DNA of 64,000 bases from Pristiophorus japonicus. Taxonomy: Eukaryota. The translations under genes and the position numbers were made by a program. Location of the stretch: NCBI RefSeq assembly GCF_044704955.1, contig NC_091992.1, forward strand, positions 29,264,001-29,328,000, read 5' to 3'. The notes below the pieces were generated by a model, which did no database searches, was not told the DNA's origin, and was given only the letters and a program-made list of their open reading frames with translations. This document shows, piece by piece, positions 1-64,000 of this stretch. The first letter of the stretch is position 1. Every line of letters starts with the position of its first letter.

Positions 1-365
1 TACCAAGGGCAAAACCGCTTACAGCACCTTGCTTTTATGGAGGATATTACAAAGAATCTCAGCTCGCTCAACAGAAGAATATCAGATGCAAGTAAGTGGT
101 GACAGAATAATACTACAACATTCGCATCTATGAGATTAAGCCTCAGCTGTGTAAATTTCTGAGAGTAACTTGGCACATTTTCTTTCCTTGAAATCACTAT
201 GTGACACTGTTAGGACTCAATGTATCGGTGCCACAGAACAGTACATTGTCAAAATTGCTGAATTGAGAAAGGAATTTCAAGAACAATTCTCTGACTTCAG
301 GAACCACAAAGGAGAGTTTGCAATTTTCAGCACACCATTTTCTGTCAATGTGCATGATGTATCGG
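1..365 (+). mobile_element. Decayed hAT (SPIN/Charlie/GTF2IRD2-like) transposase fragment
   Basis: The translation LAFMEDIT..LSSLN and AHFLSLK...KIAELRKEFQEQFSDFRNHKGEFAIFSTPFSVNV resembles the C-terminal half of SPIN/GTF2IRD2-type hAT transposases. The frame is broken. Confidence 0.6.
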
Positions 366-701
366 GTGCAGCAGTAGCAGTGAATAAAATCTGAAAATAA
401 GTTTTTTAAAAAAGAGCCCGTTGTGACAAGGCACTTTGGGCACAAATTACTAAAGCACTTGAGTTTTTTGAAGGGGGAATAAGATGGATTTACACAGTGC
501 TTCCAACAAAAAATGCATTCTGCAAATGCCCTCCCCGAGAGGGGGGCACTGTTTCTCCAGCGTGCATCATCTCATAGCAACAGAGAAAATTGATCACACT
601 TTACTGGGAATCCATCTGAATATCTTATGACTATCTAAATAACAGGTGTCACTATTAACAGCAGGAAACATCAATCCATGCAAGACCTTCGTCACTGCTG
701 A

Positions 702-992
702 ATGGGGAATAGTTGCTCATGTACCCACACTACCGTAACTCAAATTCATTTCGTACAAGCTGATGGCTCTGCAGTTTCAGAAAGAGAATGCAACGACGAG
801 GGACAGATGGACCTGAAAGCAGGGAGCATACATGAAGCGGCAGAAGTAAAAGAAAAAGATGAAAAATGGAATATGCTCACTGTGGAGGTCAAGGCTCTGC
901 TAGACATTCGTCCAAGAGTGAGCGATATGGAGGAACTAATGGATCAAGTAAATGAAATGTTGAAAACTGATGACAACCTAGTCATTGCATCG
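702..992 (+). CDS. Atypical calpain, coding exon 1 (MGNSCSC... acidic/helical N-terminus)
   Basis: ATG at 702 is preceded by an in-frame TGA. 97 codons run to donor TCG|gtaatg (phase 0), matching the phase-0 start of the next exon. Confidence 0.7.
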
Positions 993-2918
993 GTAATGAG
1001 ATTTATATATTATACATTTTGCATAGTCAAAACTTTGACGAGCACAGGTTTGCTCCTTTTACAATTTACTTGTAATTTGTCCTCGAAAGATTTAAACAAA
1101 AATTCTACTGAAAGCTCATTATTATAATTGCATATTGTGGTTTGAAAGAAAAGTTCTTAACTTATAAAACTCCTTTTGTTGTTAACGTTGAATGTGCTGT
1201 AAATAGACAGGCCAGCAGTATTTGATTTGTTCCCATATTGCAGCATGTATGTAACAGACAGAACATCACATCCTGACTTAATACTTTTAGAAAGTGAAAT
1301 GCCATTACTGTATAAATGAATGTTATTTGTGCTAAAGGAAACTCTGATGGAGATGGTGCTACTTTTATAATATGGTACCTGCATAGTACCTCTGAATTTC
1401 ATATCCTTGTGATAACATACTTTTATGCCTTTAATCAGAATATATAATTGTACAAGCATTTATCTAACATTTCAGGCTCCACTTCTGTATCTGTACACTT
1501 GTACTTCTGTATCAGAGCTACTAGTTCTAGTGTAAGGGAAAATAGCATTGAAAGTATTAAAGTTAAGTTGTTGCATATTAACACGTTTGATTATTTTTTC
1601 ATTCTGGAAATTTTTTAACTTGTGAAAATGGTGCATTATAATGCCTGTCTGTCAGACCAATGGAAATTTTGATTGCTGTTTGGTGGATTAAAGGACTGAA
1701 TTAAAATGAAAATTTTGCAAATACATAAAAGGAACCAAAGCTGTTTTTTAAAAAATGAGATTAATGGCCATTTTAGACTCTGCCCAATAAACTGGTTTAT
1801 GTAATTAGGTGGGGAGAACTGTCCCAACCTATACTTTACAAAAGCAAAATACTGTGGATGCTGGAATCTGAAATAAAAACAGAAAATGCCAACCTATAGT
1901 TTAATCCTTAAACAGTCATACTGCAATTCACAAATAATAGTTATTTAGTGTATCTTTGGATTTTTAATATGTTAGACATCAGAATCAGCATATGTTTTGG
2001 ATCAATACTACAGCTAAATACATTTTTTATAAGATTTTTCTTGCTACACCACAGAGTTCAAGAGAGCAGTTGGACCGGTTACTCCTATGTCTTGCTCTGA
2101 AACTGCCACTGGCAGGCACTACACTGTTACTAATGCAAAACAATCTTGTGGTGAATTCACATTACAAGTTTTGTGTCACTGTGAAGTGATTTTAAATTTA
2201 TATGGTGCTAAACGTGTGTGTATTTTGGGTATCAAGGCTTGAATTGATACTGAATTCAGGAAGCATTTACACTTTACACTGATTCTACAATAGGGGGCCC
2301 TTAAAATGTTGTGTGCTTCTGGGCTGGAGCCTGACACTGACAAGCACATTTCAATTTGCAATATTCCTTGACCAAACAATTCAAGTTCAAATGACCTGAT
2401 AGCACTTCTTACTTAACAATTAGACTATGTGTTCGACTTTAATATTACAGTAATACAGTGTGCATTATATGCTATAATTCTCTTCTTATAAAACAGCATA
2501 ATTCCTGAATTATCATGAGAAATGGCACGGGAGATTCATTGGTAATTTATTAAAAATTAACTGTCTAGTATGCAGACATCACATTGTTTTGCATAATGTA
2601 GTAACATTTTAAAATGTTGCTTCTAAGCTTCAATCTTAATCGGACATTCCAATTTGCAAAATTCACAGACCAAATTCTGTCCTGAGCCGTGACCTTATTA
2701 ATCACACTTAAGCATAATGTAGAACGTTGATTTGACTTGCAATTGATCTAAGCATTGATTTCAAAAATACAAAGCACTCACAACTTGTATCGTTAAAGTG
2801 GTTCATACCTTTATATTGGCAGCAGAATAATGGATTGCATATTACATGGTATAATAGCAGGTGTTAACATAAGAATTAGGAGCAGGACTAGGTCACACGG
2901 CGCCTCGAGCCTGCTCCA

Positions 2919-3009
2919 CTTTTAATAATATTGCATATGTAAATAAGTGTGGCATTGTAATGCAACACTATAATGTCACACTTATTTACATATGCAATAT
3001 TATTAAAAG
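2919..3009. repeat. ~91-bp near-perfect inverted repeat (hairpin)
   Basis: cttttaataatattgcatatgtaaataagtgtggcattgta ... tataatgtcacacttatttacatatgcaatattattaaaag. Confidence 0.9.
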
Positions 3010-3094
3010 AAAAGAAAGGAGATCAGTTATTGACCTGAGGCCTGAAATTTACAAATAATTTACACATCTCTAATTGACTTCAGTTATAAAAAAA

Positions 3095-3562
3095 TAACAA
3101 TTTGTATTTATATAGCACCTTTCACAACCTCAGAATGTCCCAAAAGCACTTTAAAGCCACTGAAGTACTTTTAAAGTGTAATCACTGTTGTAATGTAAGA
3201 AACACAGCAACCAATTTACACACAGAAAGCTCCCACAAACAACCATGTGATAATGACCAGATAATCTGTTTGGATTGTCATATTAATTGAGGGAAAAGTA
3301 TTGGCCAGGACACTGTGGATAATTCCCCTCTCCTGCCCTTCTTCGAAATAATGCCACGGGATCTTTTACATCCACCTGAGAGAGCAGGGCCTTGGTTTAA
3401 CGTCTCAGCCAAAAGACGGCACCTCCAACAGTGCAGCACTCCCTCAGTACTGCACTGGGTGTCAGCCTAGATTTTATTTACTCAAGCCTCTGGAATTGGA
3501 CTATGAACCCACGACTTTCTGATGCAGAGGCGAGTGTACTATCAACTGAGCCATGGCTGACC
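3095..3562 (-). mobile_element. tRNA-derived Deu-type SINE (SacSINE1-like) with L2-type tail
   Basis: Reverse complement of the copy at 32707-33140: tRNA-like head, ggaggtgccgtcttt..gagacgttaaacc core, gctatataaatacaa tail. Confidence 0.7.
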
Positions 3563-4178
3563 AACAACTGCAATTGCCTGGATTCCCATAGATACTCTTT
3601 GAGCAAGCAGCTACCACACCCGAGCTATCACTGCCATTCTCCAGACCAAAGTCTGTCTGTGGATAATGCCATGGAAACTCATCTAATTTTACATATTTTT
3701 GTTAATTTAAAGTGAATGAATTTTATTGAAACTTTCAAAAATTAAAAGCAACACTCTGAAAATAATATAGAGTGTGAATAGCTGGAAACAACATTATCAA
3801 CTATGGCAAAAAATATTAATCTGAAATACATAGCTACTATTAATCGCAAAAGAGTGATTAGTACTATTAAGTGTGACTTTTCTGTTTATATGATTGCACT
3901 AAGAAATATACTGGGCTAGAAATTAGTTTTGGTGATACTCGGAAACTGTTAATGTGTTCGTATGCCATTCCTTTGCCCGGTATTTAAAATAAATGAGTTA
4001 AAGCCTGCAGGAAAACAGCAGGCAGAGGATAGTTGCTTGGATGTGTATGTGTCGGCTCATTAAGATTACCAACAGTAATTTCTTGCTTATAATGTTTAAA
4101 TTATACATTTTATTTTGAATACACATAAATGCCATATTCCATTGTAACCACTAGGCTTTTTCTTCTTTTATTATTTAG

Positions 4179-4310
4179 GACTATCAGAATATTATAGAAG
4201 AGCTTGAGCTGACTGGGGAACTCTGGGAAGATCCTGAATTTCTTCCTGAACCTTCATCACTAACCTATGAGGACGTAGCCCCAAAAGGAATCGAATGGAT
4301 CCGTATCTTG
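4179..4310 (+). CDS. Calpain exon 2 (DYQNIIEELELTGELWEDPEFLPEPSSL...IEWIRIL)
   Basis: Polypyrimidine-tttag acceptor and TTG|gtaact donor. Contains the calpain 'L(F/W)EDPEF.P...SL' and 'W.R' motifs. Confidence 0.92.
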
Positions 4311-4789
4311 GTAACTGCGTGATGGTCCCATACCAACCAGACCTAGATATATTTTGTCAATGTCAGAAAGAACAACCATCCTAAAATATTCTGGATTTTT
4401 AAAATTCCTAACCAAGATAAAATAGCTGAGAATATGTGGATTTTCTGCAGCATGAAAGATAGATGTTGAGAAGAGATGTTGAGGTAGAAATTTGTTTTGG
4501 GCAATAGTGCTAGATGGGCAGTATTGTATTAGCCGCCCATTATACTCTCCGCCAGATATTTAGTTCCATTGCCTTCAATAGGCCTGGAAAAGTGGCCCAT
4601 GCGATGCTGCCCATTTAGCGCTATGTGTAATTTCTGACAAATACTTTATGGCATTACTTCCCAAGGACATTTAGCAATGGAAAATAAGCAGCTCCAGCAT
4701 AGCAAAAGGCATTTGCCAGCCTTGCTGTGGATTTATTTTAACTTCCCAAAGCTGACAGGAGTAGGTGGCAGATTGTAATATAACCAAAT

Positions 4790-5012
4790 AAAATGAAAAC
4801 CGAAAACGCTGGAAGTTCACAGTGAGTCAGTCAGCATGTAAAAGGAAAAGATTTTGGATGTGTTATTGACAGTACAGTTTAAGAAACGTTTCCTTAGAGA
4901 AAGATTAATTAATGACGAAAGGCCATCGGCCTAAAATGTAAACTCCACCTTCCTCATGCCACAGATGCTGCCTGACCTGATGAATGTTTCCAGCATTTTT
5001 TGTTTTAATTCA
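4790..5012. repeat. Palindromic short interspersed repeat (related partial copies at ~1835-1890, 40500-40700, 57790-57885)
   Basis: Arms aaaacgctggaa...cagtcagcat and atgctgcctgacctg...ttccagcatttt are approximate reverse complements. Confidence 0.55.
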
Positions 5013-5358
5013 CATATGTTTTGCTTAATTGCAGTGCTTTCAGCCAATTTCCTTAAATTCTCTACCAATCAGCTTGTTTCTCTCCGAAAGTGAAGTGCCA
5101 TGAGGCATTTTATTATGTCAAAGGTGCTATACAAATTGGACAAATACTTCAATTGATAACAGTTTCAGGGCTGTGGTGAAAGAGCAGGGGAATGGGATTG
5201 ATTGGATAGCTGTACTAGAAGCCGAATGGCCTCTGTCTGTGCTGTATCATTCGATGATTCTATGAAATGCAAGTTGTTAATTATTCATTCCTAACACTTG
5301 AAATTTAATTAGAAGAATGGTGCTCCATTATATAAATCCCTTATTTCTTTGTTACTAG

Positions 5359-5503
5359 GACCTACACGAAAATGCTTTCTTTATGACAGATGGGGTTAGC
5401 AAAAGTGACATTGTACAGGGGGAGCTGGGAGACTGCTGGTTTTGGGCCTCAGTGGCTACAATAGCCAATTCCAAAAGACTGACAGAGCGGGTTATTCCAT
5501 CAG
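5359..5503 (+). CDS. Calpain exon 3, catalytic Cys (DIVQGELGDCWFWAS)
   Basis: QGxLGDCW active-site motif; ctag acceptor and CAG|gtgaga donor (phase 1). Confidence 0.96.
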
Positions 5504-5821
5504 GTGAGAATTTAGATTTTTTAAACTGAGAATTTCAGATTACTATTCGTTTTGTGGGTCACTACATTAAAGTTTTGAGTTCACTTTTATTTAAATGCAG
5601 CAAAAAGCAAAGCTAGAAGTATAAGTTTTACAGACATATATGTACTACATAATGAATAACTTGATCTGATAAGTTATTGCAAAAGACAGCTTTGTATATA
5701 TTGCTCCTGCTTGTCATGATGTTAGAATGTTTCAATGCTCACATCACAAAATGCAGTAACATTTTCGTGTTTGTGTATCACCCAGCGTACACCACTGTTA
5801 TAACCAGGGTCTTAGGGTAAC

Positions 5822-6446
5822 ACTCTTTTCATTCGGCATTTGCTGCAGCCCCGACCTGTGAGGAACACCAGAGACAGGTCAGGGCCTTAAAAATAGTGCG
5901 GAGGCACCACTACAAGGTACAGCATGTGCTGCTACAGGAGGGCGACGGCTATGAAGAGGGCGACTGGATTTGACATCACCCAAATCCAGGTCGCTGATTG
6001 GAGCGTGGGTAGGTACAGCAGGAGCGGCGAGGTCTGAACGAAGGAGCAGCAAGGTCGGGCGAAGGAATGGTGAGAGTTCATAGAGCGACATGATCGGGGC
6101 CCAGGAGAGGCGTGTGTTCGGGGCCGTGAAGAGGCGTGGGCCCAGGAGCAGCACGGGGCCAGCCCACACTGTGATATGTGTGCGCACTAGGTCCGTGCAG
6201 CAGAGCTGGTCTCCAGTCGCCTTGGTTAATCCTTGCCACTGGACCAAGACCTAGCTCTGTCAAGCCCGTGTGGTGGCTGGTGTGCATCGGCCACCACACA
6301 TTTAAAAAATCCACACACAGGCATCTTCCCCCCTTCAAGATGTAGTTCGGGATCTGAAATATTAGGTCCTTCATTGAAATATCTGTGAACTCATTCCTTT
6401 TTGGTGTGGAAGCGTCATCCTCGATTCAAGGGACTGCCTATGATGT
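5822..6446 (+). mobile_element. Non-autonomous, internally deleted RTE retroelement
   Basis: 10-bp TSD ttagggtaac (5812-5821 and 6447-6456). The 3' end gtggaagc..catcctcgatt..gggactgcctatgatg is shared with the RTE fragments at 39686 and 47128. Confidence 0.75.
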
Positions 6447-6994
6447 TTAGGGTAACGGAATAAATCAAATTCCATTTTTATTACATGGGATCCAGAAATT
6501 TTACTGTTGTTTTGGGGATCACATCCCATGATTCCATGCATGTCATCCATGAAAACCTGCAAATCAGTGGTTTTGGTTATGATACTAACTCTGTATTTTT
6601 ATGGACAGAATCACCCAAATAACAAATATTAGGATTGGGGTATAGCTGGAGGCTTTTAGCCAGTCCTTGGAATTGAATAAACTTAATAACTCAGTCAGCC
6701 TTGACATTTTGTTTATGATGTCTCCCCAGGTAGGTTTTAGCTTTATTGCTCGTCTCAGGAATCAGTGACTGGGATATATTTTCCAATTGAAGTTCAGGTC
6801 TTACACTCATACTACCTTTATCTTGCATTATTTTTAGTTAATTCATTTGTTTTAAATGAGTTAATGCTAGTTTAAAAGCAGCACACACAAAGAATTTAAT
6901 AGTGGGATACTAATGTTTCTAGCTGAACTTTGTGGAAAATATACCTCATTGGTACCTCTCATTCATTTCTTTGCACGTACAGCATAGATATGTT

Positions 6995-7680
6995 ATTATT
7001 TGTGGTCAGGATTTTGACAATTCTGGCAAGGTCTACATACTCTGAGAAGATGGTGGTGGTGTTCTTCTTGAACCACAGCAGTCCTTGTGTTGATGGTGTT
7101 AATTGGGGATTTCAGGGTTTGACCCAGCAACAATGAAAGAATTGCAGTATTGTCCAAGTCAGGATGGTGATCTAGGAAAGAACTTGGAGCTGATGGTGTT
7201 GCCTTGACCATGCCGATTTTACCCTTCTCTGTGGCAGAGGACACGGGGCTGGGAGGTGCTGTTGAAGTAAGCTTGGGAAGTTGCTGCAGTACATTCTTTA
7301 GTTAATGCATACTGCCATCGCAGTAGTGGTAGAAGCACCCATCAAGTAGCCTATTTTGTCCTAGATGGTTTTGAGTTTCATGAGTGTTGTTGCTGCTTTT
7401 GGTGTTTAGCACACTGTATTGAGGCTTCAGTAAATTGGTACCTCATTCTGCTCCTACCATGCCCTCTTACCCTCCGGAGCCATTGAACCAGAGGTGATCT
7501 CCAGGGTTGATGGTGATGGAGGAGTGAATGATGTGCCTGACCATAAGGTTACTGATCATAGTGGTGTACAGGTTTGAAGCTGATGGCCCACAGCACCTTA
7601 TGGATGCCCAGTTTTCTGTCCCATTTAACAAAGAAGTGGAACGACACTATGCAATGGAGGGTGGTAGTTCAAGGATGTCT
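6995..7680 (-). mobile_element. Old LINE fragment(s)
   Basis: Partly the reverse complement of the LINE 3' region at 23566-24070; heavily decayed. Confidence 0.45.
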
Positions 7681-8989
7681 AAGCGGTTATAAAAACAATG
7701 AATGCAAGAAATGCATCCAACTCAGCCAGCATTGAAAAGATGATGAATATTTTGAATACAACTTTTCCTCAGAACTGGGGATAGATTAGAATAAGTAATA
7801 GGATTAGAGAAACCTGGATGATATTTACTTTTACCGATAATCATTTCTGTACTTAACATATTGGAAGTACATTTCTAATTCCTCTTTCAGTTGCAGCTCA
7901 TCTGCGGTTCACCCATTGATGACTCGATTTATCTTATTGCAATTTTTCTCTGTTACAAAAAGGGATTTTATACCTCTTTTTTTCCTGCCAATTATCTTCA
8001 CCAGTTTTCTCCTTTTCCCTCCTTTCCTGAAGAGGTTGATTCATGATGGGATACACGATGTGCTTCAGTATCTTGACTAAGTGGACATCATTCATATGTT
8101 GTCCTTGACGGTGAGTATCGGTAGAGCATTTCAGCTACTGGGGCATCATTCAATATCTTGACATGGACAGCAATTAGGAGTGGGAAGCTTGGTTGATTTT
8201 CCACTCCCTCAGGGCAGTTGATGTAGCCCTACCACCACCCTTGTGAGATTAATTCACTTGGGATAGATCAGGGACATTGAGTCACTGGGGAACCATCTAT
8301 ATGCCTAACCCTCAGCTCCTTGAATCTAGTTCTGGCTGTGCAAAAACTGCATATAGCAGTAAATGAACATGGAGAAACTAATGTGCATTCCAATATTTAT
8401 TAATACACACAGCTTTCAGTAAGCATAACAGTGAAGCAAATGTCTTTCTGAAAAGGTCATTCCTCATCAGAGCTGGATTGAGATTCTTGTTAAGTACTGC
8501 ATTACCTTAAGAGACCAAATATAGAAAAGTACTTGATGTTAGAAAAGTTAGTGTGTTTGGTACACTGCCATTATTGGCACCAGAATTCACAGTGCTGTGT
8601 TGGATTGATGCCAGCAGTGTAACAAAAAGATTGTTATCCTATTTCACTGACAGTTTATACTTGATGAAATATTCATACTATTTAATTCAGTGCAACAGCA
8701 GATAACATGATTACCTATGCAAATTTTATCATGCTGTTTAAATAGGCCAAATGAAATAAGAAATACAAGGGAGACACTAATTAGGAATTCTGTCAACAAA
8801 TGTTTCTAATTACAATGTACATGTAAATCTCTCACTGACAGATGTGCAGTAGACTAACACTCATTTCAATGTTATCATTTATCAGCAAATTAAAATGCAT
8901 GACATTTATTAATCATTTATTAATCTTTATAATTGAAGATAAACCCGTTAAATGTTGATACAGGATACCATGGCAACCGTATGGGAACA

Positions 8990-9520
8990 CTAAAGGAGGC
9001 CATTCGACACATCACACCTATGCCAGGTCTCAGAAAAAGCTGGCCCTTTTCCCAAATCCTTTAAAACATTTATTTTTGAAATATTTATCTACTTCCCTTG
9101 TAAAATCTAGTATGGATTCTACCTCCACTGCTGTTTCTGATGGGGCATTCCATGTTCCAACAGCCCTGTATAAAAAAAAAACCCATAAAGAAATAAATTC
9201 TCCTACCTTCTCTCTTCAATCATTTGGTAATTTTAATTTTATGCCTTTGAATTACTGACTCACCGACTAGTGGAAATGCATTTTCCCAATTTACTTTATC
9301 GGAACCCCTCATAATTTGGAACACCTCTATCAAATCTCCTCTAAATCTTTTTTCTGGTTAAAAAGAGCCCCAGTTTCTCTAGTCTCTTCTCATAACTAGA
9401 GTTTCTCACACATGGCATCATTTTAGTGAATATCTTCTGTACCATTTTCATGGCCTTGACATTCTTCCTAAGGCAAGGCACCCAAAACAAAACATGATAT
9501 TCTAACTAAGTACAGGTTTA
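8990..9520 (-). mobile_element. Old CR1 3' fragment
   Basis: ggaggccattcg tail and decayed antisense RT C-terminal sequence. Confidence 0.55.
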
Positions 9521-9900
9521 GTATTACCTCTTTTTACTTTTGTACTCTTGCCCTTGTTTAAGATGACTGTATGGCTGAGCATAGTTTCGTTTACAGTTTG
9601 TATTCAGTGCATCATTGGAAATGAACAGCTTTGAATATACAGGTTTGTGGTATGAGAATAAACATGTGTGCTGGTCTTGGGTTTTTAGGATGCTTAGCTT
9701 CACCTCTGGGGATGCATGCAGTGAGTTGCTGTCCATGTTGTCATGTTTTCTTTGCTTGTCTTCTTCTCATAGCATAATCAACCTTTCAGAAAGAAAGAAC
9801 ATCTTTCATAACCTCAGGACATCCCAAAGTGCTTAACAGCCAATGAAGTACTGTCGAACTGTAGCCACTGTTGTAAAGTAGGAAATGTTGTAATGTAGGA

Positions 9901-10469
9901 TTGAAAGGCTGCATTAGAGGGAGCAGCGTGCGTCGGCGCGGTCCCAGCCTGCAAGACCATCAGCAGGCCGGGGCCATCAGAAGGAGCAGCGAGCGGTGGC
10001 ATACCACTGCAGGAGGGCGAAGGCTGTGAAGTCAGGTCGCTGATTGCCATGCGGGCAGACACAGCAGGAGGGGCGAAGGAGCGGCACGAGTTTGTAGAAG
10101 GAAGTGACTGGGGCCCAGGAGAGGTGTGAGTCTGGGGCCCAGAAGAGGCGAGGGCCCAGGGGTAGCGTGAGTCAGCCCACACTGCGATATGTGCGCGCAC
10201 TCTGTCCGTGCAGCAGAGCTGGTCTCCAGTCGTCTTGGGCAATCCTTGCCACTGGACCAAGACCTAGCTCTGTCAAGCCCGTGTGGTGGCTGGTGTGCTA
10301 TGGCCACCACACATTAAAAAAATCCAAGCAGAGGCATCTTCCACCCTCCAAGATGCAGTTTGGGACTTGGAATATTAGGTCTTTCATTGAAACACCTGTG
10401 AACTCATTCCTTTTTGGCGTGGAAGCAAGTCATCCTCGCTTCGAGGGACTGCCTATGATGATGATGATG
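9901..10469 (+). mobile_element. Non-autonomous, internally deleted RTE retroelement (second copy)
   Basis: TSD atgtagga (9893-9900 and 10470-10477), (tga)n tail, and an MQFGTWNIRS stub of the APE endonuclease start. Homologous to 5822-6446. Confidence 0.75.
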
Positions 10470-10889
10470 ATGTAGGAAATGTAGTTGTTTCACATGCCTG
10501 TTTCTCTATTTTTGTTCTGATAATTAATTCTCACACTTTGCTCAAAGACTTGTTATTAAACATAGTTGTGATACATTTTATAAGTCAAGGTGCTCCAACA
10601 ATGGGGAGTTGGTCCTGAAAGGACCCAGCAGAGCAGTAGCTTTGAGTTTAATCGCCTCTAGGATTGATTAGCTGTGGCAGCAACAGTTGCTGGTGTCGTT
10701 CCATTGAAACCTTTAAAGGACATAATGGGAGAAATTGCAGGAGAAACCCAGGAACTCCCTTAGATTTGCCCACTTTCAAATGGTAGGACTGGTGAAAGAT
10801 CTGCCCTTTTGTTTTCTCTCTCCCCCTTCCCCTAATGATTGTAACATTCAGCTAAGACACAGGTGTGACTCGACTTGTCAAACATATTT

Positions 10890-12128
10890 CCAATAAAGTG
10901 GACAAAGGAGTACCAGTTGATGTGGTATATTTGGACTTTCAGAAGGCTTTCGACAAGGTCCCACACAGGAGATTAATGTGCAAAGTTAAAGCACATGGGA
11001 TTGGGGGTAGTGTGCTGACGTGGATTGAGAACTGGTTGTCAGACAGGAAGCAAAGAGTAGGAGTAAATGGGTACTTTTCGGAATGGCAGGCAGTGACTAG
11101 TGGGGTACCGCAGGGTTCTGTGCTGGGGCCCCAGCTGTTTACATTGTACATTAATGATTTAGACGAGGGGATTAAATGTAGTATCTCCAAATTTGCGGAT
11201 GACACTAAGTTGGGTGGCAGTGTGAGCTGCGAGGAGGATGCTATGAGGCTACAGAGTGACTTGGATAGGTTAGGTGAGTGGGCAAATGCGTGGCAGATGA
11301 AGTATAATGTGGATAAATGTGAGGTTATCCACTTTGGTGGTAAAAACAGAGAGACAGACTATTATCTGAATGGTGACAGATTAGGAAAAGGGAAGGTGCA
11401 ACGAGACCTGGGTGTCATGGTACATCAGTCATTGAAGGTTGGCATGCAGGTACAGCAGGCGGTTAAGAAAGCAAATGGCATGTTGGCCTTCATAGCGAGG
11501 GGATTTGAGTACAGGGGCAGGGAGGTGTTGCTACAGTTGTACAGGGCCTTGGTGAGGCCACACCTGGAGTATTGTGTACAGTTTTGGTCTCCTAACTTGA
11601 GGAAGGACATACTTGCTGTTGAGGGAGTGCAGCGAAGATTCACCAGACTGATTCCCGGGATGGTGGGACTGACCTATCAAGAAAGACTGAATCAACTGGG
11701 CTTGTATTCACTGGAGTTCAGAAGAGTGAGAGGGGACCTCATAGAAACGTTTAAAATTCTGACGGGTTTGGACAGGTTGGATGCAGGAAGAATGTTCCCA
11801 ATGTTGGGGAAGTCCAGAACCAGGGGTCACAGTCTAAGGATAAGGGGTAAGCCATTTAGGACCGAGATAAGGAGAAACTTCTTCACCCAGAGAGTGGTGA
11901 ACCTGTGGAATTCTCTACCACAGGAAGTAGTTGAGGCCAATTCACTAAATATATTCAAAAGGGAGTTAGATGAAGTCCTTACTACTCGGGGGATCAAGGG
12001 GTATGGCGTGAAAGCAGGAAGTGGGTACTGAAGTTTCATGTTCAGCCATGAACTCGTTGAATGGCGGTGCAGGCTAGAAGGGCTGAATGGCCTGCTCCTG
12101 CACCTATTTTCTATGTTTCTATGTTTCT
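10890..12128 (+). mobile_element. 5'-truncated young CR1 LINE (RT C-terminal half, ORF still open)
   Basis: ORF 10865-12031 has YLDFQKAFDKV, GVPQGSVLGP and FADD; (ctatgttt)n tail; TSD atattt. Near-identical to 53800-55039. Confidence 0.95.
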
Positions 12129-12366
12129 ATATTTAATTAATATCTTAATGCATCACAAAATCCTGGTGACCTACTTCCACAAGCGTAGGCAAGTAGCTTG
12201 AGGCTAGATTAGGGACAAACCTGAACAGATGACAAAGTAAAAACAGACAGGTAGTTGAATGTAAGTGTCTGAACCTACTGTTTGCATGCAAACTACTACA
12301 TATGTCCACATTCTATTTCTAAACATCTATTACCATATCTGCCTAGTATTATTTTTAAGGTAATAT

Positions 12367-12995
12367 GGGTTGGATTTTCAGCTTTGATGATTTCGGGGCA
12401 GTAGAGTTTGCGCCCGGGAACAGTTTGCGCCTCAGTCATCAAAATTGGGCAGCTGGGCCCTGAGTCTGGGGCGCAGAGCTAAGGGAGGCATTGTACACCT
12501 CTCTTAGGGTGTTAGCATGGGAAAATCCCGAGCTAAAGAGCTGGAACGCGCCAAGAGACGCCTGGGGAGAAAAAAAAAACTGAAAAAAACCCACAAAAAT
12601 ATTCCCAATACATAGCCCACGCCACCACAACATAAATCGCAAAAGAAAAATTAAAAGAAAAAACAATCACACTTACTTATTCATTAATTACTTACTTATT
12701 ATGGAATACTTACCTCTCTGCAGTCGGTATAGGATAGACCATCCGATTTCCCAGGCGATCACTACGGTGGGGGGGGGGGCGCTGCGGGGCGTACAGGTCG
12801 GGCGGGAGTCAAAAAGCGCGCCGGTGTCACAACCAGGGGCGTTGCACACTGGCGCAGCTCTTCCGGGTGGTACTGCTCCGCACCGAAAACCCCCGCAAGG
12901 CGCTGGAAACTGACGGCTTGCCCAGAAGACCTCACTGCCACCATTGCCGCCGCACCGGGTGAAAAATGGAGCACAAAGGACCGTAAATCCGCCCC
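12367..12995. mobile_element. Harbinger-type MITE
   Basis: Ends gggttggattttc ... gtaaatccgcccc with a GC-rich interior. Related TIRs occur at 14599-14710 and 61966-62509. Confidence 0.6.
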
Positions 12996-13412
12996 ATAGT
13001 ATTCTTCAGCAACTAAGCAAAATTGTTCAAAGCACAAGACGTGTCTACCGATAGTGAGTTTCAGAGGGCACTTTTTAAATTCATTTTTGGCTAGCCTTTA
13101 TCTTGCTGCTATAATTGCAGAGACCAGATCCTCATGTTCCGAGCTAAGTACTATAGTAGACCATCTTCAGGTTCATGGTACTAGATTACAGCATATTCTG
13201 TAAACATTGTAAAGGAACTGAATACCCTCTACATAGTACAAGTAAATAACATAACTGGCAAACAGAATATCAGTGTATATTTTGAGAGAATGACATGTAC
13301 TCTGCATGTCCATTCATCAGTCCAACGTGTCCTGCCCGAGGGAAAAGTAGCTGAGATGGTTTCCCGCTGCTTTCCTCTTGGACTAGCTGCCCCAGGGGGG
13401 CTGCAACCAAGG

Positions 13413-13680
13413 CTAAACATAGAAACATAGAAATTTACAGCACAGAAGGAGGCCATTTCGGCCCATCATGTCCGCACCAGCCGACAAAGAGCCGCACGGC
13501 CCTTGGTGAGCAGCCCTAAAGGTTACATATAAACCTATGAACAATGACGGAAAGGCAAAGAGCACCCAGCCCAACCAGTCCGCCTCACACAACTGCGACA
13601 CCCCTTATACTGAAACATTTTACACTCCACCCCAACCGGAGCCATGTGATTTCCTGGGAGAGGCAAAAACAAAATAAAGA
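13413..13680 (-). mobile_element. CR1-type 3' UTR fragment
   Basis: aaacatagaaacatagaa is the antisense (ctatgttt)n tail, followed by ggaggccatttcggccc. Confidence 0.6.
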
Positions 13681-15249
13681 GCCCTATCTCCCCTCTACCA
13701 TGGGATTCAGAGCCAGTGCTCCGGCCTTCATTTGTCGGGTTTATCTGGAATGGGGCTCAAACCCTTCGCCTTCCAACTCAGACGTGGGAATGCTACCACT
13801 AAAGCCAAAGGCTCACTTCCATCCTGCATGTACCAACATTTCAATCCAACAGTCCTCAAATTCATCATAGAATTATTGAATATTATAGCCCAGAAACAAG
13901 TCATGCCAATGTTTTTGTCCACATGAGCTACCTAGTCTAATCCCACCCTCCGCTCATCCCCACACCTTACACCACTTCTCTTTTTCAAGCAGCTACCTCA
14001 TTTACTCTTAGCTTTTCGACTCTGCTTCAACAATGGTTTGCGGCTGAGAATTTCAAATTCTAACCACCCTCTGTGTGAAGGATTTATTTTTCTAACCTCC
14101 CCTCTTTTTTCACTTTGTGGTTATCGTAAAATGTGTGTCCTCTCGTCAGCAACTCTATGAGACAGGTGCAGCTGGAGTCATGTTATAATCACAGCAGCAT
14201 CAGCTGGAGCACCAGCGAATGAGTAGCAGGCAGAGCTAAGCCTTGCATTCCATATGGTCAAGGTCAACAACTCATTGCATGGGATCCAGCTGTCAGCTGC
14301 CGTGGAGAGGAGACGAATGGAGACTGGGCACTTCGGCGCAGGGAGGAAGGTACAGAAAAATAAAGCTCTATCAGTAGAACGGGGAATAGAATTATCGTTT
14401 CAAACTTGCTTTTGGAAATTGGTTATTCTTTGTCGAAATTATACTGCGTTCATATTAACAGATTCACATTCATTCATTTGTATTATGTCTGCTACCTTAA
14501 TGGAGGTATTAATCCTTGAAAATAAATGAGTTGGCACCTGTGTTAAAACAGCGAACAGAAGTATTTCGTAAATCTGTGCCATGTGTTTGGACACTAAGGC
14601 AGGATTTTCCGGTCTTTGCGCTCGAGGTTTCGCCCCGGAGCGGCAGTGAAGTCTCCAGCGCTCTGCCACGATTATCGCCCCGGAAACAGAAAAGCTGAAA
14701 ATCCAGCCCTAAGAGTTGCACGATATAATTTCAAGGCCTGTGTTATATAGCCTAAAGTGCAATTTATTTGTAATAAATAAAATAGCTCATTTTAGGATTC
14801 TCTTATTTTGAGCGGCAGGTGTACAGCACAGAAACAGGCCATTCGGCCCTACTGGTGTTTATGCTCCACTGGAGCCTCCTCCCAGCCTACCTCATCTACC
14901 ATCGTCCTTCTATTCCCTTCGCCCTCAAGTGCCTGTTACCACTGGAAATCGGTGGCCACGCTGCGGAGTGGAATGGTCGCTGATCGCCCAATTGCCGTGC
15001 CGCGGTTTTCCAGCGGCGAGCACAACCGCACAGTTTCCCCCCCACTTCCGCTGCGCTGCTGGCCGACACTCCTAAATGCGTCATCAGTGAAGCCGAGGTC
15101 CCGGGCCAGAAGTTCCAAAAATCTTGTGACCGTGTGATGGTGCCAAGGTTAGAGTTTTTTGGTCGGTGCCTACTTCTTGATGCAGACCGCCAGCGTTCCT
15201 TAAAGGTGTGTTGGATTTTGCTGCATTTGTGTCGGCGACTTTTTCACCG

Positions 15250-16300
15250 TGCGAGGATACTACACCGCGTGACTTTTTTTTCCTACAGGTCCCTGAATGA
15301 TGATCAGTGCCTCCGTAGACTACGATTCCGCAAGGACGTAGTCACGGAGCTCTGCAATCTCCTGCAGGCAGACTTCGAGCCGCAAACACGGGTGAGGACA
15401 GCCCTGAGCGTGACATCCAAGGTTACAATCGTCTTGAACTTTTATCACTGGGTCCTTCCAAGTTGCCACTGCGGACATCTCCAACAGCTTGCTGTTTGCA
15501 GCCCATACATCCATATGGGAAGTCACAGATGCTCTCTATTGGAGGAGGGCCAATTACATCTCCTTCCCTATGAGCAGGGACAAGCAGTTGGAGCAGCAGA
15601 CTGCATTCCTGCGCATTGCAGGCTTCCTCAGAGTCGAGGGGGGTCATTGATTGCTCTCATGTCGATCTGAAGGCACCCCAACATGCTACCGTGCTCTTCC
15701 GAAACCACAAGGGATTCCACTCCCTCAATGTTCAACTGGTTTGCGACCGCAACCGCAAAATTATGGAAGTGGATGCCCGGTTTCCTGGCAGCAGCCATGA
15801 TTCATTCATACTGCAGCAGAGCGGTGTGCCAGGCCTCTTCACTGGGCCGGATCAAGATTGCGGCTGGCTGCTGGGTGACAAGGGCTATGCACTGAGCACT
15901 TGGCTCATGACTCCTCTTTGCAACCCTAGAACTGCTGGGCAGCAGGCCTATAATGACAGTCTCTCGGCCACCAGGACCCTCATCGAGCGCGCAATTGGGA
16001 TTCTGAAGCAAAGGTTCCGTTGCCTGGACCGCTCAGGGTGTGCTGCAATACTCGCCTGAGCGTGTCTCCATATTCGTGGTGGTGTGTTGCATGCTCCACA
16101 TCCTGGTCATCATGAGGGTGCAGCCATTGGAGGACGAGGCAGCAGTGCCACCTGTGGAGGAGGAGGATGAGGAGTATCTGGAAGCGCATGAGGAGGAGGC
16201 ACAGGAGGAGGAGCAGGATGTGGGTGCCCAGCCACACAGAAGGCAGCGTCGCCATCGTGACCCTATGAGGGAAGCACAAAGCTGCTGCCGTTTCACATAA
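15250..16300 (+). pseudogene. Harbinger (HARBI1-like) DDE transposase, frameshifted
   Basis: QCLRRLRFRK, GVIDCSHV, RNHKGFHSLNVQLVCD, FPGSSHDSFIL, WLLGDKGY and TRTLIERAIGILKQRFRCLD are spread over several frames. Confidence 0.9.
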
Positions 16301-16556
16301 CTCAATGCCCAGTTGAGCCTGCATCTGGCCATGTCCTCGGGCCAACCTATGAGCCCTCTCACACATCATTCCCGCACAGTCAAATGAGAGACCTATTCAG
16401 AAAATTTCCAAAACAAAATAAAGATTTATTACACCCCAAACATTGGGTGCACAAAACATCAACATTATCAATTATCACCCTTGTGCAACTCCTTATTACC
16501 CCTCTTACGCAGACCTATCCTTACACTATGCCGCAGTGTCTCCCCTGTGGCTGATT

Positions 16557-17328
16557 CATAAGAATATAAGAACATCAGAAATAGGAGCAGGAGTAGGCCA
16601 TACGGCCCCTCGAACCTGCTCCGCCATTTAATAAGATCATAGCTGATCTGATCATGGACTCAGCTCCACTTCCCCGCCCGCTCCTTATCCCCTTATCCCT
16701 TTATCGTTTAAAAAACTGTCTATTTCTGTCTTAAATATATTCAATGTCCCGGCTTCCACAGCTCTCTGAGGCAGCGAATTCCACAGATTTACAACCCTCA
16801 GAGAAGAAATTTCTCCTCATCTCTGCTTTAAATGGGCGGCTGCTTACTCTATCATGTCCTCTAGTTCTAGTCTCCCCCATCAGTGGAAGCATCCTCTCTG
16901 CATCCACCTTGTCAAGCCCCCTCATAATCTTATAAGTTTCAATAAGATCACCTCTCATTCTTCTGAATTCCAATGAGTAGAGGCCCAACCTACTCAACCT
17001 TTCCTCATAAGTCACCCCCCTCATCCCCGGGATCAACCGAGTGAGCCTTCTCTGAACTGCCTCCAAAGCAGGTATATCCTTTCGTAAATATGGAAACCAA
17101 AACTGCATGCAGTATTCCAGGTGTGGCCTCACCAATACCTTATATAGCTGGAGCAAGACTTCCCTGCTTTTATACTCCATCCCCTTTGCAATAAAGGCCA
17201 AGATTCCATTGGCCTTCCTGATCACTTGCTGTACCTGCATACTATCCTTTTGTGTTTCACGCACAAGTACCCCCAGGTCCTTCTGTACTGCGGCACTTTG
17301 CAATCTTTCTCCATTCAAATAATAACTC
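16557..17328 (-). mobile_element. 5'-truncated CR1 inserted in the Harbinger
   Basis: ORF 16731-17330(-) has LYKVLVRPHLEYC...RRMRGDLIETYKI; antisense (ttcttatg)n tail at the left end. Confidence 0.92.
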
Positions 17329-17329
17329 A

Positions 17330-18320
17330 TGGCTTTGGGAAGGCTGCTGTGTGTATGTAGAGGAAGCTACAGATGTCCTTCTCGGATGCCCTCGACCAGA
17401 TCTGGCCCCGGAAGGGCCGGCTGCAGACTTGGCTGCATCCTCCTCTGCGCCTTCACTCGGAAGTGGCTGGGGCAATTCCATGGTCGGCAGCAATGGCGGA
17501 GTGGCAGGTCTCGGCTCAGGGCTGCTGGGAACCTGAGAGCCCACATCAGTCTCCTGGTCCGAGGAGCCAGCGCCACTCGCCCGGGGCACCCCACCTCCCC
17601 CACCAAGCTGCTGTAGCACAAGTTGGTGGGGTGGGGTGGCACCGTTAGGCCCCCGGTGAATTGTGGTGGACCCAGCCGCGATGGCAGCAGTCAGATCTCA
17701 CGTAGCATCCAGCTGAGACTGCATGTGAGCAGCCACATTCTCAAAGCCACCAGAGATGCCAACAGTAAGATGCTCCATGGCCTGCTGCCCAGAACGCACG
17801 AGAGCATTCTGAGCTTCCAGGGCAGCGGCCATCCTGTCCAAAGAAGCACAGCGACGCTCGTTTCCTCATGCCTGTACTGCAATGGCAGCTGCCACCTCGC
17901 CCAAGAGACACGTCATCGCAGCTGGATCTGCACGGTCACTCTGGGAGTTCACCATCTTTTGCACACTGGCAATGGTGGGCTTCATGGTGTGCGCAGAGCT
18001 GTCCACAATGCGGGAGGCAGACTCCTCCATGCTCCTGACCACTTGCAACAGCCTCTCGGGCACCCCTTGCATTATCGCCCAGACCTCGAATTGCATGGCC
18101 TCCACCCTTCATTCATAAGCTGGTGAATGGAGGATCCCGAAACCTCCTCTGCAATCTCCCTCCAGGCATTTAAGAAGGCACTCCTAATTGGTCGACCAGT
18201 ATCAGGATAGAGTAACCGCCTCCTTCCCAACACAGCTTGCATCAGGCTTTCAAGCTCAGAGTCGATGAAGAGGTTGGCCCTCCTCAAAGGCCCCCACTGC
18301 CGCCATCTCCTCTGAAGCAA
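17330..18320 (-). pseudogene. Harbinger Myb/SANT-like (trihelix) accessory gene, decayed
   Basis: RRANLFIDSELESLMQAVLGRRRLLYP...AWREIAEEVS resembles a Myb/SANT-like domain, followed by coiled-coil and low-complexity sequence. Confidence 0.75.
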
Positions 18321-18912
18321 CTCAGACCGAAGTCAAGACACAGCTGCAAAACCTGCCCTTTAAGAAGGTCACAGAGCAGCTGCATTGTTGGGATCAATTG
18401 TGGGATTTTGCAGTCTCAACGCCACTCCGCTGCCACACTGCCACAACCAGCCCACTACCATTGACATTACCATTCCACTCTGTTTAGCCGCCGAAAAAGT
18501 GCAATTTCGCTCTTCACACTGCCCCATCCATATCGACATTAAGGGATGCAAAAATGCGATAGGTGTGCAATTTCAGCCCCTAAGTTTTGGACTCCCCCAA
18601 AAGTGGAAACATTTTCTATACATCTACCCTATCAAACCCTTTCATTATCTTAAAGACCTCTATTAGGTCACTCCTCAGCATTCTCTTTTTTCGAGTAGAG
18701 TCCCAGCCTGTTCAGCCTTATCTCTTAGTAATGGTTTGCAGTTGAATTGGTGTTGCAGAGGTAAGAAGCTATTAGGAGTTATGATACTGTATAATACCAT
18801 TTTCAATTTCACAGCACATTACCAGGATATATTATGATAAGTTGCTTTAGTTGCTAAAGGACTTTTTACAAATTGCAAGGGGAGCCTAACAAATGTATCC
18901 TAATGCTCACAG

Positions 18913-19096
18913 GTCAGTGTATCACTGGAAAAACTCCATATTGTGGAATCTTCCGTTTCCGATTCTGGCAATTTGGGAAATGGGTAGAAATTCTGGTGGA
19001 TGATTATTTGCCAACAAGAAATGGACAACTTATTTATGCCAGATCAGAAGCTGGCAACGAATTCTGGCCATCGCTTTTTGAAAAGGCATTTGCAAA
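18913..19096 (+). CDS. Calpain exon 4 ([25 protein letters not shown]...[13 protein letters not shown])
   Basis: Hallmark CysPc motifs; cacag acceptor and AA|gtaagt donor; phases 1/2 are consistent. Confidence 0.96.
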
Positions 19097-19699
19097 GTAA
19101 GTATATCTGTTGCTCATGTGTTGCACCGTTATAAACGTAAATATTACTAAAGCACCGTGGTGTGGTGATGTAGAACAACTGCTATCCTGCTGCCCAAGAT
19201 CCCTATTTATACCAAAACCTGGAGAAAATGTTCAATAATCTCATGGTTCTGTTTAATATCCTGCTTTCATACAATCTGAAGAATCTTATGTCAACATGCA
19301 TTTTCTGGTCACCTTTTTGCATCATAGATTCCTATATCCACACTTATAATGGAAACTTTCGATGTAAACTTATCACTGCAATTAAGTCCTCCTGCCAGTA
19401 TGGCACTGCAGTGCTAGGAGTGGCAGGCGATGTAATTAAAGTGGGACAAGTTTACAATGGCAGTTTTCATTGTCATTTTGGACATAGGAATTTATAAGGG
19501 AAATATAAAAATGACAAAATAAGAAAAATAAAAGAACTGTGATACTGTGTGAGGGCTTAGCATGGGCAAGCAGCAAATGTGGCACAGGTTGTCAGACATT
19601 TATCTGGCATGCAGTGTTTGTGGCATATGGTCTTGGGTGATCTACCCAAATCATAATACTGTTCGGTAGTCTTAATTTGCCAGATTCCTTCAAGTATGT

Positions 19700-20951
19700 T
19701 ATCTTCTGTATCACCTCCCTCCTTGTCCTTCTTGACTTGTCTGCAGCCTTTGACATGGTTGACCACATTATCCTTCTCCAACAGCTCGCCACCATCATCC
19801 ATCTATGTGGGACTGCACTCACCTGGTTCTATTCTTATCTCTCTAATCGTAGCCAGAGAATCACCTGAAATGGCTTCTCTTCCTGCCCCCACATCATTAC
19901 ATCTGGTGTCCCCCAAAGATCTATCCTTGGCCCCCTCCTATTTTTCATCCACATGTTGCCCCTTGGCGACATCATCCAAAAATACAGTGTCAGTTTCCAC
20001 ATGTACGCTGATGACACCCAGCTCTACCTCACTACCACTTCGCCCGACCCCTCCGCGGTCTCTAAATTGTCAGACTGCTTGTCTGACATCCAGTTCTGGA
20101 TGAGCAGAAATTTTCTCCAATTGAATATTGGGAAGACCGAAGCCATTGTTTTCGGTCCCCGTCAAAAACCCCGTTCCCTAGACACTGACTCCATCCCTCT
20201 CCCCAACTCCTGTCTGAGGCTGAACCAACTTTGGTGTCATATTTGACCCTAAAATGAGCTATCGACCACATATCCACAGCATAAATAAGACCACCGCCTA
20301 TCTGCACCTCCGTAACATCGCCCGTCTCTGCCCTTGCCTCAGCTCATCCGCTGCTGAAGCCCTCATCCATGCCTTTGTTACCTCTAGACTTGATTATTCC
20401 AACTCACTCCTGGCTGGCCTCCCACATTCTACCCTACGTAAACTAAAGGTGATCCAGAACTTGACTGCCCGTGTCTTAACTCGCACCAAGTCCCGCTCAC
20501 CCATCACCCCTGTGCTCACTGATCTACATTGGTTTCCGGTTAAGTAACGTTCGATTTCAAAATTCTCATCCTTATTTTCAAATCCCTCCATGGCCTTGCC
20601 CCTCCATATCTCTCTAATTTCCTCCAGTCCCACAACCCTCCAAGATGTCTGCGCTCTTCTAATTCTGCCCTCTTGAGCATCTCTGATTATAATCACTCAA
20701 CCATTGGTGGCCGTGCCTTCTGTTGCCTAGGCACCAAGCTCTGGAACTCCCTGCCCAGACCTCTCCTCCTCTCTACCTCTCTTTCCTCCTTCAAGAGGCT
20801 CCTTAAAAGCTACCTCTTTGACCAAGCAGCGATAATTTCTACTTATGTGGCTCGGTGTTAAATTTTTAGCTCCTAATACTCCTGTGAAGTGCCTTGGGAC
20901 GTTTCACTACGTTAAAGGCGCTATATAAATACAAGTTGTTGTTGTTGTTGT
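19700..20951 (+). mobile_element. L2 LINE 3' fragment
   Basis: [41 protein letters not shown]; (gtt)n tail; stops and frameshifts. Confidence 0.92.
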
Positions 20952-21126
20952 ATCTTTTACCAGATTCTGAAGGTAGGGTACATAGTGTTGAGCTTAGCTA
21001 TCACCTCCTCTGGTGGGATGGTGCACTACCAACCTCTCTTTGCCAACCATCAAATAGGTAGTCGATTGTGGTGCTGTTCTGCTATTTGCCTACATTTTCT
21101 GCCTTCACATTGTGTTTTTCCCGCAG

Positions 21127-21307
21127 GCTGCACGGTTCGTATAAAGCAATCGAAGGAGGGTGGACACTGGATGCTCTGATTGATCTCACTGGTGGTGTTG
21201 GTGAAATGTACAGATTTTCAGAATTCGCAGATAGAGGCGAGGAGTTGTACAACCATCTTGCTGCTGCCTCCAGGAAGAATGCTCTGATGGCCTGTGGGAC
21301 AGGAAAG
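21127..21307 (+). CDS. Calpain exon 5 (LHGSYKAIEGGWTLDALIDLTGG...ALMACGTGK)
   Basis: L.GSY.A..GG....A..D.TGG motif; cgcag acceptor and AAG|gtcagg donor. Confidence 0.94.
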
Positions 21308-21671
21308 GTCAGGCAGATGATATTGAATCAGCTCAAACCACCACAACAAATTTAGGAGGTTTAATAAGACTGCTGTGTATCAGTTACATATGTGACCCTG
21401 CCATTCCATTGCTCCAGTAAATTCGACAGATTCTTGTTCCTCCGCCTGAGCGCATTTGATCACTTGGGTGAATGGAGGGAAATCAGCTGGGGATGATCAC
21501 ACTACTGATTCTTCCATCCATTTAAATTATGGATGGAAAATTGGGCTGGTTCCTTTTCGAGATCAGCAATCCTGCTTGCCCAATTTTCCTCTATTTGCTG
21601 CTGTTATTTGATGCTGGGACAATTGGAGCATTTAAAACTGAGAGTGATAGATTTTTGTTAGCTAAGGGTAT

Positions 21672-21946
21672 TGTAATGTATTTGCTTCATGGGTTCTTGC
21701 TTAAGAATTCATAGAATAACACATTCCTATTAAGAACGATTGATTTATTAACAAAGGCTAAATAATCACACTACACATTACCAATTCATCCACTAGGCTC
21801 ACAACTGCATACCTCATCGTGGATGACCTAGACCCAACTGACTTGGGGTTTTATTGAGTCTTGTGAACATCACGTGACTGGCTAAGCCACTCACAATTTA
21901 ACAGCTCTACAAACCTGTGAGCATACTCACAGGTGCATACATTACA
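21672..21946. mobile_element. Solo LTR inserted in a CR1 3' fragment
   Basis: TG...CA ends with 10-bp inverted termini (tgtaatgtat/atacattaca) and a 5-bp TSD GGTAT. A second copy lies at 57451. Confidence 0.8.
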
Positions 21947-23245
21947 GGTATCAAGGGATATGGAGCTAAGGTGAGTAAATGGAGTTGAAGTTCAGATCAG
22001 CCATGATCTAAATGAATGGCGGAGCAGGCTCAAGGGCCTGACTGGTCTACTCCTGCTTCTGTGTCCAGGTGATCCAGTCTGCCCAGTAACAGGAAAATCT
22101 ACACCATGGTGTCACATATATAACTGATACACAGCAATGTTCAGGTCTGAACTGTTATATTTTTAAAGTAGTCTCTCAGGGAGTAGTATATCAAAATAAC
22201 TTCCACCGAACAAATAGAATTAGATAACAACAATAACAGCCCACACTTGAAAATATAGGTAAAACACCTTAAAGCATTTTTCAAATGAACTTCGTTTGCC
22301 TCCAATGGTTGTCCTGATGAACAATGACGAAGCTTCTTTAAAATGCAGTGCCCAGTGCTTCTGCCTCTAGTACTTTTTCTGAAGATATTTTCCTGCTCGC
22401 TTTAGTTTTCTCCCCATCTCTCCTGAAGGTGGGTACTCATGTTGGGATGGCCCTCCAGTACCTCCCCCTCATGGCAATTCTTGATGTGTGATCTAGACAC
22501 TGAGCGGTGGCAGCTTATTCAGTCATGAGAGCATTATAATCTAAGCCCAATCCTGCTGCACTTCTACTGCAGATGGCGATCAGGATGAGGGACTGTGGTT
22601 GATTTTCCTCCCCCCATGTTCAGCCCAGGGTGACCAGGCCAGTCACAGTGCGCTCCACGACACTGGCTGAGATCACCTAATTCAGCACAGATTTGGGAAT
22701 GAATTTGGGGCCTTCCAAATGCGTGGCTCAATTTCGCACTGCTAACCTATCGGGGAAATCTCCACCTTTAGTTCATAAAGCAGCAACACAATAAAAATAC
22801 AATGAAAGTACTGTGAAGAGACATAGTTTTATATGGTCATAATCCAATCCACCCAAATTAAGCAATAATTTAAACATAAAGTTGTGTTTAATACCAACAT
22901 TAACATTTCTGCCAAGGCATTGTGCACTGATACTGCATTAAAGAGTGCTTGTAGATGGTAATTTAACAAGTTCCTGCTGCTGGCAAGGGTCCTCCTCGAC
23001 AGTTGTACTTATTGAGAAATTGCGGGCGCACTGCCCGAGATTTTTCACTTGCATTTTCTCGACCTGAGCTGGTGCCAGGTGAAGCTCCCTGCTCGCAGTG
23101 AGAAGCCAGAACATTGGCCTGTACAATAATTGTCGAGATCAAAGCTAAGTATTCGAGCCCAGCACCATGAGCAATAGCTGCATTCCTGCAAAAAAACAAT
23201 TCAGTATTTATGACCTACAACTCTCTCTATCTAAACATTATTTAG

Positions 23246-23317
23246 GAAGACAAAAGATCCGGAAAGCAAGATGGTTTAGTTGCTGGCCATGCCTATAGCG
23301 TCACTGCAGTAAAAAAG
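23246..23317 (+). CDS. Calpain exon 6, catalytic His (DGLVAGHAYSVTAVKK)
   Basis: GLV.GHAYS motif; tttag acceptor and AAG|gtaatg donor; 72 bp, phases 0/0. Confidence 0.95.
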
Positions 23318-23565
23318 GTAATGAAAGAAGGATTCCTGAATTTTCTTATTGCAAGATTACAGTTCACCCTCTCTTATGTCCCCCCATCATTCTCTGTTTC
23401 GGAGGATTTGCAGATGCTTCCTCTGACAATGCAGCTCTGCACATTTTAATGAAATAAATAATATTAGATCTTCTATGATGTTGCTCATGGTAAGTCCTTT
23501 CATGCTATGACTTTTGTATATCTATTCGGTGCCTGCAACTTCTCTGAGTCTCTCACTTGCATTGC

Positions 23566-24070
23566 TATCAGGAGTGTGATGGAATACGCTCCGCTTGCAT
23601 GGATGAGTGCAGCTCCAACAATACTCAAGAAGCTCGACACCATTCAGGACAAAGCAGCCCGCTTAATTGGCACCCATCCAGCACCTTAAACATTCACTCC
23701 CTCCACCACTGGCGTACCGTGTCTGCAGCGTGTACCATCTACAAGATGCACTGCAGCAACTCGCCAAGGCTTCTTTAACAGCACCTCCCAAACCTAGAAG
23801 GACAAGGGCAGCAGGCACATTGGAACACCACCACCTGCATGTTCCCCTCCAAGTCACACAGCATCTTGACTTGAAATATATCGCTGTTCCTTCCTCGTAG
23901 CTGGGTCAAAATCTTGGAACTCCCTCCCTAACAGCACTGTGGGAATACCTTCACCACACGAACTGCAGCAGTTCAAGAAGGCAGCTCACCACCACCTTCT
24001 CAAGGGCAATTAGGGATGGGCAATAAATGCTGGCCTTGGCAGTGATGCCCACATCCTGTGAATGAATTAA
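23566..24070 (+). mobile_element. LINE (CR1/L2-group) 3' fragment
   Basis: IRSVMEYAPLAWMSAAPTILKKLDTIQDKAARLI. The 3' end is shared with the SINE at 48773-49110. Confidence 0.8.
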
Positions 24071-25044
24071 AAACAAATCTTCTCTGTTGTGCTCATTGAG
24101 AAGGCGGGAGCTCTCTCATGACACTTCTGTTGTGATGTCTGCATCTCTTGTTGATCTATTTGTCTCTGTCTCCTTCACCCACTGATATCTCTACATATTT
24201 GTATTTCTCTGTCTCTGTCCCCAATACTCTGCCCCACTGATCTTGGTCCATCATTGTCCTATAGATTTCTCTCCTCTCTTCCCCTTTTCAGCTGATCTCT
24301 TACTCTTTACATACCTATTTTTTCCCTTCTGATACGTGTGTCGGTCTGTTTTCTCTTTCACCACTGATGTTCATCTCTCTGCTGCCTACTCTCTCTTTCT
24401 GTCTGGCATTTTTCTCTTTATGTGTACCCAATATCTCGATGCCCTTTGAACTTTTCTCTTTCTGTCCACTCCCCACCCCCCCCCCCCCCCCACACCCTCC
24501 ACCCTCCTCCTCCTCACCATTTTTTCTTCTTCTTGATCGTTGCCTCATTCTTGTTCCTGTGATCTATGTCACCCAAGGGAAGAGATGGGAAAGCTGGTGG
24601 GGAAGGGGTCGTCCACAAACAGCCCCCCAAAATTAAATAGCAGCAGTAAAGGGGAGAGAGAGAGAGAGAGAAGCAGGGGAGGTGGGGTTACTGCACCAGA
24701 GGTATGTAGCAGCTCAAAGACAAGGCTGGAACTGGAATGGAGGGAGATGCATAGCTGGGGTAGTTAGGTATCTATCAAGAGACAGAGGAGGCAAAGGGAC
24801 TGCAGAGGAGCCGGGCGGTGGTGGGGAGGCTACACTTGAGCCAAAGCAGAGGGAGAGACACAACCTGAGTACAATGGGACCAGGACCGGGATGGCTGCAA
24901 ATGAGTTTATTAAATGCATTAATGAGCACAAGGCATAACAAACCTCACGTTTTGCTGGCAACTGCAGCAGGCTTTGAGCTTGTGGGGAAGACAGCCGAGA
25001 GATACGAATAAAGGGGTATCAGCGCCACATAGAATTTAAAAGTA

Positions 25045-28000
25045 ATGACAGCACTGGAGCTGCGGATGGACTCACTCTGGAGCATGCGCGGTGCTGAGAA
25101 TGTTGTGGATAGCACATTTAGTGAGTTGGTCACACCACAGGTAAGGGTTAGGACAGATAGTGAATGGGTGACCAAGAGACAAGGCAAGAGCAAAAAAGGT
25201 AGTGCAGGAGTCCCCTGCGGTCTTCTCCCTCCAAAACAGATATACCGTTTTGGATACTGTTGGGGGAGATGACTTACCAGGGGAAGGCACCAGCAGCCAG
25301 GTTCATGGCACCGTGGGTGGCTCTGCTGCACAGAAGGGTGGGAAAAAGAGTGGGAGAGCTATAGTGATAGGGGACTCTATTGTAAGGGGAATAGATAGGA
25401 GTTTCTGCAGCCGCAACCGAGACTCCAGGATGGTATGTTGCCTCCCTGGTGCAAGGGTCAAGGATGTCTCAGAGCGGCTGCAGAGCATTCTGAAGAGGGA
25501 GGGTGAACAGCCAGTTGTCGTGGTACATGTAGGTACCAACGATATAGGTAAAAAGCGGGAAGAGGTCCTACAAGCTGAATTTAGGGGGCTAGGAGTTAAA
25601 TTAAAAAGTAGGACCTCAAAGGTAGTAATCTCTAGATTGCTACCAGTGCCACATGCTAATCAGAATAGAGGGAGCAGGATAGTTAGAATAAATACGTGGC
25701 TTGAGCAGTGGTGCAAGAGGGAGGGATTCAAATTCCTGGGACATTGGAACCAGTTCTGGGGGAAGTGAGACCGGTACAAAAGGGATGGTTTGCACTTGGG
25801 CAGGAGTGGAACTGATGTCCTAGGGGTAACATTTGCTAATGCAGTTCGGGAGTGTTTAAACTAATATGGCAGGGGGATGGGAACCTATGCAGCGAGATAG
25901 GGCGAAGTAATATGGAGTCAGAAACAGATGGTAGAAAGATAAAAAGCAATAGTGGAAGGCAAGAAACAAAAAGGGCCACACTACATCATAATTCTAAAAG
26001 GACAAAGGGTGTTAAAAAAACAAGCCAGAAGGCTTTGTGTCTTAATGCAAGGAGTATCCGTAATAAGGTGGATGAATTTACTGTGCAAATAGATGTTAAT
26101 GGATATGATGTGATTGGGATTACGGAGACATGGCTCCAGGATGATCAGGGCTGCGAACTCAACATCCATGGGTATTCAACATTCAGGAAGGATAGAATAA
26201 AAGGAAAAGGAGGTGGGGTAGCATTGCTGGTTAAAGAGGAGATTAATGCAATAGTTAGGAAGGACATTAGCTTGGATGATGTGGAATCTATATGGGTAGA
26301 GATGCAGAACACCAAAGGGCAAAAAACGTTAGTGGGAGTTGTGTACAGACCTCCAAACAGTAGTAGTGATGTTGGGGAAGGCATCAAACAGGAAATTAGG
26401 GGTGCATGCAATAAAGGTGCAGCAGTTATCATGGGTGACTTTAATATGCATACAGATTGGGCTAACCAAACTGGAAGCAATACGGTGGAAGAGGATTTCC
26501 TGGAGTGCATAAGGGATGGTTTTCTAGACCAATATGTCGAGGAACCAACTAGGGGGGTGGCCATCTTAGACCGGGTGTTGTGTAATGAGAGAGGATTAAT
26601 TAGCAATCTCGTTGTGCGAGGCCCCTTGGGTAAGAGTGACCATAATATGGTGGAATTCTACATTAGGATGGAGAATGAAACAGTTAATTCAGAGACCATG
26701 GTCCAGAACTTAAAGAAGGGTAACTTTGAAGGTATGAGGCGTGAATTGGCTAGGATAGATTGGCGAATGATACTTAAGTGGATGGGCAATGGCAGACATT
26801 TAGAGACCGCATGGATGAACTACAACAATTGTACATCCCTTTCTGGCATAAAAATAAAAAAGGGAAGGTGGCTCAACCGTGGCTATCAAGGGAAATCAGG
26901 GATAGTATTAAAGCCAAGGAAGTGGCATACAAATTGGCCAGAAATAGCAGTGAACCTGGGAACTGGGAGAAATTTAGAACTCAGCAGAGGAGGACAAAGG
27001 GTTTGATTAGGGCAGGGAAAATAGTGTACGCGAGGAAACTTGCAGGGAACATTAAGACGGACTGCAAAAGTTTCTATAGATATGTAAAGAGAAAAAGGTT
27101 AGTAAAGACAAACGTAGGTCCCCTGCAGTCAGAATCAGGGGAAGTCATAACGGGGAACAAAGAAATGGCAGACCAATTGAACAAGTACTTTGGTTCGGTA
27201 TTCACTAAGGAGGACACAAACAACCTTCCGGATATAAAAGGGGTCAGAGGGTCTAGTAAGAAGGAGGAACTGAGGGAAATCCTTATTAGTCGGGAAATTG
27301 TGTTGGGAAAATTAATGGGATTGATGGCCGATAAATCCCCAGGGCCTGATGGACTGCATTCCAGAGTACTTAAGGAGGTGGCCTTGGAAATAGCGGATGC
27401 ATTGACAGTCATTTTCCAACATTCCATAGACTCTGGATCAGTTCCTATGGAGTGGAGGATAACCAATGTAACCCCACTTTTTAAAAAAGGAGGGAGAGAG
27501 AAAACAGGGAATTATAGACCGGTCAGCCTGACATCAGTAGTGGGTAAAATGATGGAATCAATTGTTAAGGATGTCATATCAGCGCATTTGGAAAGAGGTG
27601 ACATGATAGGTCCAAGTCAGCATGGATTTGTGAAAGCAAAATCATGCTTGACAAATCTTCTGGAATTTTTTGAGGATGTTTCCAGTAGAGTGCACAAGGG
27701 AGAACCAGTTGATGTGTATTTGGACTTTCAGAAGACTTTCGACAAAGTCCCACACAAGAGATTAATGTGCAAAGTTAAAGCACATGGGATTGGGGGAAGT
27801 GTGCTGACGTGGATTGAGAACTGGTTGTCAGACAGGAAGCAAAGAGTAGGAGTAAATGGGTACTTTTCAGAATGGCAGGCAGTGACTAATGGGGTACCGC
27901 AAGGTTCTGTGCTGGGGCCCCAGCTGTTTACATTGTACATTAATGATTTAGACGAGGGGATTAAATGTAGTATCTCCAAATTTGCGGATAACACTAAGTT

Positions 28001-28918
28001 GGGTGGTAGTGTGAGCTGCGAGGAGGATGCTATGAGACTGCAGAGTGACTTGGATAGGTTAGGTGAATGGGCAAATGCATGGCAGATGAAGTATAATGTG
28101 GATAAATGTGAGGTTATCCACTTTGGTGGTAAAAACAGAGAGACAGACTATTATCTGAATGGTGACAGATTAGGAAAAGGGGAGGTGCAAAGAGACCTGG
28201 GTGTCATGGTACATCAGTCTTTGAAGATTGGCATGCAGGTACAGCAGGCAGTTAAGAAAGCAAATGGCATGTTGGCCTTCATAGCGAGGGGATTTGAGTA
28301 CAGGGACAGGGAGGTGTTACTACAGTTGTACAGGGCCTTGGTGAGGCCACACCTGGAGTATTGTGTACAGTTTTGGTCTCCTAACTTGAGGAAGGACATT
28401 CTTGCTATTGAGGGAGTGCAGCGAAGGTTCACCAGACTGATTCCCGGGATGGCGGGACTGACATATCAAGAAAGACTGGATCAACTGGGCTTGTATTCAC
28501 TGGAGTTCAGAAGAATGAGAGGGGATCTCATAGAAACGTTTAAAATTCTGACGGGGTTAGACAGGTTAGATGCAGGAAGAATGTTCCCAATGTTGGGGAA
28601 GTCCAGACCCAGGGGTCACAATCTAAGGATAAGGGGTAAGCCATTTAGGACCGAGACGAGGAGAAACTTCTTCACCCAGAGAGTGGTGAACCTGTGGAAT
28701 TCTCTATCACAGAAAGTTGTTGAGGCCAATTCACTAAATATATTCAAAAAGGAGTTAGATGTAGTCCTTACTACTAGGGGGAATCAAGGGATATGGCGAG
28801 AAAGCAGGAATGGGTACTGAAGTTGCATGTTCAGCCATGAACTCATTGAATGGCGGTGCAGGCTCGAAGGGCTGAATGGCCTACTCCTGCACCTATTTTC
28901 TATGTTTCTATGTTTCTA
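25045..28918 (+). mobile_element. Near full-length inactive CR1 (partial ORF1 esterase plus ORF2 APE-RT)
   Basis: ORF1 GDS/GTND SGNH motifs with a frameshift and a stop. ORF2 has a frameshift near 26777 and FADD changed to FADN. (ctatgttt)n tail. Confidence 0.95.
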
Positions 28919-29437
28919 ATATAAGCAGGAGGTACAGCAAGTAGTATAAGTAGGTATAACTCAGCCATAACAAAGTGTCACAGAGGCATGACTAAATCAT
29001 GACACAAAATGAGTGTGCCGAGAGGAAATATGTTCAGTCACAAATTGTTTTAATATATTAGCAATTTAAAGGACTTCGCTTTCTGACAGTTTTTGGAAGG
29101 GCTTAGAGCAATGTTTTTGTCTGTTAGCAAAATAATTTTAAAAAATTCTACTATTTCTGTTTCACTATAAATAGCAAACACAGAGGAGCACTTCCCCCTC
29201 AGATGAAGACAAAATTTGCATTTATATAGCACCTCAGGACTTCCTAAAATACTTCATAATCAGTGAACTACGTTTTGAAATGCAATCACTTTTGTCAGGT
29301 TGGTAGTCAGTTGCACATTGCAAGGTTTCACAAACAGATAAAGTGGTGATATTGATTGAAAGGAATGTTGAAAATGCTGGGGGATATTTAACATCTGTGT
29401 CACCAGGCATACAGGCCGAAAGTGTCACCAGCACTAT

Positions 29438-32400
29438 GGAGCCGAAATTGGTCGACATACTGACCCCGACCGCGTGCGTACCGCCCAAAAATGCGATTTT
29501 GGTCACAAAACACCTACATACCACCGACATACCGCTCAGCAGAATATTCATCATTGACATACAGCCAAGCAGTATGCACACCGCCCGCCATGCAGGACCG
29601 CTCGCATACAGCCCAAAAAATCCGATTTTCATCACACACTGCCGTCATACCACCGGAGCTGCATACCGTCCTGGAAAAGGTGGTTTTACACAATGGTAAG
29701 TGGGCGGGAATGGGCGGAGTGCACGAGTCGCCTTTTTGGAAATCGGGAATTATCAGCTAAAGTAGCACCTCTGTATTTCTGAGGTGAACAGTGATTTTAC
29801 AGTGCAATTTGGGGTGAAAAATTTATTTTTATTGTTACTGAGTAACTTATTAAAGATAGAAGACATTTTAGTTAAATTTTTTTCATCGAAAAATATTGTG
29901 GAGAAGAATGGGGCCTGTGCTATCTCAGCCTGTATTACTGACAACCTGTCTAATGGAGGAACCAGATGTAAGAAGGTTTATTGAGCAGAGCTATGAGGGT
30001 AATAGAGGAGGTCACAAACTGATGAGGAGGAGGAGGCTTACCCTGATGACTGTTACCCGAAAAGTTTGACACTGTACTAGAGTGCTTAAATTAAATTCAA
30101 ACGTTTATATAAAAATATCAAAAATATACAACAATTTTAAAACTTTGTAAACATAACTATAAAACAACTTTAACTTTAACAACTTTAATAACAATTTTAA
30201 CAAAACTTTAACAACCTTAATAACAACTTGAACAAAACTTTAACAAATTTATTAACAACTTGAACAAAACTTTTCAACTTTAATAAACTTTTACAAATCA
30301 AACTTAAATTATTCAATGCACAAGTACATCAAAAAGACCCTTTACTCTCCTCGACCACGACATCAACCTCGACTGCGTGCTGCACCACCCTTGGGACTAT
30401 TCCCCTCTTTCTTATTTTCGCCCTTCTCTTTTCCAGTGCCCCTGAGCCTGGACCTCCCCGTGGTGGTACCAAGTCGGCAAGCAGCACCGCATCCTGAGTG
30501 TTGTTGTTGCTGTCCTTGGGGGTCAGACATTGCAGGCGCAAGAATTGAGGCCTCAGGAGAAGCTCGTGATGTGGGAGGCGTAGCTTCAGGGCTGGAAGAT
30601 GATGTGAGCTCCCCACCCTCAGGTGCTGTCGACCTGACTACTATGGCACAGGGGGGTTCCGTGCCATGTCCCGATCCCGTCGATTGCCGCATGGCTTCGA
30701 CAGCGCCGGCTCCATCGCGGTGATCAAACACGACATATCCTCCGACTGCCGCTCTGATAGAGCTGCGATGTTTGCGGTTATCATAGTCATGGTCTTGAAC
30801 AGCTCTCCACCTATGTCGACGCTGGCCTGTGACAGACGCACCACGTTCAGGTACACGCCTACAGCAACTGATCTTTCCTGCACCATCCTCCGTTGCTGTG
30901 GCAAAGGCGCTGCAACACTGGGGGTGCGTTGCTGTGCACGGCTTGGTCCCGCACAATCAGAGGAGCCATGGGGGAATCCTCTGAATACAGACTCGGTGGT
31001 GGAGGATGTTCCAGCTGGCCCACATGGAACTGGTGTATCCTCCTCCGTCTCCATCCCCACCTCCACCCCCATTGGCTGCAGGATCAGCGGCTCTTCCTCT
31101 TCCTGTTCCTCTTCGTCTTCCTCATCTCTGTAAGTGGTGAAGTCGGGAGAGGGCTGGGTGACGCCAGAGGTGGAAGCAGTGGGTCTATCGTCTATGTCAG
31201 TGTGGTCTGAATCATCCGAGTCTGGAAGTACAAAACAACATTTTAAAAAGCTTGGCACCAGGGGCGGGGTCAGGGTTACATGAGTACATAGTACAGTGAC
31301 TTATCGCGGTCTTGATTAAATGCTGCAGTACTGCATTACATATCGCAGACAGCCAATACATATATGCATTGCGTTACATGCCCCGAACATTCCAGTACAT
31401 CATATGAGGCCAACATTACAGTGCAATAAATGTACATTACATTACATCAGGCCAACGTTACAGTTACAGTTACATTACATGACATGAGAGGACCGTAACA
31501 CAGACCAGGGATTGTATTCAACTGACCATCCTGTGTGAGTGGGTCAGCTCCACTGCTGGTGGTGGCATGGATACTATCCCCGACCAACGACAGGGCACGG
31601 ATCTCAATGTCAGTCATCGATGTGGGTCCTCCCACCGTACGCCGCTGATCGGCTGCTATTGCAAATGTCTTCTTCTGCAGAAAGTAAAGTAAATCAAAGT
31701 AAAAATCTTCAATCCATTTAACATCGCAGACACACAGGGTCACACACGCACAAAAAAAACCCACTGCGTTGATCCTCTTGTCATTGCCTGAAAGCACGAA
31801 TACATCACCGTAACTTTAAGATAAATAACACCATCTGTGTGACACGGAACCTACATTTGCATGGTACATGGCACATGGGGGGGGTGCATAAATAAAATTA
31901 CTGGCTCTTGCTACCATCACCAGGTAGTTCCACCTCTCACGGCACCTTTCCCCGGTGCGTACCATGGTACATTTGGAGGACACTGTCTCCCCGATCTTGT
32001 CCCATATCCTGTTGTACTCCTTTGGGGAAGGCTTTCCACGACCACCCTTCGTTAGGTCGGAGTATCTCTCCGTAATATTCTCCAGCAGGGCAGGTAACTC
32101 CGTCTCGTCGAAGGCAGGCTCCCTCAACCTCCCATCCTTCTCGATGTTCCCGCACTTCCACTTCTTTTTTAGCATTTCCATAATATTTCTGTTATGATTT
32201 TTGCTTTGGAAAATATGTCTTATTACTCTTCAAACTAGAATTATTAGTTGTTAGGAATATTTTTTAACTCTGCAATGTGTTTTTCAAGTAACTGCCCGTC
32301 GACTAGCTTGCTGCTCCTTCTCACTCTCTCTCCCTCCTCTTCAACTCTCTGCGCATGCGCAGGTGACCCCTGACCCCCGAAATCACGGGTAAAATGCTTC

Positions 32401-32663
32401 TGTAAAAAAAACGGGGGGAAAATAATCACGCATGCGCAGTTCAGTGCTGCACCGTCCATTGAAGAGAAAGTCGATCTGGATTGACTACTAAGTTACATAC
32501 AGCCCGCTGCAGACCGCTGGCATACCGCTGACATAACGTAGAAAAAATTTGGACCAATTTTGTCCTCTTCGGTCTCGGCGGTATGCCGGTGGTTTGAATT
32601 GATGCACTGCCGGCATACCGCCGAGAAATGGGCGGACCTTATGCAATGACCAATTTCGGCCCC
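29438..32663 (-). mobile_element. Harbinger derivative carrying only a spliced Myb/SANT-like gene
   Basis: TIRs ggagccgaaattggtc / gaccaatttcggcccc. Minus-strand exons at ~32181-31906 (REPAFDETEL..LL...IWDKIGETVS..RTGERCRERWNYL), ~31677-31525 and ~31223-30360. No transposase seen. Confidence 0.75.
30100..30312. repeat. Degenerate A/C/T tandem repeat (aacaactttaat-like units)
   Basis: G-poor repeated aacaa(c/t)ttt(a) units in the presumed 3' UTR of the Myb gene. Confidence 0.7.
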
Positions 32664-32706
32664 ATAATGGACAGCTGGCACATTGAATGTATCAATTGTT
32701 AGTGCC

Positions 32707-33140
32707 AGCTGTGGCTCACTGGGTAGCACACTCGCCTCTGAGTCAGGGACTGGAGAATATAAATCTAGGTTGACACTCCAGTGCAGTGCTGAGGGAGTGC
32801 TACACTGTCGGAGGTGCTGTCTTTCGGATGAGATGTTAAACCGAGGCCCCATCTGCTCTCTCAGGTGGACATAAAAGATTGGCTGGCACTATTTTGAAAA
32901 AGAGCAGGAACGTTATCCCTGGTGTCCTGGCCAATATTTATCTCTCAATCAACATAACAAAAACAGATGATCTGGTCATTATCACATTGCTGTTTGTGGG
33001 AGCTTGCTGTGTGCAAATTGGTTGCCACATTTCCCACATTACAACAGTGACTACACTCCAAAAGTACTTCATTGGTTGTAAAGCGCTTTGATAGCTGTAT
33101 AGCGTGAAAGGCGCTATATAAATGCCAGTCTTTCTTCTTT
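32707..33140 (+). mobile_element. tRNA-derived Deu-type SINE
   Basis: gtggctcactgggtagcac A-box head, conserved core, and gaaaggcgctatataaatgc tail shared with the L2 at 19700-20951. Confidence 0.75.
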
Positions 33141-34034
33141 TCAATTGCCAATGGGACCTTGTTGATCCTTGCACACAATGGTGCTTTCCACTAATAGTTC
33201 CCTGAGCTCGGTGCCTCAAGGGTGGAGTCAGCCTCAATTTGCTGGGCCTGATGACGTGGGACTCTAGTGCCCGAAGTATTGCAGTGATTTGGGTGAAACC
33301 GGCTGCATTATCGGCTCCTCAATGTTATCCAGCATGTGGTGCTCCAGGGTGTTTTATCTTGAATGAGTTAGCCTCTCCTTCCCAAAGGCAAGTGCCTGGC
33401 TTGTGTTCTGTAAAGCTACGATGAGAAACTTGCTTGAGTCACAGGTTGAAGCCGGCTCCCTCGTGTTCTGTGGCATTGGAGCACTGTGCTGATAGATGGC
33501 ATCTGGTTTTCATTGTTTCGGGTCTGTCCGTTATGATTTTTATTCTGTACAATCTATTAATCATCCATTTTTATTAGTTTAGTTTCTGGCTGTTTCTCGC
33601 ACTAACTTAAAAACAAACTGGTCTGGCTATATGTGTGAGGCCTGTACACCAGTTGGTATAGTGTCTAATCGTGTATCCTTGGCCTTCTCCCTTCCACCTT
33701 CCTCTTGCCCCACACTTCTTCCTTCTTCACTTTCAAGCCTGTTTACACTGACTGCTGGGTCCTCTTGGTTATCTTTTGGTGTTAGTCCAACTGAGGCAAC
33801 TACAATCGCAAGCTAGCAAAGTACAAAGCAACTCTCAAGTTGCTCATTCCAAATGAGGTGTATTTCCAGACACCCTTATGGTGTTTCCTGTGCTGTTTCT
33901 CTCAGCCAAAAAATAAAGGTTAAAACTTTTTTGGAACATTTAGAGCTTTTTTATTATTTCTATAACTAAATTCTCGGCCTATGTTTTCCCTGCTGTGTGC
34001 TGTTGATGCCTGCCAGCTCCCATTGATGTTAATA

Positions 34035-34373
34035 CAGGTTGAACCTCCTTTATTCAGAACTCCCTTATCCAGAACCACCCCTCATCCGGAATCATTCCCG
34101 GCCACCGGGTGGCCCATGCGCAGAGCTCTGACATGAACAAATTGAACAAATTGAAGTCCTTCCTCGTTGGCAACTCCCGCAATCGCAGGCCTGACCCTGC
34201 GATCCACCCCGCCTCCCCACCCCATGATCTCTCTGCCGCACTCCCAGCCCCAAGCCAACCAGCCCTGATATCCCCTTGCTCAGTACCTGTACCATCCAAT
34301 TTAAGGTGACTACCCTTCGTCCAGAAAAATCCCTTATCCAGAACCGGCCAGGCCCCGAGGGAGTTTCAACCTG
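34035..34373. mobile_element. Tc1/mariner-pogo type MITE
   Basis: TA|caggttgaa ... ttcaacctg|TA, with repeated subterminal tcccttatccagaacc. Confidence 0.75.
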
Positions 34374-34432
34374 TATAAAGCAACTGAAACCTAAAGATAC
34401 TGATTGTACATTTTAAAACTTATTTCCTATAG

Positions 34433-34527
34433 CTAACCACTCCAAGAGGGAGAGTGCCCCTCGTTCGGATTCTCAATCCATGGGGTTCAGGGCAACATAT
34501 GGAATGGACAGGTGACTGGAGCGATAA
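34433..34527 (+). CDS. Calpain exon 7, catalytic Asn (LVRILNPWGSGQHMEWTGDWSD)
   Basis: NPWG...EW.G.WSD motif; cctatag acceptor and AA|gtaagt donor. Confidence 0.95.
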
Positions 34528-36400
34528 GTAAGTGTCATCATTGCTGTAACTGTTCTGTCGAACTACAGGATGAGAAAGTTCATTGAGCCACACTTTTGAA
34601 GTGATTAGTTTCGATATGGGGGCAGAGATCCTTCTTTGCAAGCCCTCACTTTACATTGAGTACAGTTGAAGTTATCAGTCAAGAACTGTATTTAAATTTA
34701 AGCCTAGACATTGCTGTCAGGATAACGCCAGGGGTCTGTGAGAATTTTCACTCACCTGGCCCAAGATTTCTGTTTTGACTCAAAGATACAAAGATAACCG
34801 ATGTCTGAGAAGCTAGCCCACCAAAATCCAGTCTTCACACATAGCATGCATGACATGCTTCGACTACCCGTATGAATATAGTTCTCACCGTTTGGGGTTT
34901 TGAAGGAAGCTGCTGTATCTTCACGTTGCACTGACAGTGAATTTCCTCCAGTGCTTCCTTGGCACTTGACGTAACAGAGGAGCAGTAGCAGGAGCAAAGA
35001 AAGTCTCCGAGGTTTCACATGGCACCAAAGGTGTACTGGCTGGATCAGCCATTACATCTATAGATCTAGGTGCAGATACTTAATGACTGCAGAGCACTGC
35101 TTCTGAAAGCTGAGGTTCAGCAGCGCGGCAGTCACCCCTGTAGCTTTGCCTTCTGCATCAGGAAGTCCTGAAAACATCCTCACTCATAGGGACACCACTG
35201 CCAATAGCCATCAAGGTGACCAAGGCCCTCCATTTCTATGCCTCCACCACCTTTGAGACTGCTGTCCATAGATGCATCAAACAGGTAACTGGTGTGCTAC
35301 TTATCTACATCTTTCCCACTAACAGCAACAGCAACACAACTGGCAGGCTGTTTCAACTAGACCATTGGCTTTCCGAATCTCTGGAAATTATACCCCGGAG
35401 TGTTGTTGCCAATTCCTTCTTTTAAAGGAAGAATGAATAAACATTGGTAGCAGAGGAAGATATAGGAATATGGGAGATACCAGGACAGTGAAATAGTTTT
35501 GCATTACTGTGGCAAAAGGATGGGCTGAATGGCCTACTTCTGTGCTGCACAACATTAGTTCTATCACACTCCCCGACTCCTTTAATGCTCTTGCCATATC
35601 ATGTTCAGCATATTCTTCGGAAATAGTGTCAGGGGTTTGTTGTGCCTGGGGCCTTCTCCATTTCTGCTCTGCTTCCTCTTATTATCAATCATTTTGTCCT
35701 GCAGTAGCTGTGTAGTCTTGGGATTATGCAGGTTTAGATCGCATACAAGGTGACACACAGCCGCCCTTCCTATCTGATATTAAATAGCCACGCATCATTG
35801 CAGCTGGGTTGGCTCACAGAGTTCTCCTGCGTCAAGACCTCTTTCAAGTTCCTGCAGTTTTATTTATAATTTTCTGCCTGTGTTTAAGCTGAAGTATGGG
35901 TGTGGGTGGTAAGCATTCAGTGAGCTTTTCCTCTCTTGGGCAGAGTGCATAATATAATTTACAGATTGTGAGCTGCATTTTGTGACATATCTATTTGGAA
36001 TAGGTATTTAATATTCAAAATTGTTCTGCACATTTTCTTCAGGTCAGCCATCTTCTTCCTGACCTATGTTCTTCTGTATCATAGACGACAGCACCCCTTT
36101 TCCTCACATCGTGAATGGGCACTTCCAGCGCACAGTCAGCAAAAGGGTCACACGCATAATTCCCACCTACATTTTCCAGGAATTTAGCAATATGAACCTA
36201 CTCTCCATTGAACAAATACAAGGGTTTGTGTGTCATTTTTAACCATCTAACTGTGGCTCTTTCTGTAAATCAGTTCCACTGCTCCATTAGTCAGCCTGTA
36301 TTACAACAGTGACTACACTTCAGAAAGTACCTCAATGGCTGTAAAGCGCTTTGCATCGTCCAGTGGACGTGAAAAGCGCTATATAAATGAAAGTCTTTAT

Positions 36401-39400
36401 GGGCTAGAACCTCCACTTTTGTGCTTATCACCCAAAAATGGGCGTTATTTCCGGCGTGGGCGGGAAAAAAGGGTTTTCAGATCGCTAGCTTCTCACCCAT
36501 TCTCAAAACACCTAGTTTACATTTTTTTAAATGGGCGTTACCGCGAGCGATATCAAATGGCCGGTTGCGTTAATTTTTTTTGCCCTTCTGCCGTAAAGTG
36601 TGGCCGTCCTTAGCAACGGCATGGCAACGCTCGATTCCCGCGTTTCTGGAAGTCAAGGTCACCATGACATGCGGAGAAGAGGAGACAGAGAGAGAAGGAG
36701 CTCAGAGGGACTGAAGGCATGGCTGGGTGTGGTGTGGCTGCTTTGGGAGGAAGGAGGGAGACTTGAGAGCTTCACAGCAAGTAGGCGAACAAAAATTAGC
36801 TGCTACATATTTGACCAAATTTGGCCTATAATGGAGCGAGAGGAGGAGGCATCACAGCACACTGTGGAGACTAAAGCTGGAGAGAGCAATGAGGTGGGAG
36901 AGGAGCACATTGGAGGCCGCAAAAGAGCCAGGAGGCTCTTGGATGAGGCAAATGCATCCCTCCTACGGAGGTCGAGGAGGGTGATTTGACACAGGAAGGG
37001 CGTGAGAAGCCCACCCCAAAGGTCTACCAGCGGATATGGACCGAGATAGCAAAGGTGGTCTCGTTGGCGACCAACGAGGTGCGTGAGGGCAACCAATGCC
37101 GGAAATGATGAAATGACCTTGTGGGATCCGCAGGAGTAAGTATTACATTGAATTACATGTATTATGTATTTATATAATTTGATTTGTAACAGTCATGAGT
37201 GACTAGCAGCAGATATGAGGTCTTGCACTTTTACCGGGAATGTTTTACTCAAAGCTTGCGGTCACGGTGTAAGTCTTTAGGTAAAGAATGATAATAATCA
37301 TAATAATCATGATTATATCTGTCGGTTATGTGTTGTATCAGTCTCTGTGACAGTACCTAGCAATGATATCACGCAATGATCTCATGCCATGTCATCCTGT
37401 CACCTTTTACAGAAGAAGCTATCGACGATGAGGTCCGTGCAGAGGCGAACGGGTGGGGGGGGCCACCAGTCCCCAGTGATATCAGAGATGGAGGAGTGAG
37501 TGCTTGCACTCGTGGGGAAGCAGCCCCGGACAGCCACGGATGCATCTGCAGACCTGAAGTAATGCCATGTGAGTAAAGTTTACACCATTCATGAAATGTG
37601 ATGTCTGCGATGATTTTGAGAGCAGTGGTGCTTTTGTCGTGCATATGCTGTGTGGAGCGCTGGACTCACCTTGTCACCCTAGCACCCCCTTCCCCTCTAA
37701 TAACCTCATTTGTGTTTTGCAGCTCAGCCAGCAGAGTGGCCCCAGGCAAAACCACAGAGGCCAGAAGGTCGGCTGATGATCCTACTACATCTGGTGCTGC
37801 GGAGCTCCGTTAATCCGTTGGGTCTGTTCTCAACGGATGAGAGCGTGGACTTCGAAGAACATTGCCACGCTCCAGAAGCCATTCCACCCCAAGGCCATCT
37901 AGTAGTCCTCCGGTCATTCCCGCCTCCACTCTGGAGATACCGACCCCAAGCACCTCTCCACAGGGCATTCCATTTGTCCCCAGGATGGCGGCGACCCTGC
38001 GGAGGCCTCGTGGATGCGGCAGGTCTGTTCCACGAGCGCGAATTGACAGCGGAGAGATGGTACAGTTGTCCAGGAGGACTGTAGACATTGGTGACCAACT
38101 CATCGAAGCATTGGGGGCATATCCTGACATCTGGCCATCATGACCGAGTACATTCCACGCATGGTGGAGTCCCCCCTGGATGCGATAGCCAGGAACACTG
38201 CTGCCACAGGCCTCCCAGTGGCCCCCGAGCGCGGCACTCCATCCCTTGGTTCCGCACCACCACTGCGAATGACAGATGAGAGCAAGGACCAAGATCCTGC
38301 TTCTGCATCAGAGAATGTTGCCCCCTCGGCACCCCCCACTCCTGTACCCGTGCAACCACCGCATCTGCCTTCATCCCCCCCAATGAGGCACCGCCTGAGG
38401 AGCTTCTTGGCCAGGCGCCGTGGAGTGAGGAGGGGAATGGTAGAGGTGGGGAGAAGGAGAGGGGGGAAGGAAAGTGAGGTGCATGTGCGCAGGTGATGGC
38501 TGTGTTATATCTCCATCTGGGTATATGCAATTTGTTGCAATATATGGGGGCTGAGGACCACACTCCTGCTTTGCCTTTGTATTCTGTGTTGCTGGACATG
38601 TTGAACATGTAATTTATGTCAATCGTGGAAAAAGTGGGGTGTGGGTGTTATTGGCTGTGATACTTATGATTTCAGACCAATGTTGGTATTAACCTTTTGT
38701 TATTAAACATAACCCTGTTGCGCATTGTCTCAGATAACTGGACTGTTACACACTGGTGATTTCTTACCATGAAAGGGTTAAATACAACTTAACATCAATC
38801 AATGTAAACTTTAAGTGGCACCAAGGTGATGGGCACCATTGATGTCTGAGCTACACACACACAGCAATGTGTCAGCGTTGTCACTCACATCAGCGCTCTT
38901 TCAGGCAAATCTTTCTGATATCAGTTCCTGACGTAAAAGTTGGACTTAACAAATGCCAGCCACACCGCTGGTGTCCATTCCGGTTAGTTCCACTTTTTGT
39001 GGACAGTTTTTTGAGCGAGCGATATTGTGGGTGATATGTGTGCGAGTTGATGAAAATTGACGATGGGCGATCTCCATGGCCGCTAGTTTGGGTAAGTATG
39101 CTCTTTACGACAAAAAACAGTGGGCTGGCATTTATATTGAATTTCAGCATTAATTCCGTGCTGAAAGTAACGCTGGGCGATATTATGGGCGTTGATTTCG
39201 ATCATTCTGCTGATACCGCCCAAGAAAAGTGGGCAGGCGGTAATATTTTTTCCCGGCGTTAAGCACATGGGGAAAGTAACACTCGCTGATAAAAAAGCCC
39301 GTCATTTCCACTTTGTGCCAAAATAGGCGATATATAGGTGTTATACATCATTTCAGCGATAAAGTGGGCGTTAAGCATGCAAAAAAAGTGGAGGTTCTCG

Positions 39401-39403
39401 CCC
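36401..39403 (+). mobile_element. Harbinger derivative carrying only a spliced Myb/SANT-like gene
   Basis: TIRs gggctagaacctccactttt / aaaagtggaggttctcgccc with a 3-bp TSD TAT. Plus-strand exons at ~36830-37135 (GGRKRARRLLDEANASLL...), 37413-37568 and 37723-~38496 have canonical splice sites but broken frames. Confidence 0.8.
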
Positions 39404-39685
39404 TATTTCTTTTCTGGCTAATTGCACAATTTAGCTCAGGTTTTGATTTATCCCTAGCACTGAAGCCAGTGGTATCAGGAGTTAACAGGCAGGACAAATT
39501 TCTTCCCGAAAACTTTCAGTATCCCACATTTAGTGACAAATTTTGAGGCTTTAAAGAGGGTTCAGCGCATCCTAGCTTTGAGTAACATCATGGTCATGGC
39601 ACTCCTGGATTACAGCCCAAGGTACTGCTGTTACCATATGCAAGGAGATTTTCCCTGACAGCTGTGTGTCAGTGACATCCTAAAT

Positions 39686-39890
39686 GTAGTCGAGAGCATG
39701 CAGAAATCAAGCACGGGCTGCGGAAAGAGCGTGCGGTAAACCAGTCCCACCCACCCCTTCCCTCAACGACTATCTGTCCCACCTGTGACAGAGACTGTGG
39801 TTCTCGTATTGGACTGTTCAGTTACCTGAGAACTCATGTTAAGTGGAAGCAAGTTTTCCTCGATTCCGAGGGATTGCCGATGATGATGAT
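39686..39890 (+). mobile_element. RTE LINE 3' fragment
   Basis: CPTCDRDCGSRIGLFSYLRTH-type C2H2 end and (tga)n tail. Confidence 0.75.
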
Positions 39891-40748
39891 GTAATGTAGT
39901 GGGAAGGTTGTCTCTGATCACTATTTCTCCTCATGCTCTATGGCGCTTTTACTAGAAATAGCAAGTGGAAGAAATCCTCCTCCTACATTTAAAACTAACA
40001 CATAGGGAATGGGGTAAATCCCTACAATATTTTAAACATTGGGGAGGAGATATAGTTTTATTCAATTGCTGAAGCAAAACCAGTGAAAATGTGACCAGTC
40101 CATATTAACTGCACAGATTTTGCAAAAGATGCATTGAAGAAGGCAGTGTATTTACACCCATATAATGCCTAAATAGTCACAGAGATCTCATCACAGTGAT
40201 CTCACGTGCAAGCAGCACAATGATGGTTTTTCAATATGATTACATGCTCTCCACCCTCACCTGCGAGTCTTTTGAAAAACAAAAGTAAAACAGTTTATTA
40301 ATTGATGATAAAAACAGTAGTCTATAAAACAGCCAAAACTTTCCCATTCCCAAATGCTGTAAAATTGTGACACTTTTTGCCCTTCCATAATGCTACTTGG
40401 TAAATTGATCCCCTGGCTCAAATTACATGTTATTTTAATATGAAATGAAATCTTAGCAAACTGTTTGAACAAGATTTTAGTAAAAATGTGAAATGGGGGC
40501 AGTAAATGCTGGAAATACACAGCAGGTCTGTTCAAAGACGGTTAAAGTTTCAGGTTTAGAACCTTCATTGCATCTGAGTTCTGACAATGGGACTACACCT
40601 GAGATGTTAACCTACCTTTGTTCTTTTCAAATGTTGATGGACCCGCGACACATTGGCAGCAATTTCTGTTTCTTATTTCAGATTTCTAGCCCCTGCAGTT
40701 TTTTAAATTATTATTTAAAACGATCTCGCTATTGAAAGGCAGAGATTA

Positions 40749-41758
40749 GGGGGCCAAAATTCAGCCTCCCGAAAGGGCCTGTTACCACTGGAAAGCAGCG
40801 GCCACGCAGCAGTGGGGAATGCCCGGCGACTTTTTGTCAAATGACCGCCGCTCGCAAAATTCTCCTGGGTGGTTTATTTCGGCGGTCCCCACTTCTGCCC
40901 TGCTGCTGCCAAGCCCCCCTAACTGCGTCATCAAAGTGTGTTACGGCTATCTCCCGCCCCGCAAGCAAAATTTACCGTACACAATGTTATGTATGTTAAC
41001 TGGGTTTTACCTGCCACCGGAATCCTAATGGTCACTGGTGGACACGTGCAAGCCGTGTATATAATGTTGGCAGCCTTGCTGAATGCTCACTTTGAGAATA
41101 AATAAACTGGAGTAAGGTCATGCCTGAACTAGCTCACCGTACTTAGCCTCGTGGAGTTATTCGATACTTAACACAAAATCTTGCAGCCGCTGCGAGGTGC
41201 CCCCGACAGTTTTTTCTGTCAATGCACTGTGTTTGCAGTGTGTGCAAAATGGCGATGCGGCCGCCATTAAAGAGGAGGGCGCACGGCTGTAGCCGCCATC
41301 TTCTCTTTTTTGTCGGCTGACTGCCCGACAATTATGCCCCCGGGTTCGACCGGGGCGCCAACAGGCAGCCCGGCACCCCCTCTTGGGTGCCATTCCGCTG
41401 GCCCAGCCAAAACCCTCCCTGGTAGCCCAGTGGACCTAACTAAAATAATCGCAGAGCTTGCAGCGGCCCTCCCCTTTAAGTGAAGGGGAGAGACCTAGTG
41501 ACGCGCCAGTGTGATGATGTAATCAGCGCTACACTGATGACTGACAGCGGCGAACACTCCGCCCCGCCCACACTTTTGCCCCTCTTATGACCGATCTTCT
41601 GCTCTCCGCCCCACTTCTGCCCCCAATATGGATGACTTACGCCCCGTTCAAAAAAAAAGACAAAGAGCTGCATTTCGCCCAAGAGGCCACCGCGGTGGTG
41701 AAAACACAGTAAAAACGGTAGGTGCGACCCGTTTCCAGCAGAGGTGAATTTCTACCCC
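40749..41758. mobile_element. Harbinger MITE containing a solo LTR
   Basis: gggggccaaaattc ... gaatttctacccc; homologous to 45254-46033. Confidence 0.7.
40985..41173 (+). mobile_element. Short solo LTR
   Basis: tgtta...taaca termini, internal AATAAA, flanks cacaa/caaaa. Absent from the sister MITE at 45254. Confidence 0.65.
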
Positions 41759-43529
41759 GAGAAGTCATCAGGGAAAGAACATCGCCTCTAGACCTGGGTG
41801 TGTAGATAACTCAGATGGATGGCCTCTTTTTGATGAGTGTAAGATTCCTGTGGGAAAGGGGTTCGGTCACCCTTGACCCACTTCTTGTGGGAGCAGGTCA
41901 CAGCACAAAACTATCTCCTGGCAGATTGCCACTAAATGTTACATTCTATAATCTGGTAGTATTTTTGGTGCTCAAAATAGAAATATAGTCCACACATTAC
42001 AATAGTGACTACATTGTAAAAGTGCTTCATTGACCATAAAGCGCTTTGAGACATCCGGTGGTCGTGAAAGGCACTATATAAATGCAAGTCTTTATTTTTC
42101 TCAGCATTAACATCTCTCACTGTGTGTGCAAACATTCAAGGAAAAAATGTGCAATGTTGCATCTGGACACTGAGTGGCGCTGTGTTACATCACAGCCACT
42201 ATTTAGTTTGTTTAAGTCGCCAGGTTGTCCACTTTGATCAACAACAATTTGCATTTGTACACGGCCTTTAACATAATAAACATGTCACACAGCTTGTCAC
42301 AAGTGAGATTATTGGACTTAAGCAGTTGCAGGAGGATTAGGAGAGCAGAGTTGAAAAGATGGAAAAGAAGTAGAGAAGCAAAGAGACTTAAGGACAGAGT
42401 TCCAGTGGGTGGGACTTGGAGGGCTGACAAGCTGTGCTGCACAGTAAGAACTGCTGGTGTGAAGGTCTGCAGTCAATTTGAACAACTCTTAAGAGACTAT
42501 CTATAACATGTCTCAAACTTTATCTCTGCTTCCTTGTCTAGGCACATGTTGTTTATATTGCAGTCTCATCTCTGACCACCAGATGGCTGTATACACCTTA
42601 ATGTCAACCAGGGCATAAACCGGCGGTGGTGGATCAGCCATACCTTATAAAGCCCGCTTGATTCCCCTGAAACAATGGTAAGATCGGGCTGGGTGTATAA
42701 CAGGCAGCCGATCTGCTCCGCCCAGTTGAAAGCTCCGCCCAGTAACACATCTCCCTATTCGCAAGAAACTATTTTTGAAGTGAACACAACATTGAAATAC
42801 ACACTAAATTGTATCTGGGGGAATAATGATATTATTGTGCAAGTAAAGTATGGCCCAGTATTTCTAGATTCAGGTCATTAACACAGCTCCTCCCACCTCA
42901 TCTGAATGCCTTCCTGGCCTCGAAAGTCCCTGGGAATTCCTGGGCCATGGAAAGGAGATCTAACCCCATTCCCTTTTCTGTTTGTATTGTACCTGGGAAC
43001 TGAGCTCTGAGAAGTCAAATGGATGAAGTGCCTTTCAAATTCTGGTCCGGTATCTTCTTTCTGGTTCACTATCTCTAATCCGTGCTTTTACTACTAAAGT
43101 AACATGCTGTGTTGTCTTGGTGGAGTCGAAGGGAGCTTTTGTGAATTGTCTCGAGGTTTATGATCACTTATTAGCTACCAATGCTCTTGTGTACACATTG
43201 GTAGGACATTTTGTACCTGAATACTACAGCTGCAAGGTCTTTCTCTACTTCTCTACCTGCATTGTGGTCATGTAAATGCTCGTAAGGTATAAATGATCGG
43301 TTGTTCCTCTTGTAATAATACAGTGCCCATTCCTGAACTGGACACAGCAACACAAATTCTCACAGGCTTGGTCACGTCATAGTATTTCAGCACTGGGGTT
43401 TTTGAATTTAGCATTGCAGTTAAAAGGAAAAAAAATTGCATTTATGTAGTGTTTTTCACAATCTCAGAATGCAATAAGGCACTTTACAGACAATGAAGTA
43501 CTTTTTTAAAGTGTTGTCACTGCTGTAAT

Positions 43530-44125
43530 CATAGAATCGCAGATATTTACAGCACAGAGGGAGGCCATTCAGCCCACCGTGTCTGTGCTGGCCGAAACAG
43601 AGCTATCCAGCCTAACCCCACTTTCTAGCTCTTGGTCCGGAGCTCTGTAGGTTGCAGCACTTTGAGTGCATGTCCAAGTACTTTTTTAAAATGTGCTGAT
43701 TGTTTCTGCCTCCACCATCCTTTCAGGCTGTGAGTTCCAGACCCTCACCATGCTCTGGGTGAAAACATTTCTCCTCAACTCCCCTCTAATCCTTCTTTCA
43801 ATTACTTTAAATCTATGCCTCCTGCTAATTGACCTCCCTGCTGAGGGAAATAGATCCTTGCTGTCCACTCTATTAAGGCCCCTCATAATTTTATACACAT
43901 CAATCAAGTCTCCCTTGAGCCTCCTCTGTTCCAAATAAAACAACCCCAGCCTATCCAATCTTTCCTCGTAGCTAAAATTCTCCAGTCCTGGCAACATCCT
44001 CGTAAATCTCCTCCCTATCCTCTCTAGTGCAATCACATCCTTCCTGTAATGTGGTGACCAGAACTGCATGCAGTACTCTAGCTGTGGTCTAACTAGTGTT
44101 TTATGTAGTTCAAACATAACCTCCT
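43530..44125 (-). mobile_element. CR1 3' fragment
   Basis: ORF 43686-44186(-) has LVRPQLEYCMQFWSPHYRKDV...LKGDLIDVYKI. Confidence 0.88.
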
Positions 44126-45253
44126 GAGTGTAATGTCGGAAACGTGACAGCCAAAGTTGCACACAGCAATGTCCCGCAAACAACAATATGATAATGACAA
44201 GAGAATCTGTTTTTAGGTGTTGATTGAGAGATAAGTATTGGCCAGGGCACTGGGGAGAACTTCTCTGCTTTTCTTCAAAATAGCGCTCTCGTGTCCATCA
44301 ATCCGATGACATGCTTGATCTCCTGCTGTAGCGTTGGAGAAAGCCTCCAAAGAAATGACGTTTAATCGTTTTCTTCAACCAAAGTTACTGTGGGAGATTG
44401 GGAGAACCTCGGTGGAACTTCTATCCCCTATATCGTTATCCAGTAGCTTTCTGACAGCGTTGGCAGGAATCTGCCGAACTCATTCGCCAGCTTGTTTTGT
44501 TGCTGGTATTTTTGTCTGTTTGCTTGCTCCCAAATTATTTCCATCAGCTTTGAGCTCCCCTGCTGTGAGCATGCATCCTATCACACTGACTTTTCCTACT
44601 TTAAATTGCATTTGTTCACATTCAGCTTCACAGCCTGCCCCCTTAATCATTGTAAGATTTTTTTTGCAATCTTTAGTCATGTTTCTCTTTATTCTCTCCC
44701 TAAATCAGGATATCATGTACAATAATATCTGCTCCTTCACTGTCATCTAACGTGCAATGTTATATGTTGGAACATTTTTGGAGCGGAGGTGATTCCCAAA
44801 GGGCATTCTGGTACACACATATCTGCCAAACGGGCTCTACTTCCTATGTCATCCTCATTGAATTATTTTTTTTCTTTCTATGGAGTTGGAGTTTGGAGAA
44901 TAGTTTAAAAAAAAAATCACAAATTAGATATAGATCAGGAAGACCATTCGACACTTCTTAGCTCATCCACCAACTCCACTCAATCACGTGATCCTACAGG
45001 GCCCCTATCATGGCCTCCAACATTTTTGCCTTCATCACTCCACTATCCATTCAATGGATTTATGTAATTTTGTGTGATAAAGAACTTTATTACACTCCTA
45101 AATTTGCCTTTTGCTAGTTTGAACTTGTGCCCTCCCATTGTAAAGGTTGGTTTGAAGTAGTCTTGGGGAATTATCTTTTCTAACCTGCTTATTATATCTC
45201 TCTCTACATAAAGCTCCCTCTGTGTTGCATCCCTGCAAGGATAAAGAACCCAA

Positions 45254-46033
45254 GGCCCCAAAATTGCCCCTTTCCGTAAGGCCTCTTAACACTGGAAAGC
45301 AGTGGCCATGCTGTGGAGTGCAATGGCCGCCGACTTTTCGTGTAATGGCCGGCATTATCGAAATTTCACTCCTACGCTATCCCGGCGGTGACCCGCTCTC
45401 CCACCTACTGCTCCACTGCTGTCGCTCCGTGCTAAGTGCGTCATCACCGTGCGCACTACCAATGTTTGCCATTGATGGTGAAATTACACCGCGGCGGTGC
45501 CGAAACAAGCGGCACTGCAGTGAGGCTGAGGCCTTCTGTAATGGTGGCACAGCTCACATTAAAGGGGAGGACACACTGCTGTTGCTGCCATGTTTTTTTT
45601 TTTGTCGGCTGACTGCCATGTCGGGCCCACAATTATACCCCCAGGTTCGTCCGGGCCGCCAACAGGCAGCCTGACACCCCCCTCTTGGATGCCAGGCTGC
45701 TGGTCCAGCCGAAACCCTCCCTGGTGGCCCAGTGGACTGAAGATTAAACATGGCGCAGGCTTTCTCCTTTAAGTGAAGGGGAGAGCCGTGCTGATGCAGT
45801 GCCGTGATGACATCATCGCGGTGGTCACTCTGCACCGCCCCCAACTTCCGCCACTCTTATGTATTTACCGGCCCACTTCCGTCCCCATTATGAGCGACTT
45901 CCAGTCTGCCTGGAAAAAAAAACAAAGAGCGGAATTTCGCTCAAGAGGCCACCTCAACCACTGCGGCATTAAAAGCACTCAAAACGGGGTGGGTGTGTGC
46001 GCCCCATTTCGGTCGGAGGGCAATTTCGGGGCC
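45254..46033. mobile_element. Harbinger MITE
   Basis: TIR ggccccaaaattgccc / gggcaatttcggggcc with a 3-bp TSD CAA. Confidence 0.8.
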
Positions 46034-47127
46034 CAAGATTCTCCAGACTTTGATCCTACCTCAGTCTTGTGGCTCTTCCCAGACCATTCCAGAGCCTGTA
46101 TATCAACCTTCTGTGTTGGTGATTAGGGCTGGCCATACCTTTCAGCCCTTTCCCCGTGTCTGATTGGATTGTCAACTTTCCATTGGGCACTTGTGACTGA
46201 GGTGACACTGATGATCATGGAACCAGAATGAGAGTTGAGGGATTCTTTAAAGTAATCTTGCCGAGAATTGCTGATTAGGACCTTGGAACTCAGTGCAGCA
46301 CTGTTAAAGTATGATTTCTATCAAATGATTTCCTCGATTTTGTAATTTTACGAGCAGCGGGGACTTGTAAAACTGGCGCTCGTATTATTACTTTAATTCA
46401 TATGTCTCAACAAAGCTTTTGTAAACGGCATCCAGCTCACCTTAAAAAAAGTCACAAAAAACAGAGTGGGCAATGGTTGTTTAAAACATTGCTGCTCTCA
46501 GTGCAACAGCAAGGGAGAGCAGGCAGCTCTACCACTGAGCCCTATGATTAAGTGCACACTGCCTGAAATACCAGTGCCAATAATTAGGGACAAGTCTCAA
46601 TGCTGCTTCAGTGCTCGTCCCCTGTGGAGATTAAAAAAAACTTTAATATCAAACAAAAAAAAGGCCAGGAAATGACCTTTTTAACAAAAAAAAGACGTGT
46701 GAATTTTGAATATTATAGAAACTCCCTACAGGTTGAACTGTTTCAGTAACAGATCTCTTTGCCATGACTTAAAATATCACACATAAAAATGATGGTTGCC
46801 TGTACTATGGAATACATGGGCTGTGTTCATGATGCACTTCGAAGAAAATACCAAATCCTAATTTTTATAATGTTTCACTTCCAGTTTTACCCAGAATTAT
46901 TTTTCCTGCTTGTCTCCAGTCACCCTCAGTGCAGAGGGGTATTGCCACTCTGAAATATGCACTTACCCGGGACCTCGATTGTTATCGCCTGTTTCTTCCT
47001 CTTTTTGGGAACACTGCAAGTTGACGGTCTCTGCCTTGTTGCCAGGCTGAAGGACAAATAAATAGAAATCTGAATGTGGGCAAACTACTCACAAGGTATT
47101 AAGTGCAATAGTACTAGCAGATAATAT

Positions 47128-47737
47128 GCACCATGTACAGTAGGCACCTCAAAACACTGGAGAAGTACCACCAACACTGCCTCTGCAAAATCCTGAAAAT
47201 CCATTGGCAGGATAGGTGCACCAACGTCACGTTCTCTCTCAGGCCAACATCACCTGCATCGAAGCATTGCCCGCGCTCGATCAGCTCCGGTGAGCGGGCC
47301 ACATTGTCCGCATGCCATATGCTAGACTCCCGAAACAGGCACTCTACTCTGAGCTACGTCATAGCAGGCGAACCTCAGGAGGGCAGAGAAAATGCTTCAA
47401 GGACACCCTCAAAGCCTCCTTGAAAAAATGCAACATCCCCACCAACTCTTGGGAATCCTTGGCCTAAGACCGCTCAAAGTGGAGGAGGAGCATCCGAGAA
47501 GGCGTCGAACACTTCGAGTCTCTTCGCCAGGAACACGTGGAAACCAAGCACAAAAAGTGGAAGGAGCGTACGACAAATCAAGCACCCCACCCACCCGTCC
47601 CTCTAACCACCATCTGCCCCTTACCTGTGATGGAGACTGTAGATCGCCCATTGGCCTCACCAGTCACCTTAGAACTCATCTTATTGTGGAAACAAGTCAT
47701 CCTCCACTCCGGGGGACTGCCTAAGAAGAAGAGAAGA
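47128..47737 (+). mobile_element. RTE LINE 3' fragment
   Basis: MYSRHLKTLEKYHQHCLCKILKIHWQDR plus a decayed QLRWAGH...RLPKQ region; ends gggactgcct(aag)n. Confidence 0.85.
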
Positions 47738-48772
47738 ATATGCACCACCTCAGGAAACATTACCCAAGGGGTGGGAAGCTGATCCTGGAGAGGGTCGAGC
47801 GTGGGCTGGCTTAAGGTGTCATCTTAAACTGTTCTAATTCCTGGTTCCAAGTGTAGACAATGTCCTTTGTTTGCACCGATGCATTTGTTTAGCCAGATGG
47901 TAAATACAAAGCTGATCCCCAGTTGATATTCTCAGCCACCTGTTAGCACCTGCATGGGGAGATTAGCGTATGGGCTTGTGGGAGGAGGTTCAGGAGGTTT
48001 GGATTGGCAGCATGCCAAGTTTTAGTCTCCCTGCTATTTGACTTTGATATTATTAAATTTTTTAAGTGTAGGATTTCACTGCATTTTAAATAGGAATCTG
48101 CTGATAATTCTTATTATTGATAATTAAAATAGGAAAAAGCTCATTTTAAATATCAACTCCAAGCTTTTAACACTTTGTCAGATGCTGCCTTGAAGGGAAG
48201 TGATAACATGATCTTTTCCCCCTTATTCTTGCAAGCCCAACCTGGCCGATTCTGTTGGGCAGTTTTAACATTTAGGAACATACATGCCTGGAAATGATAA
48301 TTTTAGTCCATCTGGCTGGGCCCAGAGTTTATAAATAGGATACATCATTCATTACCTGGATCCTGTAATTGAGAGAAATTATATTCCAAACAGTGCGAAT
48401 TCTGGGTGCGGAAAGCTTTGTGTTGCACTAGTGCAGTAGGGGTTGCCTTCTGAGGTTGGAGGTTGCAGCGTGTTGTGGGAGAGAGAGCGGACTTGCTTGT
48501 CCAGTCTACACTTGGGGAAGTAGGTCACCAGGATTTTGTGATGCATTAAGATATTAATTAAATATGCTTGATGAGTCAAATCACACCCGTGTCTTAGCTG
48601 AATGTTACAATAATTAGGGGGAGGGGAGAGAAAAAGAAAGAGCAAATCTTTCACCCATACTATCATTTCAGAGTGGGCATATCTCAGGCAGTTCCTGGAC
48701 TTGCCCTGGAATTATTTCCATTATGTCCTTCAAAGGTTTCAATAGAATAACACCAGCAACTGGTCACATAGT

Positions 48773-49110
48773 GGCTAAGTTACTGGACCAGTAATCTAGA
48801 GGCTGAGACTAATGATCCAGATAATTGAGTTCAACTGTGACCATGAAACTATCAAGATTGTTGTAAAGACCCATCTGGTTCACTAATGTCCTTTAGGGAA
48901 GGAAATCTGCTGTCCTTACCCGGTCTGGCCAATATGTGACTCTTAACTGCCCTCTGGCATGCCTGCCACTCAGTTGTAACAAACTGCTACAAAAAGCACC
49001 ACACAGACTGCAGCGGCTCAAGAAGGCGGCACACCACCATCTTCTCAAGGGCAGTTAAGGATGGGTAATAAATGCTGGCCTTGCCAATGACACCCATGAA
49101 TGAATTTTAA
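48773..49110 (+). mobile_element. tRNA-derived SINE with LINE-type tail
   Basis: tagtgg...tactggaccagtaatc head; tail cttctcaagggcagttaaggatgggtaataaatgctggcc matches 23990-24050. Confidence 0.65.
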
Positions 49111-49493
49111 AAACTGTTGCTGCCACAGCTAATCAATCCTAGAGGGGAGAGAGAGTGAGCTTTTATGTTGCATTCGAGTCATCCTCCACTCATGCTGTGA
49201 GAGCTTGATGTTTATACTGGGTACAAATGTTCAAAAGACATTTCATTCTCCAGGCCGCGCATCCCATACCTTGATAAGTCTGAGTAAAATATCCACTCCA
49301 CAGGGAGAAAAATATCCTCGTGTGAAAATTATGGCACTTTTTCTCAAGGATCCCCATTTTTGACATCTCTGAATTGTCGTGTTTGTGTTGAAAATTCTGT
49401 AAGCTTGAAATTCTGAATGACTACCCCTCTGAAAGAAAAAAATATGACTGCTTCAGGAGTGTATATTTACATGATATTCCTTCTTTCTGCAAG

Positions 49494-49571
49494 TTCTCCA
49501 CTATGGAATCAAATCCCGATCTGGACCAGGGAGTCATTTGGATTTACCAAGAAGGATGATGGTGAATTCTG
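49494..49571 (+). CDS. Calpain exon 8 (SPLWNQIP...KKDDGEFW)
   Basis: S..W..I...DDGEFW motif; ttctgcaag acceptor and TG|gtagga donor; phases 2/2. Confidence 0.92.
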
Positions 49572-49683
49572 GTAGGACATTTCAGCCCATCAATTTCACA
49601 TTATTTAATAATTGTTCTTTTGCTGTTTATACTGCTGGTAAATTGTCCAGTCAGCACTGTCATAACACGGTCTTATTTCATAG

Positions 49684-49769
49684 GATGAAGTTCGATGACT
49701 TCTGTGAAAAATTTGCAAATGTCACAGTTTTGACTCTGGGGCCTGACTTTGATGGTGACGGAGGTGCAG
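49684..49769 (+). CDS. Calpain exon 9 (MKFDDFCEKFANVTVLTLGPDFDGDGGA)
   Basis: W|M.F.DF...F end of CysPc; catag acceptor and G|gtaacg donor; the preceding intron is 112 bp. Confidence 0.92.
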
Positions 49770-50074
49770 GTAACGACAGGAATTTTAATAAATCTATTAA
49801 TGGAAGTTACTCACGTTCTGTGGGTGAGGGAACTGGTCCTCATATTTAAAAATAAGTTAAGGAAAGAAAATAAAAGTCAGCTTTTTGCCTCTTAAGACCA
49901 ATTATGAGAAAGTCATTGAGATGAGGAGTGAAGGAGGGGTGGTGGGTGGGCGTACAAACAAAAATTGAGTAGTGAGCTCGAAGCCAGACCAGACATTCGT
50001 TGAATCACCACAATACTGAGAGAAGTGAATAGTTCAGAAGCGTTTCTTGCTTCACATAATCAGTAGAGTGACCA

Positions 50075-50840
50075 GAGGAGGCGGGAGCTCGGAGCAGCGC
50101 GAGTCCGGGGTCGGCGAGAGGCCTATAAAGGCCAGCGGGAGCTCGGAGCAGTCAGTCGAGGAGGCGGGAGCTCGGAGCAGCGCGAGTCCGGGGTCGGCGA
50201 GAGGCCTATAAAGGCCAGCGGGAGCTCGGAGCAGTCAGTCGAGGAGGCGGGAGCTCGGAGCAGCGCGAGTCCGGGGTCGGCGAGAGGCCTATAAAGGCCA
50301 GCGGGAGCTCGGAGCAGTCAGTCGAGGAGGCGGGAGCTCGGAGCAGCGCGAGTCCGGGGTCGGCGAGAGGCCTATAAAGGCCAGCGGGAGCTCGGAGCAG
50401 TCAGTCGAGGAGGCGGGAGCTCGGAGCAGCGCGAGTCCGGGGTCGGCGAGAGGCCTATAAAGGCCAGCGGGAGCTCGGAGCAGTCAGTCGAGGAGGCGGG
50501 AGCTCGGAGCAGCGCGAGTCCGGGGTCGGCGAGAGGCCTATAAAGGCCAGCGGGAGCTCGGAGCAGTCAGTCGAGGAGGCGGGAGCTCGGAGCAGCGCGA
50601 GTCCGGGGTCGGCGAGAGGCCTATAAAGGCCAGCGGGAGCTCGGAGCAGTCAGTCGAGGAGGCGGGAGCTCGGAGCAGCGCGAGTCCGGGGTCGGCGAGA
50701 GGCCTATAAAGGCCAGCGGGAGCTCGGAGCAGTCAGTCGAGGAGGCGGGAGCTCGGAGCAGCGCGAGTCCGGGGTCGGCGAGAGGCCTATAAAGGCCAGC
50801 GGGAGCTCGGAGCAGCGCGAGTCCGGGGTCGGCGAGAGGC
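50075..50840 (+). repeat. 83-bp GC-rich tandem array (about 9 units) in the CR1 5' UTR
   Basis: TATAAA recurs at 50124, 50207, 50290, 50373, 50456, 50539, 50622, 50705 and 50788 (exact 83-bp period). Confidence 0.95.
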
Positions 50841-50880
50841 GTACCGGTGCAGCTACAGGGAGAAGGCAAAAAAAACAAAG

Positions 50881-50923
50881 GTGACGTCACAGCCTAGGCG
50901 GTAAGTGATTGGCTGGTGATTGG
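50881..50923 (+). promoter_or_regulatory. CRE palindrome plus two inverted CCAAT boxes in the CR1 5' UTR
   Basis: gTGACGTCAc at 50881-50890, then gtgATTGGctggtgATTGG. Motif match only. Confidence 0.45.
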
Positions 50924-51008
50924 TGAGTAGTTTTTCTTTTTCTTCTTATATTAGTCAGTAACTTTTAACATTGTTATTACCAGTTTAAGTGTATCTAAGG
51001 GTTAAGAC

Positions 51009-51956
51009 ATGGCAGGAGAGCTCGGTCGGGTGTTATGCTCCTCCTGTACCATGTGGGAACTCAGGGACGCTTCCGGTGTCCCTGACGACTATGTGTGCGG
51101 GAAGTGTATCCGCCTCCAGCTCCTGACGGTCCGCGTTACGGAATTGGAGCTGAAGGTGGATTCACTCTGGAGCATCCACGATGCTGAGAATGACGTGAGT
51201 ATCACGTGTAGTGAGTTGGTCTTACCGCAGGGAAAGGGTCCACAGCCAGATAGGGAATGGAAGACCAGCAGGAAGAGTAGAGCAAGGAAGGTAGTGCAGG
51301 GGTCCCCTGCGGTCATCCCCCTGCAAAACAGATACACCGCTTTGGGTACTGTTGAGGGGAATGACTCATCAGGGGAGGGCAGCAGCAGCCAAGTTCATGG
51401 CACCGTGGCTGGCTCTGCTGCACAGGAGGGCAAGAAAAAGAGTGGGAGAGCGATAGTGATAGGGGATTCAATTGTGAGGGGAATAGATAGGCGTTTCTGC
51501 GGCCGCAACCGAGACTCCAGGATGGTATGTTGCCTCCCTGGTGCAAGGGTCAAGGATGTCTCGGAGCGGGTGCAGGACATTCTGAAATGGGAGGGAGAAC
51601 AGCCAGTTGTCGTGGTGCACATTGGTACCAACGACATAGGCAAAAAAAGGGATGAGGTCCTACGAAACGAATTTAAGGAGCTAGGAGCTAAATTAAAAAG
51701 TAGGACCTCAAAAGTAGTAATCTCGGGATTGCTACCAGTGCCACGTGATAGTCAGAGTAGGAATCGCAGGATAGCGCAGATGAATACGTGGCTTGAGCAG
51801 TGGTGCAGCAGGGAGGGATTCAAATTCCTGGGGCATTGGGACCGGTTCTGGGGGAGGTGGGACCAGTACAAACCGGACGGTCTGCACCTGGGCAGGACTG
51901 GAACCAATGTCCTCGGGGGAGTGTTTGCTAGTGCTGTTGGGGAGGATTTAAACTAA
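51009..51956 (+). CDS. CR1 ORF1p: zinc finger/leucine zipper plus SGNH esterase
   Basis: CSSC...CGKC, heptad LLTVRVTELELKVDSL, GDS, GTND and DGLH motifs; 315 aa. Confidence 0.93.
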   Translation: MAGELGRVLCSSCTMWELRDASGVPDDYVCGKCIRLQLLTVRVTELELKVDSLWSIHDAENDVSITCSELVLPQGKGPQPDREWKTSRKSRARKVVQGSPAVIPLQNRYTALGTVEGNDSSGEGSSSQVHGTVAGSAAQEGKKKSGRAIVIGDSIVRGIDRRFCGRNRDSRMVCCLPGARVKDVSERVQDILKWEGEQPVVVVHIGTNDIGKKRDEVLRNEFKELGAKLKSRTSKVVISGLLPVPRDSQSRNRRIAQMNTWLEQWCSREGFKFLGHWDRFWGRWDQYKPDGLHLGRTGTNVLGGVFASAVGEDLN

Positions 51957-52033
51957 TATGGCAGGGGGATGGGAACCAATGCAGGGAGACAGAGGGAAAC
52001 AAAAAGGAGCCAAAAGCAAAAGACAGAAAGGAG

Positions 52034-54940
52034 ATGAGGAAAAGTGTAGGGCAGAGAAACCCAAGGCAAAGAACAAAAAGGGCCACTGTACAGCAAAATT
52101 CTAAAAGGACAAAGGGTGTTAATAAAACAAGCCTGAAGGCTTTGTGTCTTAATGCAAGGAGTATCCGCAATAAGGTGGATGAATTAATTGTGCAAATAGA
52201 TGTTAACAAATATGATGTGATTGGGATTACGGAGACGTGGCTCCAGGATGATCAGGGCTGGGAACTCAACATTCAGGGGTATTCAACATTCAGGAAGGAT
52301 AGAATAAAAGGAAAAGGAGGTGGGGTAGCATTGCTGGTTAAAGAGGAGATTAATGCAATAGTTAGGAAAGACATTAGCTTGGATGATGTGGAATCTATAT
52401 GGGTAGAGCTGCAGAACACCAAAGGGCAAAAAACGTTAGTAGGAGTTGTGTACAGACCTCCAAACAGTAATAGGGATGTTGGGGAGGGCATCAAACAGGA
52501 AATTAGGGGTGCATGCAATAAAGGTGTAGCAGTTATAATGGGTGACTTTAATATGCACATAGATTGGGCTAGCCAAACTGGAAGCAATACGGTGGAGGAG
52601 GATTTCCTGGAGTGCATAAGGGATGGTTTTCTAGACCAATATGTTGAGGAACCAACTAGGGGGGAGGCCATCTTGGACTGGGTGTTGTGTAATGAGAGAG
52701 GATTAATTAGCAATCTCATTGTGCGAGGCCCCTTGGGGAAGAGTGACCATAATATGGTGGAATTCTGCATTAGGATGGAGAATGAAACAGTAAATTCAGA
52801 GACCATGGTCCAGAACTTAAAGAAGGGTAACTTTGAAGGTATGAGGCGAGAATTGGCTAGGATAGATTGGCGAATGATACTTAGGGGGTTGACTGTGGAT
52901 GGGCAATGGCAGACATTTAGAGACCGCATGGATGAAGTACAACAATTGTACATTCCTGTCTGGCGTAAAAATAAAAAGGGGAAGGTGGCTCAACCGTGGC
53001 TATCTAGGGAAATCAGGGATAGTATTAAAGCCAAGGAAGTGGCATACAAATTGGCCAGAAATAGCAGCGAACCTGGGGACTGGGAGAAATTTAGAACTCA
53101 GCAGAGGAGGACAAAGGGTTTGATTAGGACAGGGAAAATGGAGTACGAGAAGAAGCTTGCAGGGAACATTAAGGCGGATTGCAAAAGTTTCTATAGGTAT
53201 GTAAAGAGAAAAAGGTTGGTGAAGACAAACGTAGGTCCCCTGCAGTCAGAATCAGGGGAAGTCATAACGGGGAACAAAGAAATGGCGGATCAATTGAACA
53301 AGTACTTTGGTTCGGTATTCACTAAGGAGGATACAAACAACCTTCCGGATATAAAAGGGGTCAGAGGGTCTAGTAAGGAAGAGGAACTGAGGGAAATCTT
53401 TATTAGTCGGGAAATTGTGTTGGGGAAATTGATGGGATTGAAGGCAGATAAATCCCCAGGGCCTGATGGCCTGCATCCTAGAGTACTTAAGGAGGTGGCC
53501 TTGGAAATAGCGGATGCATTGACAGTCATTTTCCAACATTCCATTGACTCTGGATCAGTTCCTATGGAGTGGAGGGTAGCCAATGTAACCCCACTTTTTA
53601 AAAAAGGAGGGAGAGAGAAAACAGGGAATTATAGACCGGTCAGCCTGACCTCAGTAGTGGGTAAAATGATGGAATCAATTATTAAGGATGTCATAGCAGA
53701 GCATCTGGAAAATGGTGACATGATAGGTCCAAGTCAGCATGGATTTGTGAAAGGGAAATCATGCTTGACAAATCTTCTGGAATTTTTTGAGGATGTTTCC
53801 AGTAAAGTGGACAAAGGAGAACCAGTTGATGTGGTATATTTGGACTTTCAGAAGGCTTTCGACAAGGTCCCACACAAGAGATTAATGTGCAAAGTTAAAG
53901 CACATGGGATTGGGGGTAGTGTGCTGACGTGGATTGAGAACTGGTTGTCAGACAGGAAGCAAAGAGTAGGAGTAAACGGGTACTTTTCAGAATGGCAGGC
54001 AGTGACTAGTGGAGTGCCGCAAGGTTCTGTGCTGGGGCCCCAGCTGTTTACATTGTACATTAATGATTTAGACGAGGGGATTAAATGCAGTATCTCCAAA
54101 TTTGCGGATGATACTAAGTTGGGTGGCAGTGTGAGCTGCGAGGAGGATGCTATTAGGCTGCAGAGTGACTTGGATAGGTTAGGTGAGTGGGCAAATGCAT
54201 GGCAGATGAAGTATAATGTGGATAAATGTGAGGTTATCCACTTTGGTGGTAAAAACAGAGAGACAGACTATTATCTGAATGGTGACAGATTAGGAAAAGG
54301 GAAGGTGCAACGAGACCTGGGTGTCATGGTACATCAGTCATTGAAGGTTGGCATGCAGGTACAGCAGGCGGTTAAGAAAGCAAATGGCATGTTGGCCTTC
54401 ATAGCGAGGGGATTTGAATACAGGGGCAGGGAGGTGTTGCTACAGTTGTACAGGGCCTTGGTGAGGCCACACCTGGAGTATTGTGTACAGTTTTGGTCTC
54501 CTAACTTGAGGAAGGACATTCTTGCTATTGAGGGAGTGCAGCGAAGGTTCACCAGACTGATTCCCGGGATGGCGGGACTGACCTATCAAGAAAGATTGGA
54601 TCAATTGGGCTTGTATTCACTGGAGTTCAGAAGAATGAGAGGGGACCTCATAGAAACGTTTAAAATTCTGACGGGTTTAGACAGGTTAGATGCAGAAAGA
54701 ATGTTCCCAATGTTGGGGAAGTCCAGAACCAGGGGTCACAGTCTGAGGATAAGGGGTAAGCCATTTAGGACCGAGATGAGGAGAAACTTCTTCACCCAGA
54801 GAGTGGTGAACCTGTGGAATTCTCTACCACAGAAAGTAGTTGAGGCCAATTCACTAAATATATTCAAAAGGGAGTTAGATGAAGTCCTTACTACTCGGGG
54901 GATCAAGGGTTATGGCGAGAAAGCAGGAAGGGGGTACTGA
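52034..54940 (+). CDS. CR1 ORF2p: APE endonuclease plus reverse transcriptase
   Basis: CLNARS, GITETW, GDFN, SDH, KSPGPDG, YRPVSLTS, QGSVLGP and FADD motifs; 968 aa open. Confidence 0.96.
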   Translation: MRKSVGQRNPRQRTKRATVQQNSKRTKGVNKTSLKALCLNARSIRNKVDELIVQIDVNKYDVIGITETWLQDDQGWELNIQGYSTFRKDRIKGKGGGVALLVKEEINAIVRKDISLDDVESIWVELQNTKGQKTLVGVVYRPPNSNRDVGEGIKQEIRGACNKGVAVIMGDFNMHIDWASQTGSNTVEEDFLECIRDGFLDQYVEEPTRGEAILDWVLCNERGLISNLIVRGPLGKSDHNMVEFCIRMENETVNSETMVQNLKKGNFEGMRRELARIDWRMILRGLTVDGQWQTFRDRMDEVQQLYIPVWRKNKKGKVAQPWLSREIRDSIKAKEVAYKLARNSSEPGDWEKFRTQQRRTKGLIRTGKMEYEKKLAGNIKADCKSFYRYVKRKRLVKTNVGPLQSESGEVITGNKEMADQLNKYFGSVFTKEDTNNLPDIKGVRGSSKEEELREIFISREIVLGKLMGLKADKSPGPDGLHPRVLKEVALEIADALTVIFQHSIDSGSVPMEWRVANVTPLFKKGGREKTGNYRPVSLTSVVGKMMESIIKDVIAEHLENGDMIGPSQHGFVKGKSCLTNLLEFFEDVSSKVDKGEPVDVVYLDFQKAFDKVPHKRLMCKVKAHGIGGSVLTWIENWLSDRKQRVGVNGYFSEWQAVTSGVPQGSVLGPQLFTLYINDLDEGIKCSISKFADDTKLGGSVSCEEDAIRLQSDLDRLGEWANAWQMKYNVDKCEVIHFGGKNRETDYYLNGDRLGKGKVQRDLGVMVHQSLKVGMQVQQAVKKANGMLAFIARGFEYRGREVLLQLYRALVRPHLEYCVQFWSPNLRKDILAIEGVQRRFTRLIPGMAGLTYQERLDQLGLYSLEFRRMRGDLIETFKILTGLDRLDAERMFPMLGKSRTRGHSLRIRGKPFRTEMRRNFFTQRVVNLWNSLPQKVVEANSLNIFKRELDEVLTTRGIKGYGEKAGRGY

Positions 54941-56321
54941 AGTTTCATGTTCAGCCATGAACTCATTGAATGGCGGTGCAGGCTAGAAGGGCTGAATGGC
55001 CTGCTCCTGCACCTATTTTCTATGTTTCTATGTTTCTATCTTTTAGTGCAGCAGGTGAAGGAGAAGGCAGCAGCCTGGAAAAGAGAAGGTTTCAGAGGCT
55101 TGCAACTTACAAAAGAAGCCACCTCAGGTAGCACATCAGCCATGAAGATGTGTCCGCTATCAGGGCATGGTGGAAGAGCAGAGAGCTATCAGCACGGCAT
55201 TACTACTGTCAGTGGAGGTCACCACTGCTCTCAACCTTTATGCCAGATAGTCCTTCCATGCAATCCGGGGGACATCAGAGGAGTTAGATGCTCTTTGGTG
55301 CACCACTTAATTGGGAAAGTAATTGATGCCTTGTTTATCCACACGCCACATCCATATACCTCAGCATCAACCAACTGCTGTAGTAACAGAGTTTTTCAAA
55401 ATTGGTGGCTTCCCTAAGATATAGAAATCACTGATTATATGTATATAGCCATTCACATGACAAGCCTAAAACATACCTCAATAGCAAAGGCTGTTATTCC
55501 ATACCCTTGCTTTTGGGTGTACATATGGGCCTAAATACAATGAGCACACACCAGTGATGAGGAACTTTATCTCCAGCCAATGCCAATTGGAAAACTCTGA
55601 GCAAAGTACCAGGAATTTCCAATATGTGCTGGTGGCAGTGGCCAGTGCTTGGACATGTAACCCACTGAGTCAATGTATATGGGGTGGTGTAAGAACATGT
55701 GTGGAAGTGAGACCTTAGTCCAGGAAAGAGAACGATAATTGAGTTATTACTTAACATAAAATAGTACAACCTCATTTAATAATACAGATACATTTGAAGC
55801 TTTTATCACATATTTATGTCTGAATTTACAGGACTATTTTTTTTATTCGTTCCGCGATATGGGTGTCGCTGGCAAGGCCGGCATTTATTGCCCATCCCTA
55901 ATTATTAATAAAATATAAGAAAAATCTCTGCTTATCCATCATTTGATAAAATGTAAGCTTATGTCTTACGCTTAAACCCGAACAAGGTCTTTCACATACA
56001 CTTAAATATTACAAATGCTCAGAGCCACTGCCCCTCCTCTATGCCCCCCCCCCCCCAACCACCAACATCCTCTTGGCAAGCCTTTGAAAAAAAGCGTCTA
56101 AGTACTTTTCACACCTTTTTAAAATGACTTCACTTCCTGCTGTTTTGTGTTGGAGAAATTCCCTTTCCTCACCTTCCTTATGTTCGAGCTAATTCTTCCC
56201 CACACAATCTGGCAGAATGTCACAGTTACTTCCACGTGTGGAAACCAATTGAGCTATCAGAGCCCAAAATCAACATAGCTAATTGTTAAGGACGTTGTTA
56301 ACATTTTTCTGCCCTTCACAG

Positions 56322-56444
56322 ATGCTGGCAACTTGCAGAAGGTGAAGTGTCGGTGGGTGACGGGAATTAACGCGGGCGGATGCAGAAATAATATGATGAA
56401 ATATAGCTGCAACCCTCAGTATCCCATCACTATCACTGAAACAG
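56322..56444 (+). CDS. Calpain exon 10, start of CBSW/domain III (RWVTGINAGGCRNN...NPQYPITI)
   Basis: W..G..AGGCRN....NPQY motif; cacag acceptor and G|gtgaga donor. Confidence 0.94.
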
Positions 56445-57278
56445 GTGAGAAAGAACTCCTGTGTAAACCTCTCATTTCCCCAAATAAAAGGAAGTTGTAG
56501 ATGTACCTCCCAGATGTTCCATTACTGTCACCTCCTTTTGAGCTCCTCTAATCAAGTGAAAAAATCTTCAAACAGTCAATGGATAGACAGGATTAACGTT
56601 TAGATGAAATAGATTAAATTATAACAGAAAGAAAAGGAAAAATAATCCATTGTGTTGTGGTGGGGGGGGCTGGCGGTAGAAATGACAATAAACAGTGCTA
56701 GAGCTTTGCCTTGCTGGATCTTGACTACATGTAGCAGCCAAACAGAAGAAGACCTTAGCCAGTGAGCTTGGGGTGGGGAACTAGTATGAACCATAAAGGG
56801 GAAACTAGAGAAGTAGATGAGGGACAATAAGAGAGCTTTGAACAATAAAGCAGTCAAGGGTTATGGGGAGTGGGCAGGGAAGTGGAGTTGAGGCCAAGAT
56901 CAGATCAACCATGATCTTACTGAATGGCGGAGCAGGGTCGAGAGACCAAATGGCCTACTCCTGCTCCTATTTCTTATGTTCTTATAAGGAAACTGCAGGT
57001 GTGAACATGTCCTTCCACACTGCAGTGTAGTAAAGCTGTATGTTAACACAAACCAGTCCACCTTCAATGTGACTGTGCCTTTGAACAGTACCTTTGCCGA
57101 TAATGCTTTTATTTTTCATTATGCTGAAAAATATCCATTTATCTTGTTGTCCCAATTGCTTTCTCATTACTGTGAAATGTGCATGGTTTCCTCAGCCGTT
57201 CTAACAACATCTGTTCTGTTAACTGAACAGAAATGCTAACAGACTATTTCTAGGCATGTGTTGTCTGTCACTCCATAG

Positions 57279-57412
57279 ATGTTCTTTCAAACAGTGAGGA
57301 AGACCATGACGATGGGGCATGCTCTGTCCTGATATGTTTAATTCAGAACTATCGAAGGATGGACAGGAAGCTTGGAATGTCAATGAATCCTATTGGGATA
57401 CAGATCTACAAA
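57279..57412 (+). CDS. Calpain exon 11 (acidic loop, CSVLICLIQNYRR...IGIQIYK)
   Basis: Domain III C...I.L.Q..RR.....IG..IY motif; ccatag acceptor and AAA|gtaagt donor. Confidence 0.9.
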
Positions 57413-57450
57413 GTAAGTTGAGAATTTATGTAATTTTCTGGCAAGAAGGT

Positions 57451-57743
57451 TGTAATGTATTTGCTTCATGGGTTCTTTGCTTAAGAATTCATAGCAACAC
57501 ATTGCTATTAAGAACTAGTTGGTTTATTAACAAAGGTTTAACACTGCACATTACCAGTTCATCCACCAGGCTCACATTAACCTGCCTCATTGTGGATCCC
57601 CCAAACCCAACTGGCAGGGATTTTATTGAGTCTTGTGAACATCACATGACTGGCTAAGCCACTCCCAACTCAACAGCTCTACAACTCTTTTTGTTCAACA
57701 GCTCTACACGCTTGTGAACATACTCACAGGTGCATACATTATA
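57451..57743. mobile_element. Solo LTR (same family as 21672-21946)
   Basis: Colinear homology with 21672-21946; starts tgtaatgtat and ends atacattata. Confidence 0.75.
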
Positions 57744-57888
57744 GAAGCCACATTTCTTTGCAAGCAAATCTAGTCAGCAGCGATTCCTTAATAAAAAGAG
57801 AAAATGCTGGAAATACTCAGGTCAGGCAGCAACTGTGGAGAGAGAAACAGAGATAACAATTCAGGTCAATAGCCCTTTGTTCAGATCT

Positions 57889-57962
57889 GGTGCTGTGGCT
57901 TAGTTGGTTAAAGCGCCTGTCTAGTAAACAGGAGATCCTGAGTTCAAATCTCAGCAGTGCCT
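57889..57962 (+). tRNA. tRNA-Thr (anticodon AGT), intronic
   Basis: GGTGCTGTGGCTTAGTTGGTTAAAGCGCCTGTCTAGTAAACAGGAGATCCTGAGTTCAAATCTCAGCAGTGCCT folds as a cloverleaf; A and B boxes present; T4 run at 57974-57977. Confidence 0.88.
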
Positions 57963-58615
57963 TAATTCCCATATTTTAATGGAATTCTCTCTCCATCCCA
58001 CACAATTCTCTTGGCACACTGATGCAAAGCTTGCACAGAAGTTCTGAAATACGTATTACAGCAACAATTCCTTGTTCAGGTGACTTACTTGATCGAGGAA
58101 AAAAAACAATAAATTAAGTTTAAAAGATATTTTCCTCTCCAATTCCTCCCCCCAAAAAGGAACTTCCACCTATATAGCACCCAATGCCTCTCAGGACATC
58201 CAAAAATTCTTCACCTCCAATGAACTATTTGAAGTGGATTACTATTATGAAGGTAAATGTGGGACTGAAGGCATTGACTCTTGCTGGCTACTGTTCCATC
58301 AATGCCAGCCACCCTATAGTTCCTCAACCATGATTGAGCCTGTGCAATGAGGGCCATCAGGCTATTCAGCTGTGGAGGGGCATCACAGTTGATGAGCTGT
58401 CAACAGAGACCGAGAATCAAATCTGGCCAAACCTTCTAAGGAGTGTCCTGATTTTCTCATTCTACTTTATAACAATAAAAACATCTTTCTGATGGTCTGT
58501 GATAAAACTTTGCGAGATATATAATGAGTTTTGTGATGTCCGCAGTGTCCAATACAAAGAAAAAAAAATCTTAAGCTGAACCGGAATTAAGTTATTTCCT
58601 TTCTCTTTCTGACAG

Positions 58616-58861
58616 TCTTTCGACCCAGAGAAGGCTCTAACTGCAGAGCATTTTACACTTCATGCAGAGGTTTTGGATTCAGGACCCTATGTAGCCCAGA
58701 GAAGCATAAACCTCCGTAGTAAACTTGCACCAGGACACTATGTAATCATTCCAAGTACCTTTGCGCCAGACACTGAAGGAGCATTTATGCTACGCATATT
58801 CACTGACGCTGCAATTCAGTTTCATGAGGGATTCAACCTTGAAGCAGAAGGAATGGACTGA
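58616..58861 (+). CDS. Calpain exon 12, terminal (LAPGHYVIIPSTFAPDTEGAFMLRIFTD...GMD*)
   Basis: L.PG.Y.I.PSTF.P..EG.F.LR.F motif; gacag acceptor; TGA at 58859-58861. The 12 exons sum to 1767 bp (588 aa plus stop). Confidence 0.92.
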   Translation, partial: SFDPEKALTAEHFTLHAEVLDSGPYVAQRSINLRSKLAPGHYVIIPSTFAPDTEGAFMLRIFTDAAIQFHEGFNLEAEGMD

Positions 58862-61249
58862 GCTTCCATGGCAGCTGAGGTTTGGCCAGCACTGTACAAA
58901 CAGGAAGAGAAAGAAAAGATTCTACTGATGCGTGATCTGGCCAACACAGGGACTCCAACAGTCTCATGCATGTATCTGGTACAACTATATACAGGGGTTG
59001 AACAGTCTTATGCATGTGTCAGCTACAACTGTACACAGAGGTACAAACAACAGGATGATATACATCATTAATAGAAGCCTTAACTTTTGCATTTGGTTTT
59101 CACCCATCTCACAGGCTCTTACCTACCAAGAATTCAATTTGACCGTTATATAAAAGCTGCAGTTAAGCTGCCTATAGGTCAACTCTGCCCCTTATAAACA
59201 CCGATTCAAGTACTATTTCCTAATTGGTTCTTTGGTGAGGACCTGTTTCTTAAAAAAAGTTGTCATTTTTAAGTTATGATCCTGATTAGAATCCGAGACC
59301 AGTTATTTGAACCTGTGGGTCTATCGCATTACTGCAATTATAATCTGTGGTGCGGAAAATTGCTAACAATATTGCCTCTTACGTCACCCTGCAACAGCAT
59401 TGTAGCAAGAAATTATTTAATAATATACCCTTCAGGTTGGCAGTTTTTGTGTATCGTAAATTCAAAATGACTAACCAGTGATCCTCGGGTTTTCTGTTTG
59501 ATTTAGAAATGGAAAATTATTAATCTCTATTTAGTTCAGGCTTTTGCTATCCATCTGATTAGCTCATTCGGTCCAATTTGCAGTCTAGCCATCTAGATTG
59601 GCTTATGAGAATCATGTGACCCATTATTTTAGAACTATGATTGATCCATTCGAACATCATCATGGATCAACTCTGCTGTACCTCTCTGCAGCCAATCACT
59701 ATGGGGCTCCTGGCCCCGAGCACTCACCACTTGCACAGGTTCATCCCTGGGATGCACTCTGGCCTCCACAGTGTCAACCTGCAGACTCCACCCACAACGA
59801 CCTCCTCTTCACCCCACCCCAACACCACCAGATCTCGACCCACTGGGTTTTCTGCTTTCGCAATGTTAGTGCCTGGCATCGCAGCATCAGAATCCCTCCT
59901 TCCTCACACTTCCACAATGAACGGGTGCTTTCCATTCAGCAAAAGCTCATAGACTTTGGACAGCTGCTAACATCAAAGCAAATAATCAGGTTCCTGCCAA
60001 AATACCCTGCTTCTTCAAAATACCCAGGACTAAAGTCCAGGGCCCTCTCAGCATTCCGCTCTACACTAGTCCTAGCCACCTTTTCGCAGGCTTGAATGGC
60101 CAACTTCATCCATGCAGCTCGCCTCGTGTCCAGCTCTAGGCTGCCATCTTCTCACTTCCTTTCACCTCAATTTCAGCACTGCCTTCAGTTTCTTTCCTCC
60201 AGCACTTGATCTTCACCTGCCAGCCTAGACTCCAGGCCTCAGCCTCCATCTTGCTATCGGTGTTTTTCAGAAGGCCTTTAAGCTCAGTCCTGGAATTGGA
60301 TGCCATCCCTCTTGTTCCAAGACCGCAACAGAAGGCCTCTCATTTGGTGCTGTGACAGTAGGTTAAAAAGTCTTCATTACTGAGGTTACAGAATACCACA
60401 ATATGCCCAAATCCACTTAAAGTCACAGACATTGTGCTTGTAGAGATAGTACTCCCCCGTCCCAAGTCCTTTAAGTCGTGCTACAGGAGATACACTACTT
60501 ATTACATTTTGCATTACTTATTGTTTAAATAATAATGTTTCAATGTCTAAGAATTTAACCCCAATAGAAGAAAATTTATATACCATTAAAACATTCAGGC
60601 AAAGCTTCATAAAAAGGCTAACTTCTAAAAGCCCTGGAGTTGGAATAATACAGGTGGGTGTGAGGACAACTCTTTTCTATCAATTTAACTTGATTTATCT
60701 GACCTGAAATTCACAAACGACCAAAGCCTTGTGATGGTTTTGTTTGTTAAAAGTAGCAATTAAACATTCAACTGAATTGCAAAAAAAACATTTTTATAGT
60801 CATGTCAATAAAGTTGGAATTTGGTTTGCGATTGTGATGTCCCTGCCTTCATTCTAATTGCATTCCTGGTACCCGAGTCATTAAGATTGAGCTTTGATTA
60901 AAATGAACATATTTTACAGCTTGACAAAACAAACGGGTAATAAAACATGTGTATTACATAGTCTGGTACTGAATGATGCAAGTTTTTATTTACTTTGCTG
61001 GAGAAAATTATTCAAGTGCCTGGCAGCTGTTTGTGATCGCGAGTCCCCAGAAGTGAATTCCACAATGGATGCCCAAGGCTGAAGTGCAATTACTCACAGT
61101 CTATATTGTCTTCATCAGGCTGCCTCTGGGAATTGTGCAAAGATGTTACAGATTGGAGCTCAACATGAAGGAAGAATGCTGAGGCAATAGAGGGTACAGC
61201 ACAGATTTAGTCGAGTTACGAGACAATACAATACAAATAAACATTTTTC

Positions 61250-61645
61250 ATTAGAACAGAGGAGATAAGACTGATTTGATAAAGGTGTTTAAATTCTGAA
61301 AGAATGGGACATAGTAAATAGAAAAACTGTTTCCAGTGGCCGAGGGGCCTAGAACGAAGTGGCATAGATACAAGAGTAAATGGACGAGATTTAGAACAGA
61401 GCAGGAAAAGGGTTTTTTTGCGCAGTGGATTATGTGGCTGACAAAATGCATTACTGGAATTAGTTATTTAAGCAGAGACCATGTCAACTTTTAAGAATAG
61501 GTTAGATGGATGGTTGAAGAAAAGGGGGGGTGGTGGGGATAAAGGATATGGGAACAGGGAAAGCACATGGGATTAAGACTATTGCGTATGTGGAGGATAA
61601 ACATGGACACCGACCGGCTGAGTCAAACAAGCTGTTTCTATGTAA
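61250..61645 (+). mobile_element. Old CR1 3' fragment
   Basis: Decayed LEQRR.R.DLIKVFKIL-like sequence and CR1-type 3' end. Confidence 0.6.
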
Positions 61646-61965
61646 TTCAATGCAATCACGAAGAAGGTCCCTCACACCTTGCAAACTATTTCTTTTTCCC
61701 TTCCCCCACTTTAATTTCAGCCTGAAATATGCATTGGTTCCACTATGCTACAAACACCTAAACCTGAAACAGAATAGATTTTAATCCAGTTGATAGGATT
61801 TACACCCATTCCCAAAGTTTAGATCATCATATAATAGGAATCAGTCCTTGATCTCTCTGTAGCATTTTTAACCGATAAAGAGGCACCGTGACGTCGAAGA
61901 GAGAGAGATCCAACAAGATTTTCAGACTTGGTACGTTGAGAGAAAAAATCAGAATTGTACCCATT

Positions 61966-62509
61966 GGGCTGGATTTTCGCCCCGGAGCGACAAGAAATGG
62001 GGCGGCAAGGTCTTCTGCGTTGCGATCCTCTGGTCCCGTTTTGCGGCGGCACTTAGAAGCACTGCTGGGTGTGCAATGCCTCTGCTTGTGACACCGGCAA
62101 TAGTTTCGACGTGCACCCGACCCATACGCCCCGAAACGCGGCCCGCGATGACCGCCAGATGTCCAGCCCTGCCGGTGGTGGTGAGGTAGATAACCTGCGA
62201 TAAAGTTACGTTCCAGTGTTTAATCTTTTTTTTTTGTTCAATTTGTGTTGTGGTGGTGTAGGCAATGTTTTTTGAATGTTTTTGTGAATTTTGTTTCCCC
62301 CTCCCAAGGCTCCCGGCCCCGCACTTTAGTTGGCGAGGTTCCTATTTTTGTGCAGCGAAAGTTGTACAACGCCTCCCTTCGCGCTGCGCTCCTGGTGCAG
62401 GGCCCAGATTAAAACATTTCTCCACACAGCGCAGACATAACCCGGGTGGTAACTTTTCCGTCCCACCTCCGTTTTCGCCCCGAAAACGACAAAACTGAAA
62501 AACCAGCCC
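61966..62509. mobile_element. Harbinger-type MITE
   Basis: gggctggattttc ... gaaaaaccagccc TIRs. Confidence 0.7.
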
Positions 62510-63903
62510 ATATCTGAAAATGACCCTCAAATGATCAAATTTGATGTCAACAAGAAGAGTCAGGAGATACTCATCTGGTCTGACCAAAGTGACTTCCTGC
62601 CATATTAAAGGCGTGTTTTCATAATAAATACTTTCAAATTCATAGTCTCAAATTCTTTATAACAAATGATTCACATTTAATATTCTTCTCATTAAGTTCC
62701 ACACATTAGTCAATATTAGTCAAAATACCAAAAATTTAAAAAATCCTCAAATAACAGTCTCAGAATTGGTGACTCCCATTTTGTCACTAAATAAAGTATA
62801 TGAACATTTACCACAAATAAAATTATTTCTCATCAAAAGAAAAATCTGACAAAAATAATTACTCTATATAATGAAAGCTCGGAATTGTCTGAGCCTGAAT
62901 ACTGTTTAAAAAATTTTAAACAACTGAACAATTATATTGTAAAATATCAACAGTAAAAAATGAAAGGGATAGTGTTAACATAATTTCAAAAACAGTTTAG
63001 TTGTGCACTAGATACATGATAAACATATTACATATATATGAAGCTATGTACATTCAAGATGGAATTATGTTTTATATAGATATATATATCAATCTGTATC
63101 TTGTATCTGCTTAGTCTGTGTCCCACACTGAAACACCACTACCACAGGATGTCTGTATAGCTATTTAAACCGTGTCATCAGTTTATGTAAATGAAACAAC
63201 ACCCGATCAACCATTTATATAAATTAAGACATTTAGTAAATGAGCACTGTACTTTATTACAATATTCAAATGCTTCATTATTTCCAGAATACCTTTGATG
63301 TCTCACTCCCCAGTTCTTCATAATTCAAACAGAATCGTGTTGAATAAAGTCATTTTGGAGGCCTAGCTGAGCCACTGAGAATTGCAGGCATCTGAATTTA
63401 TAATTACCAAATTGTGTTTTCACAAAGCCAGTATGAAACTATCCTCTCGGGGAGTGTTTAGTGACATCACTGCAGAAGTTAAACAACATTGGCTGATAGC
63501 ATAACACTGGCACAATGTAGTTTGAAGCAAGTAGTGTAATATTATGGAATTTTCCTTTGTAGCACATTTAGCGACATTTGTTTGAAAGGACATTAAGGAA
63601 AAAACATTTTCGTTTTGCAAAACGATTGTATAATTTTCATTTTAAAATATAGACCAAAACATCATTAGTTACAAAAAAACCGACCTTTTAAAATATTAGG
63701 TACAGATTTCAAATATATATATATATATATATATGTATACAGTTTAGGACAGCAAGCTAGCTATAATTCCACATTAATTTAAGAGAACTTCGGTTCAATT
63801 CAAAGGAGCAAAAGTTCCCTCTTCTGCTCTTTGGTCATACATCCAAGCACCAGTATTGGGCTGGAACACCATTTCACATTTACTTTTCTTTTTCCTTCTT
63901 CCC

Positions 63904-64000
63904 TTACCTGCTCGACTTCAGAAAGTCACTTCTCAGTAGTCGGTAAAAGAGCACAATGTTCATCAAAGTCATGATGGCCATCCCCACACTGCCGATGCTG
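63904..64000 (-). CDS. TLCD2: 3' end of a TLC-domain membrane protein gene (TLCD2-like), partial
   Basis: Minus strand reads SIGSVGMAIMTLMNIVLFYRLLRSDFLKSSR*: a last TM helix plus the RLLRSDF motif I recall from TLCD1/TLCD2. AT-rich 3'UTR-like sequence follows at ~62600-63880. Confidence 0.7.
   Translation of the reverse strand, partial: SIGSVGMAIMTLMNIVLFYRLLRSDFLKSSR

Follow-up and report, generated by a model that had tools for sequence, protein, structure and literature searches.

The window analyzed here, a 64,000-nucleotide stretch of Pristiophorus japonicus contig NC_091992.1, carries an intact 12-exon gene for a calpain made of a catalytic core (CysPc) and one CBSW domain, likely of the Truncated family, whose product is probably a lipid-anchored, calcium-switched protease working at the membrane, likely as a monomer. 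The locus is a member of the calpain superfamily (C2), with a CysPc domain bearing the Cys-His-Asn triad (Cys167, His326, and Asn350) and a matching fold. The gene extends a known family without representing a new type of enzyme; what is added here is a set of jawed-vertebrate members, an N-terminal motif, a loop in the linker between core and CBSW, the gene's chromosomal location, flanked by PRPF8 and a TLC-domain gene, and a connection to CAPN10 that is tentative.

Gene structure, domain layout, and transcripts

Splicing and translation of the window join 12 exons into 1767 nt, encoding 588 amino acids and a TGA stop (Table 1), across 11 introns that are all GT-AG, the acceptor of exon 8 being AAG. 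A profile-guided spliced aligner run on the raw window recovered exons 2-12 with the identical 10 introns; because its profile contained two orthologues of the gene, this support is not fully independent. The first-pass annotation of this DNA had described twelve GT-AG exons, 588 residues, and an intact triad, all of which are borne out by splicing and translation and, for exons 2-12, by the aligner. Exon 1 is probably not the first transcribed exon, since an in-frame TGA abuts the ATG on its 5' side and an AG acceptor lies upstream. A candidate exon of 61 bp (3134-3194) was discarded, being without homology and skipped by the spliced aligner.

Table 1. Coordinates of the calpain gene and adjoining features within the window
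Feature	Coordinates	Strand	Content
Exon 1	702..992	+	aa 1-97; Met-Gly start, Cys5 and Cys7 (predicted myristoyl and palmitoyl anchor), then spacer
Exon 2	4179..4310	+	aa 98-141; CysPc begins
Exon 3	5359..5503	+	aa 142-189; catalytic Cys167 (5434-5436), core calcium ligand Asp158
Exon 4	18913..19096	+	aa 190-250; core calcium ligand Glu239
Exon 5	21127..21307	+	aa 251-311; CysPc
Exon 6	23246..23317	+	aa 312-335; catalytic His326 (23288-23290)
Exon 7	34433..34527	+	aa 336-366; catalytic Asn350 (34475-34477), Trp352, calcium ligands Glu359 and Asp366
Exon 8	49494..49571	+	aa 367-392; calcium ligands Asp389 and Glu391
Exon 9	49684..49769	+	aa 393-421; CysPc end and Dx[DN]xDG loop (from aa 414, base 49745)
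Two alternative first exons, intron 9	54947..55318	+	coding starts 54947 and 55288; in public 227- and 177-aa CBSW-only models
Exon 10	56322..56444	+	aa 422-462; CBSW begins
Exon 11	57279..57412	+	aa 463-507; CBSW with acidic loop
Exon 12, coding part	58616..58861	+	aa 508-588; CBSW end, short tail, TGA
3' UTR, unspliced	58862..60891	+	AATAAA at 60807 and 60939; contigs reach 60716, 60868, and 60891; end approximate
Part of last TLC-domain exon, next gene	63931..64000	-	presumed TLCD2; tail to tail with the calpain gene; separate gene

By exon, Pfam places Peptidase_C2 on exons 2-7 (below the cut-off for exons 2 and 6) and Calpain_III on exons 10-12, with no match on exons 1, 8, and 9, and PF00648 matches the skate orthologue at E 1.7e-100. 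The structural model of that orthologue (pLDDT 80 overall) finds calcium-bound m-calpain (3bow) as its best fold match (E 2e-51), with 34-35% identity in the structural alignment. The layout is thus CysPc and one CBSW, followed by a stop 18 residues past the FMLRIFT motif (564-570); full-length orthologue models terminate at the same place, and those rows of the wider PEF-less clade whose end could be scored finish 8-27 residues past the last CBSW strand motif. The absence of penta-EF-hand (PEF) and C2 domains, also claimed earlier, stood up to a scan of 305 kb downstream, in which neither a PEF exon (best E 6.8) nor a C2 exon (best E 2) was found, whereas five of five control paralogues gave PEF exons and the one control bearing C2 exons gave those, with control exons at E <=1.7e-8.

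Spliced contigs from all three runs of one study, which carry no RNA designation on record, contain the exon 11-12 junction and read through the stop into the 2-kb 3' UTR. This agrees with the earlier view of exon 12 as terminal; no splice joint leaving exon 12, toward EF-hand or C2 exons or elsewhere, occurs in the contigs of the three runs. In these contigs the last 30 bases of exon 11 form a loose end joined at 58616. Confirmation by RNA thus covers the exon 11-12 junction and the stop but not a single mRNA spanning exons 1-12, which was not found in this species among the contigs of these runs. One reading of this is that expression of the locus here starts mainly or only in intron 9, probably because transcription continues out of a young sense-strand LINE, and yields short transcripts of exons 10-12 that encode CBSW alone, the full protease being rare or silent. 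Both public models of the gene begin in intron 9, their alternative first exons starting at the 3' end of that LINE, just past its 1002-codon ORF2; the three contigs carry just 289-497 bases upstream of exon 12, not placed on the genome; and many sharks and rays have 3' models only, many of their models being fragments of 99-323 aa. On the other hand, each of the 12 exons keeps an open frame and canonical splice sites, and gene models joined over the full length are available for Heptranchias, Narcine, two skates, sturgeon, paddlefish, and bichir. The catalytic exons are also the better conserved, exons 3-9 being 92-100% identical to Heptranchias (exon 9 in 29 of 29 residues) versus 80-91% for the CBSW exons 10-12, which argues that selection acts on the catalytic core. 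Fragmented assemblies are, moreover, expected to give short contigs, and long and short forms may coexist. We regard a locus expressed mainly or only as short transcripts as quite improbable.

Phylogenetic position, taxonomic spread, and neighborhood

Orthologues occur in sharks, rays, a chimaera, sturgeon, paddlefish, bichirs, reedfish, coelacanth, and lungfish. The suggestion that the lineage was retained in cartilaginous fish therefore holds for its presence there but not for its confinement, given the ray-finned and lobe-finned members of this list. No teleost or tetrapod orthologue was among the matches listed, from a homologue library clustered at 50% identity in which one representative can hide orthologues; a search for short homologues, spanning 30-123 residues only, gave three uninformative fragments, and the negative result does not extend to split or partial models from teleosts, gar, lamprey, or tetrapods. 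Full-length orthologues are 60-89% identical to the 588-aa model, versus 28-41% for the 14 paralogue models from this genome. Public annotation splits this gene or calls it after fly or worm genes, and the Atlas clusters carry only a generic calpain label.

Trees were built on subsets of 57, 42, and 30 rows from a 217-row FastTree overview, with near-duplicates and C998, which has CBSW only, excluded, and one paralogue model trimmed to the 3' part judged reliable. The vertebrate orthologues form one clade in all three (100/100), which joins an invertebrate PEF-less group with support of 100/99 when linker columns are removed and of 87/96 and 88/98 with long outgroups, CAPN10 falling inside in the latter. 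The group includes Aplysia, Tachypleus, Patiria, Antedon, and two Branchiostoma paralogues, as well as tunicate, myriapod, crustacean, and cockroach members; its Aplysia CysPc+CBSW row, P0056, was not matched to the AplTRUNC1 accession XP_005105403.1. AU tests reject a joining of the gene to vertebrate classical calpains (p 0.013), to all classical calpains (0.016), to CAPN5/6-like calpains (0.031), to a CAPN13-like row (0.006), and to CAPN1/2-like rows (8e-8), values to be read with a long vertebrate stem (0.74-0.99), modest AU p values, and non-independent rows in mind. The gene shares seven intron positions with classical calpains and has three found in it alone; three classical-specific and two CAPN5/6-specific positions are absent from it.

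These results bear on the possibility that the gene arose by duplication from a vertebrate classical calpain or from CAPN5/6 and then lost its tail. PEF loss is recurrent, PEF-less copepod and insect rows lying among the classical calpains, and the long stem could mask such an origin. However, the AU tests and the intron positions speak against it, the linker motif and N-terminus link the gene to invertebrate PEF-less calpains and to no vertebrate CAPN, and the genome keeps separate classical, CAPN5/6-, CAPN7-, CAPN10-, and CAPN15 (SOL)-like genes; we consider this origin highly improbable.

The PEF-less bilaterian clade is likely the "bilaterian Truncated family" of Hastings 2017. The first-pass annotation had proposed an unnamed, invertebrate-like lineage outside the named vertebrate CAPN groups. 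In the trees, its closest non-orthologous relatives are indeed invertebrate calpains, and neither trees nor AU tests nest it in a named CAPN orthogroup. Because the group matches the Truncated family, the lineage is not quite unnamed: it has no CAPN number and no described vertebrate member, but the invertebrate family already has a name (PMC5650170). The literature searched, which lay outside subscription journals and two supplements of PMC5650170, yielded nothing on vertebrate Truncated members and, outside subscription journals, only Hastings 2017 itself on the family since that year.

The gene sits between PRPF8 and the TLC-domain gene, a synteny taken from this genome only; the Atlas label of the latter is generic TLC. 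Rfam gave nothing in 150 kb of flank, and the longest 145 of 691 candidate frames in the flanks were run through Pfam. We infer that the gene was already present in the bilaterian ancestor and was a single copy between PRPF8 and TLCD2 in the jawed-vertebrate ancestor; it was likely lost from this place in mammals and probably lost in teleosts.

Predicted lipid anchor and calcium sites

Dual acylation follows a consensus of Gly2, a small residue at position 6, and a nearby Cys. Among full-length rows, Gly2 is found in 32 of 40 from the clade versus 14 of 126 others, Gly2 with Cys in residues 3-7 in 26/40 versus 2/126, and Gly2 with Ser, Thr, or Cys at position 6 in 31/40 versus 2/126. The first residues are the same in skates, bamboo shark, sturgeon, paddlefish, and bichir, and the first 16 are near-invariant from sharks to sturgeon and bichir, in contrast to a divergent remainder of the spacer (pLDDT <50 for residues 1-88 of the skate orthologue). 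The N-terminus thus fits the consensus of dually acylated proteins, and lipidation is predicted: it is probable that Met1 would be removed, Gly2 myristoylated, and Cys5/Cys7 palmitoylated, tethering the protease to a membrane via the approximately 90-residue spacer.

Six core calcium ligands, as listed in PMC4057710 Table 3, are conserved in 48-52 of 53 rows, and calcium at these two sites would very likely align Cys167, His326, and Asn350, as in the calpain-1/2 cores. In the core-CBSW linker, a Dx[DN]xDG pattern is present in 36 of 50 clade rows versus 1 of 161 others; it is degenerate in paddlefish, bichir, reedfish, and several invertebrate paralogues. The skate model shows aa 414-419 as a coil between two strands (pLDDT 82-88). 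Asp422, which straddles the exon 9/10 junction as the last Asp of the loop, is widely conserved in the clade and is a candidate later acidic ligand. The linear motif is that of Dx[DN]xDG calcium loops, which points to a calcium-type loop with predicted binding; the literature searched, outside subscription journals, holds no description of a calcium site at this hinge of a calpain. We give roughly even chances to the idea that the Dx[DN]xDG-x-x-D loop takes a further calcium ion and, standing in for the PEF, modulates activation or stability.

The small subunit of calpains pairs through the PEF, and calpastatin uses PEF contacts. Because it has no PEF, the shark calpain would form no EF-hand pairing with a small subunit and would offer calpastatin no PEF contacts, and it may make limited cuts in membrane-proximal substrates. 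The protein could instead be a soluble Truncated calpain gated by the two core calcium sites only, with the N-terminal motif unacylated or often skipped and the loop purely structural. This would suit the Heptranchias and Narcine full-length models, which lack the Met-Gly-Cys start, the 14 of 50 rows without the strict loop, and the shark loop itself, whose residue at EF-hand position 12 is not acidic. We hold it to be unlikely, since the near-invariance of the first 16 residues beside a divergent spacer and the clade-wide Gly2 and Cys argue against it, the extra ligand of Dx[DN]xDG loops lies at a variable distance (PMC3123361), and the same xDxDxDGxxD pattern coordinates calcium in a crystal structure (PMC10536834).

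With a tethered, calcium-gated protease as the preferred reading, a broader history is possible but more doubtful than not, in which an extra class of ancestral jawed-vertebrate calpain, dually acylated and with a Dx[DN]xDG hinge loop for a penta-EF-hand, was lost from the PRPF8-TLCD2 place in mammals and separately in teleosts, and the bilaterian gene also gave rise to CAPN10, by way of a second paralogue in chordates and a duplication of its CBSW. The orthogroup seems to have been missed because vertebrate calpains were catalogued from mammals, frog, and teleosts, in which the gene was not found. Regulation of the Truncated family gains concrete, testable predicted sites, two for lipid and one for a third calcium; a natural calpain free of PEF and small subunit would reveal how regulation of the core works when EF-hands are missing and may help to place the origin of CAPN10, a diabetes-linked calpain.

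Comparison with known calpains

The combination of CysPc and CBSW is an old eukaryotic architecture (PMC3563603). The gene shares the CysPc fold, triad, both core calcium sites, and CBSW with the classical calpains CAPN1/2/3/8/9/11/12/13/14/17 (PMC4043111) but differs from them in the missing PEF, the N-terminus, and three absent and three new introns. CAPN5, CAPN6, and TRA-3 also lack a PEF, and CAPN5 is reported to be membrane-associated via S-acylation (bioRxiv 10.1101/2022.01.25.477766); in contrast to these, the shark gene has no C2 domain, an N-terminal anchor motif, other introns, and an AU p of 0.031 against joining them. It has one CBSW instead of the tandem CBSW of CAPN7 and CAPN10 (with MIT in CAPN7), and, unlike CAPN15 (SOL), with its zinc fingers and SOH and without CBSW, it has a CBSW and no Pfam match on exon 1. 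In Plasmodium falciparum calpain, N-terminal fatty acylation is reported to set trafficking (PMC2746569); there, the long N-terminal domain is unrelated and targeting is nucleolar, and the comparison concerns N-terminal acylation, which for the shark protein is predicted. Crustacean muscle calpain (CalpM) was considered and set aside, PEF-less copepod rows grouping with classical calpains and not here; no literature on CalpM in this context was found.

CAPN10 (Atypical V) lies inside the Truncated clade in one tree (88/98), where its sister is the second amphioxus paralogue (88/88), and its core-CBSW linker is interrupted by a phase-1 intron that lies two columns away from that of the shark gene. 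It differs in its tandem CBSW, 28% identity, lack of a Gly-Pro-Asp loop, and place as a separate gene on another contig. Because CAPN10, a long branch, falls outside the clade in two other trees, its relation to the Truncated clade is tentative; Hastings 2017 had weakly suggested such a link (PMC5650170).

In that study, the Truncated family comprises a catalytic domain and one C2L/CBSW in molluscs, horseshoe crab, echinoderm, and amphioxus, the latter with two truncated calpains; support was weak (bootstrap 36 with Atypical clades), the vertebrates sampled were human, frog, zebrafish, and fugu with no vertebrate member, activity, regulation, and function were called an open question, and the term "myristoyl" was not found in the main text (PMC5650170). 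The shark gene shares its catalytic domain and single C2L/CBSW with this family (AplTRUNC1 being its reference member); to the family as described, the clade found here adds jawed-vertebrate, tunicate, myriapod, crustacean, and cockroach members, an acylation motif, and a Dx[DN]xDG loop.

Gene model, 3' end and repeats of the calpain locus

The window locus is a real gene with the anatomy first described: its 12 exons splice into 588 codons and a TGA stop (1767 nt), every one of the 11 introns having GT-AG borders. From the raw window, splice-aware alignment against a calpain profile recovered exons 2-12 with identical introns. The catalytic triad is Cys167, His326 and Asn350, in agreement with the intact calpain with a complete triad proposed in the first-pass annotation. 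Pfam assigns Peptidase_C2 to exons 2-7 and Calpain_III to exons 10-12, and the full-length skate orthologue (P0008) carries these two families and no third. The absence of a penta-EF-hand (PEF) or C2 tail, also claimed then, is borne out at the 3' end. In transcript contigs from three runs of a single study (run kind not on record), the loose end at 58616 is the final 30 bases of exon 11, so these contigs are spliced; they pass through the calpain stop, reaching 60716, 60868 and 60891, and contain no joint out of exon 12, whether to EF-hand or C2 exons, and no full-length calpain mRNA. Profile scans of the 305 kb downstream found no PEF (best E 6.8) or C2 (best E 2) tail exon; as controls, PEF exons were detected behind 5/5 paralogues and C2 exons behind the single paralogue that contained them.

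Both public models of the gene begin inside intron 9, where a young LINE in sense orientation reaches its 3' end, and many relatives are annotated as pieces. The best-conserved exons are nonetheless the catalytic ones, and joined models exist in seven further species. Other features are listed in the table; among them, the uORF could damp calpain translation.

Features in and around the calpain locus and other calpain loci of the same genome (G000; C-numbers are contigs, C16 holding the window; positions without a contig are those of the window)
Feature	Position	Strand	Remarks
uORF	678-701		seven codons, calpain frame; its TGA abuts the calpain ATG
LINE, 3' fragment	10884-12136		same LINE as in intron 9
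LINE, second copy	~25055-28918		92% identical to intron 9 LINE; frameshifted
LINE, intron 9	50075-55040	+	5' end of 83-bp repeats (8.9 identical copies); ORF1, 316-codon GDSL-esterase frame; endonuclease/reverse-transcriptase frame open over 1002 codons
tRNA-Thr(AGT)	within intron 11 (57413-58615)	+	sole tRNA and sole Rfam match in the window
TLC-domain gene	C16:29328001-29408000 (stretches L015-L022)	minus	spans at least 77 kb
BEACH-domain long exon	C16:3.0 Mb		WDR81-like by inference
CAPN5/6-like genes	C10:214.1 Mb; C6:35.1 Mb; C20:97.6 Mb (stretches L095-L107)		triad (Cys, His, Asn) intact in all three

Neighbours and distribution of orthologues

The upstream neighbour, PRPF8, is a minus-strand gene arranged head to head with the calpain; downstream, on the strand opposite to the calpain, is a TLC-domain gene, inferred from family and position to be TLCD2, with a coding exon ~5 kb past the calpain stop. 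PRPF8 and TLCD2 adjoin, with no calpain between them, in the available parts of human and rat gene lists (PMC6102823, PMC4501283). The BEACH-domain exon lies far from the TLC-domain gene, indicating that the mammalian block is broken beyond the latter.

A UniRef protein labelled Pristiophorus japonicus is 100% identical to exon 12. Orthologues have been recorded, usually under the label 'calpain-A-like' or 'clp-1-like', in sharks (Heptranchias, Chiloscyllium, Rhincodon, Carcharodon, Cetorhinus), rays and chimaera (Narcine, Amblyraja, Leucoraja, Hypanus, Hemitrygon, Callorhinchus) and beyond cartilaginous fish (Acipenser, Polyodon, Polypterus, Erpetoichthys, Latimeria, Protopterus). Below them, scores drop to amphioxus and other invertebrates; none of the best 120 of 3206 matches comes from a teleost, gar, cyclostome or tetrapod, an absence that is provisional because the search spanned only proteins of 316-1007 residues.

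Phylogenetic placement

For comparison, 14 further calpains were modelled in this shark genome and labelled by named neighbours (CAPN3, 9 and 12) or by motifs and domain matches. In every bootstrapped IQ-TREE run, the window protein grouped with its vertebrate orthologues (100/100), and this clade was joined by CysPc+CBSW calpains of deuterostomes (amphioxus, tunicate, hemichordate, echinoderms) and protostomes (annelids, brachiopod, bryozoans, molluscs, chelicerates, centipede, crustaceans, cockroach). Support for this wider clade was 100/99 with long outgroups excluded and linker columns removed, and 87/96 and 88/98 with long outgroups. AU tests rejected uniting the gene with vertebrate classical calpains (p 0.013), all classical calpains (p 0.016) or CAPN5/6-like genes (p 0.031), p values that are modest, on a vertebrate stem that is long. 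Seven of its intron positions are ancestral and shared, three are unique to it, and those specific to classical calpains or CAPN5/6 are missing, in agreement with placement outside both groups. Neither trees nor AU tests nest the protein in a named CAPN orthogroup. A link of CAPN10 to the clade is tentative: it fell within it in one tree and outside in two, and its linker intron is in phase 1, two columns away from that of the window gene.

Elsewhere in the trees, the PEF-less proteins P0128, P0130 and P0146, members of a copepod-labelled cluster, nest among classical calpains, having lost PEF independently. Mammalian CAPN6 does not keep the full triad, unlike the shark CAPN5/6-like copy on C6, and the closest grouping of the C20 copy includes a teleost protein that bears the label si:dkey-19b23.13. 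Near-identical second copies of the calpain loci on C28 and C20 occur on contigs C651 and C2354 and are probably haplotypes that were not collapsed.

Predicted regulation and relation to known calpain families

For the two core calcium sites, the available text of PMC4057710 lists six side-chain ligands; the window protein has every one of them and they are retained in 48-52 of 53 clade rows, and calcium activation of the core would therefore be expected; the Trp following the catalytic Asn is likewise retained. The N-terminus reads Met-Gly with Cys5, Ser6 and Cys7, and residues 1-16 are almost invariant from sharks through sturgeon and bichir. Gly2 with a nearby Cys occurs in 26/40 full-length clade rows versus 2/126 others, related rows whose counts are not independent. 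Such an N-terminus fits the consensus for myristoylation plus palmitoylation, and the calpain may be a membrane-tethered, likely monomeric protease, for which binding of the small subunit and inhibition by calpastatin are predicted to be weak or absent. Animal calpains are stated to be cytosolic in PMC10762896, in whose available text 'myristoyl' and 'acylation' do not occur.

The core-CBSW linker carries D-x-D-x-D-G-x-x-D (residues 414-422), a type of pattern that classical calpains lack between these domains. The strict form, Dx[DN]xDG, is found in 36/50 clade rows versus 1/161 others (again related rows, not independent counts) and is the calcium-loop pattern of PMC3123361, the available text of which does not contain the word 'calpain'; PepX has the same pattern (PMC10536834). 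The AlphaFold prediction for the skate orthologue, a model whose best match is calcium-bound m-calpain, shows the loop ordered between two strands, and it might form a third calcium site. The loop has decayed in paddlefish and bichirs and so is not essential everywhere. The gene offers two specific regulatory motifs open to testing.

The CysPc-C2L architecture is ancient (PMC3563603), and no such gene appears in the available parts of a survey of vertebrate classical calpains (PMC4043111) or of a 2026 fish survey (PMC13664112). The first-pass reading of an unnamed, invertebrate-like lineage kept in cartilaginous fish stands as to its invertebrate affinity; the Acipenser, Polypterus, Latimeria and Protopterus orthologues extend it beyond cartilaginous fish, and the lineage probably has a family name already. 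Hastings et al. 2017 (PMC5650170), in the text available, describe, with weak support, a 'bilaterian Truncated calpain family' from molluscs, horseshoe crab, sea urchin and amphioxus that may be related to CAPN10; none of the vertebrates considered (human, frog, zebrafish and fugu) has a member, and they regard the family's activity and regulation as an open question. The window calpain adds a jawed-vertebrate member to a family that is known in invertebrates, and the CysPc+CBSW clade recovered here resembles the Truncated family in both architecture and taxon set.
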